From: an uncultured Bacteroidota bacterium
Lineage (GTDB): Bacteria > Bacteroidota > Bacteroidia > AKYH767-A > JABDAW01
Assembly: GCA_903844645.1 (NCBI GenBank)
Contig: CAIMUP010000013.1
Coordinates: 1,428-65,427, forward strand
Length of the DNA: 64,000 nt
Reading direction: 5' to 3'
Part shown: one piece after another, positions 1 to 64,000 of the stretch
Layout of the letters: every line of letters begins with the position of its first letter
How positions within the stretch are numbered: the stretch's first letter is position 1
Notes under the pieces: model-generated
What the model was told of the DNA's origin: nothing
The model's input: the letters and a program-made list of their open reading frames with translations, nothing else
The model's database searches: none
Program-made: the position numbers and the translations under genes

Positions 1-1791
1 CACTTGTTCGGTTTCTTCTCGATATTTAATTCCGATGCTATCAATTCCGTGGAATTAATCAAAGGCGGAATGCCTGCACAATATGGTGGTCGGCTTGCCT
101 CGGTCTTGGATATTTCGATGAAGGAAGGCAACAATCAATCCTTCCATGTGGATGGAGGCATCGGGGTGATTGCATCGCGCCTCACCATCCAGGGACCTAT
201 CGAAAAGAACAAATGTTCGTTCATTATTTCTGCAAGACGGACTTATATTGATGTGCTTGCCGCACCGTTCATCAGCAATTCCTCGCCGTTCAAGGGGAGC
301 GGGTATTTCTTCTATGATTTGAATGCCAAACTGAATTATCAATTCTCGGATAAGGATAAACTTTTCGTCAGTGGGTACTTTGGTCGCGATGTATTTTCTT
401 ATAAGAATTCCGACAATGGTTTCTCTGTAGATATTCCATGGGGCAACACCACCGTTTCGGCTCGTTGGAATCATTTATTCAGCAATAAAGTCTTTATGAA
501 TACCTCGCTGATCTATACCGATTATCAATTCCAATCCAGCTTTACGGAGAGCCAGTTCCAGTTCAGTTTATCTTCCGGCATCCGCGACTTTAATGCCAAG
601 TGGGACTTGAATTATTACCCTAACCTTCGTCATAATATTAAATTCGGAGCGATTTATACCTTCCATATCTTCACCCCGAGTACCATCTCTGGGCAGTCGG
701 GTTCGGTGGTGTTTAATCCTGGCAAACTGCACCTGTATGCCCAAGAGCCTGCCCTGTATGTCAGCGATGATTACGACCTTACTGATAGGATTAAAATTCA
801 TGCAGGCTTGCGGTATTCCGCTTTCCAGCAGATAGGTCCTTATAATTTCTTCCTCCATGATAAAAACGGCTCCATCACGGATACGATTCACTATGCCGAC
901 ATGGCTAACGTAGCTTTTTATCAAGGGTTGGAGCCGCGCGTTTCCATCCGATATTCCATCAATAAAAAGTCATCCCTCAAAGCGGGATATACGATTAACG
1001 ACCAGTACATGCACCTCGTGTCGCTGTCCACGGTTACGCTGCCCACCGATGTTTGGATGCCTACTTCGCAGAAAGTGAAGCCCGAAATCGGTACGCAATA
1101 TTCGATGGGTTACTTCCGAAATTTCAAAAAGGAAACGTACGAAACATCGGTCGAGGTGTATTACAAGGAGATGAAGCACATGATTGATTATGCCGATGGC
1201 TCGACCTACGGCGATAGCTATCAGGACAACTTCGACAAGTCGTTCGTATTTGGCAAAGGATGGTCGTATGGCGTGGAATTATTCATCAAGAAAGACCTCG
1301 GCAAACTGACGGGCTGGATCGGATATACCCTCTCCTATACCAACCGCAACTTCCCTGATAACAACGATTCGATGACCTTCCCCGCGAAGTACGATCGCCG
1401 CCACGATTTATCAGTCGTCGCGAACTATGTTTTCAATGATCATTGGACGTTCTCCAGCCAATTTGTATATGCTACTGGCGATGCGCTGACGGTCGAAACG
1501 GGGCGGTATTTCATCGAAAACCGGATCATGCCGGAATACGGCGCGAGGAATAATTACCGCCTCGACCCATACCATCGCGCCGATGTTTCGGCGACTTATA
1601 TCCGCAAAAAGCATGAGAAATACCAATCGTCCTGGACGTTCTCGATCTACAATGTGTACAACCGCCACAATCCGTATTTCATCTACCCCTCTACGTATGG
1701 CAGCACGGTGTTGAATAACCTGAAATTAACCGAAAAGGAGGTTTCCTTATTCCCGATTCTGCCTTCCGTCACCTGGAATTTTAAGTTTTAA
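1..1791 (+). CDS. TonB-dependent receptor, C-terminal part (5' end lies outside the window)
   Basis: The ORF is open to the window edge. It has a plug/barrel-type motif (SVELIKGGMPAQYGGR), a long alternating beta-strand pattern and a terminal aromatic ...TWNFKF typical of TBDR barrels. Confidence 0.85.
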   Translation, partial: HLFGFFSIFNSDAINSVELIKGGMPAQYGGRLASVLDISMKEGNNQSFHVDGGIGVIASRLTIQGPIEKNKCSFIISARRTYIDVLAAPFISNSSPFKGSGYFFYDLNAKLNYQFSDKDKLFVSGYFGRDVFSYKNSDNGFSVDIPWGNTTVSARWNHLFSNKVFMNTSLIYTDYQFQSSFTESQFQFSLSSGIRDFNAKWDLNYYPNLRHNIKFGAIYTFHIFTPSTISGQSGSVVFNPGKLHLYAQEPALYVSDDYDLTDRIKIHAGLRYSAFQQIGPYNFFLHDKNGSITDTIHYADMANVAFYQGLEPRVSIRYSINKKSSLKAGYTINDQYMHLVSLSTVTLPTDVWMPTSQKVKPEIGTQYSMGYFRNFKKETYETSVEVYYKEMKHMIDYADGSTYGDSYQDNFDKSFVFGKGWSYGVELFIKKDLGKLTGWIGYTLSYTNRNFPDNNDSMTFPAKYDRRHDLSVVANYVFNDHWTFSSQFVYATGDALTVETGRYFIENRIMPEYGARNNYRLDPYHRADVSATYIRKKHEKYQSSWTFSIYNVYNRHNPYFIYPSTYGSTVLNNLKLTEKEVSLFPILPSVTWNFKF

Positions 1792-1850
1792 TGATGGAAA
1801 GGGAGATTTTGAATCATAAAATGGAGTTCAATAAGGGAATTAGTGCCGCG

Positions 1851-2047
1851 CAAATGATTATTAGCGGAGCTCGAATAGGTATTAGAGGAGCTCAAATGGT
1901 TATTAGAGGAGCTCGAATAGGTATTAGAGGAGTTCGAATAGGTATTAGAGGAGTTCGAATAGGTATTAGAGGAGCTCTAATAGGTATTAGAGGAGCTCAA
2001 ATAGGTATTGGAAGAGCTCAAATAGGTATTAGAGGAGCTCAAATTCC
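1851..2047. repeat. Array A: 21-bp tandem repeat, about 9.4 copies
   Basis: The unit is cgaataggtattagaggagct. Unit starts were hand-indexed at 1851, 1872, 1893 ... 2019. It lies between the TBDR stop (1791) and the DUF4249 start (2078). Confidence 0.95.
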
Positions 2048-2077
2048 ATCAATTTGTATTAATAAATTAGCTGTATC

Positions 2078-2974
2078 ATGAAAAAACTACTCTTTCTCCT
2101 TGCCCTGATTCCATTCATCTTTATCGGTTGCGAGAAAGATATTGCCGTGAATTTCCCGCCGCCACCCGATTTATTGGTCATCGAAGGGCACATCGAGCCG
2201 GGCGGATTTGCCTACGTTCACGTTACGCGGAATGCCAATTATTTCGCCTCCACGAATACCGATTCGCTGTTGCAATACCTCGTTACGGATGCCATCGTGG
2301 TAGTTTCTGATGGGATATTAATGGATACTTTGAAACAGACATTCGCCCCGTATTTGGACCCTTATTTCCCTGCTCCGGTGATTTATCTGGGGCAATTAAT
2401 CATCGGGCAACCGAACCATACCTACACACTGAAAGTCATTGCCAACGGGCAAACAGTTACCGCCACGACCTCCATCCCCGGGCTTGTACCGCTCGATAGT
2501 ACCTGGTTTAAGGTGGAGAATAACCTCGACAGTTTGGGATATGTTTACGGACACATGCACGACCCCGATTCCTTGGGCAATGCCTACCGGTTTATGATCA
2601 AACGGATTGGGCATTTCTCCGATGGCAAGCAGAAGGATTTGGGATTTATTGCCGATGTGAATTCGGTATTTGATGATAAAGTAATTAATGGGCAGAGCTT
2701 TGATGGCGACTTCAACCGTCCACATCTGCCGCATGATACCTCGGTCGAGAATCACAATATCGAGAATGGATATTTCAAGAAAGGCGATACCATCGTCCTG
2801 AAATGGATGACCCTCGACCACGATCATTACAAGTTCTGGCAAACCGAAGGTATCGCCGCCAATGGCGCGGATAATCCCTTCGCCTCCCCGACCATTATCA
2901 AGAGTAATATCAAAGGCGGCTTAGGTATTTGGGGAGGCTATGGCACGACCTATGACACGATTATTGCGAAATAA
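2078..2974 (+). CDS. DUF4249-like lipoprotein, the usual partner of a Bacteroidota TonB-dependent receptor
   Basis: It has a lipoprotein signal (MKKLLFLLALIPFIFIGC). Its size and position directly after a TBDR fit the family. The family assignment is from memory, not a search. Confidence 0.6.
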   Translation: MKKLLFLLALIPFIFIGCEKDIAVNFPPPPDLLVIEGHIEPGGFAYVHVTRNANYFASTNTDSLLQYLVTDAIVVVSDGILMDTLKQTFAPYLDPYFPAPVIYLGQLIIGQPNHTYTLKVIANGQTVTATTSIPGLVPLDSTWFKVENNLDSLGYVYGHMHDPDSLGNAYRFMIKRIGHFSDGKQKDLGFIADVNSVFDDKVINGQSFDGDFNRPHLPHDTSVENHNIENGYFKKGDTIVLKWMTLDHDHYKFWQTEGIAANGADNPFASPTIIKSNIKGGLGIWGGYGTTYDTIIAK

Positions 2975-2983
2975 AAGATAACT

Positions 2984-3919
2984 ATGGAAGAAAAAGTAAA
3001 ATGTTTAATCATCGGCTCGGGTCCTGCGGGATATACAGCCGCTATTTATGCCGCCAGAGCCGATATGAAACCCGTGCTTTATCAGGGTTTGCAGCCTGGC
3101 GGTCAATTAACCATCACTACCGAAGTAGAGAACTATCCGGGCTACCCCAAGGGCACTATGGGTCCGGAGATGATGGAGGATTTCAAAGCCCAAGCCGAAC
3201 GATTCGGGACAGATATTCGATGGGGATATGCCACCTCGGTGGATTTCTCTGGTGCAGTTCATAAAGTTATTATTGATGAAACCACGACCATCTTCGCCGA
3301 TACGGTAATCATCGCAACCGGTGCTTCTGCCAAGTGGCTCGGATTGGAATCCGAACAACGACTGAATGGTTTCGGGGTATCGGCATGTGCCGTCTGCGAT
3401 GGTTTCTTTTTCAAGAAGCAAGATGTCGCCATCGTTGGTGCCGGAGATACCGCTGCCGAAGAAGCTACTTACCTCGCCAAGCTATGCAACAAGGTGTATA
3501 TGATTATTCGTCGTGATGAGATGCGAGCTTCCAAAGCCATGCAACATCGCGTGCAGAATACTGCCAACATCGAAATTATTTATAACTCCGAAACCAAAGA
3601 AATCCTTGGCGAGAAGACCGTAGAAGCCGTCTTGGTTTATGATATTAAGAACAAGGTAGAGCGGAAACTCGATGTTACTGGCTTCTTCGTCGCGATAGGT
3701 CATCAGCCCAACACCGATTTATTCAAAGGCATCCTCGACATGGATGAAAACGGCTATTTAATCACCATTCCCGGCACTACCAAAACCAATGTCGGAGGCA
3801 TTTTTGCTGCAGGCGATGTCGCTGACCATGTGTATCGCCAAGCCGTTACCGCAGCCGGAACCGGATGTATGGCAGCCATAGATGCCGAAAGATATTTAGC
3901 CGCCAAAGGCATCCATTAA
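2984..3919 (+). CDS. trxB: thioredoxin-disulfide reductase
   Basis: It has the FAD motif GSGPAGYTAAIYAARA, the redox-active CAVCDG and the NADPH motif GAGDTAAEEA, at a typical 311 aa. Confidence 0.95.
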   Translation: MEEKVKCLIIGSGPAGYTAAIYAARADMKPVLYQGLQPGGQLTITTEVENYPGYPKGTMGPEMMEDFKAQAERFGTDIRWGYATSVDFSGAVHKVIIDETTTIFADTVIIATGASAKWLGLESEQRLNGFGVSACAVCDGFFFKKQDVAIVGAGDTAAEEATYLAKLCNKVYMIIRRDEMRASKAMQHRVQNTANIEIIYNSETKEILGEKTVEAVLVYDIKNKVERKLDVTGFFVAIGHQPNTDLFKGILDMDENGYLITIPGTTKTNVGGIFAAGDVADHVYRQAVTAAGTGCMAAIDAERYLAAKGIH

Positions 3920-4042
3920 AAGGGGTAAAATAAATTTTGATTAGATAGCTCGCCTGCCGATCTCCTGAATGTTTTTTCTCATTACAAATTTCCTTTTCTT
4001 GTATTTTTTCGAGTTCCCCGAGGAATGAAATTTCTTTAATCG

Positions 4043-4345
4043 AGGCATTAGGAAAAAAAGCAGGGCATCAAATTACCCAATTTCATACCTTAAGTTTTTG
4101 CTCAAGGCATCACATTACCCGATGTGTGGGGTTGAGCAAAAACTTAATGCTTCACATCATCCAATTTGGAGGTATGGGAAAAAAAGTAATGCCCCACATT
4201 ACCCGATTTTGGGGTATGGCAAAAAACCTAATGCCCCACATTACCCAATGTGATGGTATGGCAAAAAACCTAATGCCCCACCTTACCCAATGCGGGGGTA
4301 TGAGCAAAAAAGTAGTGCCTCACATTACCTAATGTGGGGGTGTGA
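4043..4345. repeat. Array B: 42-bp tandem repeat, about 7 copies, each with an internal hairpin
   Basis: The unit is gccccacattacccaatgtgatggtatggcaaaaaacctaat. The anchor gc(a/c/t)(t/c)cac falls at 4065, 4107, 4149, 4191, 4233, 4275 and 4317, a spacing of exactly 42. Each unit contains the dyad cacatt-accc-aatgtg. Confidence 0.95.
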
Positions 4346-4551
4346 TTTTCAATACATTCAAATATAAAATAAGAATCTCTAAAAATAGCCTCCAAGGTAG
4401 TGATCAAATAGAGCAATCAAAATAAAATAAAAAAATGATTAAATAAAATAATGAAAATTATGATAGACTTCGCAAAGTATTTTTTAATCCTTTTTATGAT
4501 AAATTCATTTACCGGGATAAATTGAAGCAATTTACCGAGGAAGGAGGTATT

Positions 4552-6018
4552 TTATAAACTCACTTTGGGATGAATTTTGTATTTTGCGATTAATAACAAG
4601 CCGATAAAAGTCAGCAGTCCGTTAATCATCAGCATCTCGAATCCGAATTGATAGGAGGTGAATAATTCTTTTGAATAAGTGTTCAGAAGGTAGCAAATTG
4701 TGGGCGGAAAAAGGGCGATGACAGGCACCAATTTATCCCTTACTTGCAGCTTCGTAAAGAGTCCGAAAACAAACAACCCGAGCAAGGGTCCGTAGGTATA
4801 ATTGGCGATGGTGAAGAGGTTATTCAGCACCGATTCTTTGATGGAGGTCTTGAAATAAACGATGACCAACAGCAAAATTATAGCGAAGCACAAATGCACC
4901 ACGCGGCGTACTTGCACTTGCTTCTTCTCGGTCCAGTTTTTTTCTCTGATACCGATAAAATCTATGCAGAAAGAGGTCGTCAAAGCGGTCAAAGCACCGT
5001 CAGCACTCGGGAAGGCTGCAGATATTAATCCGATAATGAAAAAAATACCGGAAACAGGTCCGAGAAAATGCAAGGCAATGGTCGGGAACAGGTCGTCTGA
5101 ATGCACCGGTATCGCAATGTTTTTCGCAGCAGCGAACAGGTAAAGCAATGCCCCCAAACAAAGGAACATAATGTTCACAAAGAAGAGAATAATACTGAAG
5201 GTGAACATGTTTTTTTGGGATTCTTTGAGGGTCTTGCACGAGATATTCTTTTGCATCATCTCTTGGTCTAAGCCCGTCATAGCGATAGCGATAAAAGCAC
5301 CGCCAAAGAAGTGCTTCAAGAAGAATTTTTTGTCGTTAAAATCAGTAACGAAGATGGCGGAATGCGGACGGTTTTTGATATTTGAAATCATATCGGTAAT
5401 GGAGAAGTTCAGTTCTTTCCCGATAAGATAAATCGTGATTACCACGGCTAATAACATGAAGGTTGTTTGCAAGGTATCTGTCCAAACAATCGTCTTTACG
5501 CCGCCCTGAAAGGTATAAAGTAAAATCAATACGATGAATGCCGCAACCGTTACTGTGAAAGGGATTCCCCACTCATCGAAAACGAATATCTGTAACACAT
5601 TAACCACAATATAAAGCCTGAATGACGCACCAATTACTCGCGAAAGCAGGAAGAAAAAAGCACCTGTTTTGTAACTGTATGCCCCGAAGCGTTGCAGTAG
5701 ATAGGAATAGATGGAAGTGAGGTTTAATCTATAATAAAGTGGCAGTAAGATGGTGGCGATAACAGCATACCCGACCATGTATCCTAAGACCATCTGGAAG
5801 TAAGCGAAGTGTTGCGGACCCACCCCTCCGGGTACCGACATAAAGGTTACACCGGATAGCGAAGCACCGATCATTCCGTAGGCTACCAGATACCATTTCG
5901 AGGACCTGTTGCCGATGAAGTAGGTTTCATTCGTGGCGTTGCGGCTGGTAAGATATGTGATGAGGAAAAGCACCGCAGAATACACCACCACGCAGGTTAA
6001 AAGTAAAGAAGGAGTCAT
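4552..6018 (-). CDS. sodium:solute symporter (SSS) family transporter
   Basis: It is a polytopic membrane protein of about 13 TM segments with an SSS-like N-terminus (ETYFIGNRSSKWYLVAYGMIGASLSGVTF). The start was chosen at the internal Met (MTPSLLL); the ORF extends to 6069. Confidence 0.8.
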   Translation of the reverse strand: MTPSLLLTCVVVYSAVLFLITYLTSRNATNETYFIGNRSSKWYLVAYGMIGASLSGVTFMSVPGGVGPQHFAYFQMVLGYMVGYAVIATILLPLYYRLNLTSIYSYLLQRFGAYSYKTGAFFFLLSRVIGASFRLYIVVNVLQIFVFDEWGIPFTVTVAAFIVLILLYTFQGGVKTIVWTDTLQTTFMLLAVVITIYLIGKELNFSITDMISNIKNRPHSAIFVTDFNDKKFFLKHFFGGAFIAIAMTGLDQEMMQKNISCKTLKESQKNMFTFSIILFFVNIMFLCLGALLYLFAAAKNIAIPVHSDDLFPTIALHFLGPVSGIFFIIGLISAAFPSADGALTALTTSFCIDFIGIREKNWTEKKQVQVRRVVHLCFAIILLLVIVYFKTSIKESVLNNLFTIANYTYGPLLGLFVFGLFTKLQVRDKLVPVIALFPPTICYLLNTYSKELFTSYQFGFEMLMINGLLTFIGLLLIAKYKIHPKVSL

Positions 6019-6058
6019 TGTTTTTTTATAAGATGAGCAAAGAAACATAAAAGTATGG

Positions 6059-6066
6059 TAATTTTG
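6059..6066 (+). promoter_or_regulatory. candidate Bacteroidota-type -7 box (TAnnTTTG) for the decarboxylase gene
   Basis: The sequence taattttg lies 21 nt upstream of the ATG at 6087. Confidence 0.35.
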
Positions 6067-6086
6067 CAACCTGAATCAAAGAAATC

Positions 6087-7532
6087 ATGATAGAAAAGAT
6101 AAAAGCATTTGAAGAAATAGCACGGCAACTGGAGCCGAATGCCCCTATTCGTAAGGGAGTCAGGAAGAAGGTGATAGATTATACAGAAGATTTTCTGGAT
6201 AACATTTATTCTCTGAAAGCCTACGAACAAACTGATGATCAAGGCAAAGGACTCTTCGATTCTCCCATTAATGATGTTACGATAGACATTGAGGAGGCGA
6301 TACAAATCATCTTCGAGAATGTGGATACGCAAGGATTGAATCCGGCTTCTGGCGGACATCTTGGGTATATCCCCGGTGGTGGCATCTATTATTCTGCTTT
6401 GGCAGATTATATGGCAGCTATTACCAATCGGTATGCAGGAATTTTCTTTGCCTCGCAAGGTGCGGTAAGGATGGAGAACCTGTTGATAAAATGGATGGCT
6501 AATATCGTAGGCTATGACGAAGCCGCAAGTGGAAACCTTACCACTGGCGGCAGCCTTGCCAATCTTATCGCGATAGTTACCGCCAGAGATGCCCATAATA
6601 TTAAAGCGAAAGACATCGAGAAAACCGTTATTTATTTGAGTGAGCAAGCACATCACAGCGTGGAGAAAGCCATCCGTATTGCGGGCATGAATGAATGCCA
6701 AAAACGCTTCCTTCCGATGGATGAAAGGTATCGTATCAAACCTGATGCTTTGGAAGAATATATCAAACAAGATCTATCCGATGGCTTGAAGCCCTGGTTG
6801 GTGATCGCTGCTGCCGGAACGACTGATGTTGGGGCGGTGGACCCCTTGGATAAGATAGGAACCATTGCCAATGAATACAACCTTTGGTTTCATGTGGATG
6901 GTGCTTATGGCGGCTTCTTCGCCTTGACCGATGAAGGTAAAACAATCCTCAAAGGCATCGAGAAATCTGACTCCGTAATCATGGATCCGCATAAAAGTTT
7001 GTTCCTGCCTTACGGGCTTGGCGTGGTCTTGATAAAGGACAAGAAACACCTCTACCATGCCCATCATTACTTCGCCAATTACATGCAAGACACCTTGAAA
7101 AATGCCGATGAATTATCCCCCGCAGACCTCTCGCCAGAACTTACCAAACACTACCGCAGCCTGCGATTGTGGCTCCCCCTGAAACTCCACGGCGTAGCCC
7201 CCTTCCGTGCCGCTTTGGAAGAGAAATTACTACTCGCAAAATACTTCTACGACAAGATAAAAACCACCAAAGGCTTCGAGGTATTGATAGCCCCGCAACT
7301 CTCCGTCATCATCTTCCGATACATCCCCAAAAGCGGCGATGCGAACGCCTTCAACGAACGCATCATTCAGGAAATTCACAAAGACGGACGCATCTTCTTT
7401 TCCTCCACCACCATCAACGGAAACTACATGCTGCGCCTCGCCATCCTCTCCTTCCGAACACACCTCGAAACGGTAGATTTAGCCCTCCAAATCATCAATG
7501 AAAAAGTAGCGTTATTAAACCTCAAACCTTAA
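6087..7532 (+). CDS. PLP-dependent group II (aromatic-amino-acid type) decarboxylase
   Basis: It carries HVDGAYGG and the PLP-lysine motif DPHKSLFLPYG, at 481 aa. The substrate cannot be told from the sequence. Confidence 0.85.
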   Translation: MIEKIKAFEEIARQLEPNAPIRKGVRKKVIDYTEDFLDNIYSLKAYEQTDDQGKGLFDSPINDVTIDIEEAIQIIFENVDTQGLNPASGGHLGYIPGGGIYYSALADYMAAITNRYAGIFFASQGAVRMENLLIKWMANIVGYDEAASGNLTTGGSLANLIAIVTARDAHNIKAKDIEKTVIYLSEQAHHSVEKAIRIAGMNECQKRFLPMDERYRIKPDALEEYIKQDLSDGLKPWLVIAAAGTTDVGAVDPLDKIGTIANEYNLWFHVDGAYGGFFALTDEGKTILKGIEKSDSVIMDPHKSLFLPYGLGVVLIKDKKHLYHAHHYFANYMQDTLKNADELSPADLSPELTKHYRSLRLWLPLKLHGVAPFRAALEEKLLLAKYFYDKIKTTKGFEVLIAPQLSVIIFRYIPKSGDANAFNERIIQEIHKDGRIFFSSTTINGNYMLRLAILSFRTHLETVDLALQIINEKVALLNLKP

Positions 7533-7570
7533 AGCCTTTACATCTTCACGACCATTATTAAATAAAAAAA

Positions 7571-7596
7571 AGTGGCATTTTTTTATGCCGCTTTAT
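7571..7596 (+). terminator. possible rho-independent terminator after the decarboxylase gene
   Basis: The stem agtggcat/atgccgct (one G-U pair) has a T-rich loop and a T-rich tail. Confidence 0.4.
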
Positions 7597-7639
7597 AAAT
7601 ATTTCTTTGATAGAAGTTGGTAAAGTGAGAAATTATTAG

Positions 7640-7647
7640 TAGTTTTG
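7640..7647 (+). promoter_or_regulatory. candidate -7 box (TAnnTTTG) for the T9SS cargo gene at 7672
   Basis: The box reads tagttttg, with a TTG at 7617-7619 about 20 nt upstream. Confidence 0.35.
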
Positions 7648-7671
7648 TGCGCTCAAATAAAAAACACATAG

Positions 7672-8652
7672 ATGAAAAACTCCCACCTACTCTTTTTCTT
7701 TTTTCTTTTTATAATCGGAAAGCCAATGATTGCGCAGAATCTTGTTCCGAACCCAAGTTTCGAGTTACATGATAGCTGCCCTGATAATGAAGACCAAATA
7801 CAAAGAGCAATAGGATGGTCTAAATACAGTAATATTGCTTCTACTCCTGATTATTATAATGCCTGTGATACTGGTGGACAGTTATGCGTGCCACCAGTTA
7901 ATGGGGGATTTACTCAATCATCAGCACATAGTGGTCATGCTTATGGAGCAGTTGTAACATTTGCTAAACAAATTCATAATTATCGTGAGTATATCGGTAT
8001 ACAATTATCTCAATCTTTAACTATTGGTCAGGATTATTTTCTCTCCTTTTATACAACCACTGGAGAAGTATGGGGTTTAGGAATGCCTTCAAATAATCTT
8101 GGTATTCGTTTATCAACTGTTGCTTTTAATCCAAATAATCCAACTCCAATTAATAATTATGCTCATTTATATTCTTCGGCAATTATTAGTGATACCATAA
8201 ACTGGGTACATGTTTCCGGAACAATAACAGCAGATTCGACTTATCATTATTTGGTAATTGGTAATTTCTTTACTGATAGCCTCACGGACACGATTTGCTG
8301 GCGACAGACAAATTCATTAGAATGTTATTATGCAGTTGACGATATTTGCATTACACCTGCTGCTGATTCAATGATATGTATGGAGTTCACTTCAGTTGAT
8401 GAAATAAAATTTCCCGAGGATATTAATGTATTTCCAAATCCGGCAACTGATTTTGTAAATATCGTTTTCGATGAAAATCAAGAAACGGAAATTATATTAT
8501 TTGATATGTTAGGGAATACGATTTACAAGAATCTAATTACAAATAAGAGCGCAAGATTATGTATATCTGCTATTCCGCGTGGATGTTATGAATTAAAAAT
8601 TACCAGCAAGAGAGATTATAAAACTTATATAAAAAAAATTGTTAAACTATAA
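7672..8652 (+). CDS. secreted protein with a T9SS type A C-terminal sorting domain
   Basis: It has a signal peptide, an N-terminal LVPNPSFE motif and a C-terminal VFPNPATDFVNIVF...YELKI block typical of Por/T9SS CTDs. Confidence 0.7.
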   Translation: MKNSHLLFFFFLFIIGKPMIAQNLVPNPSFELHDSCPDNEDQIQRAIGWSKYSNIASTPDYYNACDTGGQLCVPPVNGGFTQSSAHSGHAYGAVVTFAKQIHNYREYIGIQLSQSLTIGQDYFLSFYTTTGEVWGLGMPSNNLGIRLSTVAFNPNNPTPINNYAHLYSSAIISDTINWVHVSGTITADSTYHYLVIGNFFTDSLTDTICWRQTNSLECYYAVDDICITPAADSMICMEFTSVDEIKFPEDINVFPNPATDFVNIVFDENQETEIILFDMLGNTIYKNLITNKSARLCISAIPRGCYELKITSKRDYKTYIKKIVKL

Positions 8653-8718
8653 AAAAATAAAATGAAAAACTATTGCTTTCGGTTTAGGAAAAATGCAGGG
8701 CGGTTTAGCTTTTATATT

Positions 8719-8926
8719 GACCTGTTTAAAGTTTATGTCGGTCTGTTTAAAGTTTGTATCGGTCTGTTTAAAGTTTAAACAGGTCTGTTTAAAGTTTGTA
8801 TCGGTCTGTTTAAAGTTTAAACAGGTCTGTTTAAAGTTTAAACAGGTCTGTTTAAAGTTTGTATCGGTCTGTTTAAAGTTTAAACAGACCTGTTTAAAAT
8901 TTGTACAGACCTGTTTAAAAACTATA
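8719..8926. repeat. Array C: 21-bp tandem repeat, about 10 copies, two alternating variants
   Basis: The units are ggtctgtttaaagtttgtatc and ggtctgtttaaagtttaaaca, starting at 8719, 8740 ... 8908. Junctions of the b-type variant create the 9-bp inverted repeat tttaaacag-gt-ctgtttaaa. Confidence 0.95.
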
Positions 8927-9076
8927 TTGACATAGTAAAATGTTATTAATCATAGCATTTATGCTTTTCAGAGGGTAAAATATGCAATAATTACTAAAAA
9001 TAAATCTTCAGAAAATAGTTTAATCGGAATATTATCCCGTTCTTTGCCGCCGTAAAACCAATAAATACATATTAAA

Positions 9077-9712
9077 ATGTCTAACCTACTACCAGGCACA
9101 CCGATAAAAGCAAGTCGCAAATTCATGACTTTCGGAAGAGTAAAGCTTATTGCTGAATATGAATTAGTGAAAACGGGAATGACCAGTCCTGCCGGCATCG
9201 GTCATTATGCAAATCCTACGGTTGCATTCGCCACCATGGACCCTATCAAGCAGGCAATTACTGATGCCTATAACTTAAAAGATAAGGTAACGATGCGGGC
9301 AAGGATCAAGGATTTGAAAGATGACATGCGCAAGAACGCGACTTTTGCTGAAGAACATTGTAACAACGACCTCGCCACGTTGTTATTGAGCGGTTACAAA
9401 GAAGCTCAACAGGGTGGTGGTCCTGAAATAGCCATTGGCGGCACTACTAATTTGAAAGCTGGCGATACAGGAATTGTTGGCGAAATGAAAGGAACTTACA
9501 GAAGACCAGCTGGAACGAAACATGTCGAGGGATGGAGCAAGTTACACAGTGCTCCGGAAACTGCCTGGGCATTGACTGCTGTGACAGATGTCGGAGAAAT
9601 CTTCTGGACAGGCGTAGCGAAAGGTGTGGAAAACGATTACAAAGTTCGTAGTGGTGCCGGTCGCAGAAAAGGTGCATTCAGTTCGGTAGTTACCGAGATT
9701 TGCAGGTATTAA
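9077..9712 (+). CDS. orphan protein P1 (array-fronted, unknown function)
   Basis: This 211-aa ORF has no signal peptide, a helical N-terminal half and a beta-rich C-terminal half. It is preceded by array C and followed by a hairpin terminator. Confidence 0.6.
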   Translation: MSNLLPGTPIKASRKFMTFGRVKLIAEYELVKTGMTSPAGIGHYANPTVAFATMDPIKQAITDAYNLKDKVTMRARIKDLKDDMRKNATFAEEHCNNDLATLLLSGYKEAQQGGGPEIAIGGTTNLKAGDTGIVGEMKGTYRRPAGTKHVEGWSKLHSAPETAWALTAVTDVGEIFWTGVAKGVENDYKVRSGAGRRKGAFSSVVTEICRY

Positions 9713-9735
9713 TTTAAGAATTAAATAAACAGGAA

Positions 9736-9768
9736 AGCCTTCGAATTGCAACATTCGGGGGCTTTTTA
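9736..9768. terminator. hairpin terminator between convergent P1 and acpH
   Basis: The stem agccttcgaa / ttcgggggct is 10 bp (two G-U pairs) and is followed by ttttt. Confidence 0.6.
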
Positions 9769-10356
9769 ATTTCTATTTGATGCCAATTTATCTTTCGCGA
9801 ATTCCATAATCTGCGGGAAGAACTCCTTGAATTCCTCGGCATATAAATCGTAATCTTTTTTTAAATCATGAATCGAAAGTTCCATCTTCGATTGGAATTT
9901 GGCACGGCGAGCCATCCCCGCCAACACCCGTTCCATCCCCTCGAAGTTAGCATAATTATAGAGCCAATTATATTCTATCATATACGGCATCATCCGCCGA
10001 ATACCTGCCGGAAGAATGGCATCCCTCGCAAGGACTATCTCGTAACAAGATTCGGAATAATCGCTTAATGAAATGTCGGAATAATCCCCCCAGTTCGCAG
10101 CCAGGAAATGGTCGTAGAAGATGTCAATAATCACCGGGGAATATTTGTGATACATCGGTCTCAACCGAACTTTTCCACGCTCCACAATAGGGTGCGTATC
10201 GGTGAATTCATCAATGCCGCGATGCAGTTCGATGCCTTTAATAATACCTACCGAATAACCATCGTAATGCTTGCCCACGACCTGGTCGGCAATAAAATTC
10301 CCAATCATTACTTCAGGGTCATCCCCCGAAAGGTAAAGATGAGCGAGAAAATTCAA
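9766..10356 (-). CDS. acpH: acyl carrier protein phosphodiesterase (AcpH family)
   Basis: The N-terminus MNFLAHLYLSGDDPEVMIGNFIADQVVGK is characteristic of AcpH/DUF479, at 196 aa. Confidence 0.8.
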   Translation of the reverse strand: MNFLAHLYLSGDDPEVMIGNFIADQVVGKHYDGYSVGIIKGIELHRGIDEFTDTHPIVERGKVRLRPMYHKYSPVIIDIFYDHFLAANWGDYSDISLSDYSESCYEIVLARDAILPAGIRRMMPYMIEYNWLYNYANFEGMERVLAGMARRAKFQSKMELSIHDLKKDYDLYAEEFKEFFPQIMEFAKDKLASNRN

Positions 10357-10362
10357 TTGGAA

Positions 10363-10923
10363 TTACTTCACCTTTCCGCAGTAGCCGGAAGTGCGGGTAT
10401 CTATCTTAATAATCTCCCCGATATTCACGAAAAGCGGCACCTGAATCTCGGCACCAGTCTCCAGAGTAGCGGCTTTGAGGGTATTGGTAGCGGTGTTTCC
10501 GCGTTCGCCAGGCTCGGTATAGGTAACTTCTAATTCCACAAAAGTCGGCACATCGCCAATGATCGGGGTCTCGCCCTCGAAGGCTACTTTCACAATCATT
10601 TCTTCTTTGAGGAAACGAACATTTTCCCCGAATAATTCCTCGGGAATATGTACCTGTTCGTAAGTTTCATTATCCATACAAACCAAGTGCTCACCTTCTT
10701 TGTAGATGAATTGCAGTTCCTTGTATTCCATCCTGACCAGCTCCACTTCCTCGCCAGATCGGAAGCGATATTCTGCCGATTTGCCGGTCTTTACATTCTT
10801 CATTTTAGCTTGATAGAAAGCACGAAGATTTCCCGGAGTCCGGTGTTGGTATTCGGTTATTACGCACAATTCGCCGTTGAATCTAATGACCGATCCGAGA
10901 TGAATATCTGATGTTGTTGCCAT
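10363..10923 (-). CDS. efp: translation elongation factor P
   Basis: This 186-aa protein has the N-terminal IRFNGELCVITEYQHRTPGNLRAFYQAKMKNVKTG pattern typical of EF-P. Confidence 0.95.
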   Translation of the reverse strand: MATTSDIHLGSVIRFNGELCVITEYQHRTPGNLRAFYQAKMKNVKTGKSAEYRFRSGEEVELVRMEYKELQFIYKEGEHLVCMDNETYEQVHIPEELFGENVRFLKEEMIVKVAFEGETPIIGDVPTFVELEVTYTEPGERGNTATNTLKAATLETGAEIQVPLFVNIGEIIKIDTRTSGYCGKVK

Positions 10924-11009
10924 AGTCTTTATTAAATATAAATTATTATTAAGGGCGGCAAAAATAGGAAAAGGATTTGAGAATGGAATTCGGGCAGTGC
11001 AAATGGTTA

Positions 11010-12275
11010 TTAATTGTTGTTGGATTTTGTTTTAGAATAATGATGCTTCAAGAAAACAAACCAGGCAATGAGTGTACATACCGCCCCCAGCCACATCGTG
11101 AAACTAATCAGTTGAGCCACTACGAAACCCGCTAATATCGGGGGAATGGCTGATGATAGCGAGATGATGCTTTGGTTGATGCCGATGATCTCTCCCTGGA
11201 TTGTTTTATCTGTTGAATTAGAGACGATGGCAAGGGAATTAGGATAGACGAATCCTTGGAATATCGGCAGGAATGGGAACCAGATAAGCGTCATGATGAA
11301 GTCAGTAGGGATGAGCATCAACAGATAACTCAACGCAAAGACGGGCATGAAGATGAGCATGGCGCGTTCCGGCGTGAAATATTTGGTAATCGGGCGGATG
11401 AGGATGCCTTGCGTGATGCCCACCCAGAGGCTGAACCAGGCAATGACATAGCCTAATGTCTTGACATCGAAATCGAACTTTATCTTGGCATATTCCTGAT
11501 AATAAATAATGAAAAAAGCGAAGCCGAGATTCATCAAGAAGATGACAGCGAAGATGTTCTTGAGGTCAGCATTGCGAAAGGCTGTCCTTACATTCCGGAA
11601 GCCTGTAAGAGGAGAAATAATGCTGTCGGGATTGCTGTGAATCATGTCAGGGAATTTAATCAGAAGGAAAATAACATTGGCTAAGGAAAGCAAAGCGATG
11701 AAGAAAAAGGGAGTTGCGAAATTGAACCAACTGACAATGGAAGGGTCAGATAAAAGCCCGCTGCATATAGCTCCTACGATGAATCCCATGCCGAAGCCAA
11801 CGCCGACTAATCCGAAGTTCTTTGCCTTGTTTTCATCCGTACTGTAATCTGCTATGGCAGATTGAACCACCGGCAAACTTGTTCCGCCTAAGCCCGCCAA
11901 AGTCCTTGCGGTGAGCAGTATATAATATTCTTTAAGATAGATTCCAAGCGCGAAAAGCAAGTAGCAAAAGATATTCACAGTGAAGGCAAAAGCGATGACT
12001 TTCTTTCTCCCTATCCTATCCGATATGGCTCCGAGAATAGGTGCTCCGATGAATTGTCCCAGCGACCAGAAGCCCGCCATCAGCCCGAACTTCAAGGTCT
12101 TTTCTGATAATGGAACGGAGGAAGCGAAGATGCTTTGCTTGGCATCGAAATAGATGGAAGCAAAGATCGGGAACGCTACTCCCATCGCGAAATAGTCAAT
12201 GAAGACGGTGAGGAAAATGATGAACAGCGAGAGGTTTGTGTTTTTGTTATTTGGAGAGGATGTTAGCATTGGCAT
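11010..12275 (-). CDS. MFS transporter (drug:H+ antiporter-like)
   Basis: It has a 12-TM layout and MFS motif A (GAISDRIGRKKVI). Confidence 0.85.
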   Translation of the reverse strand: MPMLTSSPNNKNTNLSLFIIFLTVFIDYFAMGVAFPIFASIYFDAKQSIFASSVPLSEKTLKFGLMAGFWSLGQFIGAPILGAISDRIGRKKVIAFAFTVNIFCYLLFALGIYLKEYYILLTARTLAGLGGTSLPVVQSAIADYSTDENKAKNFGLVGVGFGMGFIVGAICSGLLSDPSIVSWFNFATPFFFIALLSLANVIFLLIKFPDMIHSNPDSIISPLTGFRNVRTAFRNADLKNIFAVIFLMNLGFAFFIIYYQEYAKIKFDFDVKTLGYVIAWFSLWVGITQGILIRPITKYFTPERAMLIFMPVFALSYLLMLIPTDFIMTLIWFPFLPIFQGFVYPNSLAIVSNSTDKTIQGEIIGINQSIISLSSAIPPILAGFVVAQLISFTMWLGAVCTLIAWFVFLKHHYSKTKSNNN

Positions 12276-13761
12276 AATGTTTTTTGTTATGGATTAAATA
12301 ATTCAATTGGTACAAAGAGAATTTAGAATTACTCCAAAGCAAAAGAGGCTTATCGGGATAAATCATTAGGAATTTTTTTGTAGAATCATCGGGGAGGTCG
12401 GTGCAGGTCAAGAGGTATTGAACATTGTACTTCAAATTATTATATGCAATGCTTTCTAATGATTGATTGGCACATAAAATTGTTCGGCGATCAGTATAGA
12501 GATTCAATGCCCTTGGCTTGTTGAATGCAATTTTTGCATCCATCGGAGTATTCCTTTTTATATATTCAAATGCTTCGACAGCTTCTGCTTCCTGCGGTCC
12601 TGGCAAGGTTTCGTTTTGATGTCGGATGATGTTGATGGCACTGAATGAATAAGGAATCAGGATGAATAAGCCGAGAGAAAGGATGATGATATTCTTCTTG
12701 AGTGGGGAATTAATCTTCACCATCATTAAACCAATTACAGTATAATAAATAAGGATGGGAAAGACAGGAAATAAGAATCGCATTCCTGAATTCATATCGG
12801 GATAAAGCAGGAGCGCAAAGAGATAGATGATGACGAAGAAGTCAATGAAATCAACCTTCCTGAAACATTTCTTCAGGAAGCCGATGGTGGTAAATAGCAC
12901 CACCAGCCATTGTGTAAGGATGGCGAGTAAAGGGAATACACCTCCGCCAGACATGAAGAAATATCTGAACGAATGGAGGTAATAACTTGCCTTCATTCGC
13001 AAGATAGGAAAGGATATTGAAGCGAAGTATTCACTGCCGATACCTATTTTAAACAATGCCTTAAAGTCTATCAATACAAACACTATCGTGATGGTGATGA
13101 CTAATGCTCGCTTCATTATTTCAAGTTTTATAGCATTGTTTCTTCTGTTTTTCCATAAGGATATGATGTCTTCAAGAATCAAAGCGGCAAGCAGCACAAT
13201 GCCGATGGTTCGGATGGAAATAAGGATGCCGAGAAGCAATCCGGTAAGGAGATATTTCAATGTCTTGTTTCCTTTTGTCTTTGAATAAACAAGGATCACA
13301 AGGATCAGGAATAAGGTGAATGGAATATCAGACATGATCTCCTCTTTGAAGTTCAAAGTGAAGGGATTATAGGCGAAGATCAGGACTAACAAGATGGAGA
13401 CAAGATCGCTGAAATGCTTGCGGTAGAAGGAAAAGAGTGCTATGCAGAGCAGGAATAGGATAAATGTAACAGTGATGACAAATCCTTTTATACTATTCCC
13501 AACATACAGACAAGTCATTGCCAGGATGAGTGGGAAACCCACAGGACGAGCGGAGATATGCACTCCCGGACTTCTTATATCATCAATGAATCCCGTCGCT
13601 GATTGCGGAATTCCTTTGGTGATGTTTATCGCTTGATGAATGTATTGCGCGAAGTCGTCGCCCCAGTCGTGGCTGTTGCGGATATTGATGAAGAACAAGG
13701 GAATACAGAGGGCATACACAAGTGCAGATGCCATGAACTTCCTCTTAAACAACTTATCCAT
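12247..13761 (-). CDS. polytopic membrane glycosyltransferase-like protein (GT-C / family 39-like, tentative)
   Basis: It has many TM segments, an N-terminal [13 protein letters not shown] loop and a soluble C-terminal domain. The start is uncertain (ORF runs to 13794), and it overlaps the upstream gene end and the downstream MFS start. Confidence 0.6.
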
Positions 13762-15334
13762 GATAATCTTGCTCGGCATTGACATTCCAGACATTTTCTT
13801 TCGTCGTGATGTCCGCGATAATATTGTCCACGGCGGTCATGGCGCAGAGCATGGAATGGTCTTGGTTGTTGTATTTGTGCATTCCATTGCGACCGATGAG
13901 GAAAAGATTTTGAAAGGCATCGGTGAAAGTTTTAATCTCCTCAAAACGATCGTAAGTACCAAAGTATGCGGGGTAACTTTTCTTCTCTTTGATGATGATT
14001 GCATCGAGAACATCGGAAGCATCAATGAAACCAAGCTGTTGCAATTCGGCGGTAGCAAAAGCTCTCATATCTTCATCCGATTTATTCCACAACGCATCGC
14101 CTTCATCGCAGAAATAATCCAAGCCCAGCCATACTTTCGAGGTGTCATGCAGCATATAGGGACTGAAATTATTATACACCACTATCCGCCCCAGCATTAC
14201 GTTTGGTTCCTGGACATAGATCCAATTATCAGCGATTAAACTCTTGCCATCGCTGTTCTTATAATTCAACTTATTCAACAATAATCCGACGGATATAAAA
14301 TCGCGATAGATAAGACCGCCGGCTACCTCGCTGACATTAGCAGGTACATCCTGCATTGCCGCAATAAGTTGCTTGACGGGCATAGTGGAGAAGAAGTAAT
14401 CGCCATCATAAATTATTTCTTCGGCATTATCAGAAGTGCCGTCGTCAGTAGCTTTGATGGATGTTATGTTATTCCCCGAAGCAATTATCGAAGTAACATT
14501 TTTATTAAAATGTATCGCTCCGCCTTTCGCCAAAATGATACTGGCTACTTCGTCCCACATCTGCCCGGTGCCGAGTTTCGGATAGAGGAAATGCTCGGTG
14601 ATATGTTCATCGGATGTTGAATTATTAATCCCAATAATTTTCTTTAAAGCATGAATAAAAACTTTGGTAACCGATAAGCCCTTGATGCGTTGCGCGCCCC
14701 ATTCCGGCTTGATTTGGTCGCAGGGCACGCCCCAAACCTTCTCGGTATAGTCTTTAAAGAATGTTACATATAGCTCTTTGCCAAAGCGATTAATCAAGAA
14801 ATCTTGTAGCGAGGACTCTTTGCTGATCGGGAATAATTTCACGAGTAGATAACTCCAGAGAATCTTTGAAATCCGCACCAGTCCCAGGTTTCTGATCATT
14901 TCCATACCGAGCGAGACGGGATAAGAGAAGAAACTATGTAGATAAAATATCCGCGTAAAGCGATCTTTAATCAACAGCACTTTATCTTCCGTCAGCGGAT
15001 CGGGACCGGTGGCGGAGAGCGGTATCTTGCGCTTATTATTTTGATAAGAAATCTCAATATCATTTTGGTTAATGCCCTCAATTCCCTGCAACGGCAGGAT
15101 ATTCAGCCACCAGTTCATCACCCGGTCAGATTTTGAGAAGAAGCGATGCGGACCGATGTCTATGCGGTTGCCTTTATAATTAATGGTCTTCGCAAGTCCG
15201 CCCACAACGCTACTTTTTTCTAATATTATCGGCATGATGTCGGTACGCATGAGGAGTTCGTAGGCGGCGGTCAGTCCGGCAGGACCGGCACCGATGATGA
15301 TAGCAGTTTTTTTCTTTCCCTTAATGTCTTCCAT
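13754..15334 (-). CDS. FAD/NAD(P)-dependent oxidoreductase (amine-oxidase / UDP-galactopyranose-mutase-like fold)
   Basis: It has an N-terminal Rossmann motif [20 protein letters not shown], at 526 aa. Confidence 0.8.
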
Positions 15335-15546
15335 GATGGTGGCAAAGAAAGGAAATTCGTGGGGCAGGGATGGAAAACTTTTTTTTCAGAGAATTGTATT
15401 TCTCCACTATTTTTAGTATCATTGCAACCTCGAACAAAAAATGAAGCCTCAAAACACATATAATAATCTCGCAAATCTCTCCAATAATTTTGGAGGTGGG
15501 GCTTGCATATTAAATAGAGTTTGTGTAAACTCGAAGCCGCCTCAAT

Positions 15547-15577
<31 letters not shown>

Positions 15578-15658
15578 CAAATTTTTTGAAATAACCAAAT
15601 CGGAGAACACTTTTTCTGGTTCGGTTCAAAAAATTTCGTTTTCCTTTTCTAATCTTTC

Positions 15659-15951
15659 ATTAAAGTTTCCAAAAATTTCCGCGATTTTTCAGGAATCTTG
15701 GTCAAGTCGCCAGAGTTTTGACCAAAGTTTCATACGCCCCAGCCAAAGTGTGCCGAACTTCAGCCAAAGTTTTGGAAACTTTGACCAAAGTCCAGCGACT
15801 TTGACCAAAGTAGATGAAGATTCGGTTGAGGTTTCTGAAACTTTGACCAAAGTGGGCTTCACCGTGGTCAAAGTTTCTGCTTTCTCGCCCAAAGTTTCCG
15901 GAAATTCCTCCAAAGTTTCCCAAAAATCCCCCAAAGTTTCTGAAACTTCGG
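15659..15951. repeat. Array D: degenerate 21-bp-phased array with conserved core CCAAAGT(TT)
   Basis: Core starts fall at 15722, 15743, 15764, 15785, 15805, 15847, 15868, 15889, 15910 and 15931, giving spacings of 21,21,21,20,42,21,21,21,21. The sequence between cores is variable. Confidence 0.85.
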
Positions 15952-16076
15952 GACCTGTAGGAAGAATATTGGCTGTAAATCAGTCCATTTCTTTCCTGAC
16001 TTCGATTTTCGAGGTCCTTTTACAAAATCCCGCTAACGGAATCCAAATAGAAATTTAATAACTTAATAAATAAACT

Positions 16077-16778
16077 ATGATCATAAATTACAGAGGTCCT
16101 TACAAAGCGGCTACGCTTGACGGGCAAATTGACCAAATCCGAATCATCGGAGTAAAAATGGGAACGTACAAATTAACGTTGGACCTTCTCCAACCGAACA
16201 TTGACCGGGTGAACAACACCTACCTGATGCTTAAATATGTCGATGGCTGCGAAAACAGCGTGGACGGCTACAAAAAAAATCTGAACGATTACAAGCATGA
16301 ATTGTTGAGCGGCGACAAGGCGCATCAGATGAATGCGTTCCCCGTGATGGAGGCGTTTGCCACCGCCCCTGCCGCTACCAAAGGCGGTATTTGGCATTTT
16401 ATCGAAAGCCAACGGAGCATCATGATGGAGCATGATAATTGGACGGACGGCATCGGCGAAGACATGCACCTTTTAGGTCCGATGCGCCAGTTGGATTCTA
16501 ACCTTTATGTGCCCGAAGTGAGGCTGAAAGTGCGAGCCGGAGTTATCGAAGCGATTACCGATTCGGCGATTATCACGAATCATAAACTCTATGTCGGACC
16601 GCAAGGCATTGACCCGATTCCGTTTATCACCGATTTTAAAGGTGCTAAATACGAATATCACCGCACCATCGCGCCCCCGACGACTTCCGAAAAGCTGAAT
16701 GTAATGATTCGCGGCATGTTCGATAATGAAATTATAGGGCACGATTCGGCAATCGTACAGATAGCTTATAAAGGATAA
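16077..16778 (+). CDS. orphan protein P2 (array-fronted, unknown function)
   Basis: This 233-aa ORF has no signal peptide and is preceded by degenerate array D. The start could instead be the internal Met (MGTYKL). Confidence 0.6.
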   Translation: MIINYRGPYKAATLDGQIDQIRIIGVKMGTYKLTLDLLQPNIDRVNNTYLMLKYVDGCENSVDGYKKNLNDYKHELLSGDKAHQMNAFPVMEAFATAPAATKGGIWHFIESQRSIMMEHDNWTDGIGEDMHLLGPMRQLDSNLYVPEVRLKVRAGVIEAITDSAIITNHKLYVGPQGIDPIPFITDFKGAKYEYHRTIAPPTTSEKLNVMIRGMFDNEIIGHDSAIVQIAYKG

Positions 16779-16782
16779 TCTG

Positions 16783-16953
16783 ATGAGTGAAATCCTCCCC
16801 ATTCCGCAAGCTGAAATACCTCCTATTAATATAGGAGGTGTTTCGGTTTTGATTCGTGAAATGAGGAAAGAAATTATGGAGGATGAAAATTATACGGAGG
16901 AAGTGGGAATGAATTTTAAATTAATAGGGAAAGAAATAGAGGAGGAAAAATGA
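16783..16953 (+). CDS. possible 56-aa acidic small protein downstream of P2
   Basis: My hand translation gives MSEILPIPQAEIPPINIGGVSVLIREMRKEIMEDENYTEEVGMNFKLIGKEIEEEK. The ATG lies 5 nt after the P2 stop, and a strong hairpin terminator follows at 17016-17062. It falls below the 60-aa cutoff of the ORF track. Confidence 0.3.
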   Translation: MSEILPIPQAEIPPINIGGVSVLIREMRKEIMEDENYTEEVGMNFKLIGKEIEEEK

Positions 16954-17015
16954 TGACATAAAAAAAGAGAAACTAAAAACACAAACCATGAATAATGGTA
17001 ATATTATAAGCCTAA

Positions 17016-17062
17016 AAAGGAAACCTCTCACGGAAGTGAGAGCGTTTCCTTTTCTTGTTTTT
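17016..17062 (+). terminator. rho-independent terminator closing the P2 / small-ORF unit
   Basis: The arms aaaggaaacctctcac - ggaa - gtgagagcgtttccttt are followed by tcttgttttt. Confidence 0.65.
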
Positions 17063-17125
17063 ATTCAAGATAAAAGGGATATGCTAATGCCCTAACCAAG
17101 TAGGCGAAACTAAAAAATTAATCTT

Positions 17126-19681
17126 ATGTACAATTTAAACACACAAACAAAAAGTAACCAGACCCAAAAAGGTCAAACCAAAGAAAAAAAGTTTTGCCAT
17201 GCGAAACTTAATCACTATTTTGCAGTCGTTATGATGATTGCAATGAGTACACTTTTAACACCGGGGGCTAAGGCTCAAGGAACAACAGTATCTTTATCAA
17301 CCACCGTTTCGCATTTCGTGGGTGGAGCAAACATTTCGTGTAACAGTAACAGCGATGGTAGTGTTACCTTATCGGTTTCTGGAGGGACTACTCCTTACAC
17401 CTATTTATGGTCGGACGATGAAACCACCAAAGATGTAAGCGGACTGTTAGCAGGTACCTACACCGTTACGGTAACTGATGCCAGTGTAAGCGGAGTAACC
17501 GCCACGGCATCCATTACTTTAACCGAACCAGATTTGATAATTGCCAACATTGATTCCGCTTCTTTAATTAAAGTAGCGTGTAATGGCGGAAACAACGGAC
17601 AAGCGGGGGTTACGGCATTTGGCGGAACGGGAGGATATACCTATATGTGGGGATGGGGTACAGACACCGTTCAAACAACCCCTATCGCCACAGGATTATG
17701 GGCAGGGAAATGGAGCGTAACAGTAACCGATACTAACGGTTGCCAGGCATATAATACGGCAACTGTAAATGAACCACCACCAGATACCCTATTATTATTT
17801 TCTCTATCTTCCTTAACGTATTACGATTTAGATTCTGCACAAAAAGCAAGATACGATACCATTATGTCTTATCAGGATATTAATACACCGATTTATTTTA
17901 TTAATATTGCACAACTCGGAACTAATTGTAATAATGCGGGTACTTATAAAATAGTAATGCCATTTTTTTATTATGACAGCATCACTGTAACTACAAACGC
18001 AATACATTATATCTCTAATGATGATTATGAGTTTGGAGGTAATATTGTTATGTCTTCACCGTATATTAATGATACAACGATCATTGATTCGTTTGCAACT
18101 TCGCATTTTGACATTGGAACTATAAACTTAATTGCAGATAGTGGTGCTAGATATGGGAATTTAATTTACAATAACGATTATTATAATATTACGGACTTAT
18201 CAGGAGGAATACAGATTATTTATAAGAAAATTTTATCTGCTGGAAGATGTGGTGATAATACAAACTCTGATGATAATAGGACCAATCAATGGACTCCAAA
18301 CTCCGATCCTTGTGTTTATAAGAGATTAAAAATTCTTTTTTGTTTTACACAAGCAGGGTGGACAGAAGCTTGGCATAATTATGGCGGTTCTATGCATTCT
18401 GTTGCACAACAATGCTTAACTAGTTTGGCGAATGTTTGGGGTTATAGTCAAAACCTTCCTGACTTTAGCGAAGCATGGGCATCAGCGGGAGAAATTATGA
18501 ATACCAATTTGATTGAAACTAATGATGCATGGGAGGATATTAAAACATTTTCTGATCAGGATATATCCTATTATCATTATAGACAACAGTACAATGCTGA
18601 TTTAGTAATATTTATTACTAATGCAAATTATACTGATGGTACCACAGGGCAATCAAGGAAACTTGGACCATGGCGAGACAGTGCTTTTGCTATTGTTGAA
18701 GCAAATTATCTTTTTGGTAATTATTCTTTTGCTCATGAAATTGGTCATTTATTTGGAGCGAGGCATGAAACATGCAATGATGATCCTGGTTATCCTCTTT
18801 CATGTGATCCAAATACAGATAATTCTATAGCACATGGGGTTGAACATGACTTTGTTTGGTATAATTGGCTTCATTCTGTAGATTATCATTGTTATTATCA
18901 TGACATTATGGCATATAAACAAAGCTATGCAGGAAATCATGTAATTACCACTGTACCTTGTTATTCCAATACTAATGAAAATTTTGATGGTCCCGATGGC
19001 AGTCCGCATAGTTTAGGAGATTATACAACGCATGATGCCGCCGCGGAAATTAGTAACAATTATGCTGAAGTGATAAGTTTTTATACAGATGGCAACATTC
19101 CATTTAGCATCAATGTGTCAACATGGGCTCCGGGGCTTTGCGGTGATCCACATAATTTACGTGCTCACCTTAACGTAGTAAATTGTAATGGACCTGATGC
19201 TTATTATATAGATTGGTATGCAAATACATCGGGGGTAAATCTTAATAATTCTCATTATGCATCAAATGTTGACCATATTGAAATGGCACATGGTCATCAT
19301 TGGGTTGGTTATGTAAAAATTACAGATGCAACTAATTCGAATTTAACATGGACTGCTGGTTTCAATGTAGCTTCACCTGCACCTTGTCATCAAAGATTTA
19401 ATGACCCATCAAATTCTAATAAAAAAAGCACTAATTCAGTAGCTATATTTCCAAACCCTAATAATGGTTCTTTCACACTTAATATAAACAGTATTATTGA
19501 TGATAAGGCAGCTTATGAAATAATAAATGTAATGGGTCAGCAAGTATTTCAAGAGAATATTATTTTGAATAAAGGAGAGAATATTTTTGAAATTACTAAA
19601 AACAATTTTGTAGCAGGGTATTATATAATAAGGGTAAAGGGTTCTTCAATGACAAACAACTTACCGTTAATTATAGAATAA
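17126..19681 (+). CDS. secreted metzincin-type zinc metalloprotease with SprB-like N-terminal repeats and a T9SS type A CTD
   Basis: It has the zinc motif HEIGHLFGARH (HExxHxxGxxH), repeated CNGxxxGxxTxxxxGGTxPYTYxW modules and a C-terminal IFPNPNNGSFTLNI...YIIRVKG sorting domain. The true start may be an internal Met before the signal peptide. Confidence 0.8.
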   Translation: MYNLNTQTKSNQTQKGQTKEKKFCHAKLNHYFAVVMMIAMSTLLTPGAKAQGTTVSLSTTVSHFVGGANISCNSNSDGSVTLSVSGGTTPYTYLWSDDETTKDVSGLLAGTYTVTVTDASVSGVTATASITLTEPDLIIANIDSASLIKVACNGGNNGQAGVTAFGGTGGYTYMWGWGTDTVQTTPIATGLWAGKWSVTVTDTNGCQAYNTATVNEPPPDTLLLFSLSSLTYYDLDSAQKARYDTIMSYQDINTPIYFINIAQLGTNCNNAGTYKIVMPFFYYDSITVTTNAIHYISNDDYEFGGNIVMSSPYINDTTIIDSFATSHFDIGTINLIADSGARYGNLIYNNDYYNITDLSGGIQIIYKKILSAGRCGDNTNSDDNRTNQWTPNSDPCVYKRLKILFCFTQAGWTEAWHNYGGSMHSVAQQCLTSLANVWGYSQNLPDFSEAWASAGEIMNTNLIETNDAWEDIKTFSDQDISYYHYRQQYNADLVIFITNANYTDGTTGQSRKLGPWRDSAFAIVEANYLFGNYSFAHEIGHLFGARHETCNDDPGYPLSCDPNTDNSIAHGVEHDFVWYNWLHSVDYHCYYHDIMAYKQSYAGNHVITTVPCYSNTNENFDGPDGSPHSLGDYTTHDAAAEISNNYAEVISFYTDGNIPFSINVSTWAPGLCGDPHNLRAHLNVVNCNGPDAYYIDWYANTSGVNLNNSHYASNVDHIEMAHGHHWVGYVKITDATNSNLTWTAGFNVASPAPCHQRFNDPSNSNKKSTNSVAIFPNPNNGSFTLNINSIIDDKAAYEIINVMGQQVFQENIILNKGENIFEITKNNFVAGYYIIRVKGSSMTNNLPLIIE

Positions 19682-19684
19682 GTT

Positions 19685-20410
19685 ATGAAATATTATATCT
19701 GTATTTTATTGTTGTTTTTTCTATTAAGCAACAAAGTTTTTAGTCAGAGTTTTTATATAATTGGAGGCATGGGATTAAGTGGAGGTTTAGGATATGGATT
19801 AGATGACCATATTATTTTTAAATATAGTAACGGTGTAACCAAAAAAGTTGATGATTATCTTTCACAAAATCCTATATATGGATTTGGTATTTTCGGTTAT
19901 TGTTTATCCAATAAATTTAACATTGAGGTTGGTATTAATAGTTACGGAAAAAATAATAGCTATAGCCATGATGGTCTTCCTTTTTCATATGATAGTGGTT
20001 CATCTAAAAAGGTTCTTCGGATTATGCCTGCTGTTAAATTCAAGTTCACAAAAACTTCCCATTCTTTTTATTTGAAAGGAGGTGCATCACTTGGCTTTGG
20101 CGGTAATGAGTATCGTGCCTTTAAAATTTATAATGATCTACCTCCTTGGGATTCGGGAGGTTATAAAGTTCGATATTCAGGAGGAATTGCGCCTGGATAC
20201 ATGTATGCTATTGGCAAAGATTTTAGTTTTCATCAAGACAAGTATTTTCATTTTTTCAGTTTCTATGTTGAGTTAGTTTTTATAACTAATTCCTGGACTC
20301 CTGCAAAAGAAACGATACTTGAATCATTTGGAAAGATCAACATTCCTTCACTACAATTCTTTTACTCAACAAAAGCAATTCAGATGGGCTTGAAATACAG
20401 TTTTGATTAA
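19685..20410 (+). CDS. outer-membrane beta-barrel protein (porin-like, tentative)
   Basis: It has a signal peptide (…LLSNKVFSQ), a G/Y/S-rich alternating pattern and a C-terminal aromatic-rich end. Confidence 0.55.
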   Translation: MKYYICILLLFFLLSNKVFSQSFYIIGGMGLSGGLGYGLDDHIIFKYSNGVTKKVDDYLSQNPIYGFGIFGYCLSNKFNIEVGINSYGKNNSYSHDGLPFSYDSGSSKKVLRIMPAVKFKFTKTSHSFYLKGGASLGFGGNEYRAFKIYNDLPPWDSGGYKVRYSGGIAPGYMYAIGKDFSFHQDKYFHFFSFYVELVFITNSWTPAKETILESFGKINIPSLQFFYSTKAIQMGLKYSFD

Positions 20411-20436
20411 GCAGAAAAGAGGTAAAAACCATAAAA

Positions 20437-20463
20437 AGCGGTACACAGTGTACCGCTTTTTTG
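20437..20463. terminator. bidirectional terminator between convergent OMP and TolC genes
   Basis: The stem agcggtaca - cag - tgtaccgct is flanked by an A-run and a T-run. Confidence 0.75.
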
Positions 20464-20565
20464 TTTATATTGTAACCCTTTTTTCCTGCTATTGCTACAA
20501 TATTTTATTGAAGGAGGTATTTTAATTTTATTTTTTTGTCCAAAGAATATTTGTAAAATTCCCAA

Positions 20566-21870
20566 TTACTTACCCTTTATCAATTGACCATTGAGGCGCA
20601 TTAATTCTGTCTCTGCAACTTTGGTGTCATAGCGAGCAAGGATTACTGTGTTTTGGGCTCCCTCATAGCTTTGTTGTGCAACGCTCAAATCTAATGCGCT
20701 GCTGGCTCCAAGGCGATAACGTTCCAAGGCAACATCAAGGGTTTCTTTGGCGAGGGTAGAATTTTCTTCGATTAATTTCAGTGCTTCTAAATCGGTTTGG
20801 AAGGTTCTAAAAGCTTTCAAAAGATTTGATGAAACTTGTAATTTAATATCCTCATACATGAAATTATAGTTCTCGATATTGAGCTTCGCATTGCGGATAT
20901 TATGATTGAGAACCGAGCCGTTGAAAAGATTATAATTAATAGTAAACGATGGTCCGATAGCGACGTTTTGACTTTGAATAATAAAGCCCGCAGCATTTTC
21001 CGATCTGGTGCTCGAATATGCAAAACCAACGCCAAGAGTGGGGTAACGCTGCGCCTGCAATTGCCTTAAACCAAGCCTCGCAATCTTGATGTTTCTTTCA
21101 GATAATTGAAGAACCGTATTCTGTTGAATGGTCGAGGTTTTAAGCTCATCGAGAGAAGGTTTATACGTCAGCGAAATGCTATCCAAAACATTAAAATCAA
21201 GCTCTTCATTTCTGGCAATAACCTGGTTAAGATTTGTCTTGGCATTTGCAAGATTGGTATTCTGTTTAATAAGGGTTGATTTCTGAACATTCAAATCAAC
21301 TCGCGCCTGCAAGAAATCAAGCCGTGAACCAGAACCAAGATTGTATTTCTTTTCGGCAAGAGTTACTTTTTCTTCATAGACTTTGATAGCATCTTTTATA
21401 TTTTTTGCAAGTTCCTTTTGACGAACAACATCGTAATAAGAAAGTATGATGGAACTCACCGTGGTCTCAATAGCAATCTTGGAATTCACTTCGCCGATGT
21501 CTTCCAAAACCTTCAGTTTATCGTAAGAAACAAACATGTTGAAGCCATCAAATAATGTCCAAGAAAGAGCCGCACCGTAATTCAAAGCATCTGTCTTGAC
21601 ACCGGATTTATCAACGACATTGCCTGTGGAATAATCTTGATGTGTTTTGTTCATTGCGGTATTTCCATTCGCATAAAGATTCACTTGTGGCAACATCCCT
21701 GCATTGCCCGGAATGTTATTGTTTTTTGCCATTGCAGCGTTATTTTCCGCAACCAGAATGGAATAATTATTCTTCAACCCCAACGCTATTGCTTGGTCAA
21801 GCGTCAAGAGGTCTTGTGAATAGATTGAAACGGAAATAGAGATAAAAATTAATAGGAATAGATTTTTCAT
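20566..21870 (-). CDS. TolC-family outer membrane efflux protein
   Basis: It has a signal peptide, two internal OEP-type repeats and the N-terminal LTLDQAIALGLKNN motif. Confidence 0.85.
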   Translation of the reverse strand: MKNLFLLIFISISVSIYSQDLLTLDQAIALGLKNNYSILVAENNAAMAKNNNIPGNAGMLPQVNLYANGNTAMNKTHQDYSTGNVVDKSGVKTDALNYGAALSWTLFDGFNMFVSYDKLKVLEDIGEVNSKIAIETTVSSIILSYYDVVRQKELAKNIKDAIKVYEEKVTLAEKKYNLGSGSRLDFLQARVDLNVQKSTLIKQNTNLANAKTNLNQVIARNEELDFNVLDSISLTYKPSLDELKTSTIQQNTVLQLSERNIKIARLGLRQLQAQRYPTLGVGFAYSSTRSENAAGFIIQSQNVAIGPSFTINYNLFNGSVLNHNIRNAKLNIENYNFMYEDIKLQVSSNLLKAFRTFQTDLEALKLIEENSTLAKETLDVALERYRLGASSALDLSVAQQSYEGAQNTVILARYDTKVAETELMRLNGQLIKGK

Positions 21871-21876
21871 TGCTAT

Positions 21877-22938
21877 TTAGTGTTTGATAAAATGCTTTTT
21901 CTTTTCAGGAATCAAGAGGGATAAAACGATACTTAAAGTAAGGATGGTACCGATAATTATTAATGAATCTTCGATGGTGAAACCATGTTCTTTGAGCCAA
22001 TCGTTGAAGATCATTTTTATACCGATGAAGACTAATAACACCGATAGTCCATGTTTGAAGAAATGAAATTTATGGATGATATTAATCAATAAAAAGAACA
22101 ATGACCTTAATCCAAGGATGGCAAAAATATTCGAGAAGAAAACGATGTAAGGGTCTTTGGTTACCGCGAAAATAGCGGGAATTGAATCTACTGCGAATAA
22201 AATATCGGTGAATTCTATTATTAATAATACAAGAAAAAGCGGGGTGATCAAATTCTTATGATTTATCTTTACGAAGAATTTATTGCCAACAAAATGTTCA
22301 TGAATGCTAAAATATTTAGAAGCAAATTTCACGACCGGATGGCTCTCTGTTTCTATTTTTTCTTCTTGGTTTCTATTAACGAACATTCTGATGCCGGTGA
22401 AGATTAAAAAGGCGGCGAAGAGATACAATATCCATTCAAATTTTGTTATTAAAAATGAACCGGTAAAGATGAATAGAAACCTAAATAATACCGCCCCTAT
22501 TATTCCCCAAAATAATACGCGATGATACAAACGTTTTTCGACATTAAATGCTGTAAAAATAAGGATGATAACAAAGAGATTATCCATAGACAGTGCCTCT
22601 TCTATGACATAGCCTGTGAGGAATTCCAAAGATAATTCATGACGATAATTGATTACGCTTTGGGTGTAATTATTCTCGATTAAAGCGATCGTTTGTCCGT
22701 ATTTATTAATGTGGAATTTGAGACTCTCCATCGAAGAAATGCCGTGAATATTTTCTCCATAAAAATGAAGAATTAAATAGAAGGCAAAAGCCAAAGAAAT
22801 CCAAACAATGGTTTTCAGTAAAGCTTGTTTAGATCTGACGATATGGTCATGTTTATTGAATACTCCTAAATCAATTATCAGCGCAATGACGATAAAGATC
22901 AGGAAGAAAGAAAAATAGTATAATTCGCCGGAATTCAT
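21877..22938 (-). CDS. TerC-family integral membrane protein
   Basis: It is polytopic, with TerC-like motifs (EEALSMDNLFVIILIF; FAVDSIPAIFAVT). Confidence 0.85.
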   Translation of the reverse strand: MNSGELYYFSFFLIFIVIALIIDLGVFNKHDHIVRSKQALLKTIVWISLAFAFYLILHFYGENIHGISSMESLKFHINKYGQTIALIENNYTQSVINYRHELSLEFLTGYVIEEALSMDNLFVIILIFTAFNVEKRLYHRVLFWGIIGAVLFRFLFIFTGSFLITKFEWILYLFAAFLIFTGIRMFVNRNQEEKIETESHPVVKFASKYFSIHEHFVGNKFFVKINHKNLITPLFLVLLIIEFTDILFAVDSIPAIFAVTKDPYIVFFSNIFAILGLRSLFFLLINIIHKFHFFKHGLSVLLVFIGIKMIFNDWLKEHGFTIEDSLIIIGTILTLSIVLSLLIPEKKKHFIKH

Positions 22939-22964
22939 GGCGGCAAAGTTATATTAATGGGAGG

Positions 22965-23366
22965 TTATATTCTTTTTGCAAAAAGGTATCCGATAAAGGC
23001 ACAGGGGATGTACAAAAGTTGGCTTGTAATATTGAACCACATTGGCTGATCGGGCAATGAAATGAGATTCATTAATCCTCCAAAAAATATCACTGCTCCT
23101 ACGATTATTGCGGAACGTGCACTCTCTTTTCCGGCTATTAAAGTTGCGACAAATCCTCCCGCAAAACTTCCGATAATATACCCAAAAAGAATAAAAAGAT
23201 ATGCACCAACGGGCATTCCTTTCATCATTTCTTTGACCGATTCGGGGTTCAAAAAATCCATTCTGGCAGGGGCGGGATAAATTTTCCCGCTGATTTTTTC
23301 CATCAAGGCAATTAATCCGATTGCTATTGCCAAACCTATTATTACAGCTAAAATTCTTTTTGCCAT
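22965..23366 (-). CDS. small membrane protein, unknown function
   Basis: This 133-aa ORF has about 4 TM segments and is co-directional and tightly spaced with the TerC gene. Confidence 0.5.
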   Translation of the reverse strand: MAKRILAVIIGLAIAIGLIALMEKISGKIYPAPARMDFLNPESVKEMMKGMPVGAYLFILFGYIIGSFAGGFVATLIAGKESARSAIIVGAVIFFGGLMNLISLPDQPMWFNITSQLLYIPCAFIGYLFAKRI

Positions 23367-23373
23367 GATTGTT

Positions 23374-23571
23374 TTATTTTATTCGATTAAAATTTGTTTT
23401 AGGAGGGGCAAAGGTATAAAAAGGGAGGTTTAGGTTTAAATCAGGGTTAATTTCCTTGTTAATTTTCCATTCCCCAAGGTTATCAATAGATGAAAATGGC
23501 TCCAAAACTTGCCCAAAAGCAATAGCAATAGTGCTAATTAGCAAAGTCACAAAACAAGACCGTTTTGCCAT
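23374..23571 (-). CDS. possible small secreted protein
   Basis: This 65-aa ORF has a signal-like N-terminus and ends 8 nt upstream of the next gene. Support is weak. Confidence 0.25.
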   Translation of the reverse strand: MAKRSCFVTLLISTIAIAFGQVLEPFSSIDNLGEWKINKEINPDLNLNLPFYTFAPPKTNFNRIK

Positions 23572-23846
23572 TTAGCATTAATACTCTTGTTTTCGGCAGG
23601 ATTTTTAACCTGAATTACATTAAAACAATGCTTGAAAAGGGTGTCGAAAGCAGACGTAAAACTTTCATTAATGAATCAAACAAGCACTCGACAGACAATT
23701 TTATGGTTTTAATTACAGTGAAACCACTCCTTATATTCAGGGCGCATTTTAGGATGGCGAAAATTTGCAGGCAACAGTTTTATAATTTTCAGAAATTAGG
23801 GTTTAATAGAATTCCTTGGAATATTTTTAGTTACGATAAATTTGTG

Positions 23847-23854
23847 TAGATTTG
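23847..23854 (+). promoter_or_regulatory. candidate -7 box (TAnnTTTG) for gyrA
   Basis: The sequence tagatttg lies 47 nt upstream of the ATG at 23901. Confidence 0.4.
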
Positions 23855-23900
23855 CAGCCTTAATAAAAGCAAACGATTTAAAAGATAAATAACAGATATA

Positions 23901-26477
23901 ATGGCAGAAAGAGATAGAATAATTCCGATAAATATTGAGGAAGAAATGAAATCGGCGTACATTGATTATTCAATGTCGGTGATCGTATCGAGGGCTTTAC
24001 CGGATGTAAGGGACGGGCTGAAACCGGTGCACAGACGGGTGTTGTATGGGATGCTCGAGTTGGGAGTGTTGTCTAATCGTCCTTATAAAAAATCCGCGAG
24101 AATCGTGGGTGAGGTGCTTGGAAAATACCATCCGCATGGCGATACTTCGGTGTATGATGCGATGGTGAGGATGGCGCAGCATTGGTCGTTGCGGTATCCC
24201 TTGGTTGATGGGCAGGGAAACTTTGGGTCGGTGGATGGCGATAGTCCGGCGGCGATGCGATATACCGAGGCGAGGCTGAAAAAGATTGCGGAGGAATTGT
24301 TGTTGGATATTGATAAGGATACGGTTGATTTCCGGTTGAACTTCGATGATTCTTTGAAAGAGCCGACGGTTTTGCCTGCGAAGATTCCGAATTTGTTGAT
24401 TAATGGAGCCTCGGGAATTGCTGTGGGAATGGCGACGAATATGCCGCCGCATAATATTACGGAGGTGATTAATGCGTGTATTATTTATATTGATAAACGC
24501 GATGTGACGGCAGAGGAACTGGCGATGTTTGTGAAGGCTCCAGACTTCCCGACGGGCGGAATTATTCATGGCGTGGAAGGTGTGAAGGAGGCGTTTACTA
24601 CTGGTCGTGGGCGGATTGTGATGCGTGGAAAGGTGAATGTTGAAGTGATGGATAATGGTCGCGATAGAATTGTGGCGACGGAGATTCCTTATCAATTGAA
24701 TAAGGCTTCGATGATTAAACAAACTGCCGATCTGGTGAACGATAAAAAGATTGATGGGATCTCTGATCTTCGCGATGAATCGGATAGGGACGGGATGCGA
24801 GTGGTTTATGAATTGCGCAAGGACGCGGTGACGAACGTGGTGCTGAATAGTCTGTATAAATATACGGGCTTGCAGACTTCGTACAGTGTGAATAATATTG
24901 CGCTGGTGCATGGTCGCCCGATGATGCTGAACTTGCGGGATATGATTAAGCATTACATTGATCATCGTCATGAAGTGGTGATTCGGAGGACTAAATTTGA
25001 ATTGGCGGAGGCAGAAAAGCGGGCACATATTCTTGAAGGTTTGTTGATTGCTTTAGATCATTTGGATGAGGTAATTAAATTGATTCGTGCATCGCAAACT
25101 GTTGAAGAAGCGAGGACGGGATTGATGACGAACTTTGAATTATCAGAGATTCAGGCACGTGCTATTCTTGATTTGAGATTACAGAAACTGACCGGGCTGG
25201 AGCGTGAAAAGATTAAGGCTGAATATGATGAGTTGATGACCTTTATTGCTTATTGCAAGAGTGTTTTGGCAGATGAAGGATTGCGTTATGATATCATCAA
25301 AAAGGAGTTGAATGAAATGAAGGATAAGTATGGCGATGCCCGCCGTACTGCTATTGAATTTTCGAGTGGCGATATGTCTATGGAAGATTTGATTCCTGAT
25401 GAGGCGGTTGTTGTTACGATTTCTCACATGGGATATATCAAACGGACTTCTCTTTCTGAATATAAAGTTCAGGGACGTGGCGGAAAAGGTGCTAAAGGAA
25501 CCACTACTCGTGATGAGGATTTCGTAGAATATATTATCCCGGCTACTGCGCATAATTATATGCTCTTCTTCACCGAGCAAGGAAAGTGTTTCTCGATGCG
25601 TGTATTTGAAATACCAGAAGGTAGTAGAACGATGAAAGGACGTGCCATTCAGAATATGATTAATATTCCTCCTGATGATAAGATTAAAGCATTTATCACC
25701 GTAAAGAACATGAAGGATGAGGAGTATATCAAGAACAATTATATCATCATGTGTACCAAGAAAGGTGTTATCAAAAAGACAAGGTTGGATCAATATGCCA
25801 AGCCACGTAAGACTGGGCTATTAGCTATAAAGATTAAGGAAGGAGATCAATTGTTAGAGGCTCATTTAACAGATGGTAATTGCGAGATTATGATGGCTGT
25901 GAAGTCGGGTCGTGCAAATCATTTCCATGAGTCTAAGATTAAACCCCAGGGAAGGAATACCGGTGGCGTAATAGGCATCAGAACGAAGAGAGATAAAGAT
26001 GAAGTTATCGGAATGATAGTCCTTAATAAGAGCGAAGGTGAAACCGTGTTGGTAGTATCAGAGAAAGGCTGCGGTAAGCGTTCTAATCCTGAATTTTATC
26101 CATTGAAAAACCGCGGGGGACAGGGTGTTATCACTTTAAAGATTACCGACAAGACTGGCAAGCTCATCGCTATCAAGAAAGTATCTGATAACGACGACTT
26201 GATGATCATCAATAAGTCCGGTTTGGTCATTCGTTTGGATGTGAAGGATGTGAAGTTGCTATCAAGAAATTCATCTGGCGTTATTCTTATTCGTTTTAAG
26301 GACAAGGATAAAGATAAGATTGCTTCCGTTACCAGTGTGCCGCATTTGGATGATGAAGAAGAGGTAGTTGATGGCATCGAAAACAGCATTACCGATGATG
26401 CCGCGAACGATTCCAATGCCCATGACATTCAGGAGAATAGTGCTACGGACGATGTGTTACCTCCCGACTTTGAATAA
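23901..26477 (+). CDS. gyrA: DNA gyrase subunit A
   Basis: It has the canonical N-terminus ([27 protein letters not shown]), the active-site AAMRYTE and C-terminal beta-pinwheel repeats. Confidence 0.97.
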
Positions 26478-26507
26478 GTTTATTCGCTAACTAATAATAG
26501 TATAAGT

Positions 26508-27665
26508 ATGAAAAGAATTGTGTTTATTATTCTCATGGCATGCGGTTATTTTGCCGCCTATGCACAACCTTCCAATGTTCAGAGTGCTTGGAGGTATCTT
26601 GGTTACAAAGAATTCGACAAAGCAAAGGAGATGATTGATCCTGCCATTACTAATGACAAGACAAAGAACTCTTCCAAGACCTGGTATTACCGTGGTTTGA
26701 TTTATGAGGGTTTCTATGACACCATTAAGTATGATGTTGCCTCCTTGACTACTGCTGTGGAGAGTTATAAGAGGTCCTTGGAGCTTGATAAGAGTGATTA
26801 TGCCGATGAAATAAAGACCCGCTTTCTTATTATCAACATCGAATTCTTTCAGGCAGGTATGAAAATGTACGGAACTAAACGCTTCGATGTTGCGCTGAAG
26901 GCTTTTCAGGGCGTTATCTTGATCAATCCTACCGATTCAGGTGCGATGAAGAACGCGGCAATATGTGCCTGGAAGGGAAACAACAACGCACTCGCCAAAG
27001 AGTATTATGCGAAGCTTATTCAGATGAACTTCAACGATATTTCCATCTATTCTTCCCTCGGTTCCTTGTATTTGGAGGACAAAGACAGCACCAAATATTA
27101 CGAAACCATCAAGGCGGGGAGGACAAGATACCCTGCCAACACCGATTTCATGAACCTCGAGGTCGCGTATCTTATCGCGGCGAACAAATCTAATGATGCC
27201 ATCGAGGGTTTGAAAGCAATATTGAACAAAAACCCTAACGATACGACCATGTTATTCGCCTTGGCGAGCATTTACGACAAGCTCTCGGTGGATTACAGCA
27301 AGAAGGGCGACATGAACGAGTTCCAAAAGAACTTTTCATTAGCCGAAGAGACTTATAAAAAGGCTATCGAGGTGAAGCCGGATTACTTCAAAGCGAACTT
27401 CAACCTCGGCGCACTCTATATCAATATCGCGGTGGATATGATTAACAAAGCGAACGACATTCCTACTGATAAAAACAAGGAATATGAAGCCGCGAAAGCT
27501 AAATACGAAGTCATTTTGCGCCAGGCAAAGCCTTATTTCGAGAAGGCATTAGACTTGCAGCCTAAAGATGAAGGTACATTGACCGCACTACGTCAACTTT
27601 ATGCTCATTTGAACATGACGGACAAGGCGCAGGAGATGAAAAAGCGCCTCGAAGGTAACAAATAA
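26508..27665 (+). CDS. tetratricopeptide-repeat protein
   Basis: It has a signal peptide and repeated TPR-like helices (WYYRGLIYE..., ALASIYDK..., NLGALYIN...). Confidence 0.75.
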   Translation: MKRIVFIILMACGYFAAYAQPSNVQSAWRYLGYKEFDKAKEMIDPAITNDKTKNSSKTWYYRGLIYEGFYDTIKYDVASLTTAVESYKRSLELDKSDYADEIKTRFLIINIEFFQAGMKMYGTKRFDVALKAFQGVILINPTDSGAMKNAAICAWKGNNNALAKEYYAKLIQMNFNDISIYSSLGSLYLEDKDSTKYYETIKAGRTRYPANTDFMNLEVAYLIAANKSNDAIEGLKAILNKNPNDTTMLFALASIYDKLSVDYSKKGDMNEFQKNFSLAEETYKKAIEVKPDYFKANFNLGALYINIAVDMINKANDIPTDKNKEYEAAKAKYEVILRQAKPYFEKALDLQPKDEGTLTALRQLYAHLNMTDKAQEMKKRLEGNK

Positions 27666-27710
27666 AGCTTAAACATTCGTGCATTCAGAACAAACAACCT
27701 GGATGTTTGT

Positions 27711-27935
27711 TTAATGAGCAGTATTGTCATTAGCAGGTGCTGACCCGCCGGCAGATTGAATACCCCAGCCGTTTTGTTCGGTACCAATCATGATATAATT
27801 ATCCCCGCTGGCATTGTCGGTAAAGGTAACGGTTTCCGTGCCATCAGGGGCGATGGTAGCAGATTGGATAATGATGTTTTTTCCACTCGTGTGCACTCCT
27901 ATTGATAGGAGAATTGCAAGGATAATTTCTAACAT
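27711..27935 (-). CDS. possible small secreted protein
   Basis: The internal Met gives 74 aa with a signal-like MLEIILAILLSIGVHT. The longer ORF (to 28058) has an implausible N-terminus. Confidence 0.35.
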   Translation of the reverse strand: MLEIILAILLSIGVHTSGKNIIIQSATIAPDGTETVTFTDNASGDNYIMIGTEQNGWGIQSAGGSAPANDNTAH

Positions 27936-28142
27936 AGCTTGTAGTTTATAGTAATTTTTTACAAAAATAGGGATTGTTTTTACACTATCCAAATTTATTT
28001 CAAAAAATGTTTCACTAATCCGCTTCGTCGTATTGTTGCGCCGCGAAAGCGGATGCATTCATACGACGATGATGGTATTAAATACGACCATCCATACCAT
28101 TCTCTGAAAGAGTATCTTTGCATCCTTAATAATAATAAAGGT

Positions 28143-28646
28143 ATGAAGATAAATTTTATATTGGATGGGTTCGATTTTGATGATACCCACCAGGCTCATC
28201 AGGTGTTTGAGAATATTGGGCAAGAGATGGGGAGGGTAATTACCGATAAATTGCGCCATTTGGTGGGCTTTCAGGATGAGCATGGTCAGTTTGGCGGCAC
28301 GATAGAGATTCATGCGAGCATTCATGGTCCTGATTTGAACAAAGCAGATACCGCCCAATATAATAAGGAGTACGATTACTATTTTGATGTTCAGGATGCA
28401 GACCATATTGTGGTCGTTCCGAAGAAAAAAGGTGGTACCAATCCTGATAATATTACCAAAACGGAGAAGACTTATCTGCAAGAAATGATTGATGGTACTT
28501 CCAATAAAATTATTGCTGATGATCATGACAAAAATATAGAAACGGTGAAGTCAAACAAGAAAAGTATTCGATTTAAGACTAAATGCAAGACTCCGGGGGA
28601 CTTGAAAAAATACGTTGATAAACATAAACTCTTATTAAAAGAATAA
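28143..28646 (+). CDS. small protein with a C-terminal LuxR/GerE-type HTH and an unrecognised N-terminal domain
   Basis: The C-terminus ITKTEKTYLQEMIDGTSNKIIADDHDKNIETVKSNKKSIRFK fits the GerE pattern (T-x-x-E...L...G-x-SNK-x-IA......TVK......I..K). The start was set at the MKINF Met. Confidence 0.55.
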   Translation: MKINFILDGFDFDDTHQAHQVFENIGQEMGRVITDKLRHLVGFQDEHGQFGGTIEIHASIHGPDLNKADTAQYNKEYDYYFDVQDADHIVVVPKKKGGTNPDNITKTEKTYLQEMIDGTSNKIIADDHDKNIETVKSNKKSIRFKTKCKTPGDLKKYVDKHKLLLKE

Positions 28647-28850
28647 TTCACCCTTTTGAGGGATTGTTTTAGGAACTAATACCTTGTAATTTTGCATCCT
28701 TAATTACAAACAATGGATCATTACAATCACATAGCGAATACAACGGATAGCAATCACGACAGAGGCAATGCTTCTGGAAGGTTTTTCAATGGTGGCGGTA
28801 GTGATATGGATACAAATTGTAGTTTAAACATATGCCAAAAAAACTCAAAC

Positions 28851-29102
28851 ATATCTTTTAGTAACAATAAGATACCTTTTAGTAACAATAAGATACCTTT
28901 TAGTAACAATAAGATACCTTTTAGTAACAATAAGATACCTTTTAGTAACATAAAGATATGTTTTAGTAACAAAAAGATACCTTTTAGTAACAAAAAGATA
29001 CCTTTTAGTAACAAAAAGATACCTTTTAGTAACAAAAAGATATGTTTTAGTAACAAAAAGATACCTTTTAGTAACAATAAGATATGTTTTAGTTTTTCTC
29101 AC
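28851..29102. repeat. Array E: 21-bp tandem repeat, about 12 copies
   Basis: The unit is ataccttttagtaacaataag, with variants atatg... and ...aaaaag. Starts fall at 28851, 28872 ... 29082. Confidence 0.95.
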
Positions 29103-29205
29103 CATAGTAAAAGCAATAGTTGCTATGGTGATGGGTCTTTTCAGAATGCCCACCCCTCTCCCTTGTATTCAAAACCAAGTAGTAACATAATAAAATAACA
29201 ATAAA

Positions 29206-29973
29206 ATGAGTCTATTAAAATTAGTATTAGTAAAAATTTCTATCTTCATGATCATCACGAAGGCTTCCATCATGAGGCAGTACCTTTTAGATTGTGTCAG
29301 TGCGGGTTCTGCCTCCACTTTGTATGCCAATCCGGCTATTACCACTGCCTTTTATACCTCGATGACGAATGCTGCGGCTGCCATTCAGACAGCGGTAACA
29401 GTTTGTGCGGCGAACAACACGAAGGCAAACAGGGATGCCATTAAAGATGCTATCGCAGCAGGAAAAGTGGTCGCGGCAAGCTATGCTTCGCAAGTTCAGG
29501 TGATTGCCAATCTCCCTATTAATGCCGCTACCCGCGAGGCAGCAAAGACAAATATTGAACAATCGCATCTGACGGCACAAAAATTAAATCAAACAACCAT
29601 AGGAATACCCGAAACCCCTGTATTAACGGGCGAAAATAACGGCATCGGCAAGATAAAAGTAAAGGTTACCAATCCTGGCGTATCGTATGACCCTAAAACT
29701 ATTATTTTTGTTGCTGTTTCCCTGCCCATAGTGCCTGTAACGGTGCCGCCAACACCTCCTCCGGCTGACCCCGTAGTTACGCTCATAGCAGGACAAGTGA
29801 TGGTAAAGACTTCCGTGGCATGCGAAGTGATAACCATCACCCAGGATGGCAAAGGAAGAGAGGTAGATTTGGTTGGATTGACTGCCGGCACTCGCTTTTC
29901 CATCTCTGCCTACACAAAAAATGGCAATAAATTGGTGAGCGTATTGTCGAACGCTATTATCGTACAGGCATAA
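29206..29973 (+). CDS. orphan protein P3 (array-fronted, unknown function)
   Basis: This 255-aa ORF has an Ala-rich helical N-terminal half, a Pro-rich linker (PVTVPPTPPPADP) and a beta-rich Ig/Fn3-like C-terminus. It shares a weak N-terminal motif with P1 (KAS..., YANP...AF). Confidence 0.6.
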   Translation: MSLLKLVLVKISIFMIITKASIMRQYLLDCVSAGSASTLYANPAITTAFYTSMTNAAAAIQTAVTVCAANNTKANRDAIKDAIAAGKVVAASYASQVQVIANLPINAATREAAKTNIEQSHLTAQKLNQTTIGIPETPVLTGENNGIGKIKVKVTNPGVSYDPKTIIFVAVSLPIVPVTVPPTPPPADPVVTLIAGQVMVKTSVACEVITITQDGKGREVDLVGLTAGTRFSISAYTKNGNKLVSVLSNAIIVQA

Positions 29974-30044
29974 AAGGCGGAAAAGGATACTTTCAGGAAA
30001 TTTTGTATCTTTGCCACGAATAAATTGATACTAAAGCTGCCGCA

Positions 30045-30272
30045 ATGAGAAAAATAACCTTAGAGTTACCTGATTCTGTTGAATTAAATGACCAAGAAGT
30101 GGCATTATTAGTAGCCGCAAGTTTCTATGAACATGGAAAACTTTCATTAGGACAAGCCGCCGAACTGGTAGGTCTATCCAAACGGGCTTTTATGGAAGTA
30201 TTGGGCAAGTATGGAGTATCTATATTTAATTATCCTGCCTCCGACCTGTCGAGAGATGTAAAGAATGCATAA
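30045..30272 (+). CDS. UPF0175-family antitoxin-like protein
   Basis: This 75-aa protein has the motif GKLSLGQAAELVGLSKRAFMEVLGKYGV, and its stop overlaps the start of the next gene by 8 nt. Confidence 0.75.
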   Translation: MRKITLELPDSVELNDQEVALLVAASFYEHGKLSLGQAAELVGLSKRAFMEVLGKYGVSIFNYPASDLSRDVKNA

Positions 30273-30720
30273 AACAATAGTCTCGGACACGAGTTGTTTT
30301 ATCATCTTTACTAATATTGGGGAATTAGATTTGCTATTTCAGACTTATGGGCAGATAATTACTACCAAAGAAGTCGCTTTAGAATACGGCGAAGAGCTTC
30401 CTGATTGGGTAATTATCAAAGAAGCTAATGATAAAGACTTTCAACATAACCTGGAGAAGAAAATTGATAAAGGAGAAGCCAGTGCCATTGCCTTAGCAAT
30501 AGAAATTATGGATTGTACCATCATTCTTGATGATTATAAAGCCCGGCAAGTGGCAGAACAATTGGGTCTTGATATCACAGGAACGATAGGTGTTATCATT
30601 AAAGCAAAATTAAATGGAATAATACCTTCTATTATACCCTATCTGGATAAAATTAGTAAGACAGATTTCAGAATAACGGATGAACTTAAAGAACAAGCCC
30701 TCACAGAAGCTGGAGAATGA
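30265..30720 (+). CDS. DUF3368 / PIN-like nucleic-acid-binding toxin-like protein
   Basis: This 151-aa protein has an N-terminal IVSDTSCFI acidic/PIN-like start and a GEASAIALA motif. Pairing with UPF0175 is a classic arrangement. Confidence 0.75.
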   Translation: MHKTIVSDTSCFIIFTNIGELDLLFQTYGQIITTKEVALEYGEELPDWVIIKEANDKDFQHNLEKKIDKGEASAIALAIEIMDCTIILDDYKARQVAEQLGLDITGTIGVIIKAKLNGIIPSIIPYLDKISKTDFRITDELKEQALTEAGE

Positions 30721-30768
30721 TAGTACAAAAGAATAAGTATCTTTGCGCCCTCATAAAATGAACTAACT

Positions 30769-32100
30769 ATGTTTGATAATCTAAGTGATAAGCTCGAAAG
30801 AGCATTCAAAGTCCTGAAAGGGCATGGTAAAATCAGCGAATTAAATGTCGCCGAAACCACCAAAGAGATACGGAAAGCATTGCTCGATGCCGATGTTAAT
30901 TATAAAGTAGCCAAAACCTTCACCGACACGGTTAAAGAGAAGGCATTAGGACAGAATGTGCTCACTTCCCTGACTCCCGGGCAGCTGTTAATCAAGATAA
31001 CTCACGATGAACTTGCCAATCTAATGGGCGGCGAGATGCAAGAGATCAATATGAAGGGTAGCCCTACGGTTATCCTGATGTCGGGCTTGCAAGGAAGTGG
31101 TAAAACGACGCTCTCCGGTAAGCTCGCGTACTATTTAAAGAACAAAAAAGGCAAAAGCCCTATGATGGTCGCCTGCGATGTCTATCGTCCTGCCGCTATC
31201 ACCCAATTAACCGTGCTGGGAGAACAAATAGGCGTCCCTGTTTACTCTGAATTAGAGAATAAAAACCCTGTAGACATCGCCAGGAATGGTATCAAAGCCG
31301 CGAAAGATAAAGGCTGCAACGTAGTCATCATTGATACCGCCGGTCGCCTCGCTGTTGATGAACAAATGATGGCAGAAATCGTCGCCATTAAGTATGCTAT
31401 CAACCCCAGCGAAATACTTTTTGTCGTAGATGCGATGACCGGGCAAGATGCAGTGAATACGGCTAAAACATTCAATGATAGATTAGACTTCGACGGTGTC
31501 ATCTTAACCAAATTAGATGGTGATACTCGCGGCGGAGCAGCCTTATCTATCAAAACCGTAGTGAATAAACCCATCAAGTTCGTCGGAACTGGCGAAAAGA
31601 TGGATGCACTCGAGCCGTTCTATCCCGCGCGGATGGCAGACAGGATACTCGGCATGGGAGATATTGTATCGTTGGTCGAACGTGTGCAAGATCAGATCAG
31701 CGAAGAGGAAGCCGATGCCATGACGAAGAAGATGATGAAGGGAGAACTAACCTTTGCCGACATGCTTTCGCAGATAAATCAGGTAATGAAGATGGGGAAT
31801 ATCAAAGAACTGGCATCCATGCTGCCCGGCGTAGGCAAACAGTTGAAGAATGTGGATATTAGTAATGAAAAGTTTAAGCCTGTTATCGCCATCATACAAT
31901 CCATGACTCCCGATGAACGCAATTGCAAGGTGAAGTTAGACACACGCCGCAAAAGCAGGATAGCAAAGGGCAGCGGCACCACTCCCACCCAAATGAATGA
32001 TTTGATAGCATCCCTCGACAATGCTAAAAAGCAAGCCAAGATGATGACCTCCCCTCAAAACATGAGGAACATGGAGAACATGATGAATAGGAAAAGGTAA
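30769..32100 (+). CDS. ffh: signal recognition particle protein
   Basis: It has the NG domain with GLQGSGKTT, DTAGR and TKLDGD, plus a Met-rich M domain. Confidence 0.95.
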   Translation: MFDNLSDKLERAFKVLKGHGKISELNVAETTKEIRKALLDADVNYKVAKTFTDTVKEKALGQNVLTSLTPGQLLIKITHDELANLMGGEMQEINMKGSPTVILMSGLQGSGKTTLSGKLAYYLKNKKGKSPMMVACDVYRPAAITQLTVLGEQIGVPVYSELENKNPVDIARNGIKAAKDKGCNVVIIDTAGRLAVDEQMMAEIVAIKYAINPSEILFVVDAMTGQDAVNTAKTFNDRLDFDGVILTKLDGDTRGGAALSIKTVVNKPIKFVGTGEKMDALEPFYPARMADRILGMGDIVSLVERVQDQISEEEADAMTKKMMKGELTFADMLSQINQVMKMGNIKELASMLPGVGKQLKNVDISNEKFKPVIAIIQSMTPDERNCKVKLDTRRKSRIAKGSGTTPTQMNDLIASLDNAKKQAKMMTSPQNMRNMENMMNRKR

Positions 32101-32103
32101 TTC

Positions 32104-34497
32104 TTATGCCTTATTCAAGGCAACGATAGCATCGTAGATGTCCTCGGTATTAGGCTTCGAGAAATAATCTCCATCAGAGCCGTAAGCAGGACGATGCGGG
32201 TGCGAAGTCATAGTTATTGGCGCAGCATCGAGGTAGCGATAACCATTCTGGAGTTCCAAAACTTGTTGCATCATATAAGCAGTGGCGCCACCAGGTACAT
32301 CTTCATCGAGAAAGAGAATCTTGTTCGTCTTTTTAAGGGAGTTCACAATGCTGCCGTGTATATCAAAAGGCAAAAGAGATTGTACATCTATCAGTTCGCA
32401 GGAGATATTGGCTTGTTGCAGTTGCTTCACGGCATCTTGTGCAATGCGACACATCGAACCATAAGTAACTATGGTAATATCACTACCCTCGCAAAGGATT
32501 TCAGGAACACCTATCGGGACTTTATAATCACCAAGATTGCTTGGAAGTTTCTCCTTCAAACGATAGCCATTTAATGGCTCGATAATAAGGCACGCATCGT
32601 CAGAAGCAAGCATGGTATTGTAGAAACCAGCAGCTTGCGTCATGTTGCGAGGCACTAAAATATAGATGCCACGCAGTGCATTAATAATCATACCCATTGG
32701 GGAGCCGGAATGCCATATCCCTTCCAGCCGATGACCTCTTGTTCTGATGATAACAGGTGCTTTCTGACCACCTTTGGTACGGTATTGCAGCGTGGCGAGA
32801 TCATCGCTAAGGATTTGTATTGCGTAAAGCAAATAATCAAGATACTGTATCTCGGCAATAGGTCTCAAACCCCGCATGGCAAGCCCTATTCCCTGCCCTG
32901 CAATAGTCGCTTCACGAATGCCGGTATCGGTAACTCGTATCTCGCCATATTTTTCTTGCATACCAGCAAATCCTTGGTTCACATCGCCTATCTTTCCGAG
33001 GTCTTCACCAAATGCAAGGACGAGCGGATTGTTCTTAAAGATAACATCGAAGTTGGCTTGCAGAATTTCACGACCATCCATCATTGGGGCATCATCGTTA
33101 TAGGTAGCCTTCACTTCTTTAATGTTTAATGCAGCATCTTTTGATTGGCTATGAAGATAGGAATTGTATCTATCGGAGTTCTGTTCTTTGGCTTTGTTAT
33201 TCCATTTTGTTAAAGCATCTTTTGCAACACTGTTTTCATTCTCTATTAATCTCAAAACCTTCTTTACAGAGGACATTACTTCTCTCCGAGATGGATCAAT
33301 GAAGGTGGTGAGTTCATTCTTTATCTTATTAATGAAAGCCGCATTGATACTGGCTTTCGCAATGTCATCAAAGAGAGAACTTATCTCTGCTATCTCTGCT
33401 TTTATGGGATTATTAAAGTCTTCCCAAGCCTTCTTTTTGCATTCTAAGACATACCTCTTTGCATCATATTCTATAGTATGTAATTCTTCTTCTGTAGCGA
33501 TGGTATTTGCGAGTATCCATTCCTTAAACTTCTTGATGCAATCGAAATCTTCTTCCCATGTAAGCCTGTCTTTTCCTTTATATCTTTCATGAGAGCCTGA
33601 TGTCGAATGCCCCTGTGGCTGTGTCATCTCTTGCACATGGAAGATGGCAGGGATATGTTGCTCCCGACAGATGGCAATACCCTTCTCATACATCTCGCAG
33701 AGTGCTGCATAGTCCCAACCTTTGCAGGTGTAGATGTAATATCCATCCTTATCATCGGTCTTTTCAAAGCCTTTGAGGACTTCTGATATACTGTCTTTCG
33801 TGGTTTGATATTTACGCGAAACAGAGATACCATAACCGTCATCCCAAATAGAAATAGCCATCGGAACTTGCAACACTCCGGCTGCATTAATGGTTTCATA
33901 AAAGATTCCTTCACTCGTGCTGGCATCTCCTATGGTGCCAAAAGCAACTTCATTTCCATCAATAGAAAAGTCGGTATAAGGTTTTAATTCAGGATTGTTT
34001 CGATAGATCTTTGAGGCATACGCAAGCCCTAATAATCGTGGCATCTGGGAGCCTGTGGGAGATATATCGGCAGAGGAATTCTTCATCGCAGTCAATTGTT
34101 TCCAGCTTCCATCAGAGTTTAATGACCTCGTTCCGAAGTGTCCATTCATGCTTCTGCCTGCTGATGCCGGCTCCAATTCTACTGAAGGATTGGCATATAA
34201 TTGTGCAAAGAATTCGGTGATGGAATACTGCTTGATGGCGAACATAAAGGTCTGGTCGCGGTAATATCCCGAACGAAAGTCGCCATCCTTGAAAGCCTTT
34301 GCCATCGCGACTTGTGCCAACTCTTTTCCATCGCCAAAGATGCCGAACTTAGCCTTGCCGGTAAGCACTTCTTTTCTTCCCAAGAGGCTTGCTTGCCGGC
34401 TTTCATTCACTAATTTATAATCCTCTAAAACGGTCTTCTTAAATTCGTCGAACGACAGATCTTTGGTCGCCTCTTTTACTTTATTTTCCTTAGCCAT
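32104..34497 (-). CDS. 2-oxoacid dehydrogenase E1 component, fused alpha and beta subunits
   Basis: This 797-aa protein has a ThDP-binding alpha-like N-terminal half and a transketolase-like beta C-terminal half. Confidence 0.85.
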   Translation of the reverse strand: MAKENKVKEATKDLSFDEFKKTVLEDYKLVNESRQASLLGRKEVLTGKAKFGIFGDGKELAQVAMAKAFKDGDFRSGYYRDQTFMFAIKQYSITEFFAQLYANPSVELEPASAGRSMNGHFGTRSLNSDGSWKQLTAMKNSSADISPTGSQMPRLLGLAYASKIYRNNPELKPYTDFSIDGNEVAFGTIGDASTSEGIFYETINAAGVLQVPMAISIWDDGYGISVSRKYQTTKDSISEVLKGFEKTDDKDGYYIYTCKGWDYAALCEMYEKGIAICREQHIPAIFHVQEMTQPQGHSTSGSHERYKGKDRLTWEEDFDCIKKFKEWILANTIATEEELHTIEYDAKRYVLECKKKAWEDFNNPIKAEIAEISSLFDDIAKASINAAFINKIKNELTTFIDPSRREVMSSVKKVLRLIENENSVAKDALTKWNNKAKEQNSDRYNSYLHSQSKDAALNIKEVKATYNDDAPMMDGREILQANFDVIFKNNPLVLAFGEDLGKIGDVNQGFAGMQEKYGEIRVTDTGIREATIAGQGIGLAMRGLRPIAEIQYLDYLLYAIQILSDDLATLQYRTKGGQKAPVIIRTRGHRLEGIWHSGSPMGMIINALRGIYILVPRNMTQAAGFYNTMLASDDACLIIEPLNGYRLKEKLPSNLGDYKVPIGVPEILCEGSDITIVTYGSMCRIAQDAVKQLQQANISCELIDVQSLLPFDIHGSIVNSLKKTNKILFLDEDVPGGATAYMMQQVLELQNGYRYLDAAPITMTSHPHRPAYGSDGDYFSKPNTEDIYDAIVALNKA

Positions 34498-34682
34498 TGC
34501 CTTTTAATTATGAAATGCAAAAATAGAAAAATTATGTTTCATTAAACAAATGCTACCAAGAATTGTATTCCTTTTATTGTTGCTCCCCAAAGGTCGCAAT
34601 CATAAAAGGAACGTAATGAAACATTTATTTTCCGCCAATTAGGATTCCCTCAAAGCGCATTAATACCCCTATTTTTCCCAAT

Positions 34683-34864
34683 GTACACGTGTACAATTCG
34701 TCCTGCAACTGTGTCGGAGGCAATGTTCGGTGTACTTTGCCCCAACACAGTTGTGTTTGCCAATTCTACATGTGTACTATTGGCAAACACAGTTACTTTT
34801 GCAGAAGTACACGTGTAGAATTGGCAAACACAACTGTGTTTGCCAAATGTACACGTGTACATTC
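34683..34864. repeat. Array F: roughly 42-bp tandem repeat, about 4.3 copies, built from two alternating palindromes
   Basis: It alternates GTACACGTGTAC (12-bp palindrome at 34683, 34807, 34849; degenerate at 34725, 34766) with AATTGGCAAACACA-ACTGTGTTTGCCAAAT (30-bp palindrome). The dyad centres are 21 bp apart. Confidence 0.9.
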
Positions 34865-35028
34865 AAAATCGCCTTATAAAATCACCCTTTTCTGTTTAAT
34901 CAAATGAAACAAAGGATGCCAATCGGGTAGAATCACTCCTTATATATAGGTGTATTATTCGTTTTCTCTTTTCGGGGAATGCCGCCTTTCATCCTTTTAT
35001 CCCTATTTTTAGTATTTTCGCCCCTCGT

Positions 35029-35292
35029 ATGGCAAGATTTATCCTTATATTATTGATTATTTACGTCCTCTTCCGATTGTTTCGGCGGAGTATCTTTGTA
35101 TATACCGTCAATTCGTTTCAGAATAAGATGGAAGAACAAATGCGGAAACAACAACAACAACAAAAGAAAGAATATCAACAACAACAACGCCAAACAAATG
35201 GTAAAACCAAAGTCGAATTCATCCCTCCCGAGAAAAATAAACGCCCCCACGATACCGATGGTGAATATGTGGATTACGAAGAAATAAAATAA
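35029..35292 (+). CDS. small membrane-anchored protein (DUF4834-like, tentative)
   Basis: It has an N-terminal TM (FILILLIIYVLFRLF), a poly-Q/K middle and a C-terminal GEYVDYEEI. Confidence 0.5.
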   Translation: MARFILILLIIYVLFRLFRRSIFVYTVNSFQNKMEEQMRKQQQQQKKEYQQQQRQTNGKTKVEFIPPEKNKRPHDTDGEYVDYEEIK

Positions 35293-35323
35293 CCGACTTC
35301 CCTTTTATAAAACAAGATATAGT

Positions 35324-37846
35324 ATGAATAAAAACCTCAAAAACCAACTGATAAAACACGCATTAGTAGTTATGGGATTCATCGCCATAACGATGATTTA
35401 CTTCTCCCCATTGATGGAGAACAAAGAACTGAAACAAGGCGATATAGACCACTGGTATGGCGGCGCAAAAGAGATTCTCGATTTCCGCAAAACACACAAT
35501 GCAGAAGCCCTCTGGACGAACTCCATGTTCGGCGGAATGCCAGCCTATCAAATCTCGGTGCTGTATCCCTCAAACCTGATACAGTATGTGAATAAAGCAC
35601 TGACTTTCGGCATCCCGAACCCCGCAAATTATATGTTTTTATACTTCCTCGGCTTCTATCTTTTGCTCTTGGTCATGAAGATAGATTGGCGGCTTGCGGC
35701 ATTAGGAGCTATTGCGTTTGGGCTGTCGTCTTATCTAATAATCATCATCGAAGCAGGGCATAATACCAAGGCAGAGGCAGTAGGATATATGGCTCCCGTA
35801 CTGGCAGGCATCATCCTGACCTATCGCGGAAGATTCCTGATAGGCGGGGCATTAACAGCATTGGCGATGGCGTTGGAAATTAATTCAAACCATCCGCAAG
35901 TAACGTATTATTTGTTCATGATTATCGGATTGATGCTCGCCGTACAACTTTATACCACCTGGAAAGAGAAGGCATGGAAAACTTTTATCACTGCATCAGG
36001 AATTGTAGGCGTGGTAACGGTATTGGCAGTGCTGACCAGCATCACAAGCCTCTGGGCAACGGCAGATTATGGCAAATATTCCACCCGTGGACAGAGCGAG
36101 TTGGCAGCTAAGAAATCATCTACTGGATTGGATAGGGATTATGTCTTCGGATGGAGCTACGGTAATGCCGAAGCATGGACGTTGTTGGTATCTAATTTCA
36201 AGGGTGGAAGCAGTTCCTGGCCCCTCGGTAAAGATGAAAGTACGTTAGAGAAAGTAAGTCCTAATTACCGTCAAAACATTGCGCAATTCCCTTCTTACTG
36301 GGGCGATCAGCAGTTCACCTCCGGTCCGGTGTATGTCGGGGCGATCATTTGTTTTCTGTTCTTCTTAGGATTATTAATAGTGGATGGGAATGACAGGTGG
36401 TGGTTGCTCGGAGCGACTATCCTTTCTATCGTATTGGCATGGGGAAAGAATTTTCCGGCATTTAATTATTGGATGTTCGATCACTTTCCGGCATACAACA
36501 AGTTCCGTTCGGTAACCATAGCATTAATCATTGCCGAGTTTGCGATGCCGATATTGGCTATCCTCGCATTAAATAAAATACTTAATACCCCGAAATTATT
36601 AGAGACAAAACGTAAGCAATTATTCATCGGGATGGGCGTGGCATTGGGGATAACCATTCTCATCGCCGTATCGCCAACCATGTTTGGGGATGTATATAAA
36701 GCCAACGAATACGAACAACTGAAAGGCGAGATTAAAAAACAAGGAGCGAACGATACCCAAGCCGTCGAGTTCTTGGATAATATCGAGATTGCGCGTAAGG
36801 CGGTGCTGTCTGCCGATGCGTGGAGGAGTTTTATATTTATTGCCCTGGCATGCGGGATGATATATGCCTTTACCCGATTCAAATTCAAGAAAGAATACCT
36901 GATAGTGGGCGTAGGATTATTGATAGTTGTAGATTTATGGGCGGTAGATAAACGGTATTTGAATGATAAGGATTTCGTGGAGGTGAAACATGCCGGAGTG
37001 CCGTACGAACCGCATAAGGTGGATCAGGAAATCCTGAAAGATCCTTCGCCGAATTATAGGGTGATGAACTTGCAAGACCCCTTCAACGATGCCCGAACGA
37101 GCTACTTCCATAAATCTATCGGGGGGTATCACGGAGCTAAATTGAAGCGCATCAAAGAACTCATTGATTACCGCCTCGACCCGGAAGTACAGATGATAAT
37201 AGCCTCCTTCAAATCGAAAGATCCGGCAACGATTGACAGAGCTATCGCGAGTGCCACGTGCATCAATATGCTGAATGGAAAATATATTATCTATAGCCAG
37301 GATGCCCCGCCGTTGCCGAATCAACATGCGTTGGGGAATTGCTGGTTTGTGAAGAACTTCAAGATGGTTGCCAATGCCGATTCAGAGATTAATGCTATGG
37401 GGACTTTCGACCCTGCTACATCTGCCGTGGTTGATCATCGGTTCATGCCTTTGGTGGAGGCAATTCATCCTATGTTTGATTCCACGGCGACCATTAAATT
37501 AACCAGCTATCAACCCAATGATTTGAATTATGAATCTAAAGCATCCACAGAGCAACTCGCCGTCTTCTCCGAGATATACTTCGATGGGGGCTGGAATGCT
37601 TATATTGACGGGAAGCTGACCCCTTACTTCCGCACCGATTATTTATTGCGGGGCATGAGTGTTCCGGCAGGGTCGCATAAGATAGAATTCAAGTTTGAGC
37701 CGACACTTTATTCCACTGGGGAACATATTTCCTTGGTCAGTTCCTTGCTATTATTAATCCTGGTGGGCGGGGTTTCCTTCAAATTCATCAAAGAAAAATT
37801 GGCAGAACCAGAGCCGCAATCACAGCCCAAGGCGATGAAGAAATAG
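35324..37846 (+). CDS. large polytopic membrane protein (YfhO-like, tentative)
   Basis: This 840-aa protein has many TM segments in the N-terminal two thirds and a soluble C-terminal domain with a final TM. Confidence 0.65.
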   Translation: MNKNLKNQLIKHALVVMGFIAITMIYFSPLMENKELKQGDIDHWYGGAKEILDFRKTHNAEALWTNSMFGGMPAYQISVLYPSNLIQYVNKALTFGIPNPANYMFLYFLGFYLLLLVMKIDWRLAALGAIAFGLSSYLIIIIEAGHNTKAEAVGYMAPVLAGIILTYRGRFLIGGALTALAMALEINSNHPQVTYYLFMIIGLMLAVQLYTTWKEKAWKTFITASGIVGVVTVLAVLTSITSLWATADYGKYSTRGQSELAAKKSSTGLDRDYVFGWSYGNAEAWTLLVSNFKGGSSSWPLGKDESTLEKVSPNYRQNIAQFPSYWGDQQFTSGPVYVGAIICFLFFLGLLIVDGNDRWWLLGATILSIVLAWGKNFPAFNYWMFDHFPAYNKFRSVTIALIIAEFAMPILAILALNKILNTPKLLETKRKQLFIGMGVALGITILIAVSPTMFGDVYKANEYEQLKGEIKKQGANDTQAVEFLDNIEIARKAVLSADAWRSFIFIALACGMIYAFTRFKFKKEYLIVGVGLLIVVDLWAVDKRYLNDKDFVEVKHAGVPYEPHKVDQEILKDPSPNYRVMNLQDPFNDARTSYFHKSIGGYHGAKLKRIKELIDYRLDPEVQMIIASFKSKDPATIDRAIASATCINMLNGKYIIYSQDAPPLPNQHALGNCWFVKNFKMVANADSEINAMGTFDPATSAVVDHRFMPLVEAIHPMFDSTATIKLTSYQPNDLNYESKASTEQLAVFSEIYFDGGWNAYIDGKLTPYFRTDYLLRGMSVPAGSHKIEFKFEPTLYSTGEHISLVSSLLLLILVGGVSFKFIKEKLAEPEPQSQPKAMKK

Positions 37847-37869
37847 GTTGAATATTTCATTCCAAAAGA

Positions 37870-37908
37870 AAGCCCTCCCGACATAAAATTGGGAGGGCTT
37901 CTTTTTTT
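37870..37908 (+). terminator. rho-independent terminator after the YfhO-like gene
   Basis: The 10-bp GC-rich stem aagccctccc / gggagggctt is followed by cttttttt. Confidence 0.8.
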
Positions 37909-37950
37909 AGCTAAAAGGACGATTTGGGAAGCCCGAAAAATTTTTCCGCT

Positions 37951-38202
37951 ATGAATATCTTTTGCTTCGGGATGAATATCCTTTGCTTCGGGATGAATAT
38001 CCTTTGCTTCGGGATGAATATCCTTTGCTTCGGGGTGAATATCTTTTGCTTCGGGGTGAATATCTTTTGCTTCGGGATGAATATCCTTTGCTTCGGGATG
38101 AATATCCTTTGCTTCGGGATGAATATCTTTTGCTTCGGGATGAATATCTTTTGCATCGGGATGAATATCTTTTCATCCGGCTTCAATACATTTTCATCCC
38201 GG
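37951..38202. repeat. Array G: 21-bp tandem repeat, 12 copies
   Basis: The unit is atgaatatcctttgcttcggg. Starts fall at 37951, 37972 ... 38182. It lies between the terminator at 37870-37908 and the ppiC-type gene at 38399. Confidence 0.95.
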
Positions 38203-38358
38203 GTTAATGTCTTACATGAACTTTTCCCCGTTATAAAACCCGATTTGGAGGGGTAAAAAGGGAGGTTTTTGGAAATTCTCCACCCTCCATTTCCCACTTT
38301 TAAGTCTCCATTCCCCATTTTCCATTCCCCATTCTTTTTCCATTGTCAGGAAATTTTA

Positions 38359-38366
38359 TAGTTTTG
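38359..38366 (+). promoter_or_regulatory. candidate -7 box (TAnnTTTG) for the ppiC-surA-moxR gene block
   Basis: The sequence tagttttg lies 33 nt upstream of the ATG at 38399 and downstream of array G. Confidence 0.4.
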
Positions 38367-38398
38367 CCCGCCTAACACTAAAATTATATCATAAAATA

Positions 38399-40354
38399 AT
38401 GAAAAAAATAGCAGTAAATTTTTTAATCTTAACCATCGCGATAGTAGCTACCATCGCCCTCAAAGCCCAAGGCAATGACCCGTTATTAATTACCATCGGG
38501 AATGAAAAAATCACCAAGTCGGAGTTTGAAAAGGTCTTCCGCAAAAACAACAGCAAAGGCAACCCGTCAGATCAAAAAGCCGCTGCCGATTACCTTGAAC
38601 TGTTCGTCAATTATAAATTGAAGGTCAAGGAAGCCTGCGAAATCGGGATGGATACCGCCAGCACCTTCGTAGCCGAATTGCAGGGATATAAAAAACAATT
38701 GTCCACCCCCTACCTCGTGGATAAAGAAGTTACCGACAAGCTCATGCACGAGGTTTATGACCGCATGAAAAAAGATGTTCATGCCGCCCATATCCTTTTC
38801 AAATGCCCCTCCGATGCGTTGCCCAAAGATACCCTTGAGGCTTATAACAAGGCGATGACGGTACGTATCCATTTAATAAAAGGAGAAGATTTTGCAAAGG
38901 CAGCACGCGAGAACTCTGACGATCCTTCTGCCAAAGAAAATGGCGGAGATTTAGGATATTTCTCTGCCATGCAAATGGTTTATCCGTTTGAATCAGCCGC
39001 CTTCAATGCCAAGGTAGGCGAGGTTTCGATGCCTACCCGCACTAAATTTGGTTATCATTTAATAAAAAAATTAGACGAACGGAAAGACCCGGGAGAAGTA
39101 ACCACGGCACACATCATGGTCAAGATAGCCAAAGATGCGAAGCCTGAAGATTCGACCAAAGCAGCGCAGAAGGTTGCGGAATTAGTTCAGAAATTAAAAG
39201 ATGGCGGCAACTTCGAGGAACTCGCCAAACAATATTCTGATGATGGCGGATCGAGCAAAAATGGCGGCGTTTTGCCAGCCTTCAAAACAGGTCGCATGGT
39301 TCCGGAGTTCGAGGCAGCAGCATTTAATTTGAAGAACAAAGGCGACATATCGGATCCCGTTCGGACTTCTTATGGCTGGCATATAATAAAATTAATCAGC
39401 CGTAAAGACATCGGCAGCTACGACGAAATGCAAACCGAATTGAAAGCCAGTATTGGCAAAGATTCGCGGTCAGAGGTCAGCAAGTCGTCCATGATTGCGA
39501 AGATTAAAAAAGAATATAATTTTAAACAAGACACCAAGACCCGCGATGAGTTTTTTGCTGTTTCCGATTCATCATTGATTAATGGCAAGTGGACTTCTGA
39601 TAAAGCCGAAAAACTGACAAAAACCATGTTCACCTTAGGCGATAAACAATTTACCCAAAAGGATTTCGCGACCTACATCGTTGCCCACCAAACGGCACGG
39701 AAGAATACCACGCCCCAAGCTATCGTGAACGGCATGTATGAATCTTATGTCAGCGAATCCGCGATGACTTACGAGGAGAATCGGTTAGATGTCAAATACC
39801 CTGAATTTAAAGACCTGATGCAAGAGTACAAGGACGGCATCCTCCTTTTTGATTTGACCGATAAAAAAGTATGGTCCAAGGCTGTCAAGGATACTGTCGG
39901 CATGAAAGAATATTATGAAAAGAACAAAATAAAATACCAGTGGGGCGAACGCGTACAGGCTACCATCTACAATTGTTCTTCCGAAGAAATGACCGGAAAA
40001 GTACGGGAGTTAATCAAGAAGAAAACATTGAGCAACGACTCTATCTTGGCTATCATAAACACCACCTCCCAGTTGAATCTTTCTATCAAGGAAGGGAAAT
40101 ATTCCAAGGGCGATAATCAGTTTGTTGATTCCATCAAATGGCAGAAAGGATTGTCGCCGAATGTTGTTTCCGGCAAGTCCTTTGTCTTTGTGGATGTGAA
40201 AGAAAAGCTCGCCGCCACCGGTAAAACATTGGAGGAAGCAAAAGGACTTGTTACCGCCGATTATCAGGCAGCTTTGGAGAAAGAATGGATCGCTACATTG
40301 CGAGCCAAATTTCCATTTACGGTCGATCGGAACGTGTTGGCAACGATTAAATAG
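38399..40354 (+). CDS. peptidyl-prolyl cis-trans isomerase, parvulin (PpiC/SurA-like), two PPIase domains
   Basis: It has a signal peptide and the parvulin motifs FGYHLIK and YGWHIIKL. Confidence 0.85.
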   Translation: MKKIAVNFLILTIAIVATIALKAQGNDPLLITIGNEKITKSEFEKVFRKNNSKGNPSDQKAAADYLELFVNYKLKVKEACEIGMDTASTFVAELQGYKKQLSTPYLVDKEVTDKLMHEVYDRMKKDVHAAHILFKCPSDALPKDTLEAYNKAMTVRIHLIKGEDFAKAARENSDDPSAKENGGDLGYFSAMQMVYPFESAAFNAKVGEVSMPTRTKFGYHLIKKLDERKDPGEVTTAHIMVKIAKDAKPEDSTKAAQKVAELVQKLKDGGNFEELAKQYSDDGGSSKNGGVLPAFKTGRMVPEFEAAAFNLKNKGDISDPVRTSYGWHIIKLISRKDIGSYDEMQTELKASIGKDSRSEVSKSSMIAKIKKEYNFKQDTKTRDEFFAVSDSSLINGKWTSDKAEKLTKTMFTLGDKQFTQKDFATYIVAHQTARKNTTPQAIVNGMYESYVSESAMTYEENRLDVKYPEFKDLMQEYKDGILLFDLTDKKVWSKAVKDTVGMKEYYEKNKIKYQWGERVQATIYNCSSEEMTGKVRELIKKKTLSNDSILAIINTTSQLNLSIKEGKYSKGDNQFVDSIKWQKGLSPNVVSGKSFVFVDVKEKLAATGKTLEEAKGLVTADYQAALEKEWIATLRAKFPFTVDRNVLATIK

Positions 40355-40405
40355 CAATAAATCGCTGGGCTTGTCGTTAGCTTTTCTTAATCCAATAGAA
40401 CTACA

Positions 40406-41251
40406 TTGTTCAGAATCATTTTTTGCTGCTTAATCATTTCTCTGATGACCTCCTGTTCCTATTTCAAACATAACGACGGCAATGCCGCTGTGGCAAAGGC
40501 TTTCGATGCTACTTTGAATCGGGCTGATGTCGCGGGATTGGTGCCGAAGGGCAGCTCCAAACAGGATAGTGTGATGATAGTGAAGAGCTATATTGACTCT
40601 TGGATTCGGAAGGAATTGGTATTAAGAAAAGCCGAGAAAAACCTCTCCGATGAGGCGAAGGATGTAGAGAAACAATTGGCAGATTATAAGAATTCTTTGA
40701 TAATTTATGCTTATGAAAAGGAACTGGTTCGCCAGCAATTAGATACCACGGTGAAGGATGCGGAGATCGAAAAATATTACAACGAGCACCAGGGAAATTT
40801 TGAATTAAAGGATAATATTATCAAGGTTTTGTACCTTAAATTACCGAAGACTGCGCCGAGACTTTATACCGTGAGGCAATGGTATAAATCCTCCAAGGCG
40901 AATGACCGGAAGTCGCTTGAGGACTATGCGCATCAGTATGCCGTGAATTATTATTTCGATGATAATTCGTGGTTGCAATTCGATGATTTATTAAAAGAAA
41001 TTCCGATTAAAACCTACGATAAAGAGCAGTTCTTGAAGAACAACCGGTATGTCGAAATCGAGGATTCGATGAATCTGTATTTCGTCAATATCAACGGCTT
41101 CAAAACTAAGGAAAGTACCTCGCCGCTCTCGTTTGAAAAGGATAATATCAAGAGCATTATTATCAATAAAAGGAAGCTGAAATTGATTGAGGATATGGAG
41201 AAAAAGGTGTACGACGAGGCGGTGAAGGGCAGCGATTTCAAGATTTATTAA
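40406..41251 (+). CDS. lipoprotein, chaperone-like (SurA N-domain-like, tentative)
   Basis: It has a putative TTG start and a lipobox (LMTSCS), and it sits between two parvulin genes. Confidence 0.5.
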   Translation: MFRIIFCCLIISLMTSCSYFKHNDGNAAVAKAFDATLNRADVAGLVPKGSSKQDSVMIVKSYIDSWIRKELVLRKAEKNLSDEAKDVEKQLADYKNSLIIYAYEKELVRQQLDTTVKDAEIEKYYNEHQGNFELKDNIIKVLYLKLPKTAPRLYTVRQWYKSSKANDRKSLEDYAHQYAVNYYFDDNSWLQFDDLLKEIPIKTYDKEQFLKNNRYVEIEDSMNLYFVNINGFKTKESTSPLSFEKDNIKSIIINKRKLKLIEDMEKKVYDEAVKGSDFKIY

Positions 41252-41277
41252 TAAAATGGACAAAAAGATGCTTTTTC

Positions 41278-41445
41278 TATTAAATACGACTACAATGATG
41301 CCGTCATCTCCTACAATGATAGCGTCATCTACTACAATTATGCCGTCATCTACTACAATTATGCCGTCATCTACTACAATGATGGCGTCATCTACTACAA
41401 TTATGCCGTCATCTACTACAATGATGGCAACTTCGACTACACATT
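41278..41445. repeat. Array H: 21-bp tandem repeat, 8 copies
   Basis: The unit is tgccgtcatctactacaatta. Starts fall at 41278, 41299 ... 41425. The array ends 15 bp before the surA-like ATG (41460). Confidence 0.95.
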
Positions 41446-41459
41446 TATTACATTAATTC

Positions 41460-42830
41460 ATGAAAATAATCAAAAATATAACGGGAATTTTTTTCTGCAT
41501 CGCGCTGCTGAATTCCATTGATACCGTGGCGCAGGTGAAAATTCTGGATCAAGTAGCAGGGGTGGTCGGGGATAAGGTGATTCTGCAATCCGACATCGAA
41601 TCGCAATATCAGCAATATATGCTCCAAGGCGGGGTGGATAATCCAGCCATTCGCTGCGAAATTATGTATCAGATGTTGATTAATAAACTGCTCCTGAATC
41701 AAGCAATATTAGATAGCGTAGAAGTTTCGGGCACGGCTGTAGAGGAGGAATTGGATAAACGGATGCGGTATTATATCTCCCAAATCGGCTCGCAAAAGTT
41801 GCTGGAGGAACGTATGGGAAAATCGGTATTGGAGCTGAAAGCCGACTTCAGAACGCTGATTAAAGACCAGATGCTGACGCAACAAATGCAACAAAAAATT
41901 ACGAAAGATGTGAATGCCTCGCCATCGGATGTGAAAAGTTATTACGAACACATCCCGAAGGATAGTTTGCCGAGGGTAGAATCGGAATTTGAGATACAAC
42001 AAATCGTTCGGCATATAGAAGTTACCGATGAGCAAAAAAAGGAAGTGAAGGATAAATTGGAAGGTTATAAACAAGAGATTTTGAAGGGTACTCGGGACTT
42101 TGTCGCCACTGCCGTTTTATACTCTCAAGACCCCGGTACTACTAAAAAAGGCGGTGAATTAGGCTTCTTCGGGAGGGGCGATATGCAACCTGCTTTTGAG
42201 GCTGCCGCATTCCGCCTTCGTCCGGGTGAAATATCGGATATTATTGAAACGCCGTTCGGGTATCACATCCTGCAATTGATTGAAAGAAGGGGCGAACAGA
42301 TTAATGTCAGGCATATCTTATTACATCCAAAAGTAAGCGATGATAATATTGACAAAGCGAGTAAATTTTTGGATAGTTTGAAGACGGAAATTAATAATAA
42401 AACCATCACCTTTGCCGATGCGGCGATGAAATTCTCTGATGATGCAGATACCAAGAACAATGCCGGACTGATGCAAAATGTGCAGGATGGAACAACCAAA
42501 TTTGAGGCTACCACGATGGATAAAACCCTGTTCTTCCAGATAGATAAATTGAGCATCGGGGAGCTATCGAAGCCTGTATCTTATTCTGACAGAGAGGGCA
42601 AGGCTTCGTTGCGGGTATTGATGGTGAAATCGAAAACAGCTCCGCATACCGCGAACTTGAAAGACGATTATCAGAAGATTCGCGGGGCGGCTTTGCAGGA
42701 GAAACAGAACCTCGCCTTGCTGGATTGGGTGAAGAAGAAGCGTGCTAATACGTTTGTGAATATCACGAAAGATTATCGCAAGTGCGATGCCATAAAGGAC
42801 TGGTTGAAGAATACCGCAACAACGAATTAA
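41460..42830 (+). CDS. surA: SurA-like periplasmic chaperone / peptidyl-prolyl isomerase
   Basis: It has a signal peptide, a SurA N-domain-like region and the parvulin motif FGYHILQL. Confidence 0.85.
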   Translation: MKIIKNITGIFFCIALLNSIDTVAQVKILDQVAGVVGDKVILQSDIESQYQQYMLQGGVDNPAIRCEIMYQMLINKLLLNQAILDSVEVSGTAVEEELDKRMRYYISQIGSQKLLEERMGKSVLELKADFRTLIKDQMLTQQMQQKITKDVNASPSDVKSYYEHIPKDSLPRVESEFEIQQIVRHIEVTDEQKKEVKDKLEGYKQEILKGTRDFVATAVLYSQDPGTTKKGGELGFFGRGDMQPAFEAAAFRLRPGEISDIIETPFGYHILQLIERRGEQINVRHILLHPKVSDDNIDKASKFLDSLKTEINNKTITFADAAMKFSDDADTKNNAGLMQNVQDGTTKFEATTMDKTLFFQIDKLSIGELSKPVSYSDREGKASLRVLMVKSKTAPHTANLKDDYQKIRGAALQEKQNLALLDWVKKKRANTFVNITKDYRKCDAIKDWLKNTATTN

Positions 42831-42848
42831 ATAAGAAAAATTAAGACT

Positions 42849-43817
42849 ATGGATATAAAATTTAACTCCGATGTAGAAGCAGTGGATTCCCTGGTGGGGA
42901 CTTACAAGGACCTTCGCAAAGAAATTGGGAAAGTGATTATCGGGCAAGACGATATTGTGAAGGATGTGCTGATCTCTATCTTCGGGCAGGGACATTGCTT
43001 GCTGGTGGGTGTGCCGGGCTTGGCGAAGACGCTGTTGGTGAATACGATTGCGCAGACGTTAGGCTTGACGTATAACCGGATTCAGTTTACGCCTGACTTG
43101 ATGCCGAGTGATATTATCGGGACGGAAATATTGGATGAAACTCGTAAGTTTCGGTTTATTAAAGGACCGTTGTTTGCGAATATTATCCTTGCCGATGAGA
43201 TTAACAGAACTCCACCAAAGACTCAGTCGGCGTTGTTGGAGGCGATGCAGGAACGGACTGTTACTGCTGCCGGAACGCGGTATGATTTGGGGAAGCCGTT
43301 CTTTGTGTTGGCGACGCAAAACCCGATTGAGCAGGAGGGGACTTACCCGTTGCCGGAGGCGCAATTGGATAGGTTTATGTTTAATGTGTGGTTGGATTAT
43401 CCAAAATTTGAGGAGGAGATACAGGTGGTGAAGAATACGACCTCGAATTATAAACCGGAGTTAAAAGTTATTATTCATGGGGAAGAGATTGTGTATTTTC
43501 AGGACTTGGTGAGGAGGATTCCTATTGCGGATAATGTGTTGAATTATGCGGTAACCTTGGCGCAGAAGAGCAGACCGAATACGGCATTGGCTACGGAGAT
43601 GGTGAATACTTATCTGTCGTGGGGTGCTGGTCCGAGGGCTTCGCAGTATTTGGTGATTGGGGCGAAGGTGAACGCGATATTCAATGGGAAATATTCTCCT
43701 GATATTGAGGATGTGCAGGCGGTGGCGGCGGGTATTCTGCGGCATCGTATTGTATTAAATTATAAGGCGGAAGCTGAACGGGTTTCGGTGGAGAGCATTG
43801 TTAAAAGCCTTATTTAA
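42849..43817 (+). CDS. MoxR-family AAA+ ATPase
   Basis: It has Walker A GVPGLAKT and Walker B ILADEINR, at 322 aa. Confidence 0.9.
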   Translation: MDIKFNSDVEAVDSLVGTYKDLRKEIGKVIIGQDDIVKDVLISIFGQGHCLLVGVPGLAKTLLVNTIAQTLGLTYNRIQFTPDLMPSDIIGTEILDETRKFRFIKGPLFANIILADEINRTPPKTQSALLEAMQERTVTAAGTRYDLGKPFFVLATQNPIEQEGTYPLPEAQLDRFMFNVWLDYPKFEEEIQVVKNTTSNYKPELKVIIHGEEIVYFQDLVRRIPIADNVLNYAVTLAQKSRPNTALATEMVNTYLSWGAGPRASQYLVIGAKVNAIFNGKYSPDIEDVQAVAAGILRHRIVLNYKAEAERVSVESIVKSLI

Positions 43818-43868
43818 GAGAAGAATCCGGGGGATTCAAATCAGTTTTTGGTGTCTGGAGCAGTTTAA

Positions 43869-44162
43869 CGGCTGTTGATTGGAGAAAGTCGGCTGTTGAT
43901 TGGGGAAAGTTGACTGTTGATTGGGGAAAGTCGGCTGTTGATTGGGGAAAGTCGGCTGTTGATTGGGGAAAGTTGACTGTTGATTGGGGAAAGTCGGCTG
44001 TTGATTGGGGAAAGTCGGCTGTTGATTGGGGAAACATGGACGTAGATTGGGGAAACATGGACGTAGATTGCGGAAACATGGACGTAGATTGGGGAAACAT
44101 GGAGGTAGATTGTAGAAACATGGAGGTAGATTGCAGAAACATGGAGGTAGATGGGTTTTACA
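43869..44162. repeat. Array I: 21-bp tandem repeat, 14 copies in two subfamilies
   Basis: It has 8 units of (c/t)g(g/a)ctgttgattggggaaagt, arranged cgg,cgg,tga in a 63-bp higher order. Six units of tgga(c/g)gtagattgnngaaaca follow. Starts fall at 43869 ... 44142. Confidence 0.95.
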
Positions 44163-44323
44163 CTTAAAATGCCAATAATTTTAATACAAAATGCTTTGTT
44201 TTTTCTACTTTTCATTTAATTATATCAAAAAAAGCAAAACAATTTCTCCGAAAATTTGGCAGTTACAAGAAATTTTAGTTAATTTGCATCCATAATCTAA
44301 AAGATAGACTTAAAATAACAAAA

Positions 44324-45259
44324 ATGAATCACAGAGAACTCGCACAAATGGAAAGAAACGGAGGACTGTTTACGTTCCTCGCCTTGGCTTCGAGCCATAC
44401 AATTTATGACTCCAATGGCAACTTCGTCATTGAAAGGGATGGACAAGCCGCGAAACATGTTATTACGCTTGACAAAGCCTCGAAAGCGGGGATTGACAAT
44501 AAAGGTTTTAGCGCAGATAAATTGGAAAAGAAAAACCTTTTGGCGGATGAAGCAGCGTTGCTTTCGGGCTACGCATTCGTGAAATGGGGTCCTACTAAAT
44601 TGAACAAACCAGCCTTTGCTTTACAATGCCACACGTTTGCTACGGATTATTTAGGAATTGCCGATGTTGAATGTACCGCTCTTGCACAAGCTGCTCACGA
44701 TTTGATGTTCAATAATAGCGGCGACCTGACGGGTTATGTAGCCGCGGGGGATTTGACACATTTGCAAACAACGATCAACAACTTTACGGCTGCTGACGGC
44801 TCTTCGCAATCGGTGAATGCGGCATCGCCAGCGGATACGGCAGCATTTAAAACGGCATTGAGAAACGAAAATAAGTGTATTCCTGACCTCTTATTTATGG
44901 TGCGACCTTTTAAAACGATTAATAAAACTTTCTACGATAAAGTGGTTCTGTTGTGTGAATTGCCTGCCGTTTCAGTCTTACATACCGATGTGATCGTTAC
45001 GGTTTTGAAGACGGAAAATAATGAGGTGATAACGGATGCGCATGGGACACTTTCGAACACTAAAAAGACGGACGATACGGATATTCATGGGGAATTGGAA
45101 ATAGATGAAGTACATTCTGGCAAAGCCATCTTGACGATTACGCAACCGGATCGGGTAACGATTGTGGAAGAGATAACGATTCAAATAAAGCATGTGAATC
45201 ATTATACGGTACACATGACGCTGAAACCGGTGCCTCCGCCGATACCTCCGGTGGTTTAA
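44324..45259 (+). CDS. orphan protein P4 (array-fronted, unknown function)
   Basis: This 311-aa ORF has no signal peptide, a beta-rich C-terminal third and a Pro-rich tail (KPVPPPIPPVV). It is preceded by array I and followed by two hairpins. Confidence 0.6.
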   Translation: MNHRELAQMERNGGLFTFLALASSHTIYDSNGNFVIERDGQAAKHVITLDKASKAGIDNKGFSADKLEKKNLLADEAALLSGYAFVKWGPTKLNKPAFALQCHTFATDYLGIADVECTALAQAAHDLMFNNSGDLTGYVAAGDLTHLQTTINNFTAADGSSQSVNAASPADTAAFKTALRNENKCIPDLLFMVRPFKTINKTFYDKVVLLCELPAVSVLHTDVIVTVLKTENNEVITDAHGTLSNTKKTDDTDIHGELEIDEVHSGKAILTITQPDRVTIVEEITIQIKHVNHYTVHMTLKPVPPPIPPVV

Positions 45260-45265
45260 GAAGCC

Positions 45266-45299
45266 TCACCCCTGCCCCTCTCCAAGGGGAGAGGGGTGA
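45266..45299 (+). other. GC-rich hairpin (CCCCTCTCC-AAGG-GGAGAGGGG) immediately after the P4 stop
   Basis: It is a perfect 9-bp G/C-rich stem. It resembles dispersed palindromic hairpins seen in many genomes, and there is only one copy in this window. Confidence 0.6.
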
Positions 45300-45311
45300 A
45301 TAATGAATAAG

Positions 45312-45344
45312 TCCTCTCGGTGAAAGTCGGGAGGATTTTTTTTG
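45312..45344 (+). terminator. rho-independent terminator after P4
   Basis: The stem tcctctcg / cgggagga (one G-U pair) is followed by a T9 run. Confidence 0.8.
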
Positions 45345-45388
45345 TTTGATTGTATTCTAATTCCCTGAAAAATTTCTACTTTTGCACG

Positions 45389-46390
45389 ATGGAAATAACT
45401 AATAATAACTACGATGAATTGATAGACGGCATCGGCAAATTGCTTCGTCAAGGGAGGCAAAAAGCTGCCCGAGAAGTGAATTCCATTTTGGTAAATACCT
45501 ATTGGGAGATAGGTAAATATATTGTAGAGTTTGAGCAGCATGGAAATGAAAAAGCCGAGTATGGAACGCAATTATTCGACCGCCTTTCAAAAGACCTGAC
45601 GAAGGCTTATGGCAAGGGATTCAGCCGTTCTAATTTTTTTCAAATCCGGTCTTTTTATCTTAAATTCCCAATTGTCCAGACATTGTCTGGACAATTGACA
45701 TGGAGTCATTACATAGAAATTATAAAGGCTGATCACCCATTAGAAATTGGCTTCTATTCCAAGCAATGCGTCAAAGATAAATGGACTGTCAGAGAGTTGA
45801 AACGCCAAATGAAAAGCATGCTCTTTCATCGCCTTGCTTTGAGTACCGACAAGGCTGGCTTTTTGAAATTAGCCAATGTAGGGCATGAGGTAATGGAAGC
45901 TGAAGATTTATTGAAGGAACCCTTCGTACTGGAATTCCTGAATATCCCTGAACATTATCAATATCTGGAAGGAGAATTAGAAGAGAAAATCATCAATAAC
46001 CTGCAACAGTTTTTACTCGAATTAGGCAAAGGATTTGCGTTTATCGGTCGACAATACCGGATGACATTAGGCGGCAAACACTACCGCTTAGACCTCCTGT
46101 TTTATCATCGAATATTAAAATGCTTTGTCCTCATAGACCTTAAACGCGGCGAGATAGACCACCAAGATATTGGACAAATGAATCTCTATCTGAATTACTT
46201 TAAAAAAGAAGAAAATACCGAAGACGACAACGAACCGGTAGGCATTATTTTAGGAGCGACAAAAAACGAAATTTTAGTGGAATATGCCACCGCCAGCATC
46301 ACCAACAAAGTCCTCCTGGCGAAATATCAAATGTACCTGCCCAGGGAAGAACAACTCCGCAATGCTCTCATCAAATTATTAGATGAATAA
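45389..46390 (+). CDS. YhcG-family PDDEXK nuclease (DUF1016)
   Basis: The N-terminal LVNTYWEIGKYIVEFEQHGNEKAEYG and the C-terminal ...DLLFYHRILKCFVLIDLKRGE (D...(D/E)xK core) fit the family. The start was set at MEITNN. Confidence 0.8.
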   Translation: MEITNNNYDELIDGIGKLLRQGRQKAAREVNSILVNTYWEIGKYIVEFEQHGNEKAEYGTQLFDRLSKDLTKAYGKGFSRSNFFQIRSFYLKFPIVQTLSGQLTWSHYIEIIKADHPLEIGFYSKQCVKDKWTVRELKRQMKSMLFHRLALSTDKAGFLKLANVGHEVMEAEDLLKEPFVLEFLNIPEHYQYLEGELEEKIINNLQQFLLELGKGFAFIGRQYRMTLGGKHYRLDLLFYHRILKCFVLIDLKRGEIDHQDIGQMNLYLNYFKKEENTEDDNEPVGIILGATKNEILVEYATASITNKVLLAKYQMYLPREEQLRNALIKLLDE

Positions 46391-46423
46391 TTTCCTACTT
46401 TTGCTCCTCAAATCAAACAATAA

Positions 46424-48589
46424 ATGCGCTTGAAAAAGATACTGGTTATACTCATTCTTCACTTTTCAGTGTTCGTTCTTCACTGTTCCGCCCAGCAGGT
46501 TCCAGAATTGTGGGGAATGACTCCTACTGGTGGAAGTGCCTTTAAAGTATATGGTGACGGAACAAACTTCTTAGACTTTCATGATTTCAATAATAACACC
46601 GGAGGTTATCCTGAAGGATATTTTACAATATATAATAACAATGGTATTCTATATGGAGTAGCAAAAATGGGAGGTGCTTATGATAGCGGAGTAATTTTTA
46701 GTATTGATACAAGCACTTTCACTTACACGGTTTTGTATAATTTTAGTGGTCCTTTGGGTACGTTTCCAAATGGAAGTCTTTTGCTTGGCAGCAATAATAA
46801 GTTTTATGGAACTACTAATAGCGGGGGGAATAATAGGAAAGGGGTGATATTTAGTTTTGATCCTTCAACAAACATTTATTCTGTTGAACATTATTTTACT
46901 GACACTACATATTGTAGTGTGGCAACTTTGATGCAGGCGAATAATGGATTAATTTATGGATCATTATGGGCTGGTGGAACTCATCATCACGGTTTAATTT
47001 ACAGCTATGATCCTGTAACCTCTGTTTATAATGATATATATAATTTGGATACTACAATATTTGTAACTAATTCTTCTTCACCAAGATTTATTCAAGCTAC
47101 TAATGGTTTAATTTATGGCTTGGGAGCTGTTGTTGGAAATATTGGAGGGGGTGAAATATTCAGCCTTAATCCAAATACTAATATACTTCAGATTTTATAT
47201 AGGTTTGATACTTCAAATGCAATTGGAGTTGTTCCACACGGTAGCTTAATTCAGGCAAACAATGGCTTACTTTATGGTATGACTTGGTATGGAGGTTCAA
47301 CAGGTTGTGGTGGAATTTTTAGTTTTGATATTTCAACTAATACTTGCATTAATGTATATAATTTCAGTTATCCAACAGGAAAAAATCCAACTGGAAGTCT
47401 TATGCAAGCAAGTGATGGCAAGTTATATGGAATGGCGAGATTGGGAGGATTAAACAATAAAGGCACACTATTTCAATATGATCTTATAACAAATACTTAT
47501 ACCGATATTCATGATTTTAATGGTTCAGATGGTTCTTTGCCAACCTCTGATTTAATAGAGTTTCCTTGTACTTTAAAATCACTAACAACAAGTAGCAATT
47601 CAAGTATGTGCCTAGGAGATAGTATCGTTCTTCATGTTAATGGTGCTATTAATTATCACTGGTATCCTGGGAATTTTACTGATAGTATAATTACAGTTCA
47701 TCCTACTGCAACTACAACCTACCTTGTTACTGGTTCTGTTAATTTATGTAGTAAAACGGATACTATTATTATTACAATTATCCCTCCAATAACCGTCACC
47801 TCTTCCTTCACCGCCGATACCCTCAAAGGCTGTGCTCCGCTTACTATTCAATTCACGAATACGAGCAGTAATGGTGTGCATTATCTTTGGAACTTTGGCG
47901 ATGGTGGTACGAGTACTGCTGTGAATCCTGTGCATACCTATAGCGATTCGGGGAAGTACACGGTTACTCTCACTGCTACCAATGATACTTCGCAATGCGG
48001 AAGGTATGTGAATACGAAGGTGAAAACGAATTATATAGAAGTGGGAAGCCCCATACAGGTAACGAGTAGATTTACCGCCAGTACGGTCTTTGGCTGCGTG
48101 CCGCTGGAGGTTGATTTCACGAATACAAGCATCAACGGAACTACCTTTCACTGGCTGCTCGGCAATGGGGAAACGGATACCGCGAAGAACCCGCATCATA
48201 TCATCTATCCCGATTCGGGCACCTTCCACGTAACGCTGATTGCTTATAACGAAAGTCCGCTCTGCGCCAACTCTCCCGATGTGTGGACTGTGGATATAAA
48301 CACGGGTATCTGCGACCTCGAATTCCCGAATGTCTTCTCTCCGAATGGCGATGATGTGAATGATTATTTTCAGTTCCTCGCGAAGGGATACACGCATTGC
48401 AACCTCATCATCTTCAACCGCTGGGGACAGTTGATTTATGAATCGCCGCTCACCGATACCTTCTGGAATGGCAAAATCAACAACACCGAAGCAGAGGTGC
48501 ATGACGGGACTTATTATTATCTTTTCACGGCTACGGATTTCTATGGAAAGGCTTTTGCGCAGAAGGGGTTTATTACCGTGATTCGGTAA
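46424..48589 (+). CDS. secreted repeat protein: GloVer-like repeats, PKD-like domains and a T9SS type B (gliding-motility CHU_C) sorting domain
   Basis: It has repeated ...LYG.T..GG....G.IFS.D... modules and two PKD-like blocks (F.NTS.....Y.W.FGDG). The C-terminus FPNVFSPNGDDVNDYF...WNG...GTYYY is typical of type B CTDs. Confidence 0.8.
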   Translation: MRLKKILVILILHFSVFVLHCSAQQVPELWGMTPTGGSAFKVYGDGTNFLDFHDFNNNTGGYPEGYFTIYNNNGILYGVAKMGGAYDSGVIFSIDTSTFTYTVLYNFSGPLGTFPNGSLLLGSNNKFYGTTNSGGNNRKGVIFSFDPSTNIYSVEHYFTDTTYCSVATLMQANNGLIYGSLWAGGTHHHGLIYSYDPVTSVYNDIYNLDTTIFVTNSSSPRFIQATNGLIYGLGAVVGNIGGGEIFSLNPNTNILQILYRFDTSNAIGVVPHGSLIQANNGLLYGMTWYGGSTGCGGIFSFDISTNTCINVYNFSYPTGKNPTGSLMQASDGKLYGMARLGGLNNKGTLFQYDLITNTYTDIHDFNGSDGSLPTSDLIEFPCTLKSLTTSSNSSMCLGDSIVLHVNGAINYHWYPGNFTDSIITVHPTATTTYLVTGSVNLCSKTDTIIITIIPPITVTSSFTADTLKGCAPLTIQFTNTSSNGVHYLWNFGDGGTSTAVNPVHTYSDSGKYTVTLTATNDTSQCGRYVNTKVKTNYIEVGSPIQVTSRFTASTVFGCVPLEVDFTNTSINGTTFHWLLGNGETDTAKNPHHIIYPDSGTFHVTLIAYNESPLCANSPDVWTVDINTGICDLEFPNVFSPNGDDVNDYFQFLAKGYTHCNLIIFNRWGQLIYESPLTDTFWNGKINNTEAEVHDGTYYYLFTATDFYGKAFAQKGFITVIR

Positions 48590-48635
48590 GACAATTGTTT
48601 TGCTAATTTTGCGGTTCATAAAATAAATTATCGTC

Positions 48636-49475
48636 ATGAAAAATGTAATCAAAATAATGTTGTTTGTTGCGGTTGCAACTTGCCTTTTCTCTTGTGGAGG
48701 AAACACAAATACGAATGTTGCGAAGACTAAGGATACCATCCCTGTGCCGCCGCCACCTAAACCTTATGCCGAGGAGGTGAATGGCATTAAAGTTTCGGAG
48801 GCTCCGAACTCTCCGGAATTCCCTGATGCGAAGCTGCAATTGCTATCGCCGAAAAAGGATACGGTGTTGAAAATCGGGAATAATAAATTCCATTATCATG
48901 TCGAGAATTACACGCTCGGCATGCTTACCGAAGGTTATTATAAAATGAAATGCGCCAACTCGATGAAGGGTCAGCATATTCATTATATCTTGGATAATAC
49001 GCCGTATTATGCCTCCTACGATTCGGTCTTTGAACGCCCTGTGCCGAGTGGCAAACATTTATTGTTGAGTTTCTTGTCGCGGTCGTACCACGAAAGTATC
49101 AAGAATCAGGACGCGTACACTCTCACTCAACTCGTTGCCGGCAAAGGCACGGATACGCTGAAAGATTATGATATGAATGCGCCGTATCTCTTCTATTCTC
49201 GCCCGAAAGGGGAGTATAAGGGCGAGGCAGAAACGAAGAAATTATTGTTGGATTTCTACCTCGTGAATACCACCCTTTCTCCGACAGGAAACAGGGTGAA
49301 GGCGACCGTCAATGGCAACGATTTTATCCTTACGAAATGGGTGCCTTACATGATTGAAGGCTTGCCGATGGGAGATAATAAAATCACGCTGCAATTGCTG
49401 GATAAAAACAACAAACCGGTGCCAGGCATCTTCAATGATTCAGGCGAAAGGAAGTTTGTTTTGAAAGAGAAATAA
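48636..49475 (+). CDS. lipoprotein, unknown function
   Basis: It has a lipobox (ATCLFSCGG), at 279 aa, with no recognisable motif. Confidence 0.55.
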   Translation: MKNVIKIMLFVAVATCLFSCGGNTNTNVAKTKDTIPVPPPPKPYAEEVNGIKVSEAPNSPEFPDAKLQLLSPKKDTVLKIGNNKFHYHVENYTLGMLTEGYYKMKCANSMKGQHIHYILDNTPYYASYDSVFERPVPSGKHLLLSFLSRSYHESIKNQDAYTLTQLVAGKGTDTLKDYDMNAPYLFYSRPKGEYKGEAETKKLLLDFYLVNTTLSPTGNRVKATVNGNDFILTKWVPYMIEGLPMGDNKITLQLLDKNNKPVPGIFNDSGERKFVLKEK

Positions 49476-49508
49476 GAGGTTTTTTTCATTCCGATTATCA
49501 TTGATTTG

Positions 49509-49913
49509 ATGCATAAAAACCAGGAATCATTCTCTATTAAAAAGCGATTCAACAGCTTCGGATATGCCTTCAACGGCATTAAAATATTATTCAGAACCGA
49601 ACACAATACTTGGCTACATTTATTCGCTACGGTGGCGGTACTTGCGGCAGGATTTTTCTTCCATATTTCGGTTTTGAGTTGGTTTATGCTCGTTGTCGCC
49701 ATTGCTTTGGTTTGGATTACGGAGGCATTAAATACTGCCATCGAATACCTCGTTGATTTGGTTTCTCCCGAGTACCATCCCTTAGCTAAAAAAACGAAGG
49801 ATATTGCGGCAGCGGCGGTGTTCATCGCCTCCTTTTTTGCATTCATATTAGGAATAATAATAGTGTATCACGAGTGGATTTTACACTATCAAACCATTTG
49901 TTTAGGGCTTTGA
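49509..49913 (+). CDS. dgkA: diacylglycerol kinase family (DgkA-like) small membrane kinase
   Basis: It has three TM segments and the conserved EALNTAIEYLVD motif. The start was taken at the ATG one codon after the TTG of the ORF track. Confidence 0.8.
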   Translation: MHKNQESFSIKKRFNSFGYAFNGIKILFRTEHNTWLHLFATVAVLAAGFFFHISVLSWFMLVVAIALVWITEALNTAIEYLVDLVSPEYHPLAKKTKDIAAAAVFIASFFAFILGIIIVYHEWILHYQTICLGL

Positions 49914-49926
49914 AAAGGGAAAAAAG

Positions 49927-50162
49927 CCGACCGGATTTGGGAAAGATGCGGTCGGATATTTCCTTTCTCCGGTCGGATATTTCTTTTTTCCGGTCGGATA
50001 TTTCTTTTTTCCGGTCGGATATTTCTTTTTTCCGGTCGGATATTTCTTTTTTCCGGTCGGATATTTCCTTTTTCCGGTCGGAGATTTCTTTTTTCCGGTC
50101 GGAGATTTCCTGTTTCCGGTCGGAGATTTCCTTTTTCCGGTCGGATATTTCCCGTTACCGAC
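49927..50162. repeat. Array J: 21-bp tandem repeat, about 11 copies
   Basis: The unit is ccggtcggatatttctttttt. The anchor ggtcgga falls at 49950, 49971, 49992 ... 50139. It lies between dgkA and the alpha-oxoamine synthase gene. Confidence 0.95.
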
Positions 50163-50299
50163 CATTAATTTTTGGCTGATTAACGGAAGAAAATATATCT
50201 TTGACCCCTTACCAAAAAAATGAAGCCGCAAAAAGCGATTCCGAAGGACATAAAATGAATGAAACAAAACATAATAGTAAACTTAAAACAGACAGATAA

Positions 50300-51691
<1,392 letters not shown>

Positions 51692-51721
51692 ATCCCAAAT
51701 AACCTTAATAATGATATAATT

Positions 51722-52849
51722 ATGGAAATAACAATCAAAAAAGTCGAAAACGGAGCCGATAAGAAGAAGTTTATTGACTTCGTTCATGATTTATATGCCG
51801 ATGATCCGAACTATGTGCCTGAACTTTACATGGCGCAAAGCGATTTGATGAATCCTAAGAAGAATCCTTTCTTTTGGCATTCCAAGGCGGATCTTTTTCT
51901 TGCTGAACGCGATGGAAAAGTGGTAGGAAGAATCGCCGCCATAAGGAATAATAATTATAATGAATACGCGAAAACCAAAGTCGGCTTCTTCGGGTTCTTC
52001 GATGTTATAAATGATTATGAAGTGGCTAAGAAATTACTCGATACCGCTAACGATTGGATTAAAAAGGAAGGCTTGACGGACATTATAGGACCTACAAATT
52101 TCTCTACCAATGAAACTTGCGGCTTATTAGTAGAAGGTTTGGATTCTGCGCCTGTAATTATGATGACTTATAACAAGGCTTATTACAAAACCTTCTTAGA
52201 TAAATATGGTTTTACTAAGCAAATGGACCTGATTGCATACGTCCTGGACCCGATGGATATGCCGGAAAAGCTATTGCGATTAGCAAAAGGGATTGAGGAG
52301 CGTTTGAAGAGAAGAAACATTACCGTCCGCAAGATAAATATGAAGGATTTTAACAACGAAGTAGCCAAAGTAAAGGAAATTTATAATGCTGCCTGGGATA
52401 AAAATTGGGGTTTTGTGCCGATGACGGATGACGAATTCAAATTCCAGGCTAAGGATATGAAAATGATATTAGATAAAGACTTCGCGTATGTAGCCGAAGA
52501 CAACGGAAAGGTCATCGCGTTCTCATTAACTATTCCGAATGTGAACGAGGTGTTCAAAACCATCAAGCGGGGCAGGTTATTCCCGACGGGGCTGTTAAAA
52601 TTAGTATTAAATAAGAGCAAAATATCCAGCGTACGTGTGATTACATTGGGGGTGTTGGAGGAATATCGGAAGCTGGGTATAGACGTCGTGTTTTATGCTA
52701 AGAACATGGAAACCGCCCAACAGAAAAAACTTAAATATGCAGAGGCTTCCTGGATTTTAGAGAACAATAAGGAGATGAATTCTCCCTTAATTTCCATCAA
52801 TGCGAAGCCTTATAAAACATATCGTATCTTTGAGAAGAAGATAGTATGA
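51722..52849 (+). CDS. GNAT-like acyl-CoA N-acyltransferase superfamily protein (tentative)
   Basis: This 375-aa protein has an N-terminal region (…LAERDGKVVGRIAA…GFFGFFD) that resembles acyltransferase folds. Its stop overlaps the next start (ATGA). Confidence 0.55.
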   Translation: MEITIKKVENGADKKKFIDFVHDLYADDPNYVPELYMAQSDLMNPKKNPFFWHSKADLFLAERDGKVVGRIAAIRNNNYNEYAKTKVGFFGFFDVINDYEVAKKLLDTANDWIKKEGLTDIIGPTNFSTNETCGLLVEGLDSAPVIMMTYNKAYYKTFLDKYGFTKQMDLIAYVLDPMDMPEKLLRLAKGIEERLKRRNITVRKINMKDFNNEVAKVKEIYNAAWDKNWGFVPMTDDEFKFQAKDMKMILDKDFAYVAEDNGKVIAFSLTIPNVNEVFKTIKRGRLFPTGLLKLVLNKSKISSVRVITLGVLEEYRKLGIDVVFYAKNMETAQQKKLKYAEASWILENNKEMNSPLISINAKPYKTYRIFEKKIV

Positions 52850-53853
52850 AGAAAGTTCTGATTACTGGTGCTAGCGGCTTTGTTGGTAGCTTCTTGGTGG
52901 AAGATGCCTTAAAAAAAGGCTACGAAGTATATGCCGGAATCCGCGGAAGTAGCAGCCGCAAGTATCTTCCTGATGAACGGATTAAATTTTTATCTCTCGA
53001 CTTCGGGAATACCAATCATCTTACCAAAAGTCTTGACGATTTTGCCCAAGAAAATAACGGCGGTTTCGATTTTATTATTCACGGAGCGGGGATTACGAAG
53101 GCAAATAATATTCAGCATTATTACGATGTCAATTATCTTAATACAAAACATTTTGTCGAAGCATTAATTACCACAAAAACGATCCCGAAAAAGTTTATTC
53201 AGGTAAGTTCGCTCGCCGCTTTTGGTCCGGGCAATCCAAAAACATTAGAGCCGATCAATCATACTCATAAGCCGATGCCGGTAAGTAGTTACGGAAAGAG
53301 TAAATTAGTTGCCGAAGAATATTTTGCTACTCTGAATGACTTTCCTTTTATTATTTTTCGCCCCACGACGGTATATGGTCCGAGGGAGCGGGATCTTTTC
53401 ACGGTTTTCCAGATGGTAAATAATGGTTTTGAATTCTATATCGGGAGGAAACCACAGCATCTTACCTTTATTTATGTCAAGGATTTGGTAACGCTGATGC
53501 TGGATTCGTTGGAGAGGGATATTATTAACAAATCGTACTTTGTTTCGGACGGAAAAAGCTATGAATCGAGCCTGTTGAATACTTATATTAAGCAGGGGCT
53601 GAATAAAAAAACCATCAAACTTACGATGCCGGTCGCGGTGGTGAAGGCTTTGGCGTTTACTTTAGAGAAAAGTTTCGGGTTATTTAATCAAATTCCGACC
53701 TTAAATAGTGAGCGGGTGAAAGAATTTGAGAGTACGAATTGGAAAGTATTCACGGATGACCTTTTCTTAGACTTCAATTTCAAACCGGAGTATGATTTGG
53801 AGCGGGGCGTGATGGAAACCATCGCCTGGTATAAGCAAGAAAAGTGGTTGTAA
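52846..53853 (+). CDS. NAD-dependent epimerase/dehydratase family (extended SDR) reductase
   Basis: It has ITGASGFVGSFL and the catalytic YGKSK (YxxxK). Confidence 0.85.
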   Translation: MKKVLITGASGFVGSFLVEDALKKGYEVYAGIRGSSSRKYLPDERIKFLSLDFGNTNHLTKSLDDFAQENNGGFDFIIHGAGITKANNIQHYYDVNYLNTKHFVEALITTKTIPKKFIQVSSLAAFGPGNPKTLEPINHTHKPMPVSSYGKSKLVAEEYFATLNDFPFIIFRPTTVYGPRERDLFTVFQMVNNGFEFYIGRKPQHLTFIYVKDLVTLMLDSLERDIINKSYFVSDGKSYESSLLNTYIKQGLNKKTIKLTMPVAVVKALAFTLEKSFGLFNQIPTLNSERVKEFESTNWKVFTDDLFLDFNFKPEYDLERGVMETIAWYKQEKWL

Positions 53854-54368
53854 GTCATTTTGAGCCAAAACGGTACCTATTTACTGAAATTCGGTAAGGT
53901 TTTCCCGATATTCTCTGCATAATCCTACGATATTACCTTGATATTTGATTATATATCGAAGGAAATCTCTCATAAATAATCCCAAAAAAGACTTATTTAC
54001 TAAGAATGGTCTATACTTTTATCCAGCGAAACGATGGTTTCATCGGGCTAAACCATAGTTTAAACAGATATTAGACCTCTTTCATTGTTGTCTTTTCAAT
54101 GATCGTATAACAATCTCGGAGGGACGGCATCTTTTTTTATTCGGTAGTAAACGATGATTTATAATAGAGGTCTATTCTTGGGAATAACTATCTAAATCGT
54201 GTGAAATGTGATCTTATACAGGCAGTTTCGGTAGTAAATAGGGGTAGTAATGATCTCGTCCAGAGGGTATTTAATAGTGTTTGGAAGGGTTCTTTAGGTA
54301 ATAATAATGAATGTGTACATACATTTTGTTCGGTGTATATGCCGCCGAGTTATTACAATATAAATTAT

Positions 54369-54558
54369 CCGTCATCATATATGAAAACGGACAATCGTAA
54401 TAGTTATTATTGTATTAACTATTGTAATTATTGCTTTAGCAATAGTAAATATGACCATAACGATACCTTGGGCGATATTTTCTATCGTTACTGCAATAAT
54501 AACATATGTAAAAGGTATCCTTAGGATACCAATTATACGTTTTCATATATGATGACGG
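54369..54558. repeat. perfect 21-nt inverted repeat pair flanking 148 bp
   Basis: The sequence ccgtcatcatatatgaaaacg (54369-54389) has its exact reverse complement cgttttcatatatgatgacgg at 54538-54558. Confidence 0.9.
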
Positions 54559-54579
54559 ACGAAAAGGATAGTAAAAGCT

Positions 54580-54748
54580 GTTATCACGATAGTTATTGTT
54601 GTTATCACAATGGTAAAAGCGGTTATCACAATAGTTATTGCTGTTATCACAATAGTTATTGTAGTTATCACAATAGTTATTGCAGCTATTACAATTGTAA
54701 AAGCAGTTATTATAATAGCTATAACAGTATTCACGATAGCGATGACAA
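54580..54748. repeat. Array L: 21-bp tandem repeat, 8 copies
   Basis: The unit is gttatcacaatagttattgct. Starts fall at 54580, 54601 ... 54727. Related, degenerate reverse-orientation copies lie at about 54390-54450. Confidence 0.85.
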
Positions 54749-54978
54749 AAACTGTAAGTACATTCATTAGTAATACCATATAAATAGCACAATAGATGAA
54801 GAAATTAAAGGTAAAACGGATGGTTTATATCAGGATTAATGATGTCCCTGACACCCGAATGGTGATTCTTTCCATGTTCCTGACAGGTTTTTTCACCTGA
54901 TAGGTTTTGAGAATTGGAATTCCTATCGTTTCATCAGGTTTTGGGATTACAATTTGGAGGGAAAGGCTTCCTTTTTTA

Positions 54979-55500
54979 TCAAAGCCGATAGTAAAAGGCA
55001 AATTCGGCAGTTACCGTAATGGTTTGGAAGCTGTCGTATCCGCCAAAACCTCCCATTAAATCGACAACGATAGGAGAAGTGCCGGTATATAATTGCAAAT
55101 CCAAGCCGAGACCTGTATTATAGGTCGAATTTGTTTTAACATATCGTTGCCCGGGATAAGTTCCGTAGCCAGAGGCTGGAGTATATTCTTTTTTGTAGAA
55201 GACAGAGTTGGCAAAATAGAAGTAAAGCCCGGCATCTTTAGACTCGCGAAGCCTTTGCAATAACGTAATGCCGAAACTTACTGTAGAATTGTCGTCTTTT
55301 TGATAGTACGGAGCGAAATTGACCATCGCCCCGAAATTTTCGGGAATATATCGGTACGAAAACCCATAGCCCGTCGTGAATCCGGCACCTACGCCGACAT
55401 AATTGTTATAATGTTTTTGCCCGGTAGCATAGTCCTGCGCATGTATTTTATTAATAAAAACGATGGCGATAAGGGCGATTATCAGAAGTTTGTTTTTCAT
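54979..55500 (-). CDS. small outer-membrane beta-barrel protein (tentative)
   Basis: It has a signal peptide (…INKIHAQ), a G/Y-rich alternating pattern and a C-terminal ...FAFYYRL. Confidence 0.55.
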   Translation of the reverse strand: MKNKLLIIALIAIVFINKIHAQDYATGQKHYNNYVGVGAGFTTGYGFSYRYIPENFGAMVNFAPYYQKDDNSTVSFGITLLQRLRESKDAGLYFYFANSVFYKKEYTPASGYGTYPGQRYVKTNSTYNTGLGLDLQLYTGTSPIVVDLMGGFGGYDSFQTITVTAEFAFYYRL

Positions 55501-55609
55501 GAATAATTTGGTTAGCTTGGTTCGTATTTTGAATGGTAAAACGGGGCTTGGCTATGGATTAGTATTTAATTTTATTAAATAAATACCGCCCCCTGATAAG
55601 AATATTTTA

Positions 55610-57781
55610 TTATAAGTTCTTCTGTAAATAATCTAACCACATCTGATACAAATGTTGCCTACTATTTCCTCCCGAAATGCCATGATTTTTGTTCGGATAG
55701 AAGAACGTGTCGAACTGTTTGTTAGCCTTTATCAAAGCATTGACAAACTCCATCGAGTTTTGGAAATGAACATTATCATCCGCCGTACCATGAATCAATA
55801 ATAGCTTTCCTTTTAATTTATCAGCGTAATAGATAGGGGAGTTTTCGTCATATCCTTTCGGGTTTTCTTGTGGCGTTTGCATGTATCGCTCTGTATAAAT
55901 GTTGTCATAGTATCGCCAATTCGTAACGGGGGCAACGCAGATGCCGGTTTTGAATACATCGGCACCCTTTGTCATACAAAGCGCGGTCATAAACCCACCA
56001 TAACTCCACCCTTGGATACCTATTCTGGAGGCATCTACAAAAGGAAGCATCTGGAGGAATTTAGCAGCCTCTATTTGGTCATCACTTTCCAGCTTTCCCA
56101 TGTTAAGATAAGTACATTTCTTAAACTCTTCGCCCCGATTCCCTGTTCCGCGGTTATCAACCGATACAATTATGTACCCATTGTTTGATAAAAGCTGATG
56201 CCAGAAGTAATCCCGACCGCCCCAGGAATCATTGACTGTGTTTGCACCAGGTCCGCCGTAAACAGTCATAAGAACAGGGTACTTTTTGGTAGCATCAAAG
56301 CCCTTAGGCTTAATAATCCAGGCGTTAAGGTCTACATTAATGGGAGTTTTTATAGTGATAAATTCTTTTTTCTGGATATTATAATCCTGGAGCTTTATAT
56401 TTAATTTGGCATTGTCCTCTAATGTCCGAACCGGCTTACCATCATTGGTATTTAAGGATATATATTCCGGCGAATTGGCATCGGTATGGAAGTTTATAAA
56501 GTATTTAAAATTAGAAGAGAAGTCCGCCCGATCGGTTCCCTTATAATTTGTCAGTTGTTTCTTATTCGTTCCATCGGTTTTGATAGAGAAAATATGGCGT
56601 TCCATAGGAGTCGGCTCCGCACTCTGATAATAAACCGTTTTAGTTGCTTCATCTACGCCATAAAAGTTAGTAATATCCGCCTTAGCCGTAGTAATTTTAT
56701 TCTCTAACTTACCATCCATTTTATAAAGGTATAGCTGATGGTAACCTTCCCCCTCACTCGACCAGATAAAGTGTTGCTTATCCTTCAGGAAAACCATGTT
56801 GTCGGTAATCTCTATATAGGTCTTATTCTCTTCTGTAAGTAAGATAGTCGTTCTCCCTGTATAAGCATCGGCAAGCAATAATTCCAGCTTGTTTTGATGA
56901 CGATTCATCTTATAAATACATAGCGTATTCGGGTCTTGCGTCCATTTTATTCTTGGAATATAGATGTCCGAATCCGGTCCTGTATTGAATTGGTTCGTCT
57001 TCCCAGATCTTATATCATAAACATAAATATTTACCAACGAATTTGCCTCTCCCGCCTTCGGATATTTATAGATATATTCTTCCGGGTAAAGCGAACCGTA
57101 TTTTGCTATCTGATACTGCCGAACTTTGCGTTCATCAAACCGATAAAAGGCTATAAAATTCCCATCATTATTCCAAAAAAAAGCGGGAGCAAATTCAAAT
57201 TCTTCTTCATACACCCAATCGCAAGAACCATTGATTACTTCATTCAGCTTTCCATCATACGTTACTTGCTTTTCCGAACCATTGACGAGGTCTTTTACAT
57301 AAAGATTATTATCTCTTGCAAACGCCACTTTATTTCCATCAGGAGAAAGCGAGGCATACTGCTGCTTTCCCTTGTCAGACACAGGAGTCAGGCTCTTTGC
57401 CTTACGATCATAAATATAATAAATAGCTTTATAAGAACGGCGATAAATAGCCACGACATCAGTCTTAATAATGATGCGGCTTTCGTCAGCATTAAATTGA
57501 TAATCGCCAATATTTATCTTCTCTTTTAATGATTTTTCGGAGAGAATGGTATCAACCAATTTGCCTGTTTTATATTCATACCGAAGTATCGCGCCATCGG
57601 CATAAGTAGTGTAATGCAAGCCATCTTTCATGGATGTAATTCCGTTCACAGTCTCGGCTTTGAAGGTGTTATTTTTCCATATATCATCCAGCGTGATGTC
57701 TTTTTTATTCTGCTGCGCAACGATGGTAGTACCTATAAAAAGGAACGCCATCAGTAATTTATTTTTCATATTTCTTTTCAT
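55610..57781 (-). CDS. dipeptidyl peptidase IV (S9B prolyl oligopeptidase family)
   Basis: It has a beta-propeller N-terminal region and the catalytic GWSYGG, GTADDNVH and ...NHGI motifs. Confidence 0.9.
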   Translation of the reverse strand: MKRNMKNKLLMAFLFIGTTIVAQQNKKDITLDDIWKNNTFKAETVNGITSMKDGLHYTTYADGAILRYEYKTGKLVDTILSEKSLKEKINIGDYQFNADESRIIIKTDVVAIYRRSYKAIYYIYDRKAKSLTPVSDKGKQQYASLSPDGNKVAFARDNNLYVKDLVNGSEKQVTYDGKLNEVINGSCDWVYEEEFEFAPAFFWNNDGNFIAFYRFDERKVRQYQIAKYGSLYPEEYIYKYPKAGEANSLVNIYVYDIRSGKTNQFNTGPDSDIYIPRIKWTQDPNTLCIYKMNRHQNKLELLLADAYTGRTTILLTEENKTYIEITDNMVFLKDKQHFIWSSEGEGYHQLYLYKMDGKLENKITTAKADITNFYGVDEATKTVYYQSAEPTPMERHIFSIKTDGTNKKQLTNYKGTDRADFSSNFKYFINFHTDANSPEYISLNTNDGKPVRTLEDNAKLNIKLQDYNIQKKEFITIKTPINVDLNAWIIKPKGFDATKKYPVLMTVYGGPGANTVNDSWGGRDYFWHQLLSNNGYIIVSVDNRGTGNRGEEFKKCTYLNMGKLESDDQIEAAKFLQMLPFVDASRIGIQGWSYGGFMTALCMTKGADVFKTGICVAPVTNWRYYDNIYTERYMQTPQENPKGYDENSPIYYADKLKGKLLLIHGTADDNVHFQNSMEFVNALIKANKQFDTFFYPNKNHGISGGNSRQHLYQMWLDYLQKNL

Positions 57782-58026
57782 ATAATTTGGGGCGAAATTA
57801 GTATAATTAAGGATAATAATATGATGAAGTATTTGATAAAAATAAGGATGACAAAAGGAATGCTACACGACAAATTATTTTTTCATAAACTTCAGATTCA
57901 TCTACTAAATGACTACAATTTTTATCTAATAATTTGGAGAATTAATGCCTGCAAAACGGAACAAATTAAGAGCATAAAAATGTGGCTTCTTTGGAATAAA
58001 ATTCTGAATAAGAGGGATTCCGACTC

Positions 58027-58152
58027 GGCTGCGAATGATTTCGTCGTGACTGCGACTATTTTCATCATGACTGCGACCATTTCCGACTAGATTGCGACTA
58101 TTTTCATCGTGACTGCGACCATTTCCGACTAGATTGCGACCATTTTCATCGG
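58027..58152. repeat. Array M: 21-bp tandem repeat, 6 copies with a 42-bp higher order
   Basis: The units gactgcgaccatttccgacta and gattgcgactattttcatcgt alternate. Starts fall at 58027 (degenerate), 58048, 58069, 58090, 58111 and 58132. Confidence 0.9.
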
Positions 58153-58436
58153 AAATCCTCCTATGCATGTTTTGCTTATACCAATCAACACTTTAGCTAC
58201 TTCTCAGGGCATCAAAACAGGGTTAAAACGACCAAAAACAGACTAAAAGAGGATTAAAAAGACTATTCGCGGCATGATAAAAAAAGTCCTTCTCCAACAA
58301 AGTATTTGAGACCGAAACGACGAAGAAAAGGACATCCCTCGAAACTTAACGATCCCGAATTATATCCCCATCAAGCACCCTCGGACAGGGCAAAAGTTGC
58401 CTAAATTATGGGGTGCTAAAATTACTTTTAAGAAGA

Positions 58437-60386
58437 TTATTTGCCTCCTGCCGCGGCTTGTGCTTGCTTTTCTTTGGCAAAGCAATCGTTTGCATCAACT
58501 TCATCTTTCATAAAATTATAAGTGATGCCCATCATGTGATAAGTGCTGGCGCGACTGACATTATCCTTCTCATATTTCAACGATTCGTTGAAGTTATCAA
58601 TGGCTTTTTGGTACTGCCCGAAAGTGCCGAAACAACTACCCAGATTTTTCCATGCATCAGAGTAGCGAGGGTTCCACCGAACAGCATTTTGGAAGTCATC
58701 CAAAGCCCGTTGGTACTGCCCTCCTTCAAAGAAAATCACGCCACGATTATTAAATGTTTTATCATCCGCGCGGTTGTATTTTAATGCCGAATCATAGTTC
58801 GCATAAGCGGCAACAGTGTCCCGCATTTTATGATAAATAACCGCCATATCGCGGTAAGCATCGAAGTTTTGTGGGTATAGTTGCGTAGCTATTTTTAATT
58901 CCGCAATGGCATGTTTGTAAATGGCATCTTTCTTCACGGAATCCTTCTCGTTTTTTGCATCTCTGTTCTTTAATTCAATGCCATATAGATAATGATTACG
59001 GGTACTGTTCGGACCATCCACAATGCCTGATAGATAAAGGGACATGTTATCGTACCATACCGGATTTCGCGTAACAGTTTTGAAGGAATATAAAGCCAAT
59101 ATAATGCAAGCTACTCCTATTACTTTTGAATTGGTTTTAAAGAACTCGCCAATCGAAGTATTTGCGGTAGTGATGTTCTCTGTTTTGAAAAGTTTGGTTA
59201 ATAAAAGTGCTACCACCAACGCGAATCCTAAAGAAGGCATAAAGGTTAAACGATCTGCCATTACCGTACCGATGATGACCACAATATTTGACACGATGGA
59301 GATGGTGATTAAGTAGAATAAAATGGCAAATGCGATGGTATCTTTTTCTCTTATTTTATAAACAGCATAACCAGCAATGCAGATATATACCACAACAGAT
59401 AAAAGTATACGCCAATCGGAGAGCGGCAGGAGGTTAATTTCAGAGAAAGAATAATCGTCTGAAAGGTGTATCGGGAATACAATTAAAATAAGATAACGAC
59501 CTAAGACATACATTGCATTTGGCCCGCGAATAAAGAAGTTTGGCGCACTGGCAAGTACATTATCAATGGGTAAAACAGACTTTGTATTGACAATGCCTCC
59601 TAATGCATTTCCACGTAAAGCCATATACACGAAGACGGCGAGAAAAAGAGGTAAGACGGCGGTGATATTCTTGTTTCTCGGGAGGTTTTTAAAGGTAAAT
59701 AACAAGATAGGTATGACTGCAATCATGGTTATCGCGCTTTCCTTTGCCATCATCGCTAAGAAGAATGCGAAGATAGAGAGAAAGAGTTTGGGAGTAGTGT
59801 TCTTTTCAAGATAATCCAACAACCATTGAACTGTTAATATGGAAAAGATAAGACAAAGAATTTCATCGCCGCTCTTTATATTCGCAACTACTTCGGTATG
59901 CACAGGATGCGCCATGAATAAGAGTGTTCCGATGAATGAAATGACTAAATTATTTTTGAATAATCGGGATAGGAAATTAAATAATAAGAAACCGCACAAG
60001 GCATACAAACATATATTAATAAAATGCCCGAATGCCGGAATATCAGGTGCTAATTGCCACTCTATTGCGAACATAACAAGAGATAAGGGTCTGTATAGTT
60101 CATCATTACTTGCCCAATATCCGTAGCGATAGGAGGTATGCAACAATGTTCCGATACCACTAAAGCCTTGTTGCACGACATGGTTCTCTTTTATCGTGGA
60201 ATAATCGTCTAAAGTGTAGGTATAAGGAATAGTTTGCGCATAAAGCAAGAAGCTAAACACGGCAACAATTACTCCTAATGCAAGCTTCAATTGGTTCTTG
60301 CTGGTTTTCTTTTCGGTAGTGATAGGATTAGATGTTTGTGCTAATGCTATCTTCTCTTTTTTCGTTAATTTCTTTTGTTGTGCCAT
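58437..60386 (-). CDS. polytopic membrane protein with C-terminal TPR repeats (TMTC / GT-C-like, tentative)
   Basis: It has about 10 TM segments followed by TPR-like helices (YRDMAVIYHK, FNNRGVIFFE, WKNLGSCF). Confidence 0.7.
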   Translation of the reverse strand: MAQQKKLTKKEKIALAQTSNPITTEKKTSKNQLKLALGVIVAVFSFLLYAQTIPYTYTLDDYSTIKENHVVQQGFSGIGTLLHTSYRYGYWASNDELYRPLSLVMFAIEWQLAPDIPAFGHFINICLYALCGFLLFNFLSRLFKNNLVISFIGTLLFMAHPVHTEVVANIKSGDEILCLIFSILTVQWLLDYLEKNTTPKLFLSIFAFFLAMMAKESAITMIAVIPILLFTFKNLPRNKNITAVLPLFLAVFVYMALRGNALGGIVNTKSVLPIDNVLASAPNFFIRGPNAMYVLGRYLILIVFPIHLSDDYSFSEINLLPLSDWRILLSVVVYICIAGYAVYKIREKDTIAFAILFYLITISIVSNIVVIIGTVMADRLTFMPSLGFALVVALLLTKLFKTENITTANTSIGEFFKTNSKVIGVACIILALYSFKTVTRNPVWYDNMSLYLSGIVDGPNSTRNHYLYGIELKNRDAKNEKDSVKKDAIYKHAIAELKIATQLYPQNFDAYRDMAVIYHKMRDTVAAYANYDSALKYNRADDKTFNNRGVIFFEGGQYQRALDDFQNAVRWNPRYSDAWKNLGSCFGTFGQYQKAIDNFNESLKYEKDNVSRASTYHMMGITYNFMKDEVDANDCFAKEKQAQAAAGGK

Positions 60387-60431
60387 AAGTTATTTGTTAT
60401 TGAAGGGGACAAAATTAAAGATTATCGGTGA

Positions 60432-61655
60432 TTACTTCTCACCTTCTAAATCATGCCCCATTTTATCCCGTTTCGTGTTGAGATAATCCTTGTTATGGAT
60501 GTTCGATTTTATTGCAATCGGTACGTTTTCCACGATCTCCAGACCATATCCTATCAAGCCCGCTCGCTTCGTCGGGTTATTCGACATTAATTTCATTTTC
60601 GTTACGCCCAAATTCCTTAATATTTGAGCACCCACCCCGTAATCCCTTTCATCCATCTTGAACCCGAGAGCAATATTTGCCTCCACCGTATCCATTCCTT
60701 CTTCTTGCAGTTTGTATGCCCTTAATTTATTCAACAATCCGATGCCCCTTCCCTCTTGATTGATGTAAACTAAAACCCCTTTCCCGGCTTCTTCAATCAT
60801 CTTCAAGGCTCTATGAAGTTGAGGTCCGCAATCGCAGCGGCAACTCCCGAAAATATCACCGGTAAGGCATGACGAATGTACCCTTACCAACACCGCTTCG
60901 TCCTTCTCCCATGTGCCTTTGATGATAGCAAGGTGCTCTTGATCGGTGTTGATTTGTTTGTAAGCGATTAACTTAAAATCGCCCCAGGCTGTCGGCAAAT
61001 TCACCGTTACTTCCTTCTCAATAAGGCTCTCTTTCGAGAGGCGGTATTTGATTAAATCCTCTATCGAAATTATCTTCAAATCGAATCGTTCGGCTATCTT
61101 GAAAAGGTTCGGCAGACGCGCCATCGTACCGTCTTCATTCATTATTTCTACCAGCACTCCCGCCGCTTCGAAGCCGGCTAAGGATGAAATATCAACCGTT
61201 GCTTCCGTATGTCCGGCTCTTCTTAAAACACCGCCATGCTTTGCTTTCAAAGGGAAAATATGTCCCGGTCTGCCCAGATCTTTTGGCATGGTTTCAGGAT
61301 TAATTAAAGCCTGAATCGTCTTGCTTCTATCGCTTGCCGAGATGCCTGTCGTGCAGCCATGTCCCAACAAATCCACCGAGATGGTGAATGGTGTTTCATG
61401 CGACGAGGTGTTCTTCGTAACCATCATATCTAATGCCAATTCCGCGCACCGTTCTTCGGTAATCGAGGCACAAATCAAGCCTCTGCCGTGGGTCGCCATA
61501 AAGTTCACAATATCAGGCGTCGCGTTGCGGGCAGCAGTTACGAAGTCGCCCTCGTTTTCGCGGTCCTCATCATCCACTACGATGATTACTTTACCTTGCC
61601 TGATGTCTTCCAGAGCCTCTTCGATGGTATTTAATTTATGTTGTACGATGTTCAT
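60432..61655 (-). CDS. ribBA: bifunctional 3,4-dihydroxy-2-butanone-4-phosphate synthase / GTP cyclohydrolase II
   Basis: The RibB half has [10 protein letters not shown] and HTEA. The RibA half has [15 protein letters not shown] and NQEGRGIGL. Confidence 0.95.
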
Positions 61656-61929
61656 GGCGTGTTTTTTAATTCTATGGCGGCGAAATTAAGAAAATTGTTG
61701 GCGTTCGATTATCCGTTCTCGATCATTCGCAATCTTTATCCAAAGATACGTTTTCTCTCATCAAAAAATACTCGGATTGGTACCAAGAAAAGCATCATGC
61801 AGATACCTTCTCTCGGTATTCATTCAGGGAATCGCGATCTGTTGGTTCAAAGACTCGTTTCTTATACACAATACTGCCTCTGTTGTATTCCATTCAGCCT
61901 CCTTTTAGCTGCTAATCGCGATTCTGAAG

Positions 61930-62242
61930 CCAAAAGTCGAGATATTGAAACAATGAATCGTACCCATTAACCACTTAATTGAAGTGAAAGACTATTTTAG
62001 TATAATGAATGACTCATTAAGTATAATGAAAGACTATTTTAGTATAATGAATGACTAAAACACTAATATGAAAGACTAATTACCAGACATGAAAGACCAC
62101 TTCATGTCTGGCAATTAGTCTTTCATATTAGTGAATTAGTCTTTTACCTTAATAAAGTAGTTAATCATTATACTAAAATAGTCTTTCACTTCAATTAAGT
62201 GGTTAATGGGTACGATTCATTGTTTCAAGGTCTCGACTTGGA
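61930..62242. repeat. Element N: roughly 313-bp nested imperfect palindrome built from the GAAAGAC motif on a 21/42-bp lattice
   Basis: The outer arms match over about 65 bp perfectly (61945-62009 vs 62165-62229), with imperfect extension to 61930 and 62242. The inner 33-bp stem (62061-62094 / 62101-62133) has one mismatch. GAAAGAC starts at 61986, 62028, 62070 and 62091, and GTCTTT(C/T) starts at 62118, 62139 and 62181. Confidence 0.9.
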
Positions 62243-62499
62243 ATGATAAAATGGAGGAATGGCATCCGATTATCGAGGTATTTAATAAGATAGAGGCGAT
62301 GAATAATACGATAATGACGATACCGAATCATCTGATCAAGATTCCCCAATAAATACCACCGAATACCGACCGATAGGAGGCGAAATGTGAAAACAGAACC
62401 GCTATTTTCGGTACCTTTCTCGGGAATAAAAGATAATAAGTCGCGATGAACATTCTTAGATATTCATCATCTTTATCAAGCCCGAAAAAAGGGAGTATC

Positions 62500-64000
62500 T
62501 TATTTTAAATTCTTCTTAGCCTGCTCGATAGTAATTTTTTTATCGCCACTAAAAGCGACCACAAAAGCATCTTTGATACCCGCATTCACGACCATATTTC
62601 GTAGCTGAACCGCAGTATCGTAATCCCTTACCGAACCAGCAAAATAATAGGTCAAACCATCAGCATCCTTGGTGTGGGAAATACCTTTGTTGCTTAATTT
62701 TAAGAACAGATCCACCACCTCAAACGGCACCTGCTCGCGGTATGCCCCGAGTTGCACTTTGAAGCTGATCGTAGCCGCATCAATCGTTTCTTCGGTAGCT
62801 TTAAATTCGGGTTGCTTCGGGGGTTGAACAGGCGTAGTGTCTTTAATAATAACAATCGGGTTTGCCTTTACCGGTGCGGGTTCTGGAGTTTTTGTCGGAG
62901 GAATCGGCGTAGTGAATTTCATTGGGATAACGGTCTTTTCCAACTCTCGGGCTTGGTTCAAATTGATTCTGGAACCCTTGTAATATGCAACCACAAAAGC
63001 ATCCGGAACAAGCGTCCTCGCGATGTTGTTTTTAGCTGCATCGGCAGGAGGAAAGTAATTATAAAGCCCCGATAAAAAACGATAATAACCCTTGGCAGTA
63101 ACTTCGGTATTTAATGGTTTTAATGATTCAAGAATACCAGGCGGAGTCGCATTTCCATACACACCAACCTGAACCGTGTAGAACAATCCTTCATTATTTT
63201 TAATGTTAAAAGAAGAGGTGTTGGTAGGCGTGTTGTTGTTTTGAACAGCGGTGTTAGATGCGTTATTCGGGACATCAATAGGGGTTTTGATAGCCGCCAC
63301 CGGGGAGGTTTTTACCGCATTCCTGAAGGTATAAAGATTAATGTCGTTAGCTTCTGGGGCATACTTTTCAGGATAGATATTGTTGGCTTTAAGCACCTTC
63401 GTTTCCTCGACATAAACAAACTGATAGGTTTGCTGTTGAGGCGAAGTGAGGGCATGAATTAGTAAGCCCGCATCGTATATAGAAATCCTTTTTCCATCTC
63501 TGTATGCCACCACAAAAGCATCCCGATAACCCATTGCTCTAATCTCTTTCTTAGCCAAATTAGCACTCTCGAAAGTCTGGAATAAACCCGCAGTATAGCG
63601 CAACCACCCATTAGGTCCGTCCTCATAGGTAACAGGTTGTAAGCCTCTGAAAGCATCTCCCGAAACAGGTGCTCGGAATGCCCCAATCTGTACTTTAAAA
63701 TACAAGCCATCCGGTAATTTTTCGTTATGAGGAATTGGTTTTATTTCATTGTTGACAGTCTTCTCTTTGCTAATGTTAAAGACATATTTATTGGAAGAGG
63801 TATTTGCTTTTTCTTCCTTTAGTTTGTCGTTAATAATTTTTAAAGTATCTTTATTCGGTAAGTCAGATTTGTTGGCAACAACGGTCGTTGTGAGCTTTTC
63901 TTTTAGCATTATTGCCTCCGCTTTTTGATTATCCGATACTCTTGCCAAATCCTTTGCAACAACATAAATACTATCGGCATCATGTTGCTTGATTTCGGCA
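62500..64000 (-). CDS. SPOR-like repeat protein (5' end probably outside the window)
   Basis: It has four repeats of the pattern F.VQ(I/V/L)GA(F/Y)...........Y(R/Y).......A......(V/I)..G..DAFVVA(Y/F). My hand translation shows the frame stays open to position 64000. Confidence 0.65.
   Translation of the reverse strand, partial: AEIKQHDADSIYVVAKDLARVSDNQKAEAIMLKEKLTTTVVANKSDLPNKDTLKIINDKLKEEKANTSSNKYVFNISKEKTVNNEIKPIPHNEKLPDGLYFKVQIGAFRAPVSGDAFRGLQPVTYEDGPNGWLRYTAGLFQTFESANLAKKEIRAMGYRDAFVVAYRDGKRISIYDAGLLIHALTSPQQQTYQFVYVEETKVLKANNIYPEKYAPEANDINLYTFRNAVKTSPVAAIKTPIDVPNNASNTAVQNNNTPTNTSSFNIKNNEGLFYTVQVGVYGNATPPGILESLKPLNTEVTAKGYYRFLSGLYNYFPPADAAKNNIARTLVPDAFVVAYYKGSRINLNQARELEKTVIPMKFTTPIPPTKTPEPAPVKANPIVIIKDTTPVQPPKQPEFKATEETIDAATISFKVQLGAYREQVPFEVVDLFLKLSNKGISHTKDADGLTYYFAGSVRDYDTAVQLRNMVVNAGIKDAFVVAFSGDKKITIEQAKKNLK

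Follow-up and report, generated by a model that had tools for sequence, protein, structure and literature searches.

Mycobacterial MIRU repeats carry an ORF that is coupled to the flanking gene, with a spacing of -4 (PMC12548453, citing Supply 1997), and a spacer containing MIRUs measures 358 bp, compared with 6-20 bp in relatives that lack them (PMC12548453, PMC2734929). The locus described here, a 21-bp tandem array between a TonB-dependent receptor gene and a DUF4249 lipoprotein gene, resembles the MIRU-bearing spacers of senX3-regX3 and rnc-fpg1 in several ways. Tandem repeats lie between the genes of an operon, the repeats hold an ORF that is coupled at both ends to the genes on either side, strains differ in copy number, and the spacer of repeat-free relatives is only a few bp long (here 286 nt vs about 4 nt). 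There are also clear differences. MIRUs, which are considered to be mobile, are units of 40-100 bp that share a consensus and make up a single dispersed family, whereas the unit here is 21 bp long, unrelated from locus to locus and without dispersed copies in 64 kb. Unlike the MIRU case, the unit at a single locus has been replaced between lineages, one continuous ORF spans the whole array, and the host is an uncultured Bacteroidia lineage that does not use Shine-Dalgarno initiation.

Other systems offer partial parallels. Stop/start-overlap coupling, as in trpE-trpD and trpB-trpA, shares with the small ORF (sORF) described below the ATGA and TAATG motifs at its two ends, and termination-reinitiation as the proposed mechanism (PMC12548453). 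Here, however, two couplings would act in series through a filler ORF of ~95 codons whose sequence is free to vary, and the sORF case is without any experimental demonstration. In short upstream ORFs that deliver ribosomes, as here, position and openness are conserved while the peptide is not, and the ORF ends at the start of the gene that it serves (PMC12548453); the sORF differs in being intercistronic rather than part of a 5' leader, in its unusual length and in containing a variable minisatellite. Finally, the in-frame coding VNTRs of bacterial surface proteins also have a period that is a multiple of 3, and variation in copy number keeps the frame. Those VNTRs form domains in functional proteins and their repeat peptides are conserved, whereas the repeat peptide of the sORF is not conserved and the 21-bp period is also found here in gaps that cannot be translated.

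We propose, with a probability of roughly 0.6, that the array lies in an sORF whose translation forms a relay from one cistron to the next on a single mRNA. In this proposal translation, reinitiation and the selective reason for them are inferred.

Results

The window, by which we mean the whole 64-kb stretch of DNA that was analysed, opens within the receptor gene, so that only its 3' part is present (4..1791, + strand, TAA stop at 1789-1791). The encoded protein matches OMP_b-brl_4 in Pfam (PF25183, E 1.5e-10), and a full-length 788-aa copy of the receptor in other assemblies carries CarboxypepD_reg and Plug domains. On the same strand, positions 2078..2974 encode a DUF4249 lipoprotein of 298 aa (PF14054, E 3e-26) that has a signal peptide with the lipobox FIGC. 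The pair is confirmed both by its Pfam domains and by same-strand adjacency. The gap between the two genes (1792-2077) is 286 nt long. In the array-less relatives L005, L006, L007 and L050 the equivalent gap is 4, 4, 13 and 5 nt, and in a background set it lies between -13 and +13 nt in 11 of the 14 loci with a long upstream ORF. This set comprises distant relatives (<=45% identity) from a metagenome scan with the DUF4249 alignment. In one lineage (P0003, 76%) there is a 66-nt gap at this junction. The best match to the DUF4249 protein among GTDB representatives is 45%, and the closest GyrA matches are at 77%, all in MAGs labelled Bacteroidia or Bacteroidota.

The sORF (1791..2081, + strand) bridges this gap. 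It encodes 96 aa if translation begins at ATG 1791-1793, which shares its A with the receptor stop (TAATG), or 95 aa from the second in-frame ATG at 1794, the start that is conserved in relatives. The frame is open from 1785 to a TGA at 2079-2081, which lies inside the ATGA of the DUF4249 start at 2078. Across the gap only one of the six frames is open, and it is that of the sORF. Gene callers annotate the gap inconsistently. Bacteroidota are not known to rely on Shine-Dalgarno-based initiation, and start sites therefore cannot be judged from the sequence.

Most of the sORF is occupied by the array. Tandem Repeats Finder (TRF) reports 8.9 copies of the consensus TATTAGAGGAGCTCAAATAGG at 1859..2044 (+ strand; period 21, 90% matches, score 288), which encode IRGA(Q/R)IG heptads in the sORF frame. 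Two decayed copies were recognized at the 5' edge (1816..1858, + strand) by similarity to the unit. One, at 1838, matches at 13/21 positions in register (chance about 0.0006) and the other, at about 1816, matches at 14/21 with a 1-nt shift, so that the array comprises roughly 9-11 copies. Downstream, an AT-rich non-repeat flank (2045..2077, + strand), which also serves as the DUF4249 leader, is free of stops in the sORF frame only. An initial annotation, made from the sequence alone, had described an ORF at 1791..2081 of 96 aa with TAATG and ATGA overlaps and IRGA(R/Q)IG heptads, and all of this held, as did its statement that receptor and DUF4249-type genes are normally adjacent, given the short gaps in relatives and background loci. 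Its count of 9.4 copies falls within our range, and its gap of 287 bp is measured here as 286 nt. Its figure of about 30 flanking non-repeat codons held only in part, since about 14 of these are decayed repeats and about 19 are truly non-repeat.

The array is variable. Its copy number differs across assemblies, with four additional units in one, and the order of units differs in L002. In this lineage and in relatives, sORF alleles differ in length by complete repeats, encoding 96 or 124 aa, 102 or 88 aa and 58 or 51 aa, with a 2-unit difference between L010 and L011 and a 1-unit difference between L054 and L055. These comparisons rest on short-read assemblies, which can collapse arrays. All variant sites among the units of the window are non-synonymous, which speaks against the relay reading.

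It was of interest to compare the same junction in relatives. A 21-bp array is present there in five lineages, represented by the window, L010, L054, L013 and L057, with DUF4249 identities to the window of 100, 72, 71, 60 and 60%, respectively. The repeat unit is different in each. At best rotation the units of the four relatives match that of the window at 7-8 of 21 positions, against a background mean of 9.3. Homology between the syntenic arrays was rejected on this basis, and a common ancestral unit is therefore not demonstrable. The comparison of gap length and array presence that the initial annotation had called for thus shows a short gap in distant relatives and arrays in four closer lineages.

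In each of these four relatives an sORF fills the gap. That of L010 (7989..8297) has its ATG 4 nt past the receptor TAA and ends in an ATGA overlap; that of L054 (1195..1371) has its ATG 3 nt past the TAA and a TAG that abuts the lipoprotein ATG. In L013 (9739..9993) and L057 (9703..9996) the ATG is 4 nt past the receptor stop, and the sORF stop precedes the lipoprotein ATG by 7 and 4 nt, respectively. Thus in all five lineages a conserved ATG, located 2-4 nt after the receptor stop, sets a stop-free frame across the array and its flanks, the sORF ends 0-7 nt from the lipoprotein ATG or overlaps it, and the sORF lies on the same strand as both neighbours with tight spacing or overlap at both junctions. 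The conserved starts read ATG GAA AGG GAG ATT, ATG AAA AGG GAA ATT, ATG GAA ACG ATG ATT or ATG GAA ATG ATG ATT, and they occupy the position of the DUF4249 start in array-less relatives (stop + 4 nt + ATGAAAAA).

The openness of this frame extends beyond the repeats. The non-repeat flanks, which cannot be aligned between the five lineages, contain no stops in the sORF frame in 5/5 lineages, compared with 67 stops in the other 25 frames (24 and 17 in the other sense frames and 26 in the 15 antisense frames). Shuffling of the flanks yielded per-lineage values of P = 0.056, 0.055, 0.087, 0.058 and 0.022. Their product is 10^-6.5, a figure that is valid only if the lineages are independent, and because the five are related the P values are not fully so. 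Within the repeats themselves, every lineage has the sORF frame open (5/5), as against 8/25 for the other frames. The initial annotation had proposed that stops in this frame of orthologous arrays would refute its interpretation; none was found in the five lineages and the interpretation is supported. A frame kept open from stop to start in five lineages favours a translated pass-through that links both genes. As no expression data exist, translation of the sORF is only inferred from this comparative evidence.

At least 12 arrays with a 21-bp period are present in the window, including the one at the receptor junction. Two further sORFs are found at tight operon junctions, at 41256..41456 (ATG 4 nt past the upstream stop, own stop 3 nt before the next ATG) and at 51549..51719 (ATG 4 nt past the upstream stop, own stop 2 nt before the next ATG). 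Against the relay reading, arrays of this type are also found at sites where translation cannot be their role, for example in a convergent gap (54399-54722), with an open sense frame that lacks a start codon (43869-44152) or without any open frame (61985-62200). Where the genes on either side of an array are co-directional, open frames are as frequent on the antisense strand as on the sense strand (about 12/24 each). With no such strand bias over all the arrays of the window, translation is not a general property of the arrays. Copies of a unit outside its own array were not found anywhere in the 64 kb, and the idea of a dispersed element with MITE- or MIRU-like mobility was rejected on this ground. 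More widely, the trait amounts to dozens of 21-bp arrays per 100 kb, each specific to its locus, whose positions are conserved but whose sequences are not. It does not occur in 395 kb from relatives that are more distant (about 70-74% GyrA identity), and no report of 21-bp intergenic arrays in Bacteroidota or Flavobacteria was found in the literature searched.

These data bear on the possibility that the ORF is incidental. On this explanation a non-coding minisatellite is tolerated in the spacer and the lipoprotein is initiated independently on its AT-rich leader; any 21-bp unit without a stop in one frame yields a long ORF, and the ATGA stop follows automatically from a start that encodes MKK. 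In its favour, the arrays of the window have from 0 to 6 open frames each without strand bias, and their open spans continue past the repeats for about 57 nt on average in sense frames and about 60 nt in antisense frames, distances comparable to the length of the flanks at this locus. Further, antisense frames are long and open in some relatives (all of L054, 289/309 nt in L010 and 237 nt in both L013 and L057), and the peptide is not conserved. Against it, a single ATG-defined frame is stop-free in five lineages despite unrelated units and unalignable flanks, the counts for flanks (0 vs 67 stops) and arrays (5/5 vs 8/25) both single out this frame, and the sORF stop is always within 7 nt of the next ATG. 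We therefore consider an incidental ORF unlikely.

A second possibility is that the sORF encodes a functional micro-protein, a heptad-repeat peptide of hypervariable sequence, basic in the present case (IRGARIG), that works together with the receptor and lipoprotein; selection on the repeat would then be diversifying and not purifying. In support, all five lineages have kept the ORF, and alignment of the five products reveals an N-terminal M[EK]x[EM]I, which is all that they have in common. An AlphaFold2 single-sequence model of the product consists of one long helix with a pLDDT of 87.5. This model was judged to be uninformative, as a repeat sequence was folded without an alignment; its pTM does not exceed 0.45, and repeats are often modelled as a single long helix. 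The repeat peptides (IRGAQIG, APIFPFM, ECAIRPT, AGSCGCI and EVMTGTI) are unrelated across lineages and wholly different in charge and hydrophobicity. The product matches no Pfam family, its length ranges from 51 to 124 aa, and the expectation of a conserved peptide or of an a/d hydrophobic heptad pattern is not met. In addition, unrelated gene pairs show the same sORF layout. This explanation also appears unlikely. The basic heptad-repeat micro-protein suggested by the initial annotation accordingly lacks support as far as a conserved protein is concerned, given that each lineage has an unrelated repeat peptide, whereas the open-frame part of that suggestion held. The conserved feature is the open frame and not the peptide. 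This lack of a protein-level coding signature beyond the first five residues also counts against the relay reading, as does the absence of the exact 96-aa product from a collection of 15 billion proteins.

A third explanation places the function at the level of DNA or RNA, with the ORF secondary. The array might be phased bent DNA (two helical turns), a protein-binding array or an internal promoter, or else a structured RNA between the two cistrons that determines the receptor:lipoprotein ratio. The 21-bp period (2 x 10.5 bp) is constant over unrelated units and in all kinds of intergenic gap, which indicates a constraint other than coding, and the MIRU-bearing senX3-regX3 spacer has promoter activity (PMC4213456). 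Nevertheless, the Bacteroidetes -7 box TAnnTTTG, which precedes many genes in the window by 25-40 nt, was absent from the gaps of all five lineages in a motif scan. A sigma-70 scan of the gap yielded one weak match (1795-1822), discounted as a promoter because Bacteroidota use a different consensus. Motif scanning, the only approach used here, identified no terminator-like site or hairpin in the gap. To the extent that motif scans can decide the matter, the absence of a -7 box and of a terminator fits co-transcription, and the scans did not find the separate promoter or terminator that, together with the lack of a read-through transcript, the initial annotation had named as refuting its claim. 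Rfam gave 0 matches at gathering thresholds over the whole window, and a tRNA/tmRNA scan found none. The sense RNA fold of the gap (z -1.7) has no defined structure; the antisense fold (z -3.9) is driven by GAGCUC palindromes and has an ensemble frequency of 0. Without further support from these folds, no structured-RNA identity is claimed. A DNA- or RNA-level element leaves the stop-free frame unexplained, and we regard it as the least probable of the alternatives, very unlikely to be correct.

Discussion

The geometry of the locus, the maintenance of one open frame in five lineages whose repeat units have been completely replaced, and the lack of promoter or terminator motifs in the gap are shown by these analyses. 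The relay reading that we prefer goes further. Ribosomes that end the receptor at TAA 1789-1791 would restart at the adjoining ATG, 1791 or 1794, and would translate about 95 codons, the 7-codon repeats among them. They would then stop at TGA 2079-2081, atop the lipoprotein ATG (ATGA), and restart there. Copy number would change by slippage without breaking the frame, since the unit is exactly 7 codons, and selection would remove units or flank mutations that bring a stop into the sORF frame. The peptide itself would probably be irrelevant; what is kept would be ribosome traffic across the spacer, which may maintain translational coupling, prevent the start region from folding or guard against transcriptional polarity. 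By analogy with MIRUs, we are inclined, without certainty, to view the sORF and its array as a translated relay that contains an in-frame minisatellite with locus-specific 21-bp units.

A bolder reading, which is no more than possible, is that a genome-wide process seeds and turns over arrays of fixed 21-bp period and that those at operon junctions are kept as relay ORFs. The period equals 7 codons and also two turns of the DNA helix. In this reading arrays lie at gene boundaries, with their positions conserved between species and their unit sequences replaced, and the number of copies in an array could serve to adjust how much is made from the gene downstream.

If the relay reading is true, a hypervariable minisatellite can sit in an operon without uncoupling its genes, provided that one frame is open. 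Such an open-frame minisatellite has so far been described essentially only for the mycobacterial MIRUs, and here it is found in a phylum without Shine-Dalgarno initiation, where coupling may matter more. There are consequences for annotation as well, in that it is a matter of chance whether an sORF of this type is called, and arrays cause breaks in assemblies. The wider 21-bp trait offers a tractable system in which to ask how the period of a bacterial satellite is determined. The bolder reading, if true, would mean that the MIRU principle was invented a second time, independently and with a different mechanism, and that the arrays are a satellite DNA of a kind new to bacteria.

A small open reading frame fills the receptor-lipoprotein junction

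The gene for a TonB-dependent receptor (4..1791, + strand), truncated by the window start, ends in a TAA at 1789-1791. The last A of this stop is shared, in the context TAATG, with the ATG of a small open reading frame (sORF, 1791..2081, +), and a second in-frame ATG follows at 1794. The TGA of the sORF (2079-2081) overlaps the start of a DUF4249 lipoprotein gene (2078..2974, +) in the context ATGA. Inside the sORF is a tandem array at 1859-2044 (+; Tandem Repeats Finder: period 21, 8.9 copies, 90% matches) with the unit TATTAGAGGAGCTCAAATAGG, and two decayed repeat copies lengthen it upstream to about 1816. Only one of the six frames of the 286-nt gap, that of the sORF, is stop-free. The initial annotation had described this geometry and the array accurately, coordinates included; the sole correction concerns its count of 30 flanking non-repeat codons, about 14 of which are decayed repeat copies.

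The same annotation held that receptor and DUF4249 genes are normally adjacent, and this is borne out by a spacing of a few nt in more distant relatives. In four loci from other assemblies with a DUF4249 identity of 30-45% (L005, L006, L007 and L050), the distance from receptor stop to lipoprotein start is 4, 4, 13 and 5 nt; of 14 background loci that have a long upstream ORF, 11 have a spacing between -13 and +13 nt. The usual array-less junction reads as a stop, 4 nt and then ATGAAAAA.

The junction frame is open in five lineages

Closer DUF4249 homologues are 76, 72, 71 and ~60% identical to the window protein, and junction DNA was compared between the window and four further lineages, represented by loci L010/L011, L054/L055, L013 and L057. 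In all four, the gap between the two genes contains a 21-bp array, with a different unit in each: GTTCATGGCACCAATTTTTCC in L010/L011, GAATGTGCCATCCGTCCCACG in L054/L055, GCCGCAAGTTGCGGCTGCATA in L013 and GTCATGACTGGAACCATAGAA in L057. Across the five syntenic arrays, unit similarity was not above that of random pairs. An ATG is found 2-4 nt past the receptor stop in every lineage, and the first codons of the sORFs are alike (ATG GAA AGG GAG ATT, ATG AAA AGG GAA ATT, ATG GAA ACG ATG ATT, ATG GAA ATG ATG ATT and ATG AAA GAT TTC). From this ATG the frame continues without stops across both flanks and the array in 5/5 lineages. The sORF overlaps the lipoprotein start as ATGA in the window and L010, abuts it in L054 (TAGATG), and ends 4 nt before it in L057 and 7 nt before it in L013. 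It had been proposed initially that the array ORF is coupled to both neighbors through its start and stop and is translated or at least co-transcribed, and that stops in this frame of orthologous arrays would refute the proposal. No such stops were found in the five lineages, and the interpretation is supported by this comparative test.

The main rival explanation is that the ORF is incidental. Viewed in its wider context alone, a long ORF over a 21-bp array is unremarkable: the arrays of the window have from 0 to 6 open frames with no strand bias, and open spans reach ~57-60 nt past these arrays on either strand. We consider this rival unlikely. Within the non-repeat flanks of the five lineages, the sORF frame contains no stops, the other two sense frames contain 24 and 17, and the fifteen antisense frames contain 26. 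When the flanks were shuffled, the probability of a stop-free flank pair was 0.056, 0.055, 0.087, 0.058 and 0.022, one value per lineage. The product, 10^-6.5, applies only if the lineages are independent; they are kin, and the true significance therefore falls short of it. Counted over the arrays only, the sORF frame lacks stops in 5/5 lineages, as against 8/25 for the other frames. With flanks that cannot be aligned past ~18 nt and with the arrays replaced, one would expect a frame free of selection to have been lost. From these stop counts and this turnover we infer, with the reservation that the lineages are related, that selection probably keeps the sORF frame open. The simplest reason would be that ribosomes read it, an inference made without expression data to which we give a modest preference.

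The five sORF products (95, 102, 58, 84 and 97 aa) have in common only an N-terminal M[EK]x[EM]I. Their repeat heptads are unrelated between lineages, ranging from basic and acidic to strongly hydrophobic, and the sORF product has no match in Pfam. A single-sequence AlphaFold2 model consists of one long helix (pLDDT 87.5, pTM 0.45), and we give it no weight. That the frame stays open while its peptide is not conserved fits a pass-through ORF better than a functional micro-protein; the initial suggestion of a micro-protein is not supported, given the unrelated repeat peptides and the absence of a Pfam match. Allelic differences amount to entire units (96 vs 124 aa, 102 vs 88 aa and 58 vs 51 aa), with the caveat that short-read assemblies can collapse arrays and that contigs often break there. 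Contig ends lie inside or beside arrays in L002, L003, L004, L012, L056 and L052, and in L001 the junction array is interrupted by a run of N (all loci from other assemblies). Copy numbers from short-read assemblies are thus uncertain, and genomes of this clade will be fragmented at the arrays.

A proposed translational relay

In the mechanism that we propose, a ribosome translating the receptor would terminate at the TAA, restart on the adjacent ATG, read the sORF, terminate at the ATGA and restart on the lipoprotein gene. With a unit of seven codons, slippage would alter the length and leave the frame intact. We place the probability that the sORF is translated as such a relay at roughly 0.6. 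The sORF starts where the lipoprotein starts in array-less relatives, and in the array-less locus L007 (3943-3961) the 13-nt spacer forms a 5-codon mini-ORF, ATGATTATCAGAAAATGA, that begins in TAATG and ends in ATGA. These two observations suggest, without showing it, that the array may have grown just downstream of the ancestral lipoprotein start, with a new start kept at the far end.

The Bacteroidetes -7 box TAnnTTTG occurs 25-40 nt upstream of many window genes (e.g. 6059, 7640, 23837/23847, 30738, 38359, 46396 and 48604). Motif scans found no such box in the junction gap of any of the five lineages and no terminator-like hairpin in the window gap; Rfam gave no match, and the sense RNA of the gap folds no better than shuffles (z -1.7). 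The initial annotation had named a separate promoter or terminator in the gap, together with the lack of a read-through transcript, as a refutation; these scans detected neither a -7 box nor a terminator there. The lack of both signals is consistent with a single mRNA across the gap, a possibility resting on motif scans only; the read-through transcript itself is inferred.

21-bp arrays elsewhere in the window and in the clade

Besides the junction array, at least 12 others in the window have a period of 21 bp or its multiples 42 and 63, all of them intergenic (8711-8919, 28847-29093, 37951-38213, 41289-41426, 43869-44152, 49949-50152, 51563-51690, 54399-54722 with starts at 54399/54568, 58018-58151, and starts at 61985/62116). 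At least nine of them, those listed with both ends, amount to about one per 5 kb. Their units are locus-specific and mutually unrelated, and no dispersed copies of them were found. The gene content is that of an ordinary chromosome (gyrA, efp, ffh, ribBA, SurA-like isomerases, MoxR, type IX secretion cargo) from an uncultured Bacteroidia lineage, whose species did not turn up in a scan of GTDB representatives and whose nearest GyrA, from a MAG, is 77% identical. Such arrays are also present in relatives with DUF4249 identity of at least 60% or GyrA identity of 77% (L010, L013, L048, L051, L054 and L057); none were found in L049 and L050 (GyrA 74% and 71%) or in 395 kb from more distant relatives. 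From lineage to lineage, arrays with unrelated units recur at matching intergenic positions, upstream of the receptor operon (L001 2222-2544, L013 6858-7092, L057 7008-7200) and downstream of the MoxR gene (window 43869-44152, L051 6919-7190). The cause of the fixed period, which equals both seven codons and two helical turns, is unexplained.

Two more tight co-directional junctions share the layout of the receptor-lipoprotein sORF. The first, a sense sORF at 41256..41456 (MDKKMLFLL...), separates a 281-aa gene from a SurA-like gene and spans the array 41289-41426; its ATG comes 4 nt past the preceding stop, and its TAA precedes the following ATG by 3 nt. A 66-aa ORF is called in this gap in a 71% relative, whereas in 82% and 69% relatives the gap has no array. 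The second, at 51549..51719, spans the array 51563-51690; here the ATG again comes 4 nt past the preceding stop, and the sORF stops 2 nt short of the following ATG. Long-gap arrays (8711, 37951, 43869, 49949 and 58018) have no bridging ORF and the tight junctions have one, and so translation, itself inferred, is likely to be a property of operon-junction arrays and not of arrays in general.

At 51521-51721, an aminotransferase-like gene (50300..51544), the array and a GNAT-like gene (51722..52849) lie in one frame interrupted by a single TAA (51542-51544). This TAA occupies the 'A' position of the heptad (AGDDDNL*GNDDAI AGNDDAN AGKDDNY...), and the array therefore starts inside the last codons of the aminotransferase-like gene; this could represent a gene fusion, broken or read through, in which the repeat serves as linker. 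In the region 28687-29198, ORF 28713..29198 (161 aa) spans the array 28847-29093 with ~80 stop-free non-repeat codons; it has a -7-like box, TAATTTTG, 26 nt upstream, its stop precedes the following gene (29206) by 8 nt, and it might represent an array-bearing leader ORF. A large imperfect palindrome (61934-62239) separates ribBA from a SPOR-domain gene; its arms, 61934-62058 and 62115-62239, each of 125 nt and with 86% complementarity, are both built of 21-bp units, and it has no open frames.

Other repeats were also seen. Where trxB converges with an SSF transporter gene, the intergenic gap contains 5.5 copies of a 42-bp unit (4111-4341), each with an 8-bp hairpin (CCCACATT...AATGTGGG), and one copy scores as terminator-like. 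An (AC)14 run (15547-15574), possibly slippage-prone, lies inside or beside ORF 15441..16058, which has no Pfam match. A 41-bp unit that contains palindromes is repeated 2.8 times (34744-34861) in the intergenic space upstream of the divergent pair 32104..34497 (-) and 35324..37846 (+).

Comparison with mycobacterial MIRUs

Among described systems, mycobacterial MIRUs come closest. They are operon-spacer tandem repeats whose internal ORF is coupled to a flanking gene with a -4 spacing, an arrangement thought to keep insertion costs minimal (PMC12548453, citing Supply et al. 1997), and the rnc-fpg1 spacer measures 358 bp in M. tuberculosis vs 6-20 bp in other mycobacteria (PMC2734929). Both systems have tandem repeats in operon spacers, an ORF coupled to a flanking gene (here inferred from its geometry) and polymorphic copy number. 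They differ in that the unit is 21 bp here rather than 40-100 bp, is specific to each locus and turned over between lineages, and resides in a Bacteroidia host. By analogy, the sORF array probably works like a MIRU while standing outside the MIRU family. Since the MIRU spacer of senX3-regX3 shows promoter activity (PMC4213456), an internal promoter in the window gap is not to be ruled out. Two points give these results their weight: a frame that is conserved although its sequence varies, and the clade-wide 21-bp arrays that lie behind the sORF junction.

Follow-up and report, generated by a model that had tools for sequence, protein, structure and literature searches.

Tandem Arrays in the Window

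The window, i.e., the whole analyzed stretch of 64,000 nucleotides, is part of an ordinary Bacteroidota chromosome. All tandem arrays found in it (A to N) are located between Pfam-supported genes, and array K overlaps just the final codons of one ORF. TRF applied to the whole window together with lag autocorrelation revealed 11 clean 21-bp arrays (A, C, E, G, H, I, J, K, L, M, and N). When all gaps of 100 bp or longer were autocorrelated, lag 21 ranked first in 11 of them with a match fraction of 0.40–0.71. Lag 42 ranked first in gap B and, narrowly, in gap C (0.60 vs. 0.59 for lag 21). The array-free gaps showed no comparable lag signal. When each array is laid on a 21-nt ruler, the anchor motifs hold fixed columns. 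TRF, autocorrelation and ruler agree, and the 21-bp arrays reported by the first-pass annotation are therefore real.

The combined array length was counted as approximately 3.19 kb, which equals 5.0% of the window and confirms the previous estimate of about 5%. By gene map, 13 of the 17 gaps of at least 150 bp contain an array; with array D this becomes approximately 14 of 18 long gaps. A fourth array-free long gap (29974–30264) was missing from the exceptions given previously. Co-directional, convergent, divergent and operon-internal gaps all hold arrays.

According to TRF, nearly all arrays have 0% indels, and several show higher-order periods of 42, 63 or 84 bp. Across about 140 in-register units only two register shifts were found, compared to an indel-to-substitution ratio of about 0.05 in adjacent non-array DNA; this test of indel deficit is biased, as an indel may itself set the apparent end of an array. 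One register is kept across diverged sub-arrays in L and I, and old, decayed arrays still retain theirs. The proposed exact lattice is valid for 11 arrays and was slightly overstated for D (two 20-nt steps), F (weak, 41–42 bp) and B.

The arrays are not an assembly artefact, since they are present in independent assemblies. Array H is identical in L083, which was assembled independently from short reads of the same population and was scaffolded with 100 N inside G. Breaks of independent contigs fall within C, E, and I.

Individual Arrays and Elements

Array A (1851..2044) consists of about nine copies of the 21-bp unit TATTAGAGGAGCTCAAATAGG (TRF: 1859–2044, 8.9 copies, 90% matches). It lies between an OMP gene and a DUF4249 gene, both on the plus strand, and ends 33 nt ahead of the next ATG. 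Array B (4043..4341) has a 42-bp unit in about 5.5 copies (TRF: period 42 at 4111–4341) plus two degenerate copies upstream; there is no 21-bp sub-period (r21 = 0.25), and a hairpin is found within the unit. It occupies the convergent gap between TrxB (+) and SSF (−). In array C (8711..8919), TRF identified 10.0 copies of 21 bp and a 63-bp higher-order repeat. The unit type C1 (TTTAAACAGGTCTGTTTAAAG) forms an almost perfect dyad, and one contig (L081) begins inside the array.

Array D (15641..15953) is a decayed 21-bp array with the anchor CCAAAGT, which is not exactly locked to the lattice because of two 20-nt slips. It is situated in a low-complexity ORF (15441–16058) that pipelines call as a gene and that is probably none. 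The same ORF contains an (AC)14 microsatellite at 15547–15574.

Array E (28847..29093) comprises 11.8 copies of AAAGATACCTTTTAGTAACAA with a period of 21 bp (TRF), and two independent contigs terminate inside it. Element F (34683..34861) is composed of about three to four copies of 41–42 bp (TRF: period 41 at 34744–34861, 2.8 copies). Its unit consists of two strong palindromes (fold z about −8), and the element may be a separate hairpin-type repeat. The 12.5 copies of the 21-bp unit ATGAATATCTTTTGCTTCGGG in array G (37951..38213; TRF) are located 3′ of an intrinsic terminator (37870–37900) and upstream of the −7-like motif TAGTTTTG. Array H (41289..41435) fills the hyp-SurA operon gap with about seven copies of 21 bp and a 63-bp higher-order repeat (TRF: 41289–41426, 6.6 copies); its edges carry a direct microhomology of 8 nt (CGACTACA), 21 nt apart.

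Array I (43869..44152; TRF) has about 13 units of 21 bp in two sub-families, which have the common core GATTGGGGAAA and a single register. For array J (49949..50161), about 10 copies of the 21-bp unit CGGTCGGATATTTCCTTTTTC were determined (TRF: 49949–50152, 9.7 copies), and all six reading frames are open. Array K (51490..51699) also contains about 10 copies of 21 bp, with a 42-bp higher-order repeat (TRF: 51563–51690, 6.1 copies). On the left, degenerate units extend over the final codons and stop codon of an aminotransferase ORF (50300–51544); the array ends 31 nt ahead of the next ATG. Array L (54401..54737) sits in a convergent gap and is formed by two related 21-bp sub-arrays (TRF: 54399–54452 and 54568–54722) in the same register despite a diverged middle. 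Array M (58018..58151) is flanked by two minus-strand genes and shows about six copies of 21 bp with 42- and 63-bp higher-order repeats (TRF). Element N (61934..62239; TRF: period 21 at 61985–62200) is a large inverted repeat of lattice units. Its arms (61934–62058 and 62115–62239; 125 nt each, 86% complementary) are made of 21/42-bp units with TGAAAGACT.

Properties of the Repeat Units

No k-mer was common to the units of the 14 arrays beyond shuffled expectation. The best 4-mer, AAAG, occurred in 9 of 14 arrays, and the 95th percentile of the null maximum was 10. In an all-against-all blastn of the gaps no common flanks were detected, only marginal matches of 11–37 nt. These results support the earlier view that the period and not the sequence is the conserved property, and within the window no common dispersed family was found that matches the units. 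Within units, variable positions are clustered and leave a conserved core of about 11–14 bp (Fisher p about 7e-4, a value inflated through the amplification of higher-order units).

F, C1, and B are markedly self-complementary, mutually unrelated and able to form strong hairpins. Most 21-nt units showed no excess self-complementarity on either strand (z about −1.8 to +1.9), which weakens a reading as structured RNA. The arrays had no Rfam match, and the unit orientation relative to the flanking genes is inconsistent.

The in-phase repeat of any 21-mer is predicted to give a coherent bend of about 18–21 degrees per unit. Compared to random 21-mers, the units were not more bent (p = 0.03 in one model and 0.2 in the other). 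Selection of the units for intrinsic bend is thereby weakened, as far as these bend models predict.

The arrays are non-coding. In Pfam scans of 50 ORFs, including all larger ones, no Rep, Par, transposase, integrase, RT or Cas domain was found, in line with the first-pass annotation, which had noted no Rep, Par, transposase or RT gene.

Period and Turnover in Related Genomes

Arrays with a period of at least 10 and at least four copies were counted in the clade and in other Bacteroidota. In the clade, 157 kb from six non-redundant loci contain 22 arrays, of which 21 have period 21 and one has period 42; periods of 15, 18, 20, 22, 24, and 27 are absent. In 2.32 Mb of other Bacteroidota loci, none of the 11 arrays has period 21. 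The period-21 excess is far above chance, and the enrichment predicted from the window is borne out in relatives (21 of 22 vs. 0 of 11).

The arrays are not conserved at orthologous gaps, as unit and gap differ among close relatives. The hyp-SurA gap, which measures 208 nt with array H here, is only 12–13 nt long in relatives. In the MoxR-SmpB gap, loci L089 and L173 carry one unit family and L171 an unrelated one, all three arrays lying about 100 nt upstream of smpB. Relatives with 87–95% MoxR identity have different units, family sharing being restricted to L089 and L173, and a relative with 81% MoxR identity has no array in 21 kb. Between two populations with flanks 99.4–99.8% identical, the copy number was 12 vs. 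15, a difference of exactly three whole units.

The arrays thus turn over fast, and come and go within a clade of at least 87% MoxR identity to the window. Because they are not conserved at orthologous gaps, a reading as locus-specific regulators is weakened. The same non-conservation fits neutrality and a global role equally.

Comparison With Known Repeat Systems

CRISPR does not apply, as stated in the first-pass annotation: the copies are head-to-tail without spacers, and no Cas domains occur among the scanned ORFs. Its distinction from REP/BIME palindromes and from heptameric STRR also stands. No single palindrome family recurs across the gaps; only F, C1, and B are self-complementary and these are unrelated, F alone being a possible hairpin-type repeat. 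The units are 21 nt long, which, together with housekeeping neighbours, separates them from simple-sequence contingency loci (units of 1–8 nt in or upstream of surface or virulence genes, whose expression they switch), although the copy number does vary.

Plasmid iterons (17–22 bp) and sopC (43 bp × 12) are similar in that directly repeated units spanning about two or four turns of the helix put the bound protein on one face. With iterons and centromere-like arrays, each replicon has just one such locus, with a uniform unit sequence and next to its cognate Rep or ParB gene. This pattern does not fit the window, where 64 kb contain 14 loci whose units are unrelated and where no Rep or Par domain was found among the scanned ORFs. 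The mycobacterial MIRU, homologous units of about 46–100 bp with small coupled ORFs, are likewise tandem minisatellites in operon gaps with copy-number polymorphism between strains; here, in contrast, the units are unrelated and have no coding signal.

BrickBuilt of Porphyromonas gingivalis, a minisatellite-MITE with a tandem unit of about 23 nt, also has a Bacteroidota host, is always intergenic, lacks spacers and occurs at many loci per genome (PMC4596501). All its copies belong to a single sequence family, bear inverted-repeat ends and have conserved leader and tail subunits, which marks BrickBuilt as a mobile element (PMC4596501). A MITE-borne minisatellite of this type was rejected for the window, where each array has its own unit and the gaps show only the marginal blastn matches mentioned above. 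The arrays of Borg extrachromosomal elements resemble the present ones in that they are pervasive, sequence-unrelated and of independent origin, evolve rapidly, vary in unit number within populations and have flanking partial repeats that suggest local seeding (PMC9879509). Their unit lengths are variable (14–38% of the intergenic ones are divisible by three), about half of the repeats lie inside ORFs, and the units are perfect, A-rich copies (PMC9879509), whereas the arrays described here, with a single period and partly diverged units, belong to a bacterial chromosome and are only intergenic.

The arrays belong to a published class of constant-size, variable-sequence repeats and are very dense here. 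For non-coding bacterial repeats, a constant size of 20–21 nt with variable sequence has already been described (Subirana and Messeguer, J Bacteriol 2020;202:e00229-20, as cited in PMC8161180), so that the novelty implied by the first-pass annotation is not supported. From the account in PMC8161180, the remark on two helical turns and the small-RNA and nucleoid ideas are already part of that work. According to the same account, the class and the present arrays have in common that they are non-coding tandem arrays of at least four copies, with one length of 20–21 nt per genome and many unrelated units, species-specific families and related repeats of about 40–41 nt.

The present data agree in each of these respects. 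The 21-nt length is dominant in the clade, the ORFs over the arrays are of low complexity without a coding signal, several families without k-mer or cross-gap similarity coexist, and relatives carry different units. A short species-wide motif inside the units, reported for 'many species' such as some Bacillus but no requirement of the class as outlined in PMC8161180, was not found here, the frequency of AAAG being within the null. The differences concern the host, an uncultured Bacteroidota clade (PMC8161180 does not mention Bacteroidetes), the period, which is exactly 21 for all 21 arrays compared to 20–21 or 20–23 in the published class as given there, and the density. About 140 arrays per Mb were found for the clade and about 220 per Mb for the window; more than 4 per Mb was treated as high in reference genomes by the same authors (PMC6749651).

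Possible Origin and Role of the Arrays

The present results single out none of the functional candidates named in the first-pass annotation. As a tentative explanation, the arrays may be minisatellites that are driven by slippage and kept at a period of two helical turns through an architectural constraint. Part of it is that they are locally born, fast-evolving, non-coding minisatellites, each with its own unit. They grow and shrink by whole 21-bp units, which is read as slipped-strand mispairing or unequal exchange, also the source of the 42-, 63-, and 84-bp repeats. The seeds were probably born by microhomology slippage without a preferred length, so that the 21/42/63 lattice would reflect a constraint acting after birth, most likely helical phase.

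A competing and somewhat unlikely possibility is a mutational ruler, i.e., a clade-specific replication, repair or integrase-like activity that makes or amplifies exact 21-bp duplications, the arrays being functionless, neutral or selfish and persisting only between genes, where they are tolerated. The restriction of the trait to the clade (found at 87% MoxR identity or above but neither at 81% nor in 2.3 Mb of other Bacteroidota) would be expected from this, as would rapid birth and death in any kind of gap with neither sequence nor locus conserved, and units not enriched for bend, structure or motifs. However, the scanned ORFs have no transposase, integrase or RT domain, and TRF detected no two-copy duplication of 21 bp within the roughly 55 kb of coding sequence, although it would be in frame there. 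The microhomology of array H (CGACTACA) points to ordinary slippage, which has no length preference, and decayed old arrays retain their register. The same 20–21-nt size is reported from unrelated phyla in PMC8161180, and a ruler would consequently need many independent origins. Quite improbable is cis-regulatory tuning or contingency, in which the copy number sets the distance or UP-element-like context of the downstream promoter and the 21-bp step keeps upstream elements on one helical face. It could account for the copy-number polymorphism between populations, for A, G, I, and J upstream of −7-like TAnnTTTG motifs in co-directional gaps, for G between a terminator and the following promoter-like site, and for the arrays ahead of smpB. 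Yet convergent gaps are filled too (B, L), H and K end 31–33 nt from an ATG in operon-internal or short co-directional gaps, orthologous promoters have no conserved arrays, and the promoter motifs are consensus matches only. The neighbours (SurA, PPIase, SmpB, aminotransferase) are housekeeping genes, which is atypical for contingency.

Transcribed repeat RNAs, either small or architectural RNAs or 3′/5′-UTR modules of 21-nt units, appear very improbable. H and K have co-directional neighbours, stop 31–33 nt short of the next ATG and are therefore probably co-transcribed with the flanking genes, transcription is documented for the 52-nt repeats of Bacillus coagulans (PMC8625621), and strong hairpins are possible in F, C1, and B. 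Against this, most units lack excess self-complementarity, Rfam matches are missing for the arrays, the units are inconsistently oriented, G is located after a strong terminator, and the exact 21-nt period would be left without a reason. Short ORFs for heptad (7-residue) repeat peptides, 21 bp being seven codons, are barely credible. Several frames are open in many arrays, ORFs of 43–135 aa are predicted over them by gene callers, and K joins a real ORF in frame at its 3′ end, but the open frames are below chance, with about 2.5 per array compared to an estimated expectation of about 3.9 of 6. N is interrupted by stops in every one of the six frames, A and M have one open frame each, and in every open frame unit variants alter the amino acid. 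The ORFs covering D, E, and G and one beside L gave no Pfam match, and coding would also permit periods of 15, 18, 24, and 27, none of which occurs among the clade arrays.

Under the slippage explanation with a helical constraint, exactly two turns of B-DNA would place every unit on the same face, and any small bend would sum in one plane. An array could then serve as a curved or lattice-matched platform for a putative abundant architectural protein that recognizes shape or period and not sequence. A lattice of proteins spaced at a 21-bp pitch could choose the best register on any periodic sequence, which would explain the free unit sequence. The arrays would act globally, on nucleoid structure or topology, rather than as locus-specific regulators. 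The absence of 10–11 or 31–32 bp periods is not explained by helical phase alone.

What is new here is the evidence on turnover and whole-unit polymorphism. In an unlikely but wider reading, the lattice would be the footprint of a clade-specific DNA-organising system in Bacteroidota, either an abundant protein lattice or filament with a two-turn pitch, nucleating on whatever DNA matches its period, or a ruler machinery that duplicates or amplifies DNA in measures of 21 bp. Constant-size repeats of 20–21 nt and of 52 nt (about five turns) have been reported in other phyla (PMC8161180, Int J Mol Sci 2021, as outlined there), and such a filament or ruler system, if true, would also explain these.

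Period of the intergenic arrays

For the fourteen repeat arrays and elements in the intergenic gaps (A to N), the period was determined using TRF. A period of 21 bp was found for A, C, E, G, H, I, J, K, L, M and N and a period of 42 bp for B. F gave a weak period of 41, and D, a decayed array, includes two steps of 20 nt. The exact 21-bp (or 42-bp) lattice described in the first-pass annotation is slightly overstated for D, F and B. Indels were 0% in nearly all arrays, and higher-order periods of 42, 63 or 84 bp were detected in several of them. N was identified as a large inverted repeat assembled from lattice units.

The anchor motifs keep fixed columns when the arrays are printed on a 21-nt ruler. 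The best autocorrelation lag was 21 in 11 gaps and 42 in the gap of B, as well as, narrowly, in the gap of C, and no comparable lag signal was found in the array-free gaps. TRF, ruler and lag autocorrelation all confirm the proposed period-locked arrays. The summed array length is approximately 3.19 kb, which matches the earlier estimate of 5% of the window.

Two additional short repeats, one of 21 bp × 2.3 adjoining array G (38287-38334) and one of 23 bp × 2.3 overlapping the stop of the gene preceding C (8620-8673), may represent seeds or relics of further arrays. D is enclosed, together with an (AC)14 microsatellite, by a low-complexity ORF (15441-16058) which is probably not a gene. The microsatellite (15547-15574) is polymorphic, since it reads (AC)17 in L081, which was assembled independently from the same population.

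Array H is unchanged in a short-read scaffold assembled independently from the same population (99.9–100% identical). This scaffold contains a 100-N scaffold gap within G and ends within I, and another contig spans exactly from inside C to inside E. The arrays are real and not assembly artefacts.

Genomic context

According to Pfam scans of the larger ORFs, the window is an ordinary Bacteroidota chromosomal segment with a G+C content of about 41%. It encodes GyrA, EF-P, Ffh, TrxB, RibBA, SurA-type and PPIC-type rotamases, MoxR, a 2-oxoacid dehydrogenase E1 and an aminotransferase, and the type IX secretion markers Por_Secre_tail, CHU_C and SprB repeat indicate the phylum Bacteroidota. Rep, Par, transposase, integrase, reverse transcriptase and Cas domains were not found in these ORFs, in line with the first-pass annotation, which had listed no Rep, Par, transposase or reverse transcriptase gene.

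Among the matches listed from the species-representative genome collection, the nearest GyrA was only approximately 70% identical. Metagenome assemblies from ENA, NCBI and Logan contain proteins identical to the GyrA and MoxR of the window, on contigs of up to 126 kb.

The hypothetical genes directly downstream of C (9077-9712), D (16077-16778), E (29206-29973) and I (44324-45259) have no Pfam or NCBIfam match. They show no detectable mutual similarity, so a paralogous family downstream of the arrays was ruled out. For ribBA (60432-61655), an FMN riboswitch was not found at the Rfam gathering threshold; the gap upstream of this gene (61656-61930) is occupied by the large palindromic element N.

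Unit sequence, coding potential and structure

No shared motif above chance was found among the units when k-mers (k = 4–6) were compared with shuffled units. An all-against-all blastn of 18 gaps revealed no shared flanks, leader, tail or inverted-repeat ends; hence there is no common mobile-element shell, and a single mobile element family as the source of the arrays was ruled out. The conserved property is the period and not the sequence, as had been claimed.

In the six-frame analysis, open frames over the arrays were rarer than expected by chance, each of the six frames of N is interrupted by stops, and unit variants change the peptide in every open frame. Coding heptad repeats were rejected on these grounds, and the arrays are non-coding. 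ORFs of 43–135 aa overlie arrays in the window (28847-29093, 37911-38318, 43810-44215, 49874-50267 and 54436-54792) and in its relatives (L085 17667-17888; L176 546-725 and 13490-13804; L089 11238-11606). These ORFs consist of low-complexity heptad repeats and are most probably spurious; several have been annotated as genes in public assemblies. In practice, the arrays break short-read assemblies and seed such ORF calls in public annotations.

The folding energy of tandem units was compared with that of shuffled-unit tandems. Only F (z about −8), C1, one unit type of array C (about −3.5), and B (about −2.3) were unusually self-complementary. Rfam and tRNA scans gave no matches, and a structured RNA was set aside as a general property. 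In a wedge model (Bolshoy and AA-wedge parameters), a coherent bend of approximately 18–21 degrees per unit was predicted for any 21-mer. With the same parameters the real units were not clearly more bent than random 21-mers, and selection of the units for intrinsic bend was likewise set aside. Variable positions cluster within the units (p about 7e-4), leaving a core of 11–14 bp. This gives a weak indication of a conserved core and a variable linker, since the amplified higher-order units are not independent.

Distribution in related genomes

For the analysis of the distribution, a ladder of relatives was built from MoxR homologues and their contigs were fetched. Arrays of 21 bp with other unit sequences were found in every relative of at least 87% MoxR identity whose contig DNA was analyzed: three each in L085 and L176 (the 95% MoxR relative), one in L089, two in L173, and one, together with a 63-bp repeat, in L171. 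The 81% MoxR relative (L175) has no arrays within 21 kb. The onset of the trait appears to lie between MoxR identities of 81% and 87%.

Arrays with a period ≥10 and a copy number ≥4 were pooled. The 157 kb of clade DNA contain 22 arrays, 21 with period 21 and one with period 42. For comparison, 11 arrays were found in 2.32 Mb of loci from other Bacteroidota; their periods were 11, 12, 14, 16, 41, 72 and 76, and none was 21. The period enrichment expected from the first-pass annotation is thus present in the relatives. The matches listed in the GTDB scan (GyrA) and the JGI metagenome scan (MoxR) had at most 72% identity; these distant relatives were used solely as background.

Among weak TRF matches of about 2 copies in the background Bacteroidota loci, period 21 is over-represented (21 of 110 in L001-L080 and 12 of 66 in L091-L170), with counts of 1–3 each for periods 20, 22 and 23. 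These matches may be coiled-coil heptad coding repeats.

Three relatives (L089 11086-11170, L171 11086-11170 and L173 8250-8334) share a highly conserved element of approximately 85 nt located 3′ of MoxR. It reads GTACAAGAAAATTGGTTAGTAGATAACCAGTTTTGTTGGATGTGATGAGGGGAGTCGGTTTCATAGCCGGCTCCTTTTTTT, with a terminator-like hairpin at its end, and may be a small RNA gene. The window differs in synteny here and lacks the element.

Turnover of the arrays

The hyp-SurA gap, the site of array H, has a length of 12–13 nt in the 95% and 87% relatives and of 208 nt with array H in the window. At its boundaries, H has an 8-nt microhomology spaced by 21 nt, the signature of ordinary slippage. In the 90% MoxR relative (protein P0008 contigs) the same gap measures 231 nt, and a 66-aa ORF is called there in one of two contigs, suggesting a putative further array at this position. 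In the MoxR-SmpB gap, L089 and L173 share one unit family, with 6 and 10 copies, respectively, and L171 has an unrelated family.

Between two populations with flanks 99.4–99.8% identical, one array differs by exactly three units (12 versus 15). At least two events, of +42 and +21, account for this difference. Among approximately 140 in-register units, two register shifts were found, both in D, compared to about 13 expected, a test biased by how the array ends are defined. In the intergenic DNA of the clade outside the arrays, the ratio of indels to substitutions is about 0.05. These values suggest that the register is maintained, and the indel deficit was rejected as proof of selection on register because of the bias. 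The arrays are non-coding minisatellites of a restricted clade, with whole-unit expansion and contraction and rapid turnover.

Comparison with known repeats and possible origin of the period

The novelty implied by the first-pass annotation did not hold. The arrays are an exceptionally dense new case of the class of Subirana and Messeguer, tandem repeats with a fixed length of 20–21 nt and varying sequence, for which their 2021 papers describe non-coding, species-specific repeats with related 40–41 nt repeats alongside (PMC8161180). The window arrays share the defining features given there. They differ in host phylum, strict 21-bp period, density (approximately 140–220 arrays per Mb here) and the lack of the short motif which the papers report species-wide for some Bacillus; the present analysis adds evidence for turnover and polymorphism. 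In contrast to the unrelated units of the window, the P. gingivalis element BrickBuilt is a MITE of one family. Borg tandem repeats vary in unit length and are often within genes. Iterons, sopC, CRISPR, REP and MIRU each have at least one defining feature that the window arrays lack.

Seeds would arise via length-agnostic slippage, and the units lack a shared sequence, fold or coding signal. The restriction to a 21/42/63 lattice would therefore most likely reflect a helical-phase constraint, 21 bp being two turns of B-DNA. That two helical turns correspond to 20–21 nt was also remarked by Subirana and Messeguer (PMC8161180). With a bend predicted for any 21-mer, it would be the period and not the unit that creates the property, which favors curved or lattice-matched platforms for a protein reading shape or period and acting globally. 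This model-based reading is possible and tentatively preferred. The main rival, a functionless product of a clade-specific mutational ruler, is rather doubtful. Roles as small RNAs or in the nucleoid were suggested by the authors of the class (PMC8161180; PMC8625621; survey PMC6749651).

Promoter tuning or contingency is unlikely. Array gaps are of all kinds: they separate co-directional, convergent (B, L) or divergent genes (D, F), or lie within operons (H, K). G is located downstream of an intrinsic terminator, a strong one, and upstream of a −7-like motif that matches TAnnTTTG perfectly, such motifs also lie downstream of A, I and J, and the ends of H and K are 31–33 nt from the next ATG. 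Repeat RNAs would fit the folding of F, C1 and B, but only these fold unusually and the Rfam/tRNA scans were empty, which makes them quite improbable as an explanation. Heptad micro-ORFs are very improbable given open frames below chance and non-synonymous unit variants.

Period-locked, sequence-free repeats are among the few recurrent bacterial genome features without an accepted explanation. This lineage provides an unusually clean natural experiment, with about one-twentieth of the window in arrays, births in 12-nt sister-species gaps and whole-unit change between populations. The sharp phylogenetic on/off boundary and the clean lattice behavior make the question testable in the clade, and comparing gene content across the 81%–87% boundary could name a binding protein or a "ruler" enzyme.

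Follow-up and report, generated by a model that had tools for sequence, protein, structure and literature searches.

Tandem arrays with a 21-bp period form a genome-wide population in one uncultured Bacteroidota lineage, apparently undescribed so far, and an array is conserved in front of the homologs of three genes, here called P1, P3 and P4. The property conserved among these arrays is the 21-bp period and not the sequence. We tentatively interpret them as non-coding, cis-acting, helically phased DNA elements that are abundant in this lineage.

A population of 21-bp arrays

The window (the whole 64-kb stretch of DNA analysed) contains 13 arrays, all of which have a period of 21 or 42 bp (TRF), and the same periods were found in 10 of 11 arrays from relatives. 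Array density was 20 per 100 kb in the window and 12-20 per 100 kb when relatives were included, compared with 0.22-0.24 per 100 kb in 160 loci of other Bacteroidota (2.2 Mb). By extrapolation, each genome would hold hundreds of arrays. The locus is chromosomal, with the gyrA, efp and SRP54 genes close by.

Four of the arrays (C, D, E and I) stand in front of the genes P1-P4, and an initial annotation of this DNA had described each as private to its gene. Each unit is indeed unique; nine further arrays of 21/42 bp flank other genes in the window, and arrays are a genome-wide feature rather than a peculiarity of these four genes. The nine are found 5′ of housekeeping genes, within operons and between convergent genes:

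1859..2044, unstranded: array A, 8.9 x 21 bp, within an OMP-DUF4249 gene pair
4111..4341, unstranded: array B, 5.5 x 42 bp, dyad-symmetric, flanked by convergent genes
37951..38334, unstranded: array F, 12.5 x 21 bp with a degenerate tail, adjoining the putative promoter box of a PPIase gene
41289..41426, unstranded: array G, 6.6 x 21 bp, within the conserved PPIase-h281-SurA-MoxR operon
49949..50152, unstranded: array J, 9.7 x 21 bp, 5′ of a putative aminotransferase promoter box
51563..51690, unstranded: array K, 6.1 x 21 bp, GNAT gene 32 nt downstream
54399..54735, unstranded: array L, composed of two 21-bp sub-arrays, flanked by convergent genes
58018..58151, unstranded: array M, 21/42 bp, upstream of a minus-strand DPP-IV gene
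61985..62200, unstranded: array N, forward 21-bp units then inverted units, upstream of minus-strand ribBA

Because arrays B and L lie between convergent genes, and A, G and K are operon-internal (25-34 nt 5′ of the next gene), a promoter role is unlikely at these sites. Within the window about 4 of 10 genes lacking a Pfam match are array-fronted versus 7 of 35 annotated genes, a difference that is not significant.

The units share no common motif (best joint alignment 8.05 bits versus a null of 8.23 +/- 0.22), and among 25 arrays there were no common flanks, leader or tail sequences or terminal inverted repeats, the only matches being between orthologous loci. Dyad symmetry is enriched within units, with a mean arm of 3.93 versus 3.36 +/- 0.16, a value reached by 0 of 400 shuffles. 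Copy number is confined to 6-13, the array edges are degenerate and higher-order 42/63-bp structure is found within arrays. Open frames average 2.4 per array against about 3.8 expected, with none in arrays B and N. In an illustrative wedge model of curvature, the predicted axis deflection of 9 of the 13 arrays falls at or above the 96.6th percentile, that of C, D and L at the 73rd-87th and that of B at the 14th; as a function of period, the deflection predicted by this illustrative model is maximal at 21 (95 degrees per 126 bp), compared with 7-20 degrees at 17-19 and 23-26. Since the period alone yields high predicted curvature almost automatically, curvature is not independent evidence.

Arrays remain linked to the P1, P3 and P4 families

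The coordinates of P1-P4 were confirmed, as were the sizes of 211, 233, 255 and 311 aa and an array 104-162 bp upstream of each of the four genes. P1, P3 and P4 are genuine genes and have conserved homologs. The features of the four modules are as follows:

8690..8710, + strand: relic unit plus conserved flank 5′ of array C, AAAATGCAGGGCGGTTTAGCT
8711..8920, + strand: array C, 10 x 21 bp (TRF 8711-8919, 10 copies)
9041..9048, + strand: putative P1 -7 promoter box, GTTCTTTG then CCGCC
9077..9712, + strand: P1, 211 aa, basic, pI 9.35
9732..9767, + strand: terminator-like hairpin 3′ of P1
15441..16058, + strand: leader ORF of P2, 205 aa, spanning (AC)14 and array D, stop 19 nt 5′ of P2
15716..15950, + strand: array D, (C)CAAAGT core present in ten exact copies at 21-bp phase, spacers randomised
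16077..16778, + strand: P2, 233 aa, acidic
16783..16953, + strand: small ORF 3′ of P2, 56 aa, between P2 and its terminator
17025..17049, + strand: terminator-like hairpin 3′ of P2 and the small ORF
28687..28694, + strand: -7 box, exact Bacteroidota match, TAATTTTG, upstream of array E
28713..29198, + strand: leader ORF of P3, 161 aa, IPFSNNK x12, spanning array E, end 7 nt 5′ of P3
28847..29093, + strand: array E, 11.8 x 21 bp (TRF)
29206..29973, + strand: P3, 255 aa, helical N-terminal domain and C-terminal FN3 domain
43869..44152, + strand: array I, about 13 x 21 bp, two sub-families with common core GATTGGGGAAA (TRF)
44279..44286, + strand: putative P4 -7 box, TTAATTTG then CATCC
44324..45259, + strand: P4, 311 aa, acidic
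45309..45338, + strand: terminator-like hairpin then T-run, 3′ of P4

A 21-bp array was located directly upstream, on the same strand, in all eight homolog loci retrieved for P1 (L002, L176), P3 (L087, L089, L091, L177) and P4 (L004, L006). The homologous proteins at these loci share 41-67% identity, the flanking genes differ between loci and each array has its own unit sequence. About 70 other intergenic regions in the homolog loci hold only about four other arrays, and one relative has no 21-bp array in 20.7 kb other than the one 5′ of its P3 homolog. This survey supports the array-plus-gene module that had been proposed, and the linkage is conserved for the P1, P3 and P4 homologs, the loci covered by the comparison.

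Units at orthologous loci matched at 15/21, 15/21 and 13/21 positions on the same strand (array I and its L004 counterpart at 15), and 15 matches were reached by 1 of 3000 null pairs; judged by this similarity, orthologous units are related by descent with fast turnover. At P1, which has five homologs (62-67% identity), the relic unit AAAATGCAGGGCGGTTTAGCT matches the TGCAGG(G/T)CGG... units 5′ of the homologs in L002 and L176, and the 5′ flank of array C is 91% identical to L176 across 22 bp. The region between array and ATG is 74% conserved, and the putative box GTTCTTTG aligns with TATCTTTG (L176) and TTCCTTTG (L002), 37 nt 5′ of the ATG. Half of the units in array C carry a 9-2-9 palindrome, TTTAAACAG-GT-CTGTTTAAA.

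Two array layouts

In the layout of P1 and P4 the array lies about 120 bp upstream of a putative Bacteroidota -7 box, itself 37-45 nt 5′ of the ATG in both families, and no ATG-started ORF from the array reaches the gene. In the layout of P2 and P3 the array is located within a leader ORF that stops 6-57 nt 5′ of the gene. An equivalent ATG-started ORF is found at 5/5 P3 loci, where the encoded peptides are not conserved, and a -7 box lies 5′ of the array in 4/5 of these loci and between array and gene in 0/5. At P2 the leader ORF is possibly a translated leader and not a conserved protein; 4.4% of flank shuffles pass the same layout, and the (AC)n tract is polymorphic, with a 6-bp difference that is in frame.

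Array D is degenerate, and TRF sees it only as a 2.5-copy match (15888-15940). Its ten exact CAAAGT cores, compared with 0.16 expected by chance, run from 15723 to 15932 at spacings of 21, 21, 21, 20, 42, 21, 21, 21 and 21 bp, and some units read ACTTTG-AC-CAAAGT. The 20-bp step shifts the reading frame of the core, which places the conservation at the DNA level.

The modules had been described as monocistronic. This is true of P1 and P4; an array-spanning ORF stands ahead of both P2 and P3, and the 56-aa ORF 3′ of P2 has weak similarity to P2 residues 95-134. Terminator-like hairpins are present at P1, P2 and P4, as annotated.

P1-P4 are best treated as four families

P1-P4 matched nothing in Pfam, PHROG, NCBIfam or PADLOC, contain no recognised DNA-binding fold and gave nothing convincing in pairwise BLAST among themselves. 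Comparing P1 with P3 by hhalign gave a probability of 38% (E 3.4e-4) over 121 colinear columns including Y-x-x-P...F, which fell to 18% with a deeper P3 profile, and every other pair remained below 1%. The P3 family profile retrieved 75 relatives from 1.84 billion proteins, none of them P1-, P2- or P4-like. No P2 homologs were found in the searches run, and P2 is present in 7 same-species contigs. The motif N-P-x(2-8)-[AT]-F-[AY]-T, aligned by hand in the initial annotation, is literally present; neither the P1 nor the P4 family conserves its F-A-T portion. Of the helical-then-beta organisation ascribed to all four proteins, P3 conforms, P4 has only a weak CarboxypepD_reg-like beta-sandwich match (residues 226-293), and the AF2 model of P1, with helices in the N-terminal half only, is unreliable (pLDDT 33). 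The hydrophobic N-terminus of P3 (Kyte-Doolittle 1.83) makes the reported absence of a signal peptide uncertain for this protein. Compared with FN3 domain proteins, the roughly 130-residue helical N-terminal domain of P3 has no match, and its whole-protein family (about 250 aa) is uncharacterised. Taken together, the BLAST, hhalign, profile and motif results do not support a divergent paralogous family, and these lineage-restricted proteins are better regarded as four separate families.

Comparison with known repeat systems

BrickBuilt of Porphyromonas gingivalis has one 23-nt unit common to all 19 copies, with leader and tail subunits flanking the units and inverted-repeat ends (PMC4596501), features that mark it as a transposable element. 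It lies 49-591 nt from genes, and its segments carry promoter activity (PMC4596501). The arrays described here resemble BrickBuilt in being many intergenic tandem arrays in a Bacteroidota genome, with units of roughly two helical turns, but they differ in their 21-bp period, in having their own unit per array and no common ends, and in being inherited in place.

Tandem repeats at integral helical turns directly 5′ of a gene, and palindromic cores such as those of arrays C and D, are also reminiscent of plasmid iterons and centromeres. Rep iterons are about 19-22 bp and type II parC arrays include 20-bp tandem repeats; these plasmid arrays are bound by the product of the adjacent gene (Rep or the ribbon-helix-helix ParR), cooperatively and on one DNA face, and double as operators. 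In contrast, the present arrays are chromosomal, would by extrapolation number hundreds, and often flank enzyme genes, and no DNA-binding fold is recognised in P1-P4. Contingency loci and VNTRs are likewise slippage-prone repeats by promoters or in leaders that turn over rapidly and can tune expression. Contingency repeats are usually 1-9 nt, act as on/off switches via spacing or frame and are concentrated in host-adapted pathogens, whereas presumed copy-number changes in 21-bp units would be neutral for phase and frame. Finally, curved DNA and nucleoid-protein sites also place elements in helical phase 5′ of promoters, with geometry prevailing over consensus sequence; classical curved DNA has A-tracts at 10-11 bp intervals and does not form a perfect minisatellite, while here arbitrary 21-mers are repeated exactly.

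Origin and possible role of the arrays

The arrays could be functionless neutral or selfish minisatellites, produced by a lineage-specific replication or repair bias that duplicates DNA in 21-bp steps wherever non-coding sequence tolerates it, with the link to P1-P4 reflecting a short upstream region co-inherited with its gene. We consider this unlikely. It would account for arrays in every intergenic type, including convergent and operon-internal ones, for unrelated units, fast turnover and restriction to one lineage, and for degenerate edges and a 42/63-bp structure of the kind that slippage or unequal exchange typically produces; it does not readily explain why 8/8 homolog loci, including one in an array-sparse genome, retain an array across 41-67% identity, why orthologous units are 15/21 identical where neutral DNA should be saturated, why ten CCAAAGT cores in array D stay exact amid randomised spacers, or why lengths stay within 6-13 copies, and no mutational process is known that measures 21 bp. 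An origin as minisatellite-bearing MITEs like BrickBuilt, suggested by an intergenic location in Bacteroidota, a unit near 22 bp and the promoter activity of BrickBuilt segments (PMC4596501), is largely refuted and highly implausible, as the unit differs in each array, the 25 arrays lack a common leader, tail or terminal inverted repeats with only orthologous loci matching, and arrays remain at orthologous positions.

That the arrays encode heptad-repeat peptides (21 bp being 7 codons), as upstream genes or coupled translated leaders, appears improbable. At all five P3 loci the ORF runs through the array, starting shortly 3′ of the -7 box in the 4/5 loci where one was found, with a nominal joint probability of ~7e-5 from flank shuffles under post hoc criteria; P2 has the same layout with an in-frame polymorphism, and gene callers predict array-spanning ORFs. 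Against coding are the unconserved peptides of orthologous loci, the occurrence of the array D core in two reading frames, the deficit of open frames (none in B and N) and the lack of an ATG-started ORF reaching P1 or P4. Quite improbable, too, is the model of the initial annotation, in which P1-P4 are divergent paralogs that spread as array-plus-gene cassettes, the array evolving with each member. The conservation of modules across different genomic contexts, the P1-P3 hhalign match and the alpha-then-beta order of P3 point towards it; P2 and P4, however, resemble no other member, the 75 P3-profile relatives and the unconserved F-A-T offer no link, the promoter and array layout differs between members, and unrelated housekeeping genes are also array-fronted.

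The 21-bp period corresponds to two helix turns and places every copy of the unit content on the same DNA face. Under our tentative reading of the arrays as phased cis-acting DNA, a small intrinsic bend or a short, often dyad-symmetric core per unit, summed over 6-13 copies, could then produce 130-280 bp of strongly curved DNA that serves as a one-sided platform. At P1 and P4 this platform would lie at about -110 to -330 from the putative -7 box and may modulate the promoter via wrapping or curvature, or by binding a dimeric factor or a nucleoid protein cooperatively. Reading of the cores by sequence-specific factors would require hundreds of different specificities across the genome, and no protein was identified as a candidate reader. 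At P2 and P3, where the array is downstream of the -7 box in an open leader frame ending a few nt before the gene, it may instead exert its effect within the leader, as transcribed or translated sequence. In both layouts slippage would shift copy number in steps that preserve helical phase and reading frame, and the arrays of this lineage could therefore turn over quickly while keeping their place.

Array-gene modules are retained in relatives

The initial annotation had singled out four plus-strand genes, P1–P4, each preceded by its own 21-bp tandem array, and as an observation it was largely right. Reading frames and lengths were confirmed as follows:

9077–9712, + strand: P1, 211 aa, preceded by array C
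16077–16778, + strand: P2, 233 aa, preceded by array D
29206–29973, + strand: P3, 255 aa, preceded by array E
44324–45259, + strand: P4, 311 aa, preceded by array I

Searches of 5.8 billion proteins recovered homologs of P1 (n=5, 62–67% identity), P4 (n=3, 61–62%) and P3 (n=8, 41–52%), and a P3-family profile collected 75 representatives from 1.84 billion proteins. Eight homolog loci were examined, encoding P1 (L002, L176), P4 (L004, L006) or P3 (L087, L089, L091, L177). The genes surrounding these homologs were unlike those in the window, yet in all eight cases a 21-bp array of 6–11 copies lay directly upstream of the gene and on the same strand, upholding the proposal of an array-plus-gene module. 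The array ahead of the P3 homolog in L089 was the sole array in 20.7 kb, and elsewhere in these loci about four arrays were found among about 70 other intergenic regions.

Repeat units from orthologous loci also resembled one another. Array I and L004, and likewise L004 and L006, agreed at 15 of 21 positions when compared on the same strand, a value reached by one in 3000 null pairs, and the units of array C and L002 were identical at 13 of 21 positions. Moreover, the unit shared by L002 and L176, TGCAGG(T/G)CGG..., has left a relic at 8690–8710, on the 5′ edge of array C. Taken together, the eight arrays, the related units and the relic indicate that each gene has been passed down with its array even as the repeat units turned over. 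By sequence comparison, orthologous units appear more alike than would be expected of neutral DNA.

Two further observations were made at these loci. In all three P1 loci (window 7672–8652, L002 3859–5517, L176 3132–4346), the neighbour on the upstream side of P1 encodes a protein carrying a T9SS C-terminal sorting domain, with differing sizes and orientations; genomes with many genes of this kind could show this by chance. In one relative, a frameshift around codon 18 breaks the P4 homolog in two (L004 9768–10675, and also L005), and the two assemblies may share one data source.

The arrays form a lineage-wide population

The arrays had been described as private to P1–P4, and this did not hold. 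The window contains 13 arrays of at least three copies, every one with a period of 21 or 42, some of them beside housekeeping genes. Array density per 100 kb was 20 in the window and 12 in the relatives' loci, compared with 0.22–0.24 in control loci (160 loci, 2.2 Mb, from diverse Bacteroidota and other phyla, retrieved with MoxR). Genes behind the other window arrays encode a DUF4249 protein, two SurA-type PPIases, an aminotransferase, a GNAT protein, DPP-IV and RibBA. Two arrays sit between convergent genes, and array G lies inside a PPIase-h281-SurA-MoxR operon that is kept across Bacteroidota with gaps of 10–130 bp and without an array. The object of real interest is this lineage-wide set of 21-bp arrays, together with its long-lasting association with a small number of genes confined to the lineage.

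The host is an uncultured member of the Bacteroidota, as judged by TAnnTTTG promoter boxes and T9SS sorting domains in the window and by GldD in a relative. Genome and metagenome scans found no close reference genome, the closest MoxR relatives having at most 73% identity, and P1 was absent from GTDB species genomes. The window carries gyrA, efp, an SRP54-family gene (ffh/ftsY type), ribBA and surA; the first four of these identify it as chromosomal.

Several arrays adjoin or overlap open frames. ATG-started ORFs at 1791–2081 and 41256–41456 exactly fill the spacers holding arrays A and G, each running from the upstream stop codon, or just past it, to the downstream start codon or just short of it; this may be chance, as these arrays end only 25–34 nt from the next gene. 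One frame through array K (51545–52849) is open and continuous with the GNAT gene starting at 51722, which from its sequence could possess a repeat-bearing N-terminal extension translated from a non-ATG start. A 21-bp array also lies just past the stop codon of a TMTC/TPR glycosyltransferase-like gene in both the window (58018–58151) and L004 (9477–9619); the two genes are 64% identical, the next genes differ and the array units are unrelated.

Array anatomy

Tandem Repeats Finder delimited three of the arrays upstream of P1–P4 at period 21 and detected array D as a short match alone:

8711–8919: array C, upstream of P1
28847–29093: array E, upstream of P3
43869–44152: array I, upstream of P4
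15888–15940: short match within array D, upstream of P2

Set in register, arrays C, E and I are clean head-to-tail repeats of 10–13 units each. Array D consists of ten exact CAAAGT cores, mostly CCAAAGT, at 15723–15932, spaced by 21, 21, 21, 20, 42, 21, 21, 21 and 21 bp, with the remaining 14–15 bases per unit almost randomised; 0.16 such hexamers would be expected by chance in 400 bp. Part of the array D cores form the dyad ACTTTG-AC-CAAAGT. Array C (TTTAAACAGGTCTGTTTAAA) has a 9-2-9 palindrome of 20 bp, and dyad symmetry is enriched among array units overall.

Beyond period, we detected nothing common to the arrays. A motif search over 21 consensuses, in all rotations and on both strands, gave 8.05 bits versus 8.23 +/- 0.22 for shuffled units, and across 21–27 arrays the units were no more related than by chance, orthologs excepted. 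When the 100-bp flanks of 25 arrays were compared all against all, no shared flanks or terminal inverted repeats emerged; matches were confined to orthologous loci and to array N itself, indicating that the arrays lack MITE-like ends. Nor are they generally protein-coding: orthologous loci do not conserve the array translations, no frame is open through arrays B or N, and the conserved core of array D falls in two reading frames. A CRISPR array was also rejected, since the units run head-to-tail without spacers and no Cas family was among the Pfam matches. The window contained no Rfam families or tRNAs.

Two palindromic repeats were noted. In array N (61985–62200, upstream of ribBA) a run of forward 21-bp units gives way to the same units in inverted orientation, and the array's 39-bp flanks are 95% complementary, making the whole region a long palindrome. 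At 34744–34861, in the divergent promoter region between an E1 dehydrogenase gene (− strand) and a YfhO-like gene (+ strand), a 41-bp unit repeated 2.8 times is composed of palindromes (TGTACACGTGTACA; TTGCCAA...TTGGCAA). This repeat, distinct from the 21-bp arrays, resembles a composite operator.

The only polymorphism seen among the window repeats is a gain of 6 bp, attributed to (AC)14. This microsatellite (15547–15574) lies within the long ORF ahead of P2. L093, another assembly of the same species, differs from the window by one 6-bp indel in a 6.6-kb alignment covering the tract, lengthening the ORF from 205 to 207 aa with the frame kept; the indel presumably falls in (AC)14.

The arrays also have a practical consequence: they break metagenome assemblies and yield false gene calls. 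Contigs of the window's species begin inside array C (start of L001) and array E (start of an ERZ1426548 contig), and gene callers have reported array translations as proteins, among them one of 110 aa (L002) and one of 117 aa (L087), so that several catalogue 'proteins' are array translations.

Promoter-side and leader-side layouts

Two arrangements of array, putative promoter and gene were found. In the P1 family, boxes of the inferred Bacteroidota −7 type (TATCTTTG, TTCCTTTG and GTTCTTTG) stand 36–37 nt ahead of the ATG, and the 150 bp from array to ATG are 74% conserved. P4 has a −7-type box, TTAATTTG, 45 nt ahead of its ATG. The box follows the end of the array by ~100–130 bp in both families. 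Sigma-54-type promoters upstream of P1 and P4 were considered and rejected, as their spacing, judged by eye, did not fit.

The P3 family has no −7 box between array and gene; the box lies upstream of the array in four of five loci. At all five, an ATG-started ORF spans the whole array and stops 6–57 nt short of P3, and in four it begins 14–63 nt past a −7-like box, L089 having none. The window's leader ORF (28713–29198) encodes IPFSNNK twelve times. When flanks were shuffled, 5–26% of trials per locus passed the leader-ORF test, for a nominal joint value of ~7e-5 under criteria picked after the data had been seen. P2 has the same layout, with an ORF at 15441–16058, for which 4.4% of shuffles passed.

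Between P2 and its terminator lies a 56-aa ORF (16783–16953) that resembles P2 residues 95–134 (32% identity, E 0.1) and, on this similarity, may be a partial duplication. All four genes had been called monocistronic. The array-spanning leader ORFs and the 56-aa ORF indicate that P2 and P3 are probably not such simple units, while for P1 and P4 the description holds. Terminator-like hairpins were found, as predicted, after P1, P2 and P4, and none was found after P3.

The surroundings of the P3 leader were also inspected. A small protein with a C-terminal HTH is encoded ahead of it at three loci (window 28053–28646, L089 9059–9697, L087 6924–7562). The L089 protein matches Sigma70_r2 and r4_2, and those of the window and L087 give weak GerE or r4 matches alone; the three show no detectable mutual homology and are not demonstrably one conserved sigma-like gene. 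Immediately after P3, a UPF0175/DUF3368 pair (30045–30720) with its own −7 box at 30006 is likely a toxin-antitoxin module.

P1–P4 are lineage-restricted genes

Sequence and profile searches of P1–P4 against Pfam, PHROGs, NCBIfam, PADLOC and the PDB returned nothing beyond FN3 in P3, in keeping with the annotation's description of them as orphan genes. The P3 C-terminus is an FN3 domain, a seven-strand beta-sandwich matching FN3 structures and profiles. The structural model of P3 was acceptable and that of P1 unusable (pLDDT 33); a fold search of BFVD with P3 gave FN3-level matches alone. P1 and P3 are basic (pI 9.4), and no DNA-binding domain was detected in P1–P4 by Pfam, NCBIfam or PDB profiles. 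The hydrophobic N-terminus of P3 makes export or membrane anchoring possible. IMG/VR scans found no relatives of P1–P4 in viral contigs, and tblastn found no match to P1, P3 or P4 in 72,556 plasmid records or to P3 in annotated phages.

A divergent paralogous family had also been proposed. Comparison of P1 and P3 by hhalign gave 38% probability over 121 colinear columns, or 18% over 59 columns with a 44-sequence P3 profile, and each of the other pairs compared (P1–P4, P2–P3, P2–P4, P3–P4) scored below 1%. The P3 profile search recovered no P1-, P2- or P4-like protein. Of the motif said to unite the four, the Y-x-x-P...F segment is conserved in P1 and P3 and is included in both of their alignments; the F-A-T part varies among orthologs of P1, and those of P4 do not keep its TFAT. 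With these scores, and a motif not kept within orthologs, paralogy of P1–P4 is unsupported, although P1 and P3 may be distantly related. P1–P4 are real, lineage-restricted genes, not a demonstrated family.

Possible mechanisms and known systems

We tentatively favour, while holding it somewhat short of probable, the reading that the arrays are cis-acting, helically phased platforms that affect the neighbouring promoter (P1, P4) or leader (P2, P3), a reading suggested by the period, modelled bending, dyad-symmetric cores and the likeness of orthologous units. A period of two helical turns, the sole invariant, would place unit content on one DNA face and let net bend accumulate. Such platforms might exert their effect by curvature, through nucleoid proteins or by the cooperative binding of dimers. 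Neither helical phase nor reading frame would be altered by slippage in steps of 21 bp. In a wedge model that is illustrative only, axis deflection rose to a sharp maximum of 95 degrees per 126 bp when the period was 21, versus 7–20 degrees at periods 17–19 and 23–26. Ranked against background windows, 9 of 13 arrays reached the 96.6th percentile or higher in this model, with E, G and K predicted to be the most curved and B to be straight.

The main rival, which we consider unlikely, holds that the arrays are neutral minisatellites generated by a process biased towards 21 bp. It would account for arrays in convergent and operon-internal spacers, but it fails to explain their retention in eight of eight homolog loci and the cores of array D. 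Still more doubtful is a 'period code', in which hundreds of unrelated 21-bp arrays per genome would have regulatory or architectural roles, being recognised by their geometry or, through array-specific cores, by a programmable reader. P1, P3 and P4 would then be long-term partners, possibly autoregulators binding their own arrays (for example the 20-bp palindromes of array C), and a translatable frame would be maintained through leader arrays.

Within the phylum, the closest published parallel is BrickBuilt of P. gingivalis, a single 23-nt unit within a MITE with inverted-repeat ends (PMC4596501). Like BrickBuilt, the window arrays are intergenic and near gene starts. However, all BrickBuilt copies share one unit and have leader/tail flanks with terminal inverted repeats, whereas the window units are unrelated, orthologs excepted, and such flanks were found in none of 25 arrays. 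Plasmid iterons and parC centromeres are plasmid-borne and bound by the neighbour's product (Rep, or the ribbon-helix-helix ParR). The window arrays share with them repeats at integral helical turns (~20–22 bp) upstream of a gene, but are chromosomal, and P1, P3 and P4 are unmatched in plasmids. No DNA-binding domain was detected in P1–P4, of which P1 and P3 are basic. Contingency-locus repeats have units of 1–9 nt whose copy number shifts frame or promoter spacing; the slippage logic is alike, but copy changes in a 21-bp unit keep frame and helical phase. Intrinsically curved phased DNA is comparable in that, in the model, bends at integral helical turns add in phase. Genome-wide, sequence-unrelated 21-bp arrays were not described in the literature searched, although this does not establish that they are new.

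If the arrays are functional, promoter-proximal and leader elements could be built from arbitrary sequence by repetition at two helical turns, providing cheap, fast-evolving curved or one-sided DNA in which copy number would be a tuning knob that preserves phase and frame. Many independent arrays with one period and unrelated sequences are also a natural experiment for separating geometric from sequence-specific effects on transcription. Were the 'period code' true, they would represent an undescribed class of bacterial cis-element system.

Follow-up and report, generated by a model that had tools for sequence, protein, structure and literature searches.

Array D, a row of about 14 slots of a 21-bp unit at positions 15660..15951 (no strand assigned), is very probably a non-coding, degenerate tandem array lying in a divergent spacer of a lake Bacteroidia lineage. 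It is best seen as a slippage-type array first, which later came under constraint at the level of nucleic acid. The full statement, that an old array now serves through a conserved binding site, is plausible, and we place it somewhat below an even chance. Bacterial intergenic tandem repeats are as a rule regarded as sporadic products of slippage with arbitrary periods. In the lineage studied here, about a quarter of the intergenic DNA consists of arrays that share only a 21-bp period, and array D appears to be an aging example in which one 7-bp half-site is fixed while the remainder saturates, giving direct evidence of nucleic-acid-level constraint within a repeat class otherwise dismissed. 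The lineage-wide class is the more striking finding, and array D provides a first hint of constraint within it.

Layout of array D and its surroundings

The window, i.e. the whole 64-kb stretch of DNA that was analysed, carries chromosomal housekeeping genes (gyrA, ffh, efp, ribBA) together with SurA-like isomerases and type IX secretion cargo. The nearest GyrA is 77% identical, the named matches at about 70% belong to Bacteroidia, and the sample names point to stratified-lake (freshwater) metagenomes as the source, near-identical contigs being present in several samples. With a further 8 kb beyond the window, the readable part of the genome amounts to about 72 kb.

Array D lies within a 742-bp spacer between divergent genes, with an oxidase operon on one side and an orphan gene on the other, and transcription of both leads away from it. 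The left gene (13754..15334, minus strand) encodes an FAD/NAD-binding amine-oxidase-type oxidoreductase and heads a row of oxidase, PMT_2 glycosyltransferase and MFS transporter. The right gene (16077..16778, plus strand) encodes an orphan protein of 233 amino acids with a normal codon score (0.287), for which a single distant homologue and no match in Pfam, NCBIfam, PHROG or PDB was found. This protein was considered as a candidate binding protein and set aside, as it lacks a family or PDB match and its AlphaFold model is unusable (mean pLDDT 35). The core sites are spread over about 230 bp, at a distance of 126-420 bp or more from the start codons closest to them.

Between 15722 and 15937 the core CCAAAGT occurs in nine exact copies, placed on a lattice of 21 bp that is interrupted by one 20-bp step, and their positions bear out the lattice and the step from 15785 to 15805 that had been described in a sequence-only reading of this DNA. 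The first-phase cores on the plus strand (15722, 15743, 15764 and 15785; 15722..15791) follow one another at exact 21-bp steps. The 20-bp unit CCAAAGTCCAGCGACTTTGA (15785..15804, no strand assigned) has a 1-bp deletion, also present in assemblies L001 and L002, which shifts both the lattice and the reading frame. Second-phase cores on the plus strand (15805..15937) begin at 15805, 15847, 15889, 15910 and 15931, with a variant TCAAAGT at 15868 and a ruined core, TTGAGGT, at 15826. The leftward slots are weaker (TTAAAGT at 15660, GTCAAGT at 15701), and a second 1-bp slip is found there. Counted with at most one mismatch, ten cores stand on the lattice, the eleventh slot (15826) being the ruined one.

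The units are arranged head to tail and have a constant length, as expected of a tandem repeat, and lag-21 identity reaches 0.58 across 15810-15954. Tandem Repeats Finder with default settings detects only the last 2.5 copies (15888-15940, 84%), which indicates that the array is truly degenerate. On both strands of the 64-kb window CCAAAGT occurs 20 times, compared with 8.4 ± 2.5 times in shuffles, and nine of these copies belong to array D. Elsewhere in the readable 72 kb the motif shows no enrichment: the 11 copies elsewhere in the window represent the background level, and the motif is absent from the next 8 kb.

All three assemblies that span the spacer (the window, L001 and L002) carry the same sequence for array D, and its copy number does not vary among them. 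The sole length polymorphism in the spacer is a microsatellite (15547..15574, no strand assigned), which is (AC)14 in the window and (AC)17 in the two other assemblies. An assembly artefact was rejected, both because L001 and L002, two further metagenome assemblies, show the identical array and because a degenerate array of this kind cannot come from graph collapse. The contigs from several public sources and samples (MEGAHIT-style k141 contigs, BUCK21 scaffolds, Logan and JGI contigs) all contain 21-bp arrays or break at them.

A scan of contigs of species-representative genomes with the flanking oxidase gave no match above 56% identity, and the protein database contains oxidase relatives at 82, 78, 73 and 68% identity. 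The contig of the 82% relative stops 158 bp upstream of the gene and gives no alignment beyond about 60 bp, and the relatives at 78, 73 and 68% have short upstream spacers with no array at the locus. Since the array is absent upstream of 68-78% identical oxidases, the array D element appears to be young and lineage-specific. A metagenome scan for three cores at lattice spacing (CCAAAGT-N14-CCAAAGT-N14-CCAAAGT) returned at least 120 loci. The matches listed are all unrelated, ordinary 21-bp or 7-bp tandem repeats that contain the motif, and none among them is accompanied by relatives of the window genes.

Uneven decay of a palindromic unit

As no orthologous array was recovered, the argument for selection is made within array D and uses within-array statistics only. 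We computed column statistics on 11 aligned units, divided into 7 core and 14 other columns. The consensus is matched by 72 of the 77 core cells, compared with 90 of the 154 other cells (58%), in agreement with the earlier description of a conserved core in a variable remainder. All five core mismatches are confined to two units, one of which has lost the core outright. Shuffling within units gave a non-core match of 41%, significantly below the real 58% (p < 0.0002), so the common ancestry of whole units is still visible, and array D has in this respect the single ancestor of a tandem repeat.

Because tandem units are not independent, a second measure was taken, namely the fewest substitution events that can account for each column; these sum to 4 in the core and to 33 outside it (maximum 3 per column). 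A block of seven contiguous columns with so few events has a probability of about 0.001 under shuffling of column values. Core and spacer thus do differ in rate, and the difference persists in a test that allows for shared ancestry.

The inferred ancestral unit, GAAACTTTG-AC-CAAAGTTTC-T, is a near-perfect palindrome with 9-bp arms, and 18 of the 21 positions of the consensus are self-complementary (p = 0.004). Taken together, the non-core similarity and the dyad-symmetric consensus indicate that the units of array D descend from one palindromic 21-mer. The right arm of this palindrome is frozen, and the left arm and the junctions have drifted. In the units at 15868-15910 the pairing partners of the core are broken and the core itself is intact, which argues that the constraint is on the motif rather than on a hairpin.

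Along the open reading frame 15441..16058 the core is translated as D-Q-S before the 20-bp step and as (T/P/S)-K-V after it. Since the core is read in two frames, its conservation is at the nucleic-acid level and not in a peptide, as had been proposed from the sequence. The same proposal set a binding site against a slippage expansion. The uneven rates of core and spacer on which it relied are real, but the contrast with slippage is a false choice, and the conclusion that array D is not derived from slippage could not be upheld. The dyad-symmetric 21-bp ancestor and the presence of no fewer than 13 sister arrays with an identical period, of which the near-identical ones vary in copy number between assemblies by multiples of 21 bp, argue for an old slippage-type array that has decayed unevenly.

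Arrays with a 21-bp period in the lineage

All tandem periodicities in the window have a lag of 21, 42 or 63. Such arrays are present in 13 of the 19 spacers of at least 150 bp and make up 27% of the intergenic DNA, and the next 8 kb beyond the window holds two more. Their units are unrelated in sequence, and spacers of every orientation (tandem, divergent and convergent) contain such arrays. Arrays are likewise present in the closest relatives (L216, GyrA 77%; L085 and L087, oxidase 82% and 73%, respectively), and no arrays of the 21-bp class were found at five loci of relatives with 71-74% GyrA identity. In 80 unrelated control loci, comprising 1.38 Mb, period 21 does not occur and the periods are scattered from 7 to 29. 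Our search of the literature gave nothing relevant on 21-bp intergenic arrays in Bacteroidota.

Near-identical sister arrays differ between assemblies by -42, -168 and +21 bp, all multiples of 21 bp, and copy-number variation was found for the sister arrays at 28847, 37951, 49949 and 1859, the differences being derived from short-read assemblies, which are unreliable on such arrays. Flanking gene calls indicate that the spacer of array 1 is 63 and 84 bp longer in further samples. Many contigs end, or hold N gaps, inside arrays. Array D and the other diverged arrays are invariant between assemblies.

The sister arrays resemble minisatellites (VNTRs), which are intergenic, arranged head to tail and variable in copy number between strains, in that they likewise vary by multiples of the unit. 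Ehrlichia ruminantium is an example of a genome rich in intergenic tandem repeats. In contrast to other minisatellites, all arrays of the host lineage share the 21-bp period (or its multiples) with unrelated sequences, and array D is additionally conserved in its core only. The unit of array D also resembles REP/BIME elements, intergenic palindromic units capable of forming hairpins in DNA or RNA, and palindromic units are found in about a quarter of the arrays. REP elements, however, constitute one family dispersed throughout a genome, whereas the unit of array D occurs solely here in the 72 kb. As in CRISPR, constant and variable segments alternate at a fixed period. CRISPR repeats and spacers are each a few tens of bp long, whereas array D has a 21-bp period with a constant part of 7-9 bp, its variable stretches all diverged from a single ancestor instead of being acquired as spacers, and no cas genes or domains were found in the 64-kb window.

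Several other decayed arrays retain part of their unit. An ATA(G)T start (ATAGT-type) is kept in most of the 27 slots in the spacer 54232-54800, a TCGCGAT-type column block is kept in the flanks (around 61656-62499) of the mirrored array 61934-62239, and nine slots with exact 21-bp steps at 4767-4955 in the relative L085 keep only (C/G)ATATGAC. These cores are unrelated to each other. A constant core with a variable cassette was considered as a class-wide rule on the basis of nominal significance in arrays 3, 9, 11 and 14L, and was dropped; the signal in arrays 3 and 9 comes from one or two inherited variant units, and a rough estimate for a single event gives p ~0.1 for each. Core-only conservation is robust in array D alone. 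The lattice shuffle test was used descriptively only, as it is inflated in coding DNA by codon periodicity, which was shown by coding controls. Dyad symmetry was also rejected as a property of the class, since it holds for only about 5 of the 19 units.

Explanations for the conserved core

Array D probably originated, like the sister arrays, when slipped-strand or unequal-exchange events amplified a single 21-bp unit, which in this case was probably an almost perfect palindrome. With age it appears to have become too diverged to slip, consistent with its identity in three assemblies. After amplification the half-site CCAAAGT(TT) would have been held constant, with the remaining 12-14 bp drifting almost to saturation. 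The simplest reading would be purifying selection on a short recognition element. Because 21 bp correspond to two turns of the helix, the cores would be on one helix face, where the element may be shown about ten times, a single 20-bp step being tolerated. The outcome would be a cooperative multi-site platform for a putative DNA-binding protein in a divergent control region. We regard the half-site as a plausible but tentative candidate for such a recognition element under purifying selection within a phased protein-binding platform.

Some observations count against a binding platform. No regulator gene (LytTR, Rep or other) was found in the 64-kb window, and the occurrence of CCAAAGT outside array D, at background in the window and nil in the next 8 kb, gives no sign of a regulon. 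Ten sites distributed over 230 bp and far from gene starts are unlike ordinary operators, and sister arrays are located also between convergent genes, where no promoter control is expected. The unrelated cores of other decayed arrays argue against one dedicated factor, and they point to a general property of array decay rather than to a dedicated site.

In its geometry array D resembles the operators of LytTR regulators, which bind 9-bp repeats separated by a 12-bp spacer (PMC2766830). The operators of AgrA, ComE, SilA and others have a 9-10-bp repeat and an 11-12-bp spacer, which gives a 21-bp register (PMC2766830). Array D has a comparable layout, with a 7-9-bp core and 12-14 variable bp, and the likeness is one of geometry alone: LytTR operators are a pair of repeats just upstream of a promoter, whereas array D strings about 10 repeats along 230 bp. 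Of the 41 window genes scanned against Pfam, none encodes a LytTR regulator. The core of array D resembles no LytTR consensus known to us.

One possible alternative is that array D has no function, being an old selfish or neutral 21-bp minisatellite in which the core is kept by dynamics intrinsic to the array, e.g. short-tract conversion or slippage anchored on the best microhomology, or a mutational cold spot beside a hypermutable half. The abundance of unrelated arrays (27% of the intergenic DNA, in all types of spacers including convergent ones) is in keeping with this explanation, as are the differing cores kept by several decayed arrays, the variable copy number of young arrays and their tendency to break assemblies, the absence of an array at the same locus in relatives, and the fact that CCAAAGT is not used elsewhere. 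Nevertheless, uniform mutation combined with shared ancestry cannot give 4 versus 33 minimum events, and we know of no slippage or conversion process that spares a fixed 7-bp segment while the remainder saturates. Slippage is symmetric in duplication and deletion, so that core-bearing units would not be favoured, and there is no current slippage in array D, as shown by the three identical assemblies. A neutral origin of the core is accordingly somewhat unlikely, though it deserves serious consideration.

A broader proposal, which we consider rather speculative, is that the intergenic DNA of the lineage is filled, by a process that measures length, with arrays whose sequence is arbitrary but whose period is fixed at 21 bp (two helical turns), and that aging arrays each keep on the lattice a recognition core of about 7 bp. 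The kept cores would be, e.g., CCAAAGT in array D, ATATGAC in the relative and the ATAGT-type in a sister array. The source may be duplication through staggered cuts and fill-in by an integrase-like enzyme or, alternatively, strong selection for phase-neutral repeats. The cores could be read by a protein family that works in a fixed 21-bp register; alternatively, the arrays might act as transcripts. On this proposal the arrays would not be junk but a class of phased genomic element not described before. Should a reader lie behind the constraint, be it a protein on one helix face or a structured transcript, the arrays would constitute a new regulatory or architectural layer, and should it be an intrinsic mutational process, it would imply an unknown repeat-generating mechanism with a 21-bp ruler.

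The minus strand of array D may alternatively encode a structured RNA, in which the G/U-rich arm, ACUUUGG, complementary to the core, would be frozen because transitions in it break pairing, and the C/A-rich partner arm would change freely, C-to-U and A-to-G changes keeping G.U pairs. This would explain why the frozen arm is the G/U-rich one, and T>C and A>G do prevail among the changes. The minus strand of 15690-15965 folds at -110.5 kcal/mol (z = -7.1) and the plus strand at -87.6 kcal/mol (z = -4.3). In simulations that retained the mutated sites and the observed fraction of transitions and randomised the new base, with the consensus taken as ancestor, the minus strand reached -102.4 versus a null of -79.6 ± 6.2, indicating that the real substitutions preserve folding, and the plus strand (-73.0) equalled its null (-70.6 ± 6.6); the p value for the strand difference was approximately 0.003. 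On the minus strand, the last unit of array D folds into a terminator-like hairpin of 11 pairs followed by a T-rich run (15929..15953). On the other hand, the ancestral palindrome, itself uncertain, already favours the minus strand by 12 kcal/mol, the excess of G.U pairs in local hairpins is modest (15 vs. 9 and 18 vs. 13), and the units at 15868-15910 keep the core with only 2-4 of 9 Watson-Crick pairs. Rightward of the array, no exact -7 box is found on the minus strand. No Rfam family was matched, as comparison of the array D region with Rfam 15 gave nothing at gathering thresholds and only sub-threshold eukaryotic families (E <= 1). A structured RNA thus appears improbable.

The promoter consensus of Bacteroidota consists of a -7 box, TAnnTTTG, and a -33 box, TTTG, according to published promoter studies on Bacteroides and Flavobacterium. 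Exact TAnnTTTG is found 20-90 bp upstream of many genes here, which indicates that the -7 box is in use in the host genome, and RNA polymerase might itself read the core, array D then forming either a series of weak promoters or a polymerase sink directed toward the oxidase operon. Six units read AAACTTTG on the minus strand, one base from TAnnTTTG and with TTTG kept; of the 7 occurrences of its plus-strand counterpart CAAAGTTT in the window, 6 are in array D. Nevertheless, the T of TA is missing from every array unit, which leaves the minus strand with no exact -7 box. In addition, a step of 21 bp cannot accommodate the -33/-7 spacing of this promoter type, and array D is 325-620 bp from the oxidase start codon. 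This makes reading by the polymerase very unlikely. A scan of the spacer for sigma-70-type promoters gave nothing above chance. The only exact TAnnTTTG in the spacer is TAATTTTG (15485..15492, plus strand), situated inside the open frame 15441..16058 and directed through array D toward the gene at 16077, one such match being expected by chance.

The inner motif of iterons is better conserved than the looser flanks, and iteron sets comprise 3-7 copies adjoining a rep gene, DnaA boxes and an AT-rich unwinding element. Plasmid iterons (RK2, F, P1, R6K, pPS10) are head-to-tail repeats of approximately 17-22 bp, and array D, in its 21-bp register, likewise consists of phased direct repeats in this size range. 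Iterons are 17-22-bp direct repeats with a cooperativity that depends on helical phase (PMC4980987), and with this unit length and phasing and an orphan gene of Rep-like size beginning 126 bp away, array D might serve an integrated or former replicon as iterons or centromere, in which case its reader would be a Rep- or ParR-type protein, for which the 233-aa orphan is one candidate. This is extremely unlikely, as array D has about 11 cores in a chromosomal context among housekeeping genes (gyrA, ffh, efp, ribBA), with no recognisable Rep gene and no replicon surroundings, the spacer contains no parS and no DnaA box within 1 mismatch (best match 2 mismatches), the neighbours lack Rep, Par or mobile-element domains, the cumulative GC skew shows no sustained reversal at the locus, and the 14 other arrays of the same period but different sequence cannot all be origins.

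There is likewise scarcely any probability that the frame 15441..16058 (plus strand, 205 amino acids), which extends over the (AC)n tract and array D, is a real repeat-protein gene. Its 205 codons are open, gene callers annotate it (207 amino acids in L001 and L002), and the (AC)n tract differs by 6 bp between assemblies, so that the frame is retained. However, the repeat motif falls in two frames, so that no single frame carries a repeated peptide as in a protein-coding repeat. In addition, three of the six frames are open over most of the array, namely the plus-strand frame 15441..16058 and the minus-strand frames 15689..15934 and 15702..15923, which confirms the earlier observation that at least three are open across the core region. 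Openness of the two minus-strand frames is expected, as the repeat unit has no stop codon in them.

The frame has no match in Pfam, NCBIfam or PHROG and no homologue among 1.84 billion representative proteins, and the exact 207-aa product was not found in protein cluster tables. Codon usage was scored as a log-likelihood, for which 29 long genes from the window served as the training set. The frame scores 0.049 per codon, below all 107 real-gene pieces of the same length (mean 0.261, minimum 0.061), and thus has neither the codon usage typical of the genome nor homologues. The frame change, the low codon score and the lack of a homologue or family together make its translation very unlikely. 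We judged it to be almost certainly a non-gene, and the earlier view that the long ORF is a by-product is most likely correct. Since annotation turns such arrays into hypothetical proteins and short-read assemblies break at them, both gene catalogues and genome contiguity are distorted for this group.

Period-21 arrays and their copy number

Besides array D, the degenerate 21-bp tandem array with the conserved core CCAAAGT, the window contains 12 intergenic sister arrays, whose periods are only 21, 42 or 63 bp and whose unit sequences are unrelated from array to array (1859-2044, 4111-4341, 8711-8919, 28847-29093, 37951-38213, 41289-41426, 43869-44152, 49949-50152, 51545-51691, 54337-54798, 58029-58151 and 61985-62200). 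Array D included, these arrays account for 27% of the intergenic DNA of the window. Arrays with these periods are present in the loci of the closest relatives (L216, GyrA 77%; L085 and L087, oxidase 82% and 73%), and none were found in the more distant Bacteroidia examined or in 1.38 Mb of control loci. Roughly 1.3-5.1 kb to the left of the window start, contig L225 carries two 21-bp arrays, with 7.6 copies of the unit TTAATGTCGAGGGGGGACACT at 2821-2979 and 10 copies of CCGATTCATAGGGAACGAAGT at 6455-6664 of the contig; the 8 kb of L225 scanned hold zero copies of CCAAAGT.

Among the near-identical arrays, copy number differs between assemblies by multiples of 21 bp. Direct comparison with contigs L212, L213-L215, L216 and L222-L224 gave length differences of -42, -168 and +21 bp, and gene calls in two further samples imply a spacer around array 1, one of the sister arrays, that is longer by 63 and 84 bp. 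Contig ends or N gaps are frequent inside arrays, and the length of the open frames called across them shifts in step with array copy number.

The divergent spacer upstream of a YfhO-like gene contains a 41-bp repeat of 2.8 copies (34744-34861), with a period one base below 42, and an (AAC)14 trinucleotide run (35147-35188).

Core-only lattices, mirrored arrays and an (AC)n tract

A second core-only lattice was found in L085, the relative with 82% oxidase identity, where nine slots at exact 21-bp steps (4767-4955) have (C/G)ATATGAC as their sole conserved part, a core different from that of array D. Within the window, most 21-bp slots of a lattice of about 570 bp flanked by convergent genes (54232-54800) have only an ATA(G)T start in common; this lattice includes a mirrored segment with 85-nt arms that are 72% complementary (54368-54452 and 54475-54559). 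The region upstream of ribBA contains a 21-bp array and, after it, a mirrored version of that array (61934-62058 and 62115-62239). The two form an inverted repeat with 86% complementarity between its 125-nt arms; all retrieved contigs carrying ribBA stop at most about 430 bp upstream of the gene, in or near this inverted repeat.

The divergent spacer of array D also holds an (AC)14 dinucleotide repeat (15547-15574), a type of tract unusual for Bacteroidota. The two other metagenome assemblies that span the spacer (L001 and L002) have (AC)17 at this place, and the repeat is also where two Logan contigs terminate. It is a candidate phase-variable or Z-DNA-prone tract.

Arrays in frame with neighbouring genes

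Array 11 (51545-51691) starts directly after the stop codon of an aminotransferase gene (50300..51544) and keeps the frame of that gene, with good codon usage and a peptide repeat, AGKDDNY, similar to the aminotransferase C-terminus (...HAGDDDNL). This array either invaded the 3' end of the gene or originated from it. Array 8 (41252-41459) is in frame with the upstream gene 40406..41251, past two stop codons, and reads as the peptide repeat YYNDAVI with a high codon score, in a frame without a start codon of its own.

Promoter boxes and a small gene pair

TAnnTTTG is the -7 promoter motif of Bacteroidota, and many start codons in the window have an exact box 20-90 bp upstream (e.g. 23837-23854, 38359-38366, 50196-50203, 30738-30745 and, on the minus strand, 10959-10966); the total number of exact boxes across the window is at chance level (67 vs. 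65 expected). Surrounded by housekeeping genes is a UPF0175 / DUF3368 pair, comprising 30265-30720 and a 75-aa gene immediately upstream (1815..2490 in contig L212), which looks like a toxin-antitoxin module.
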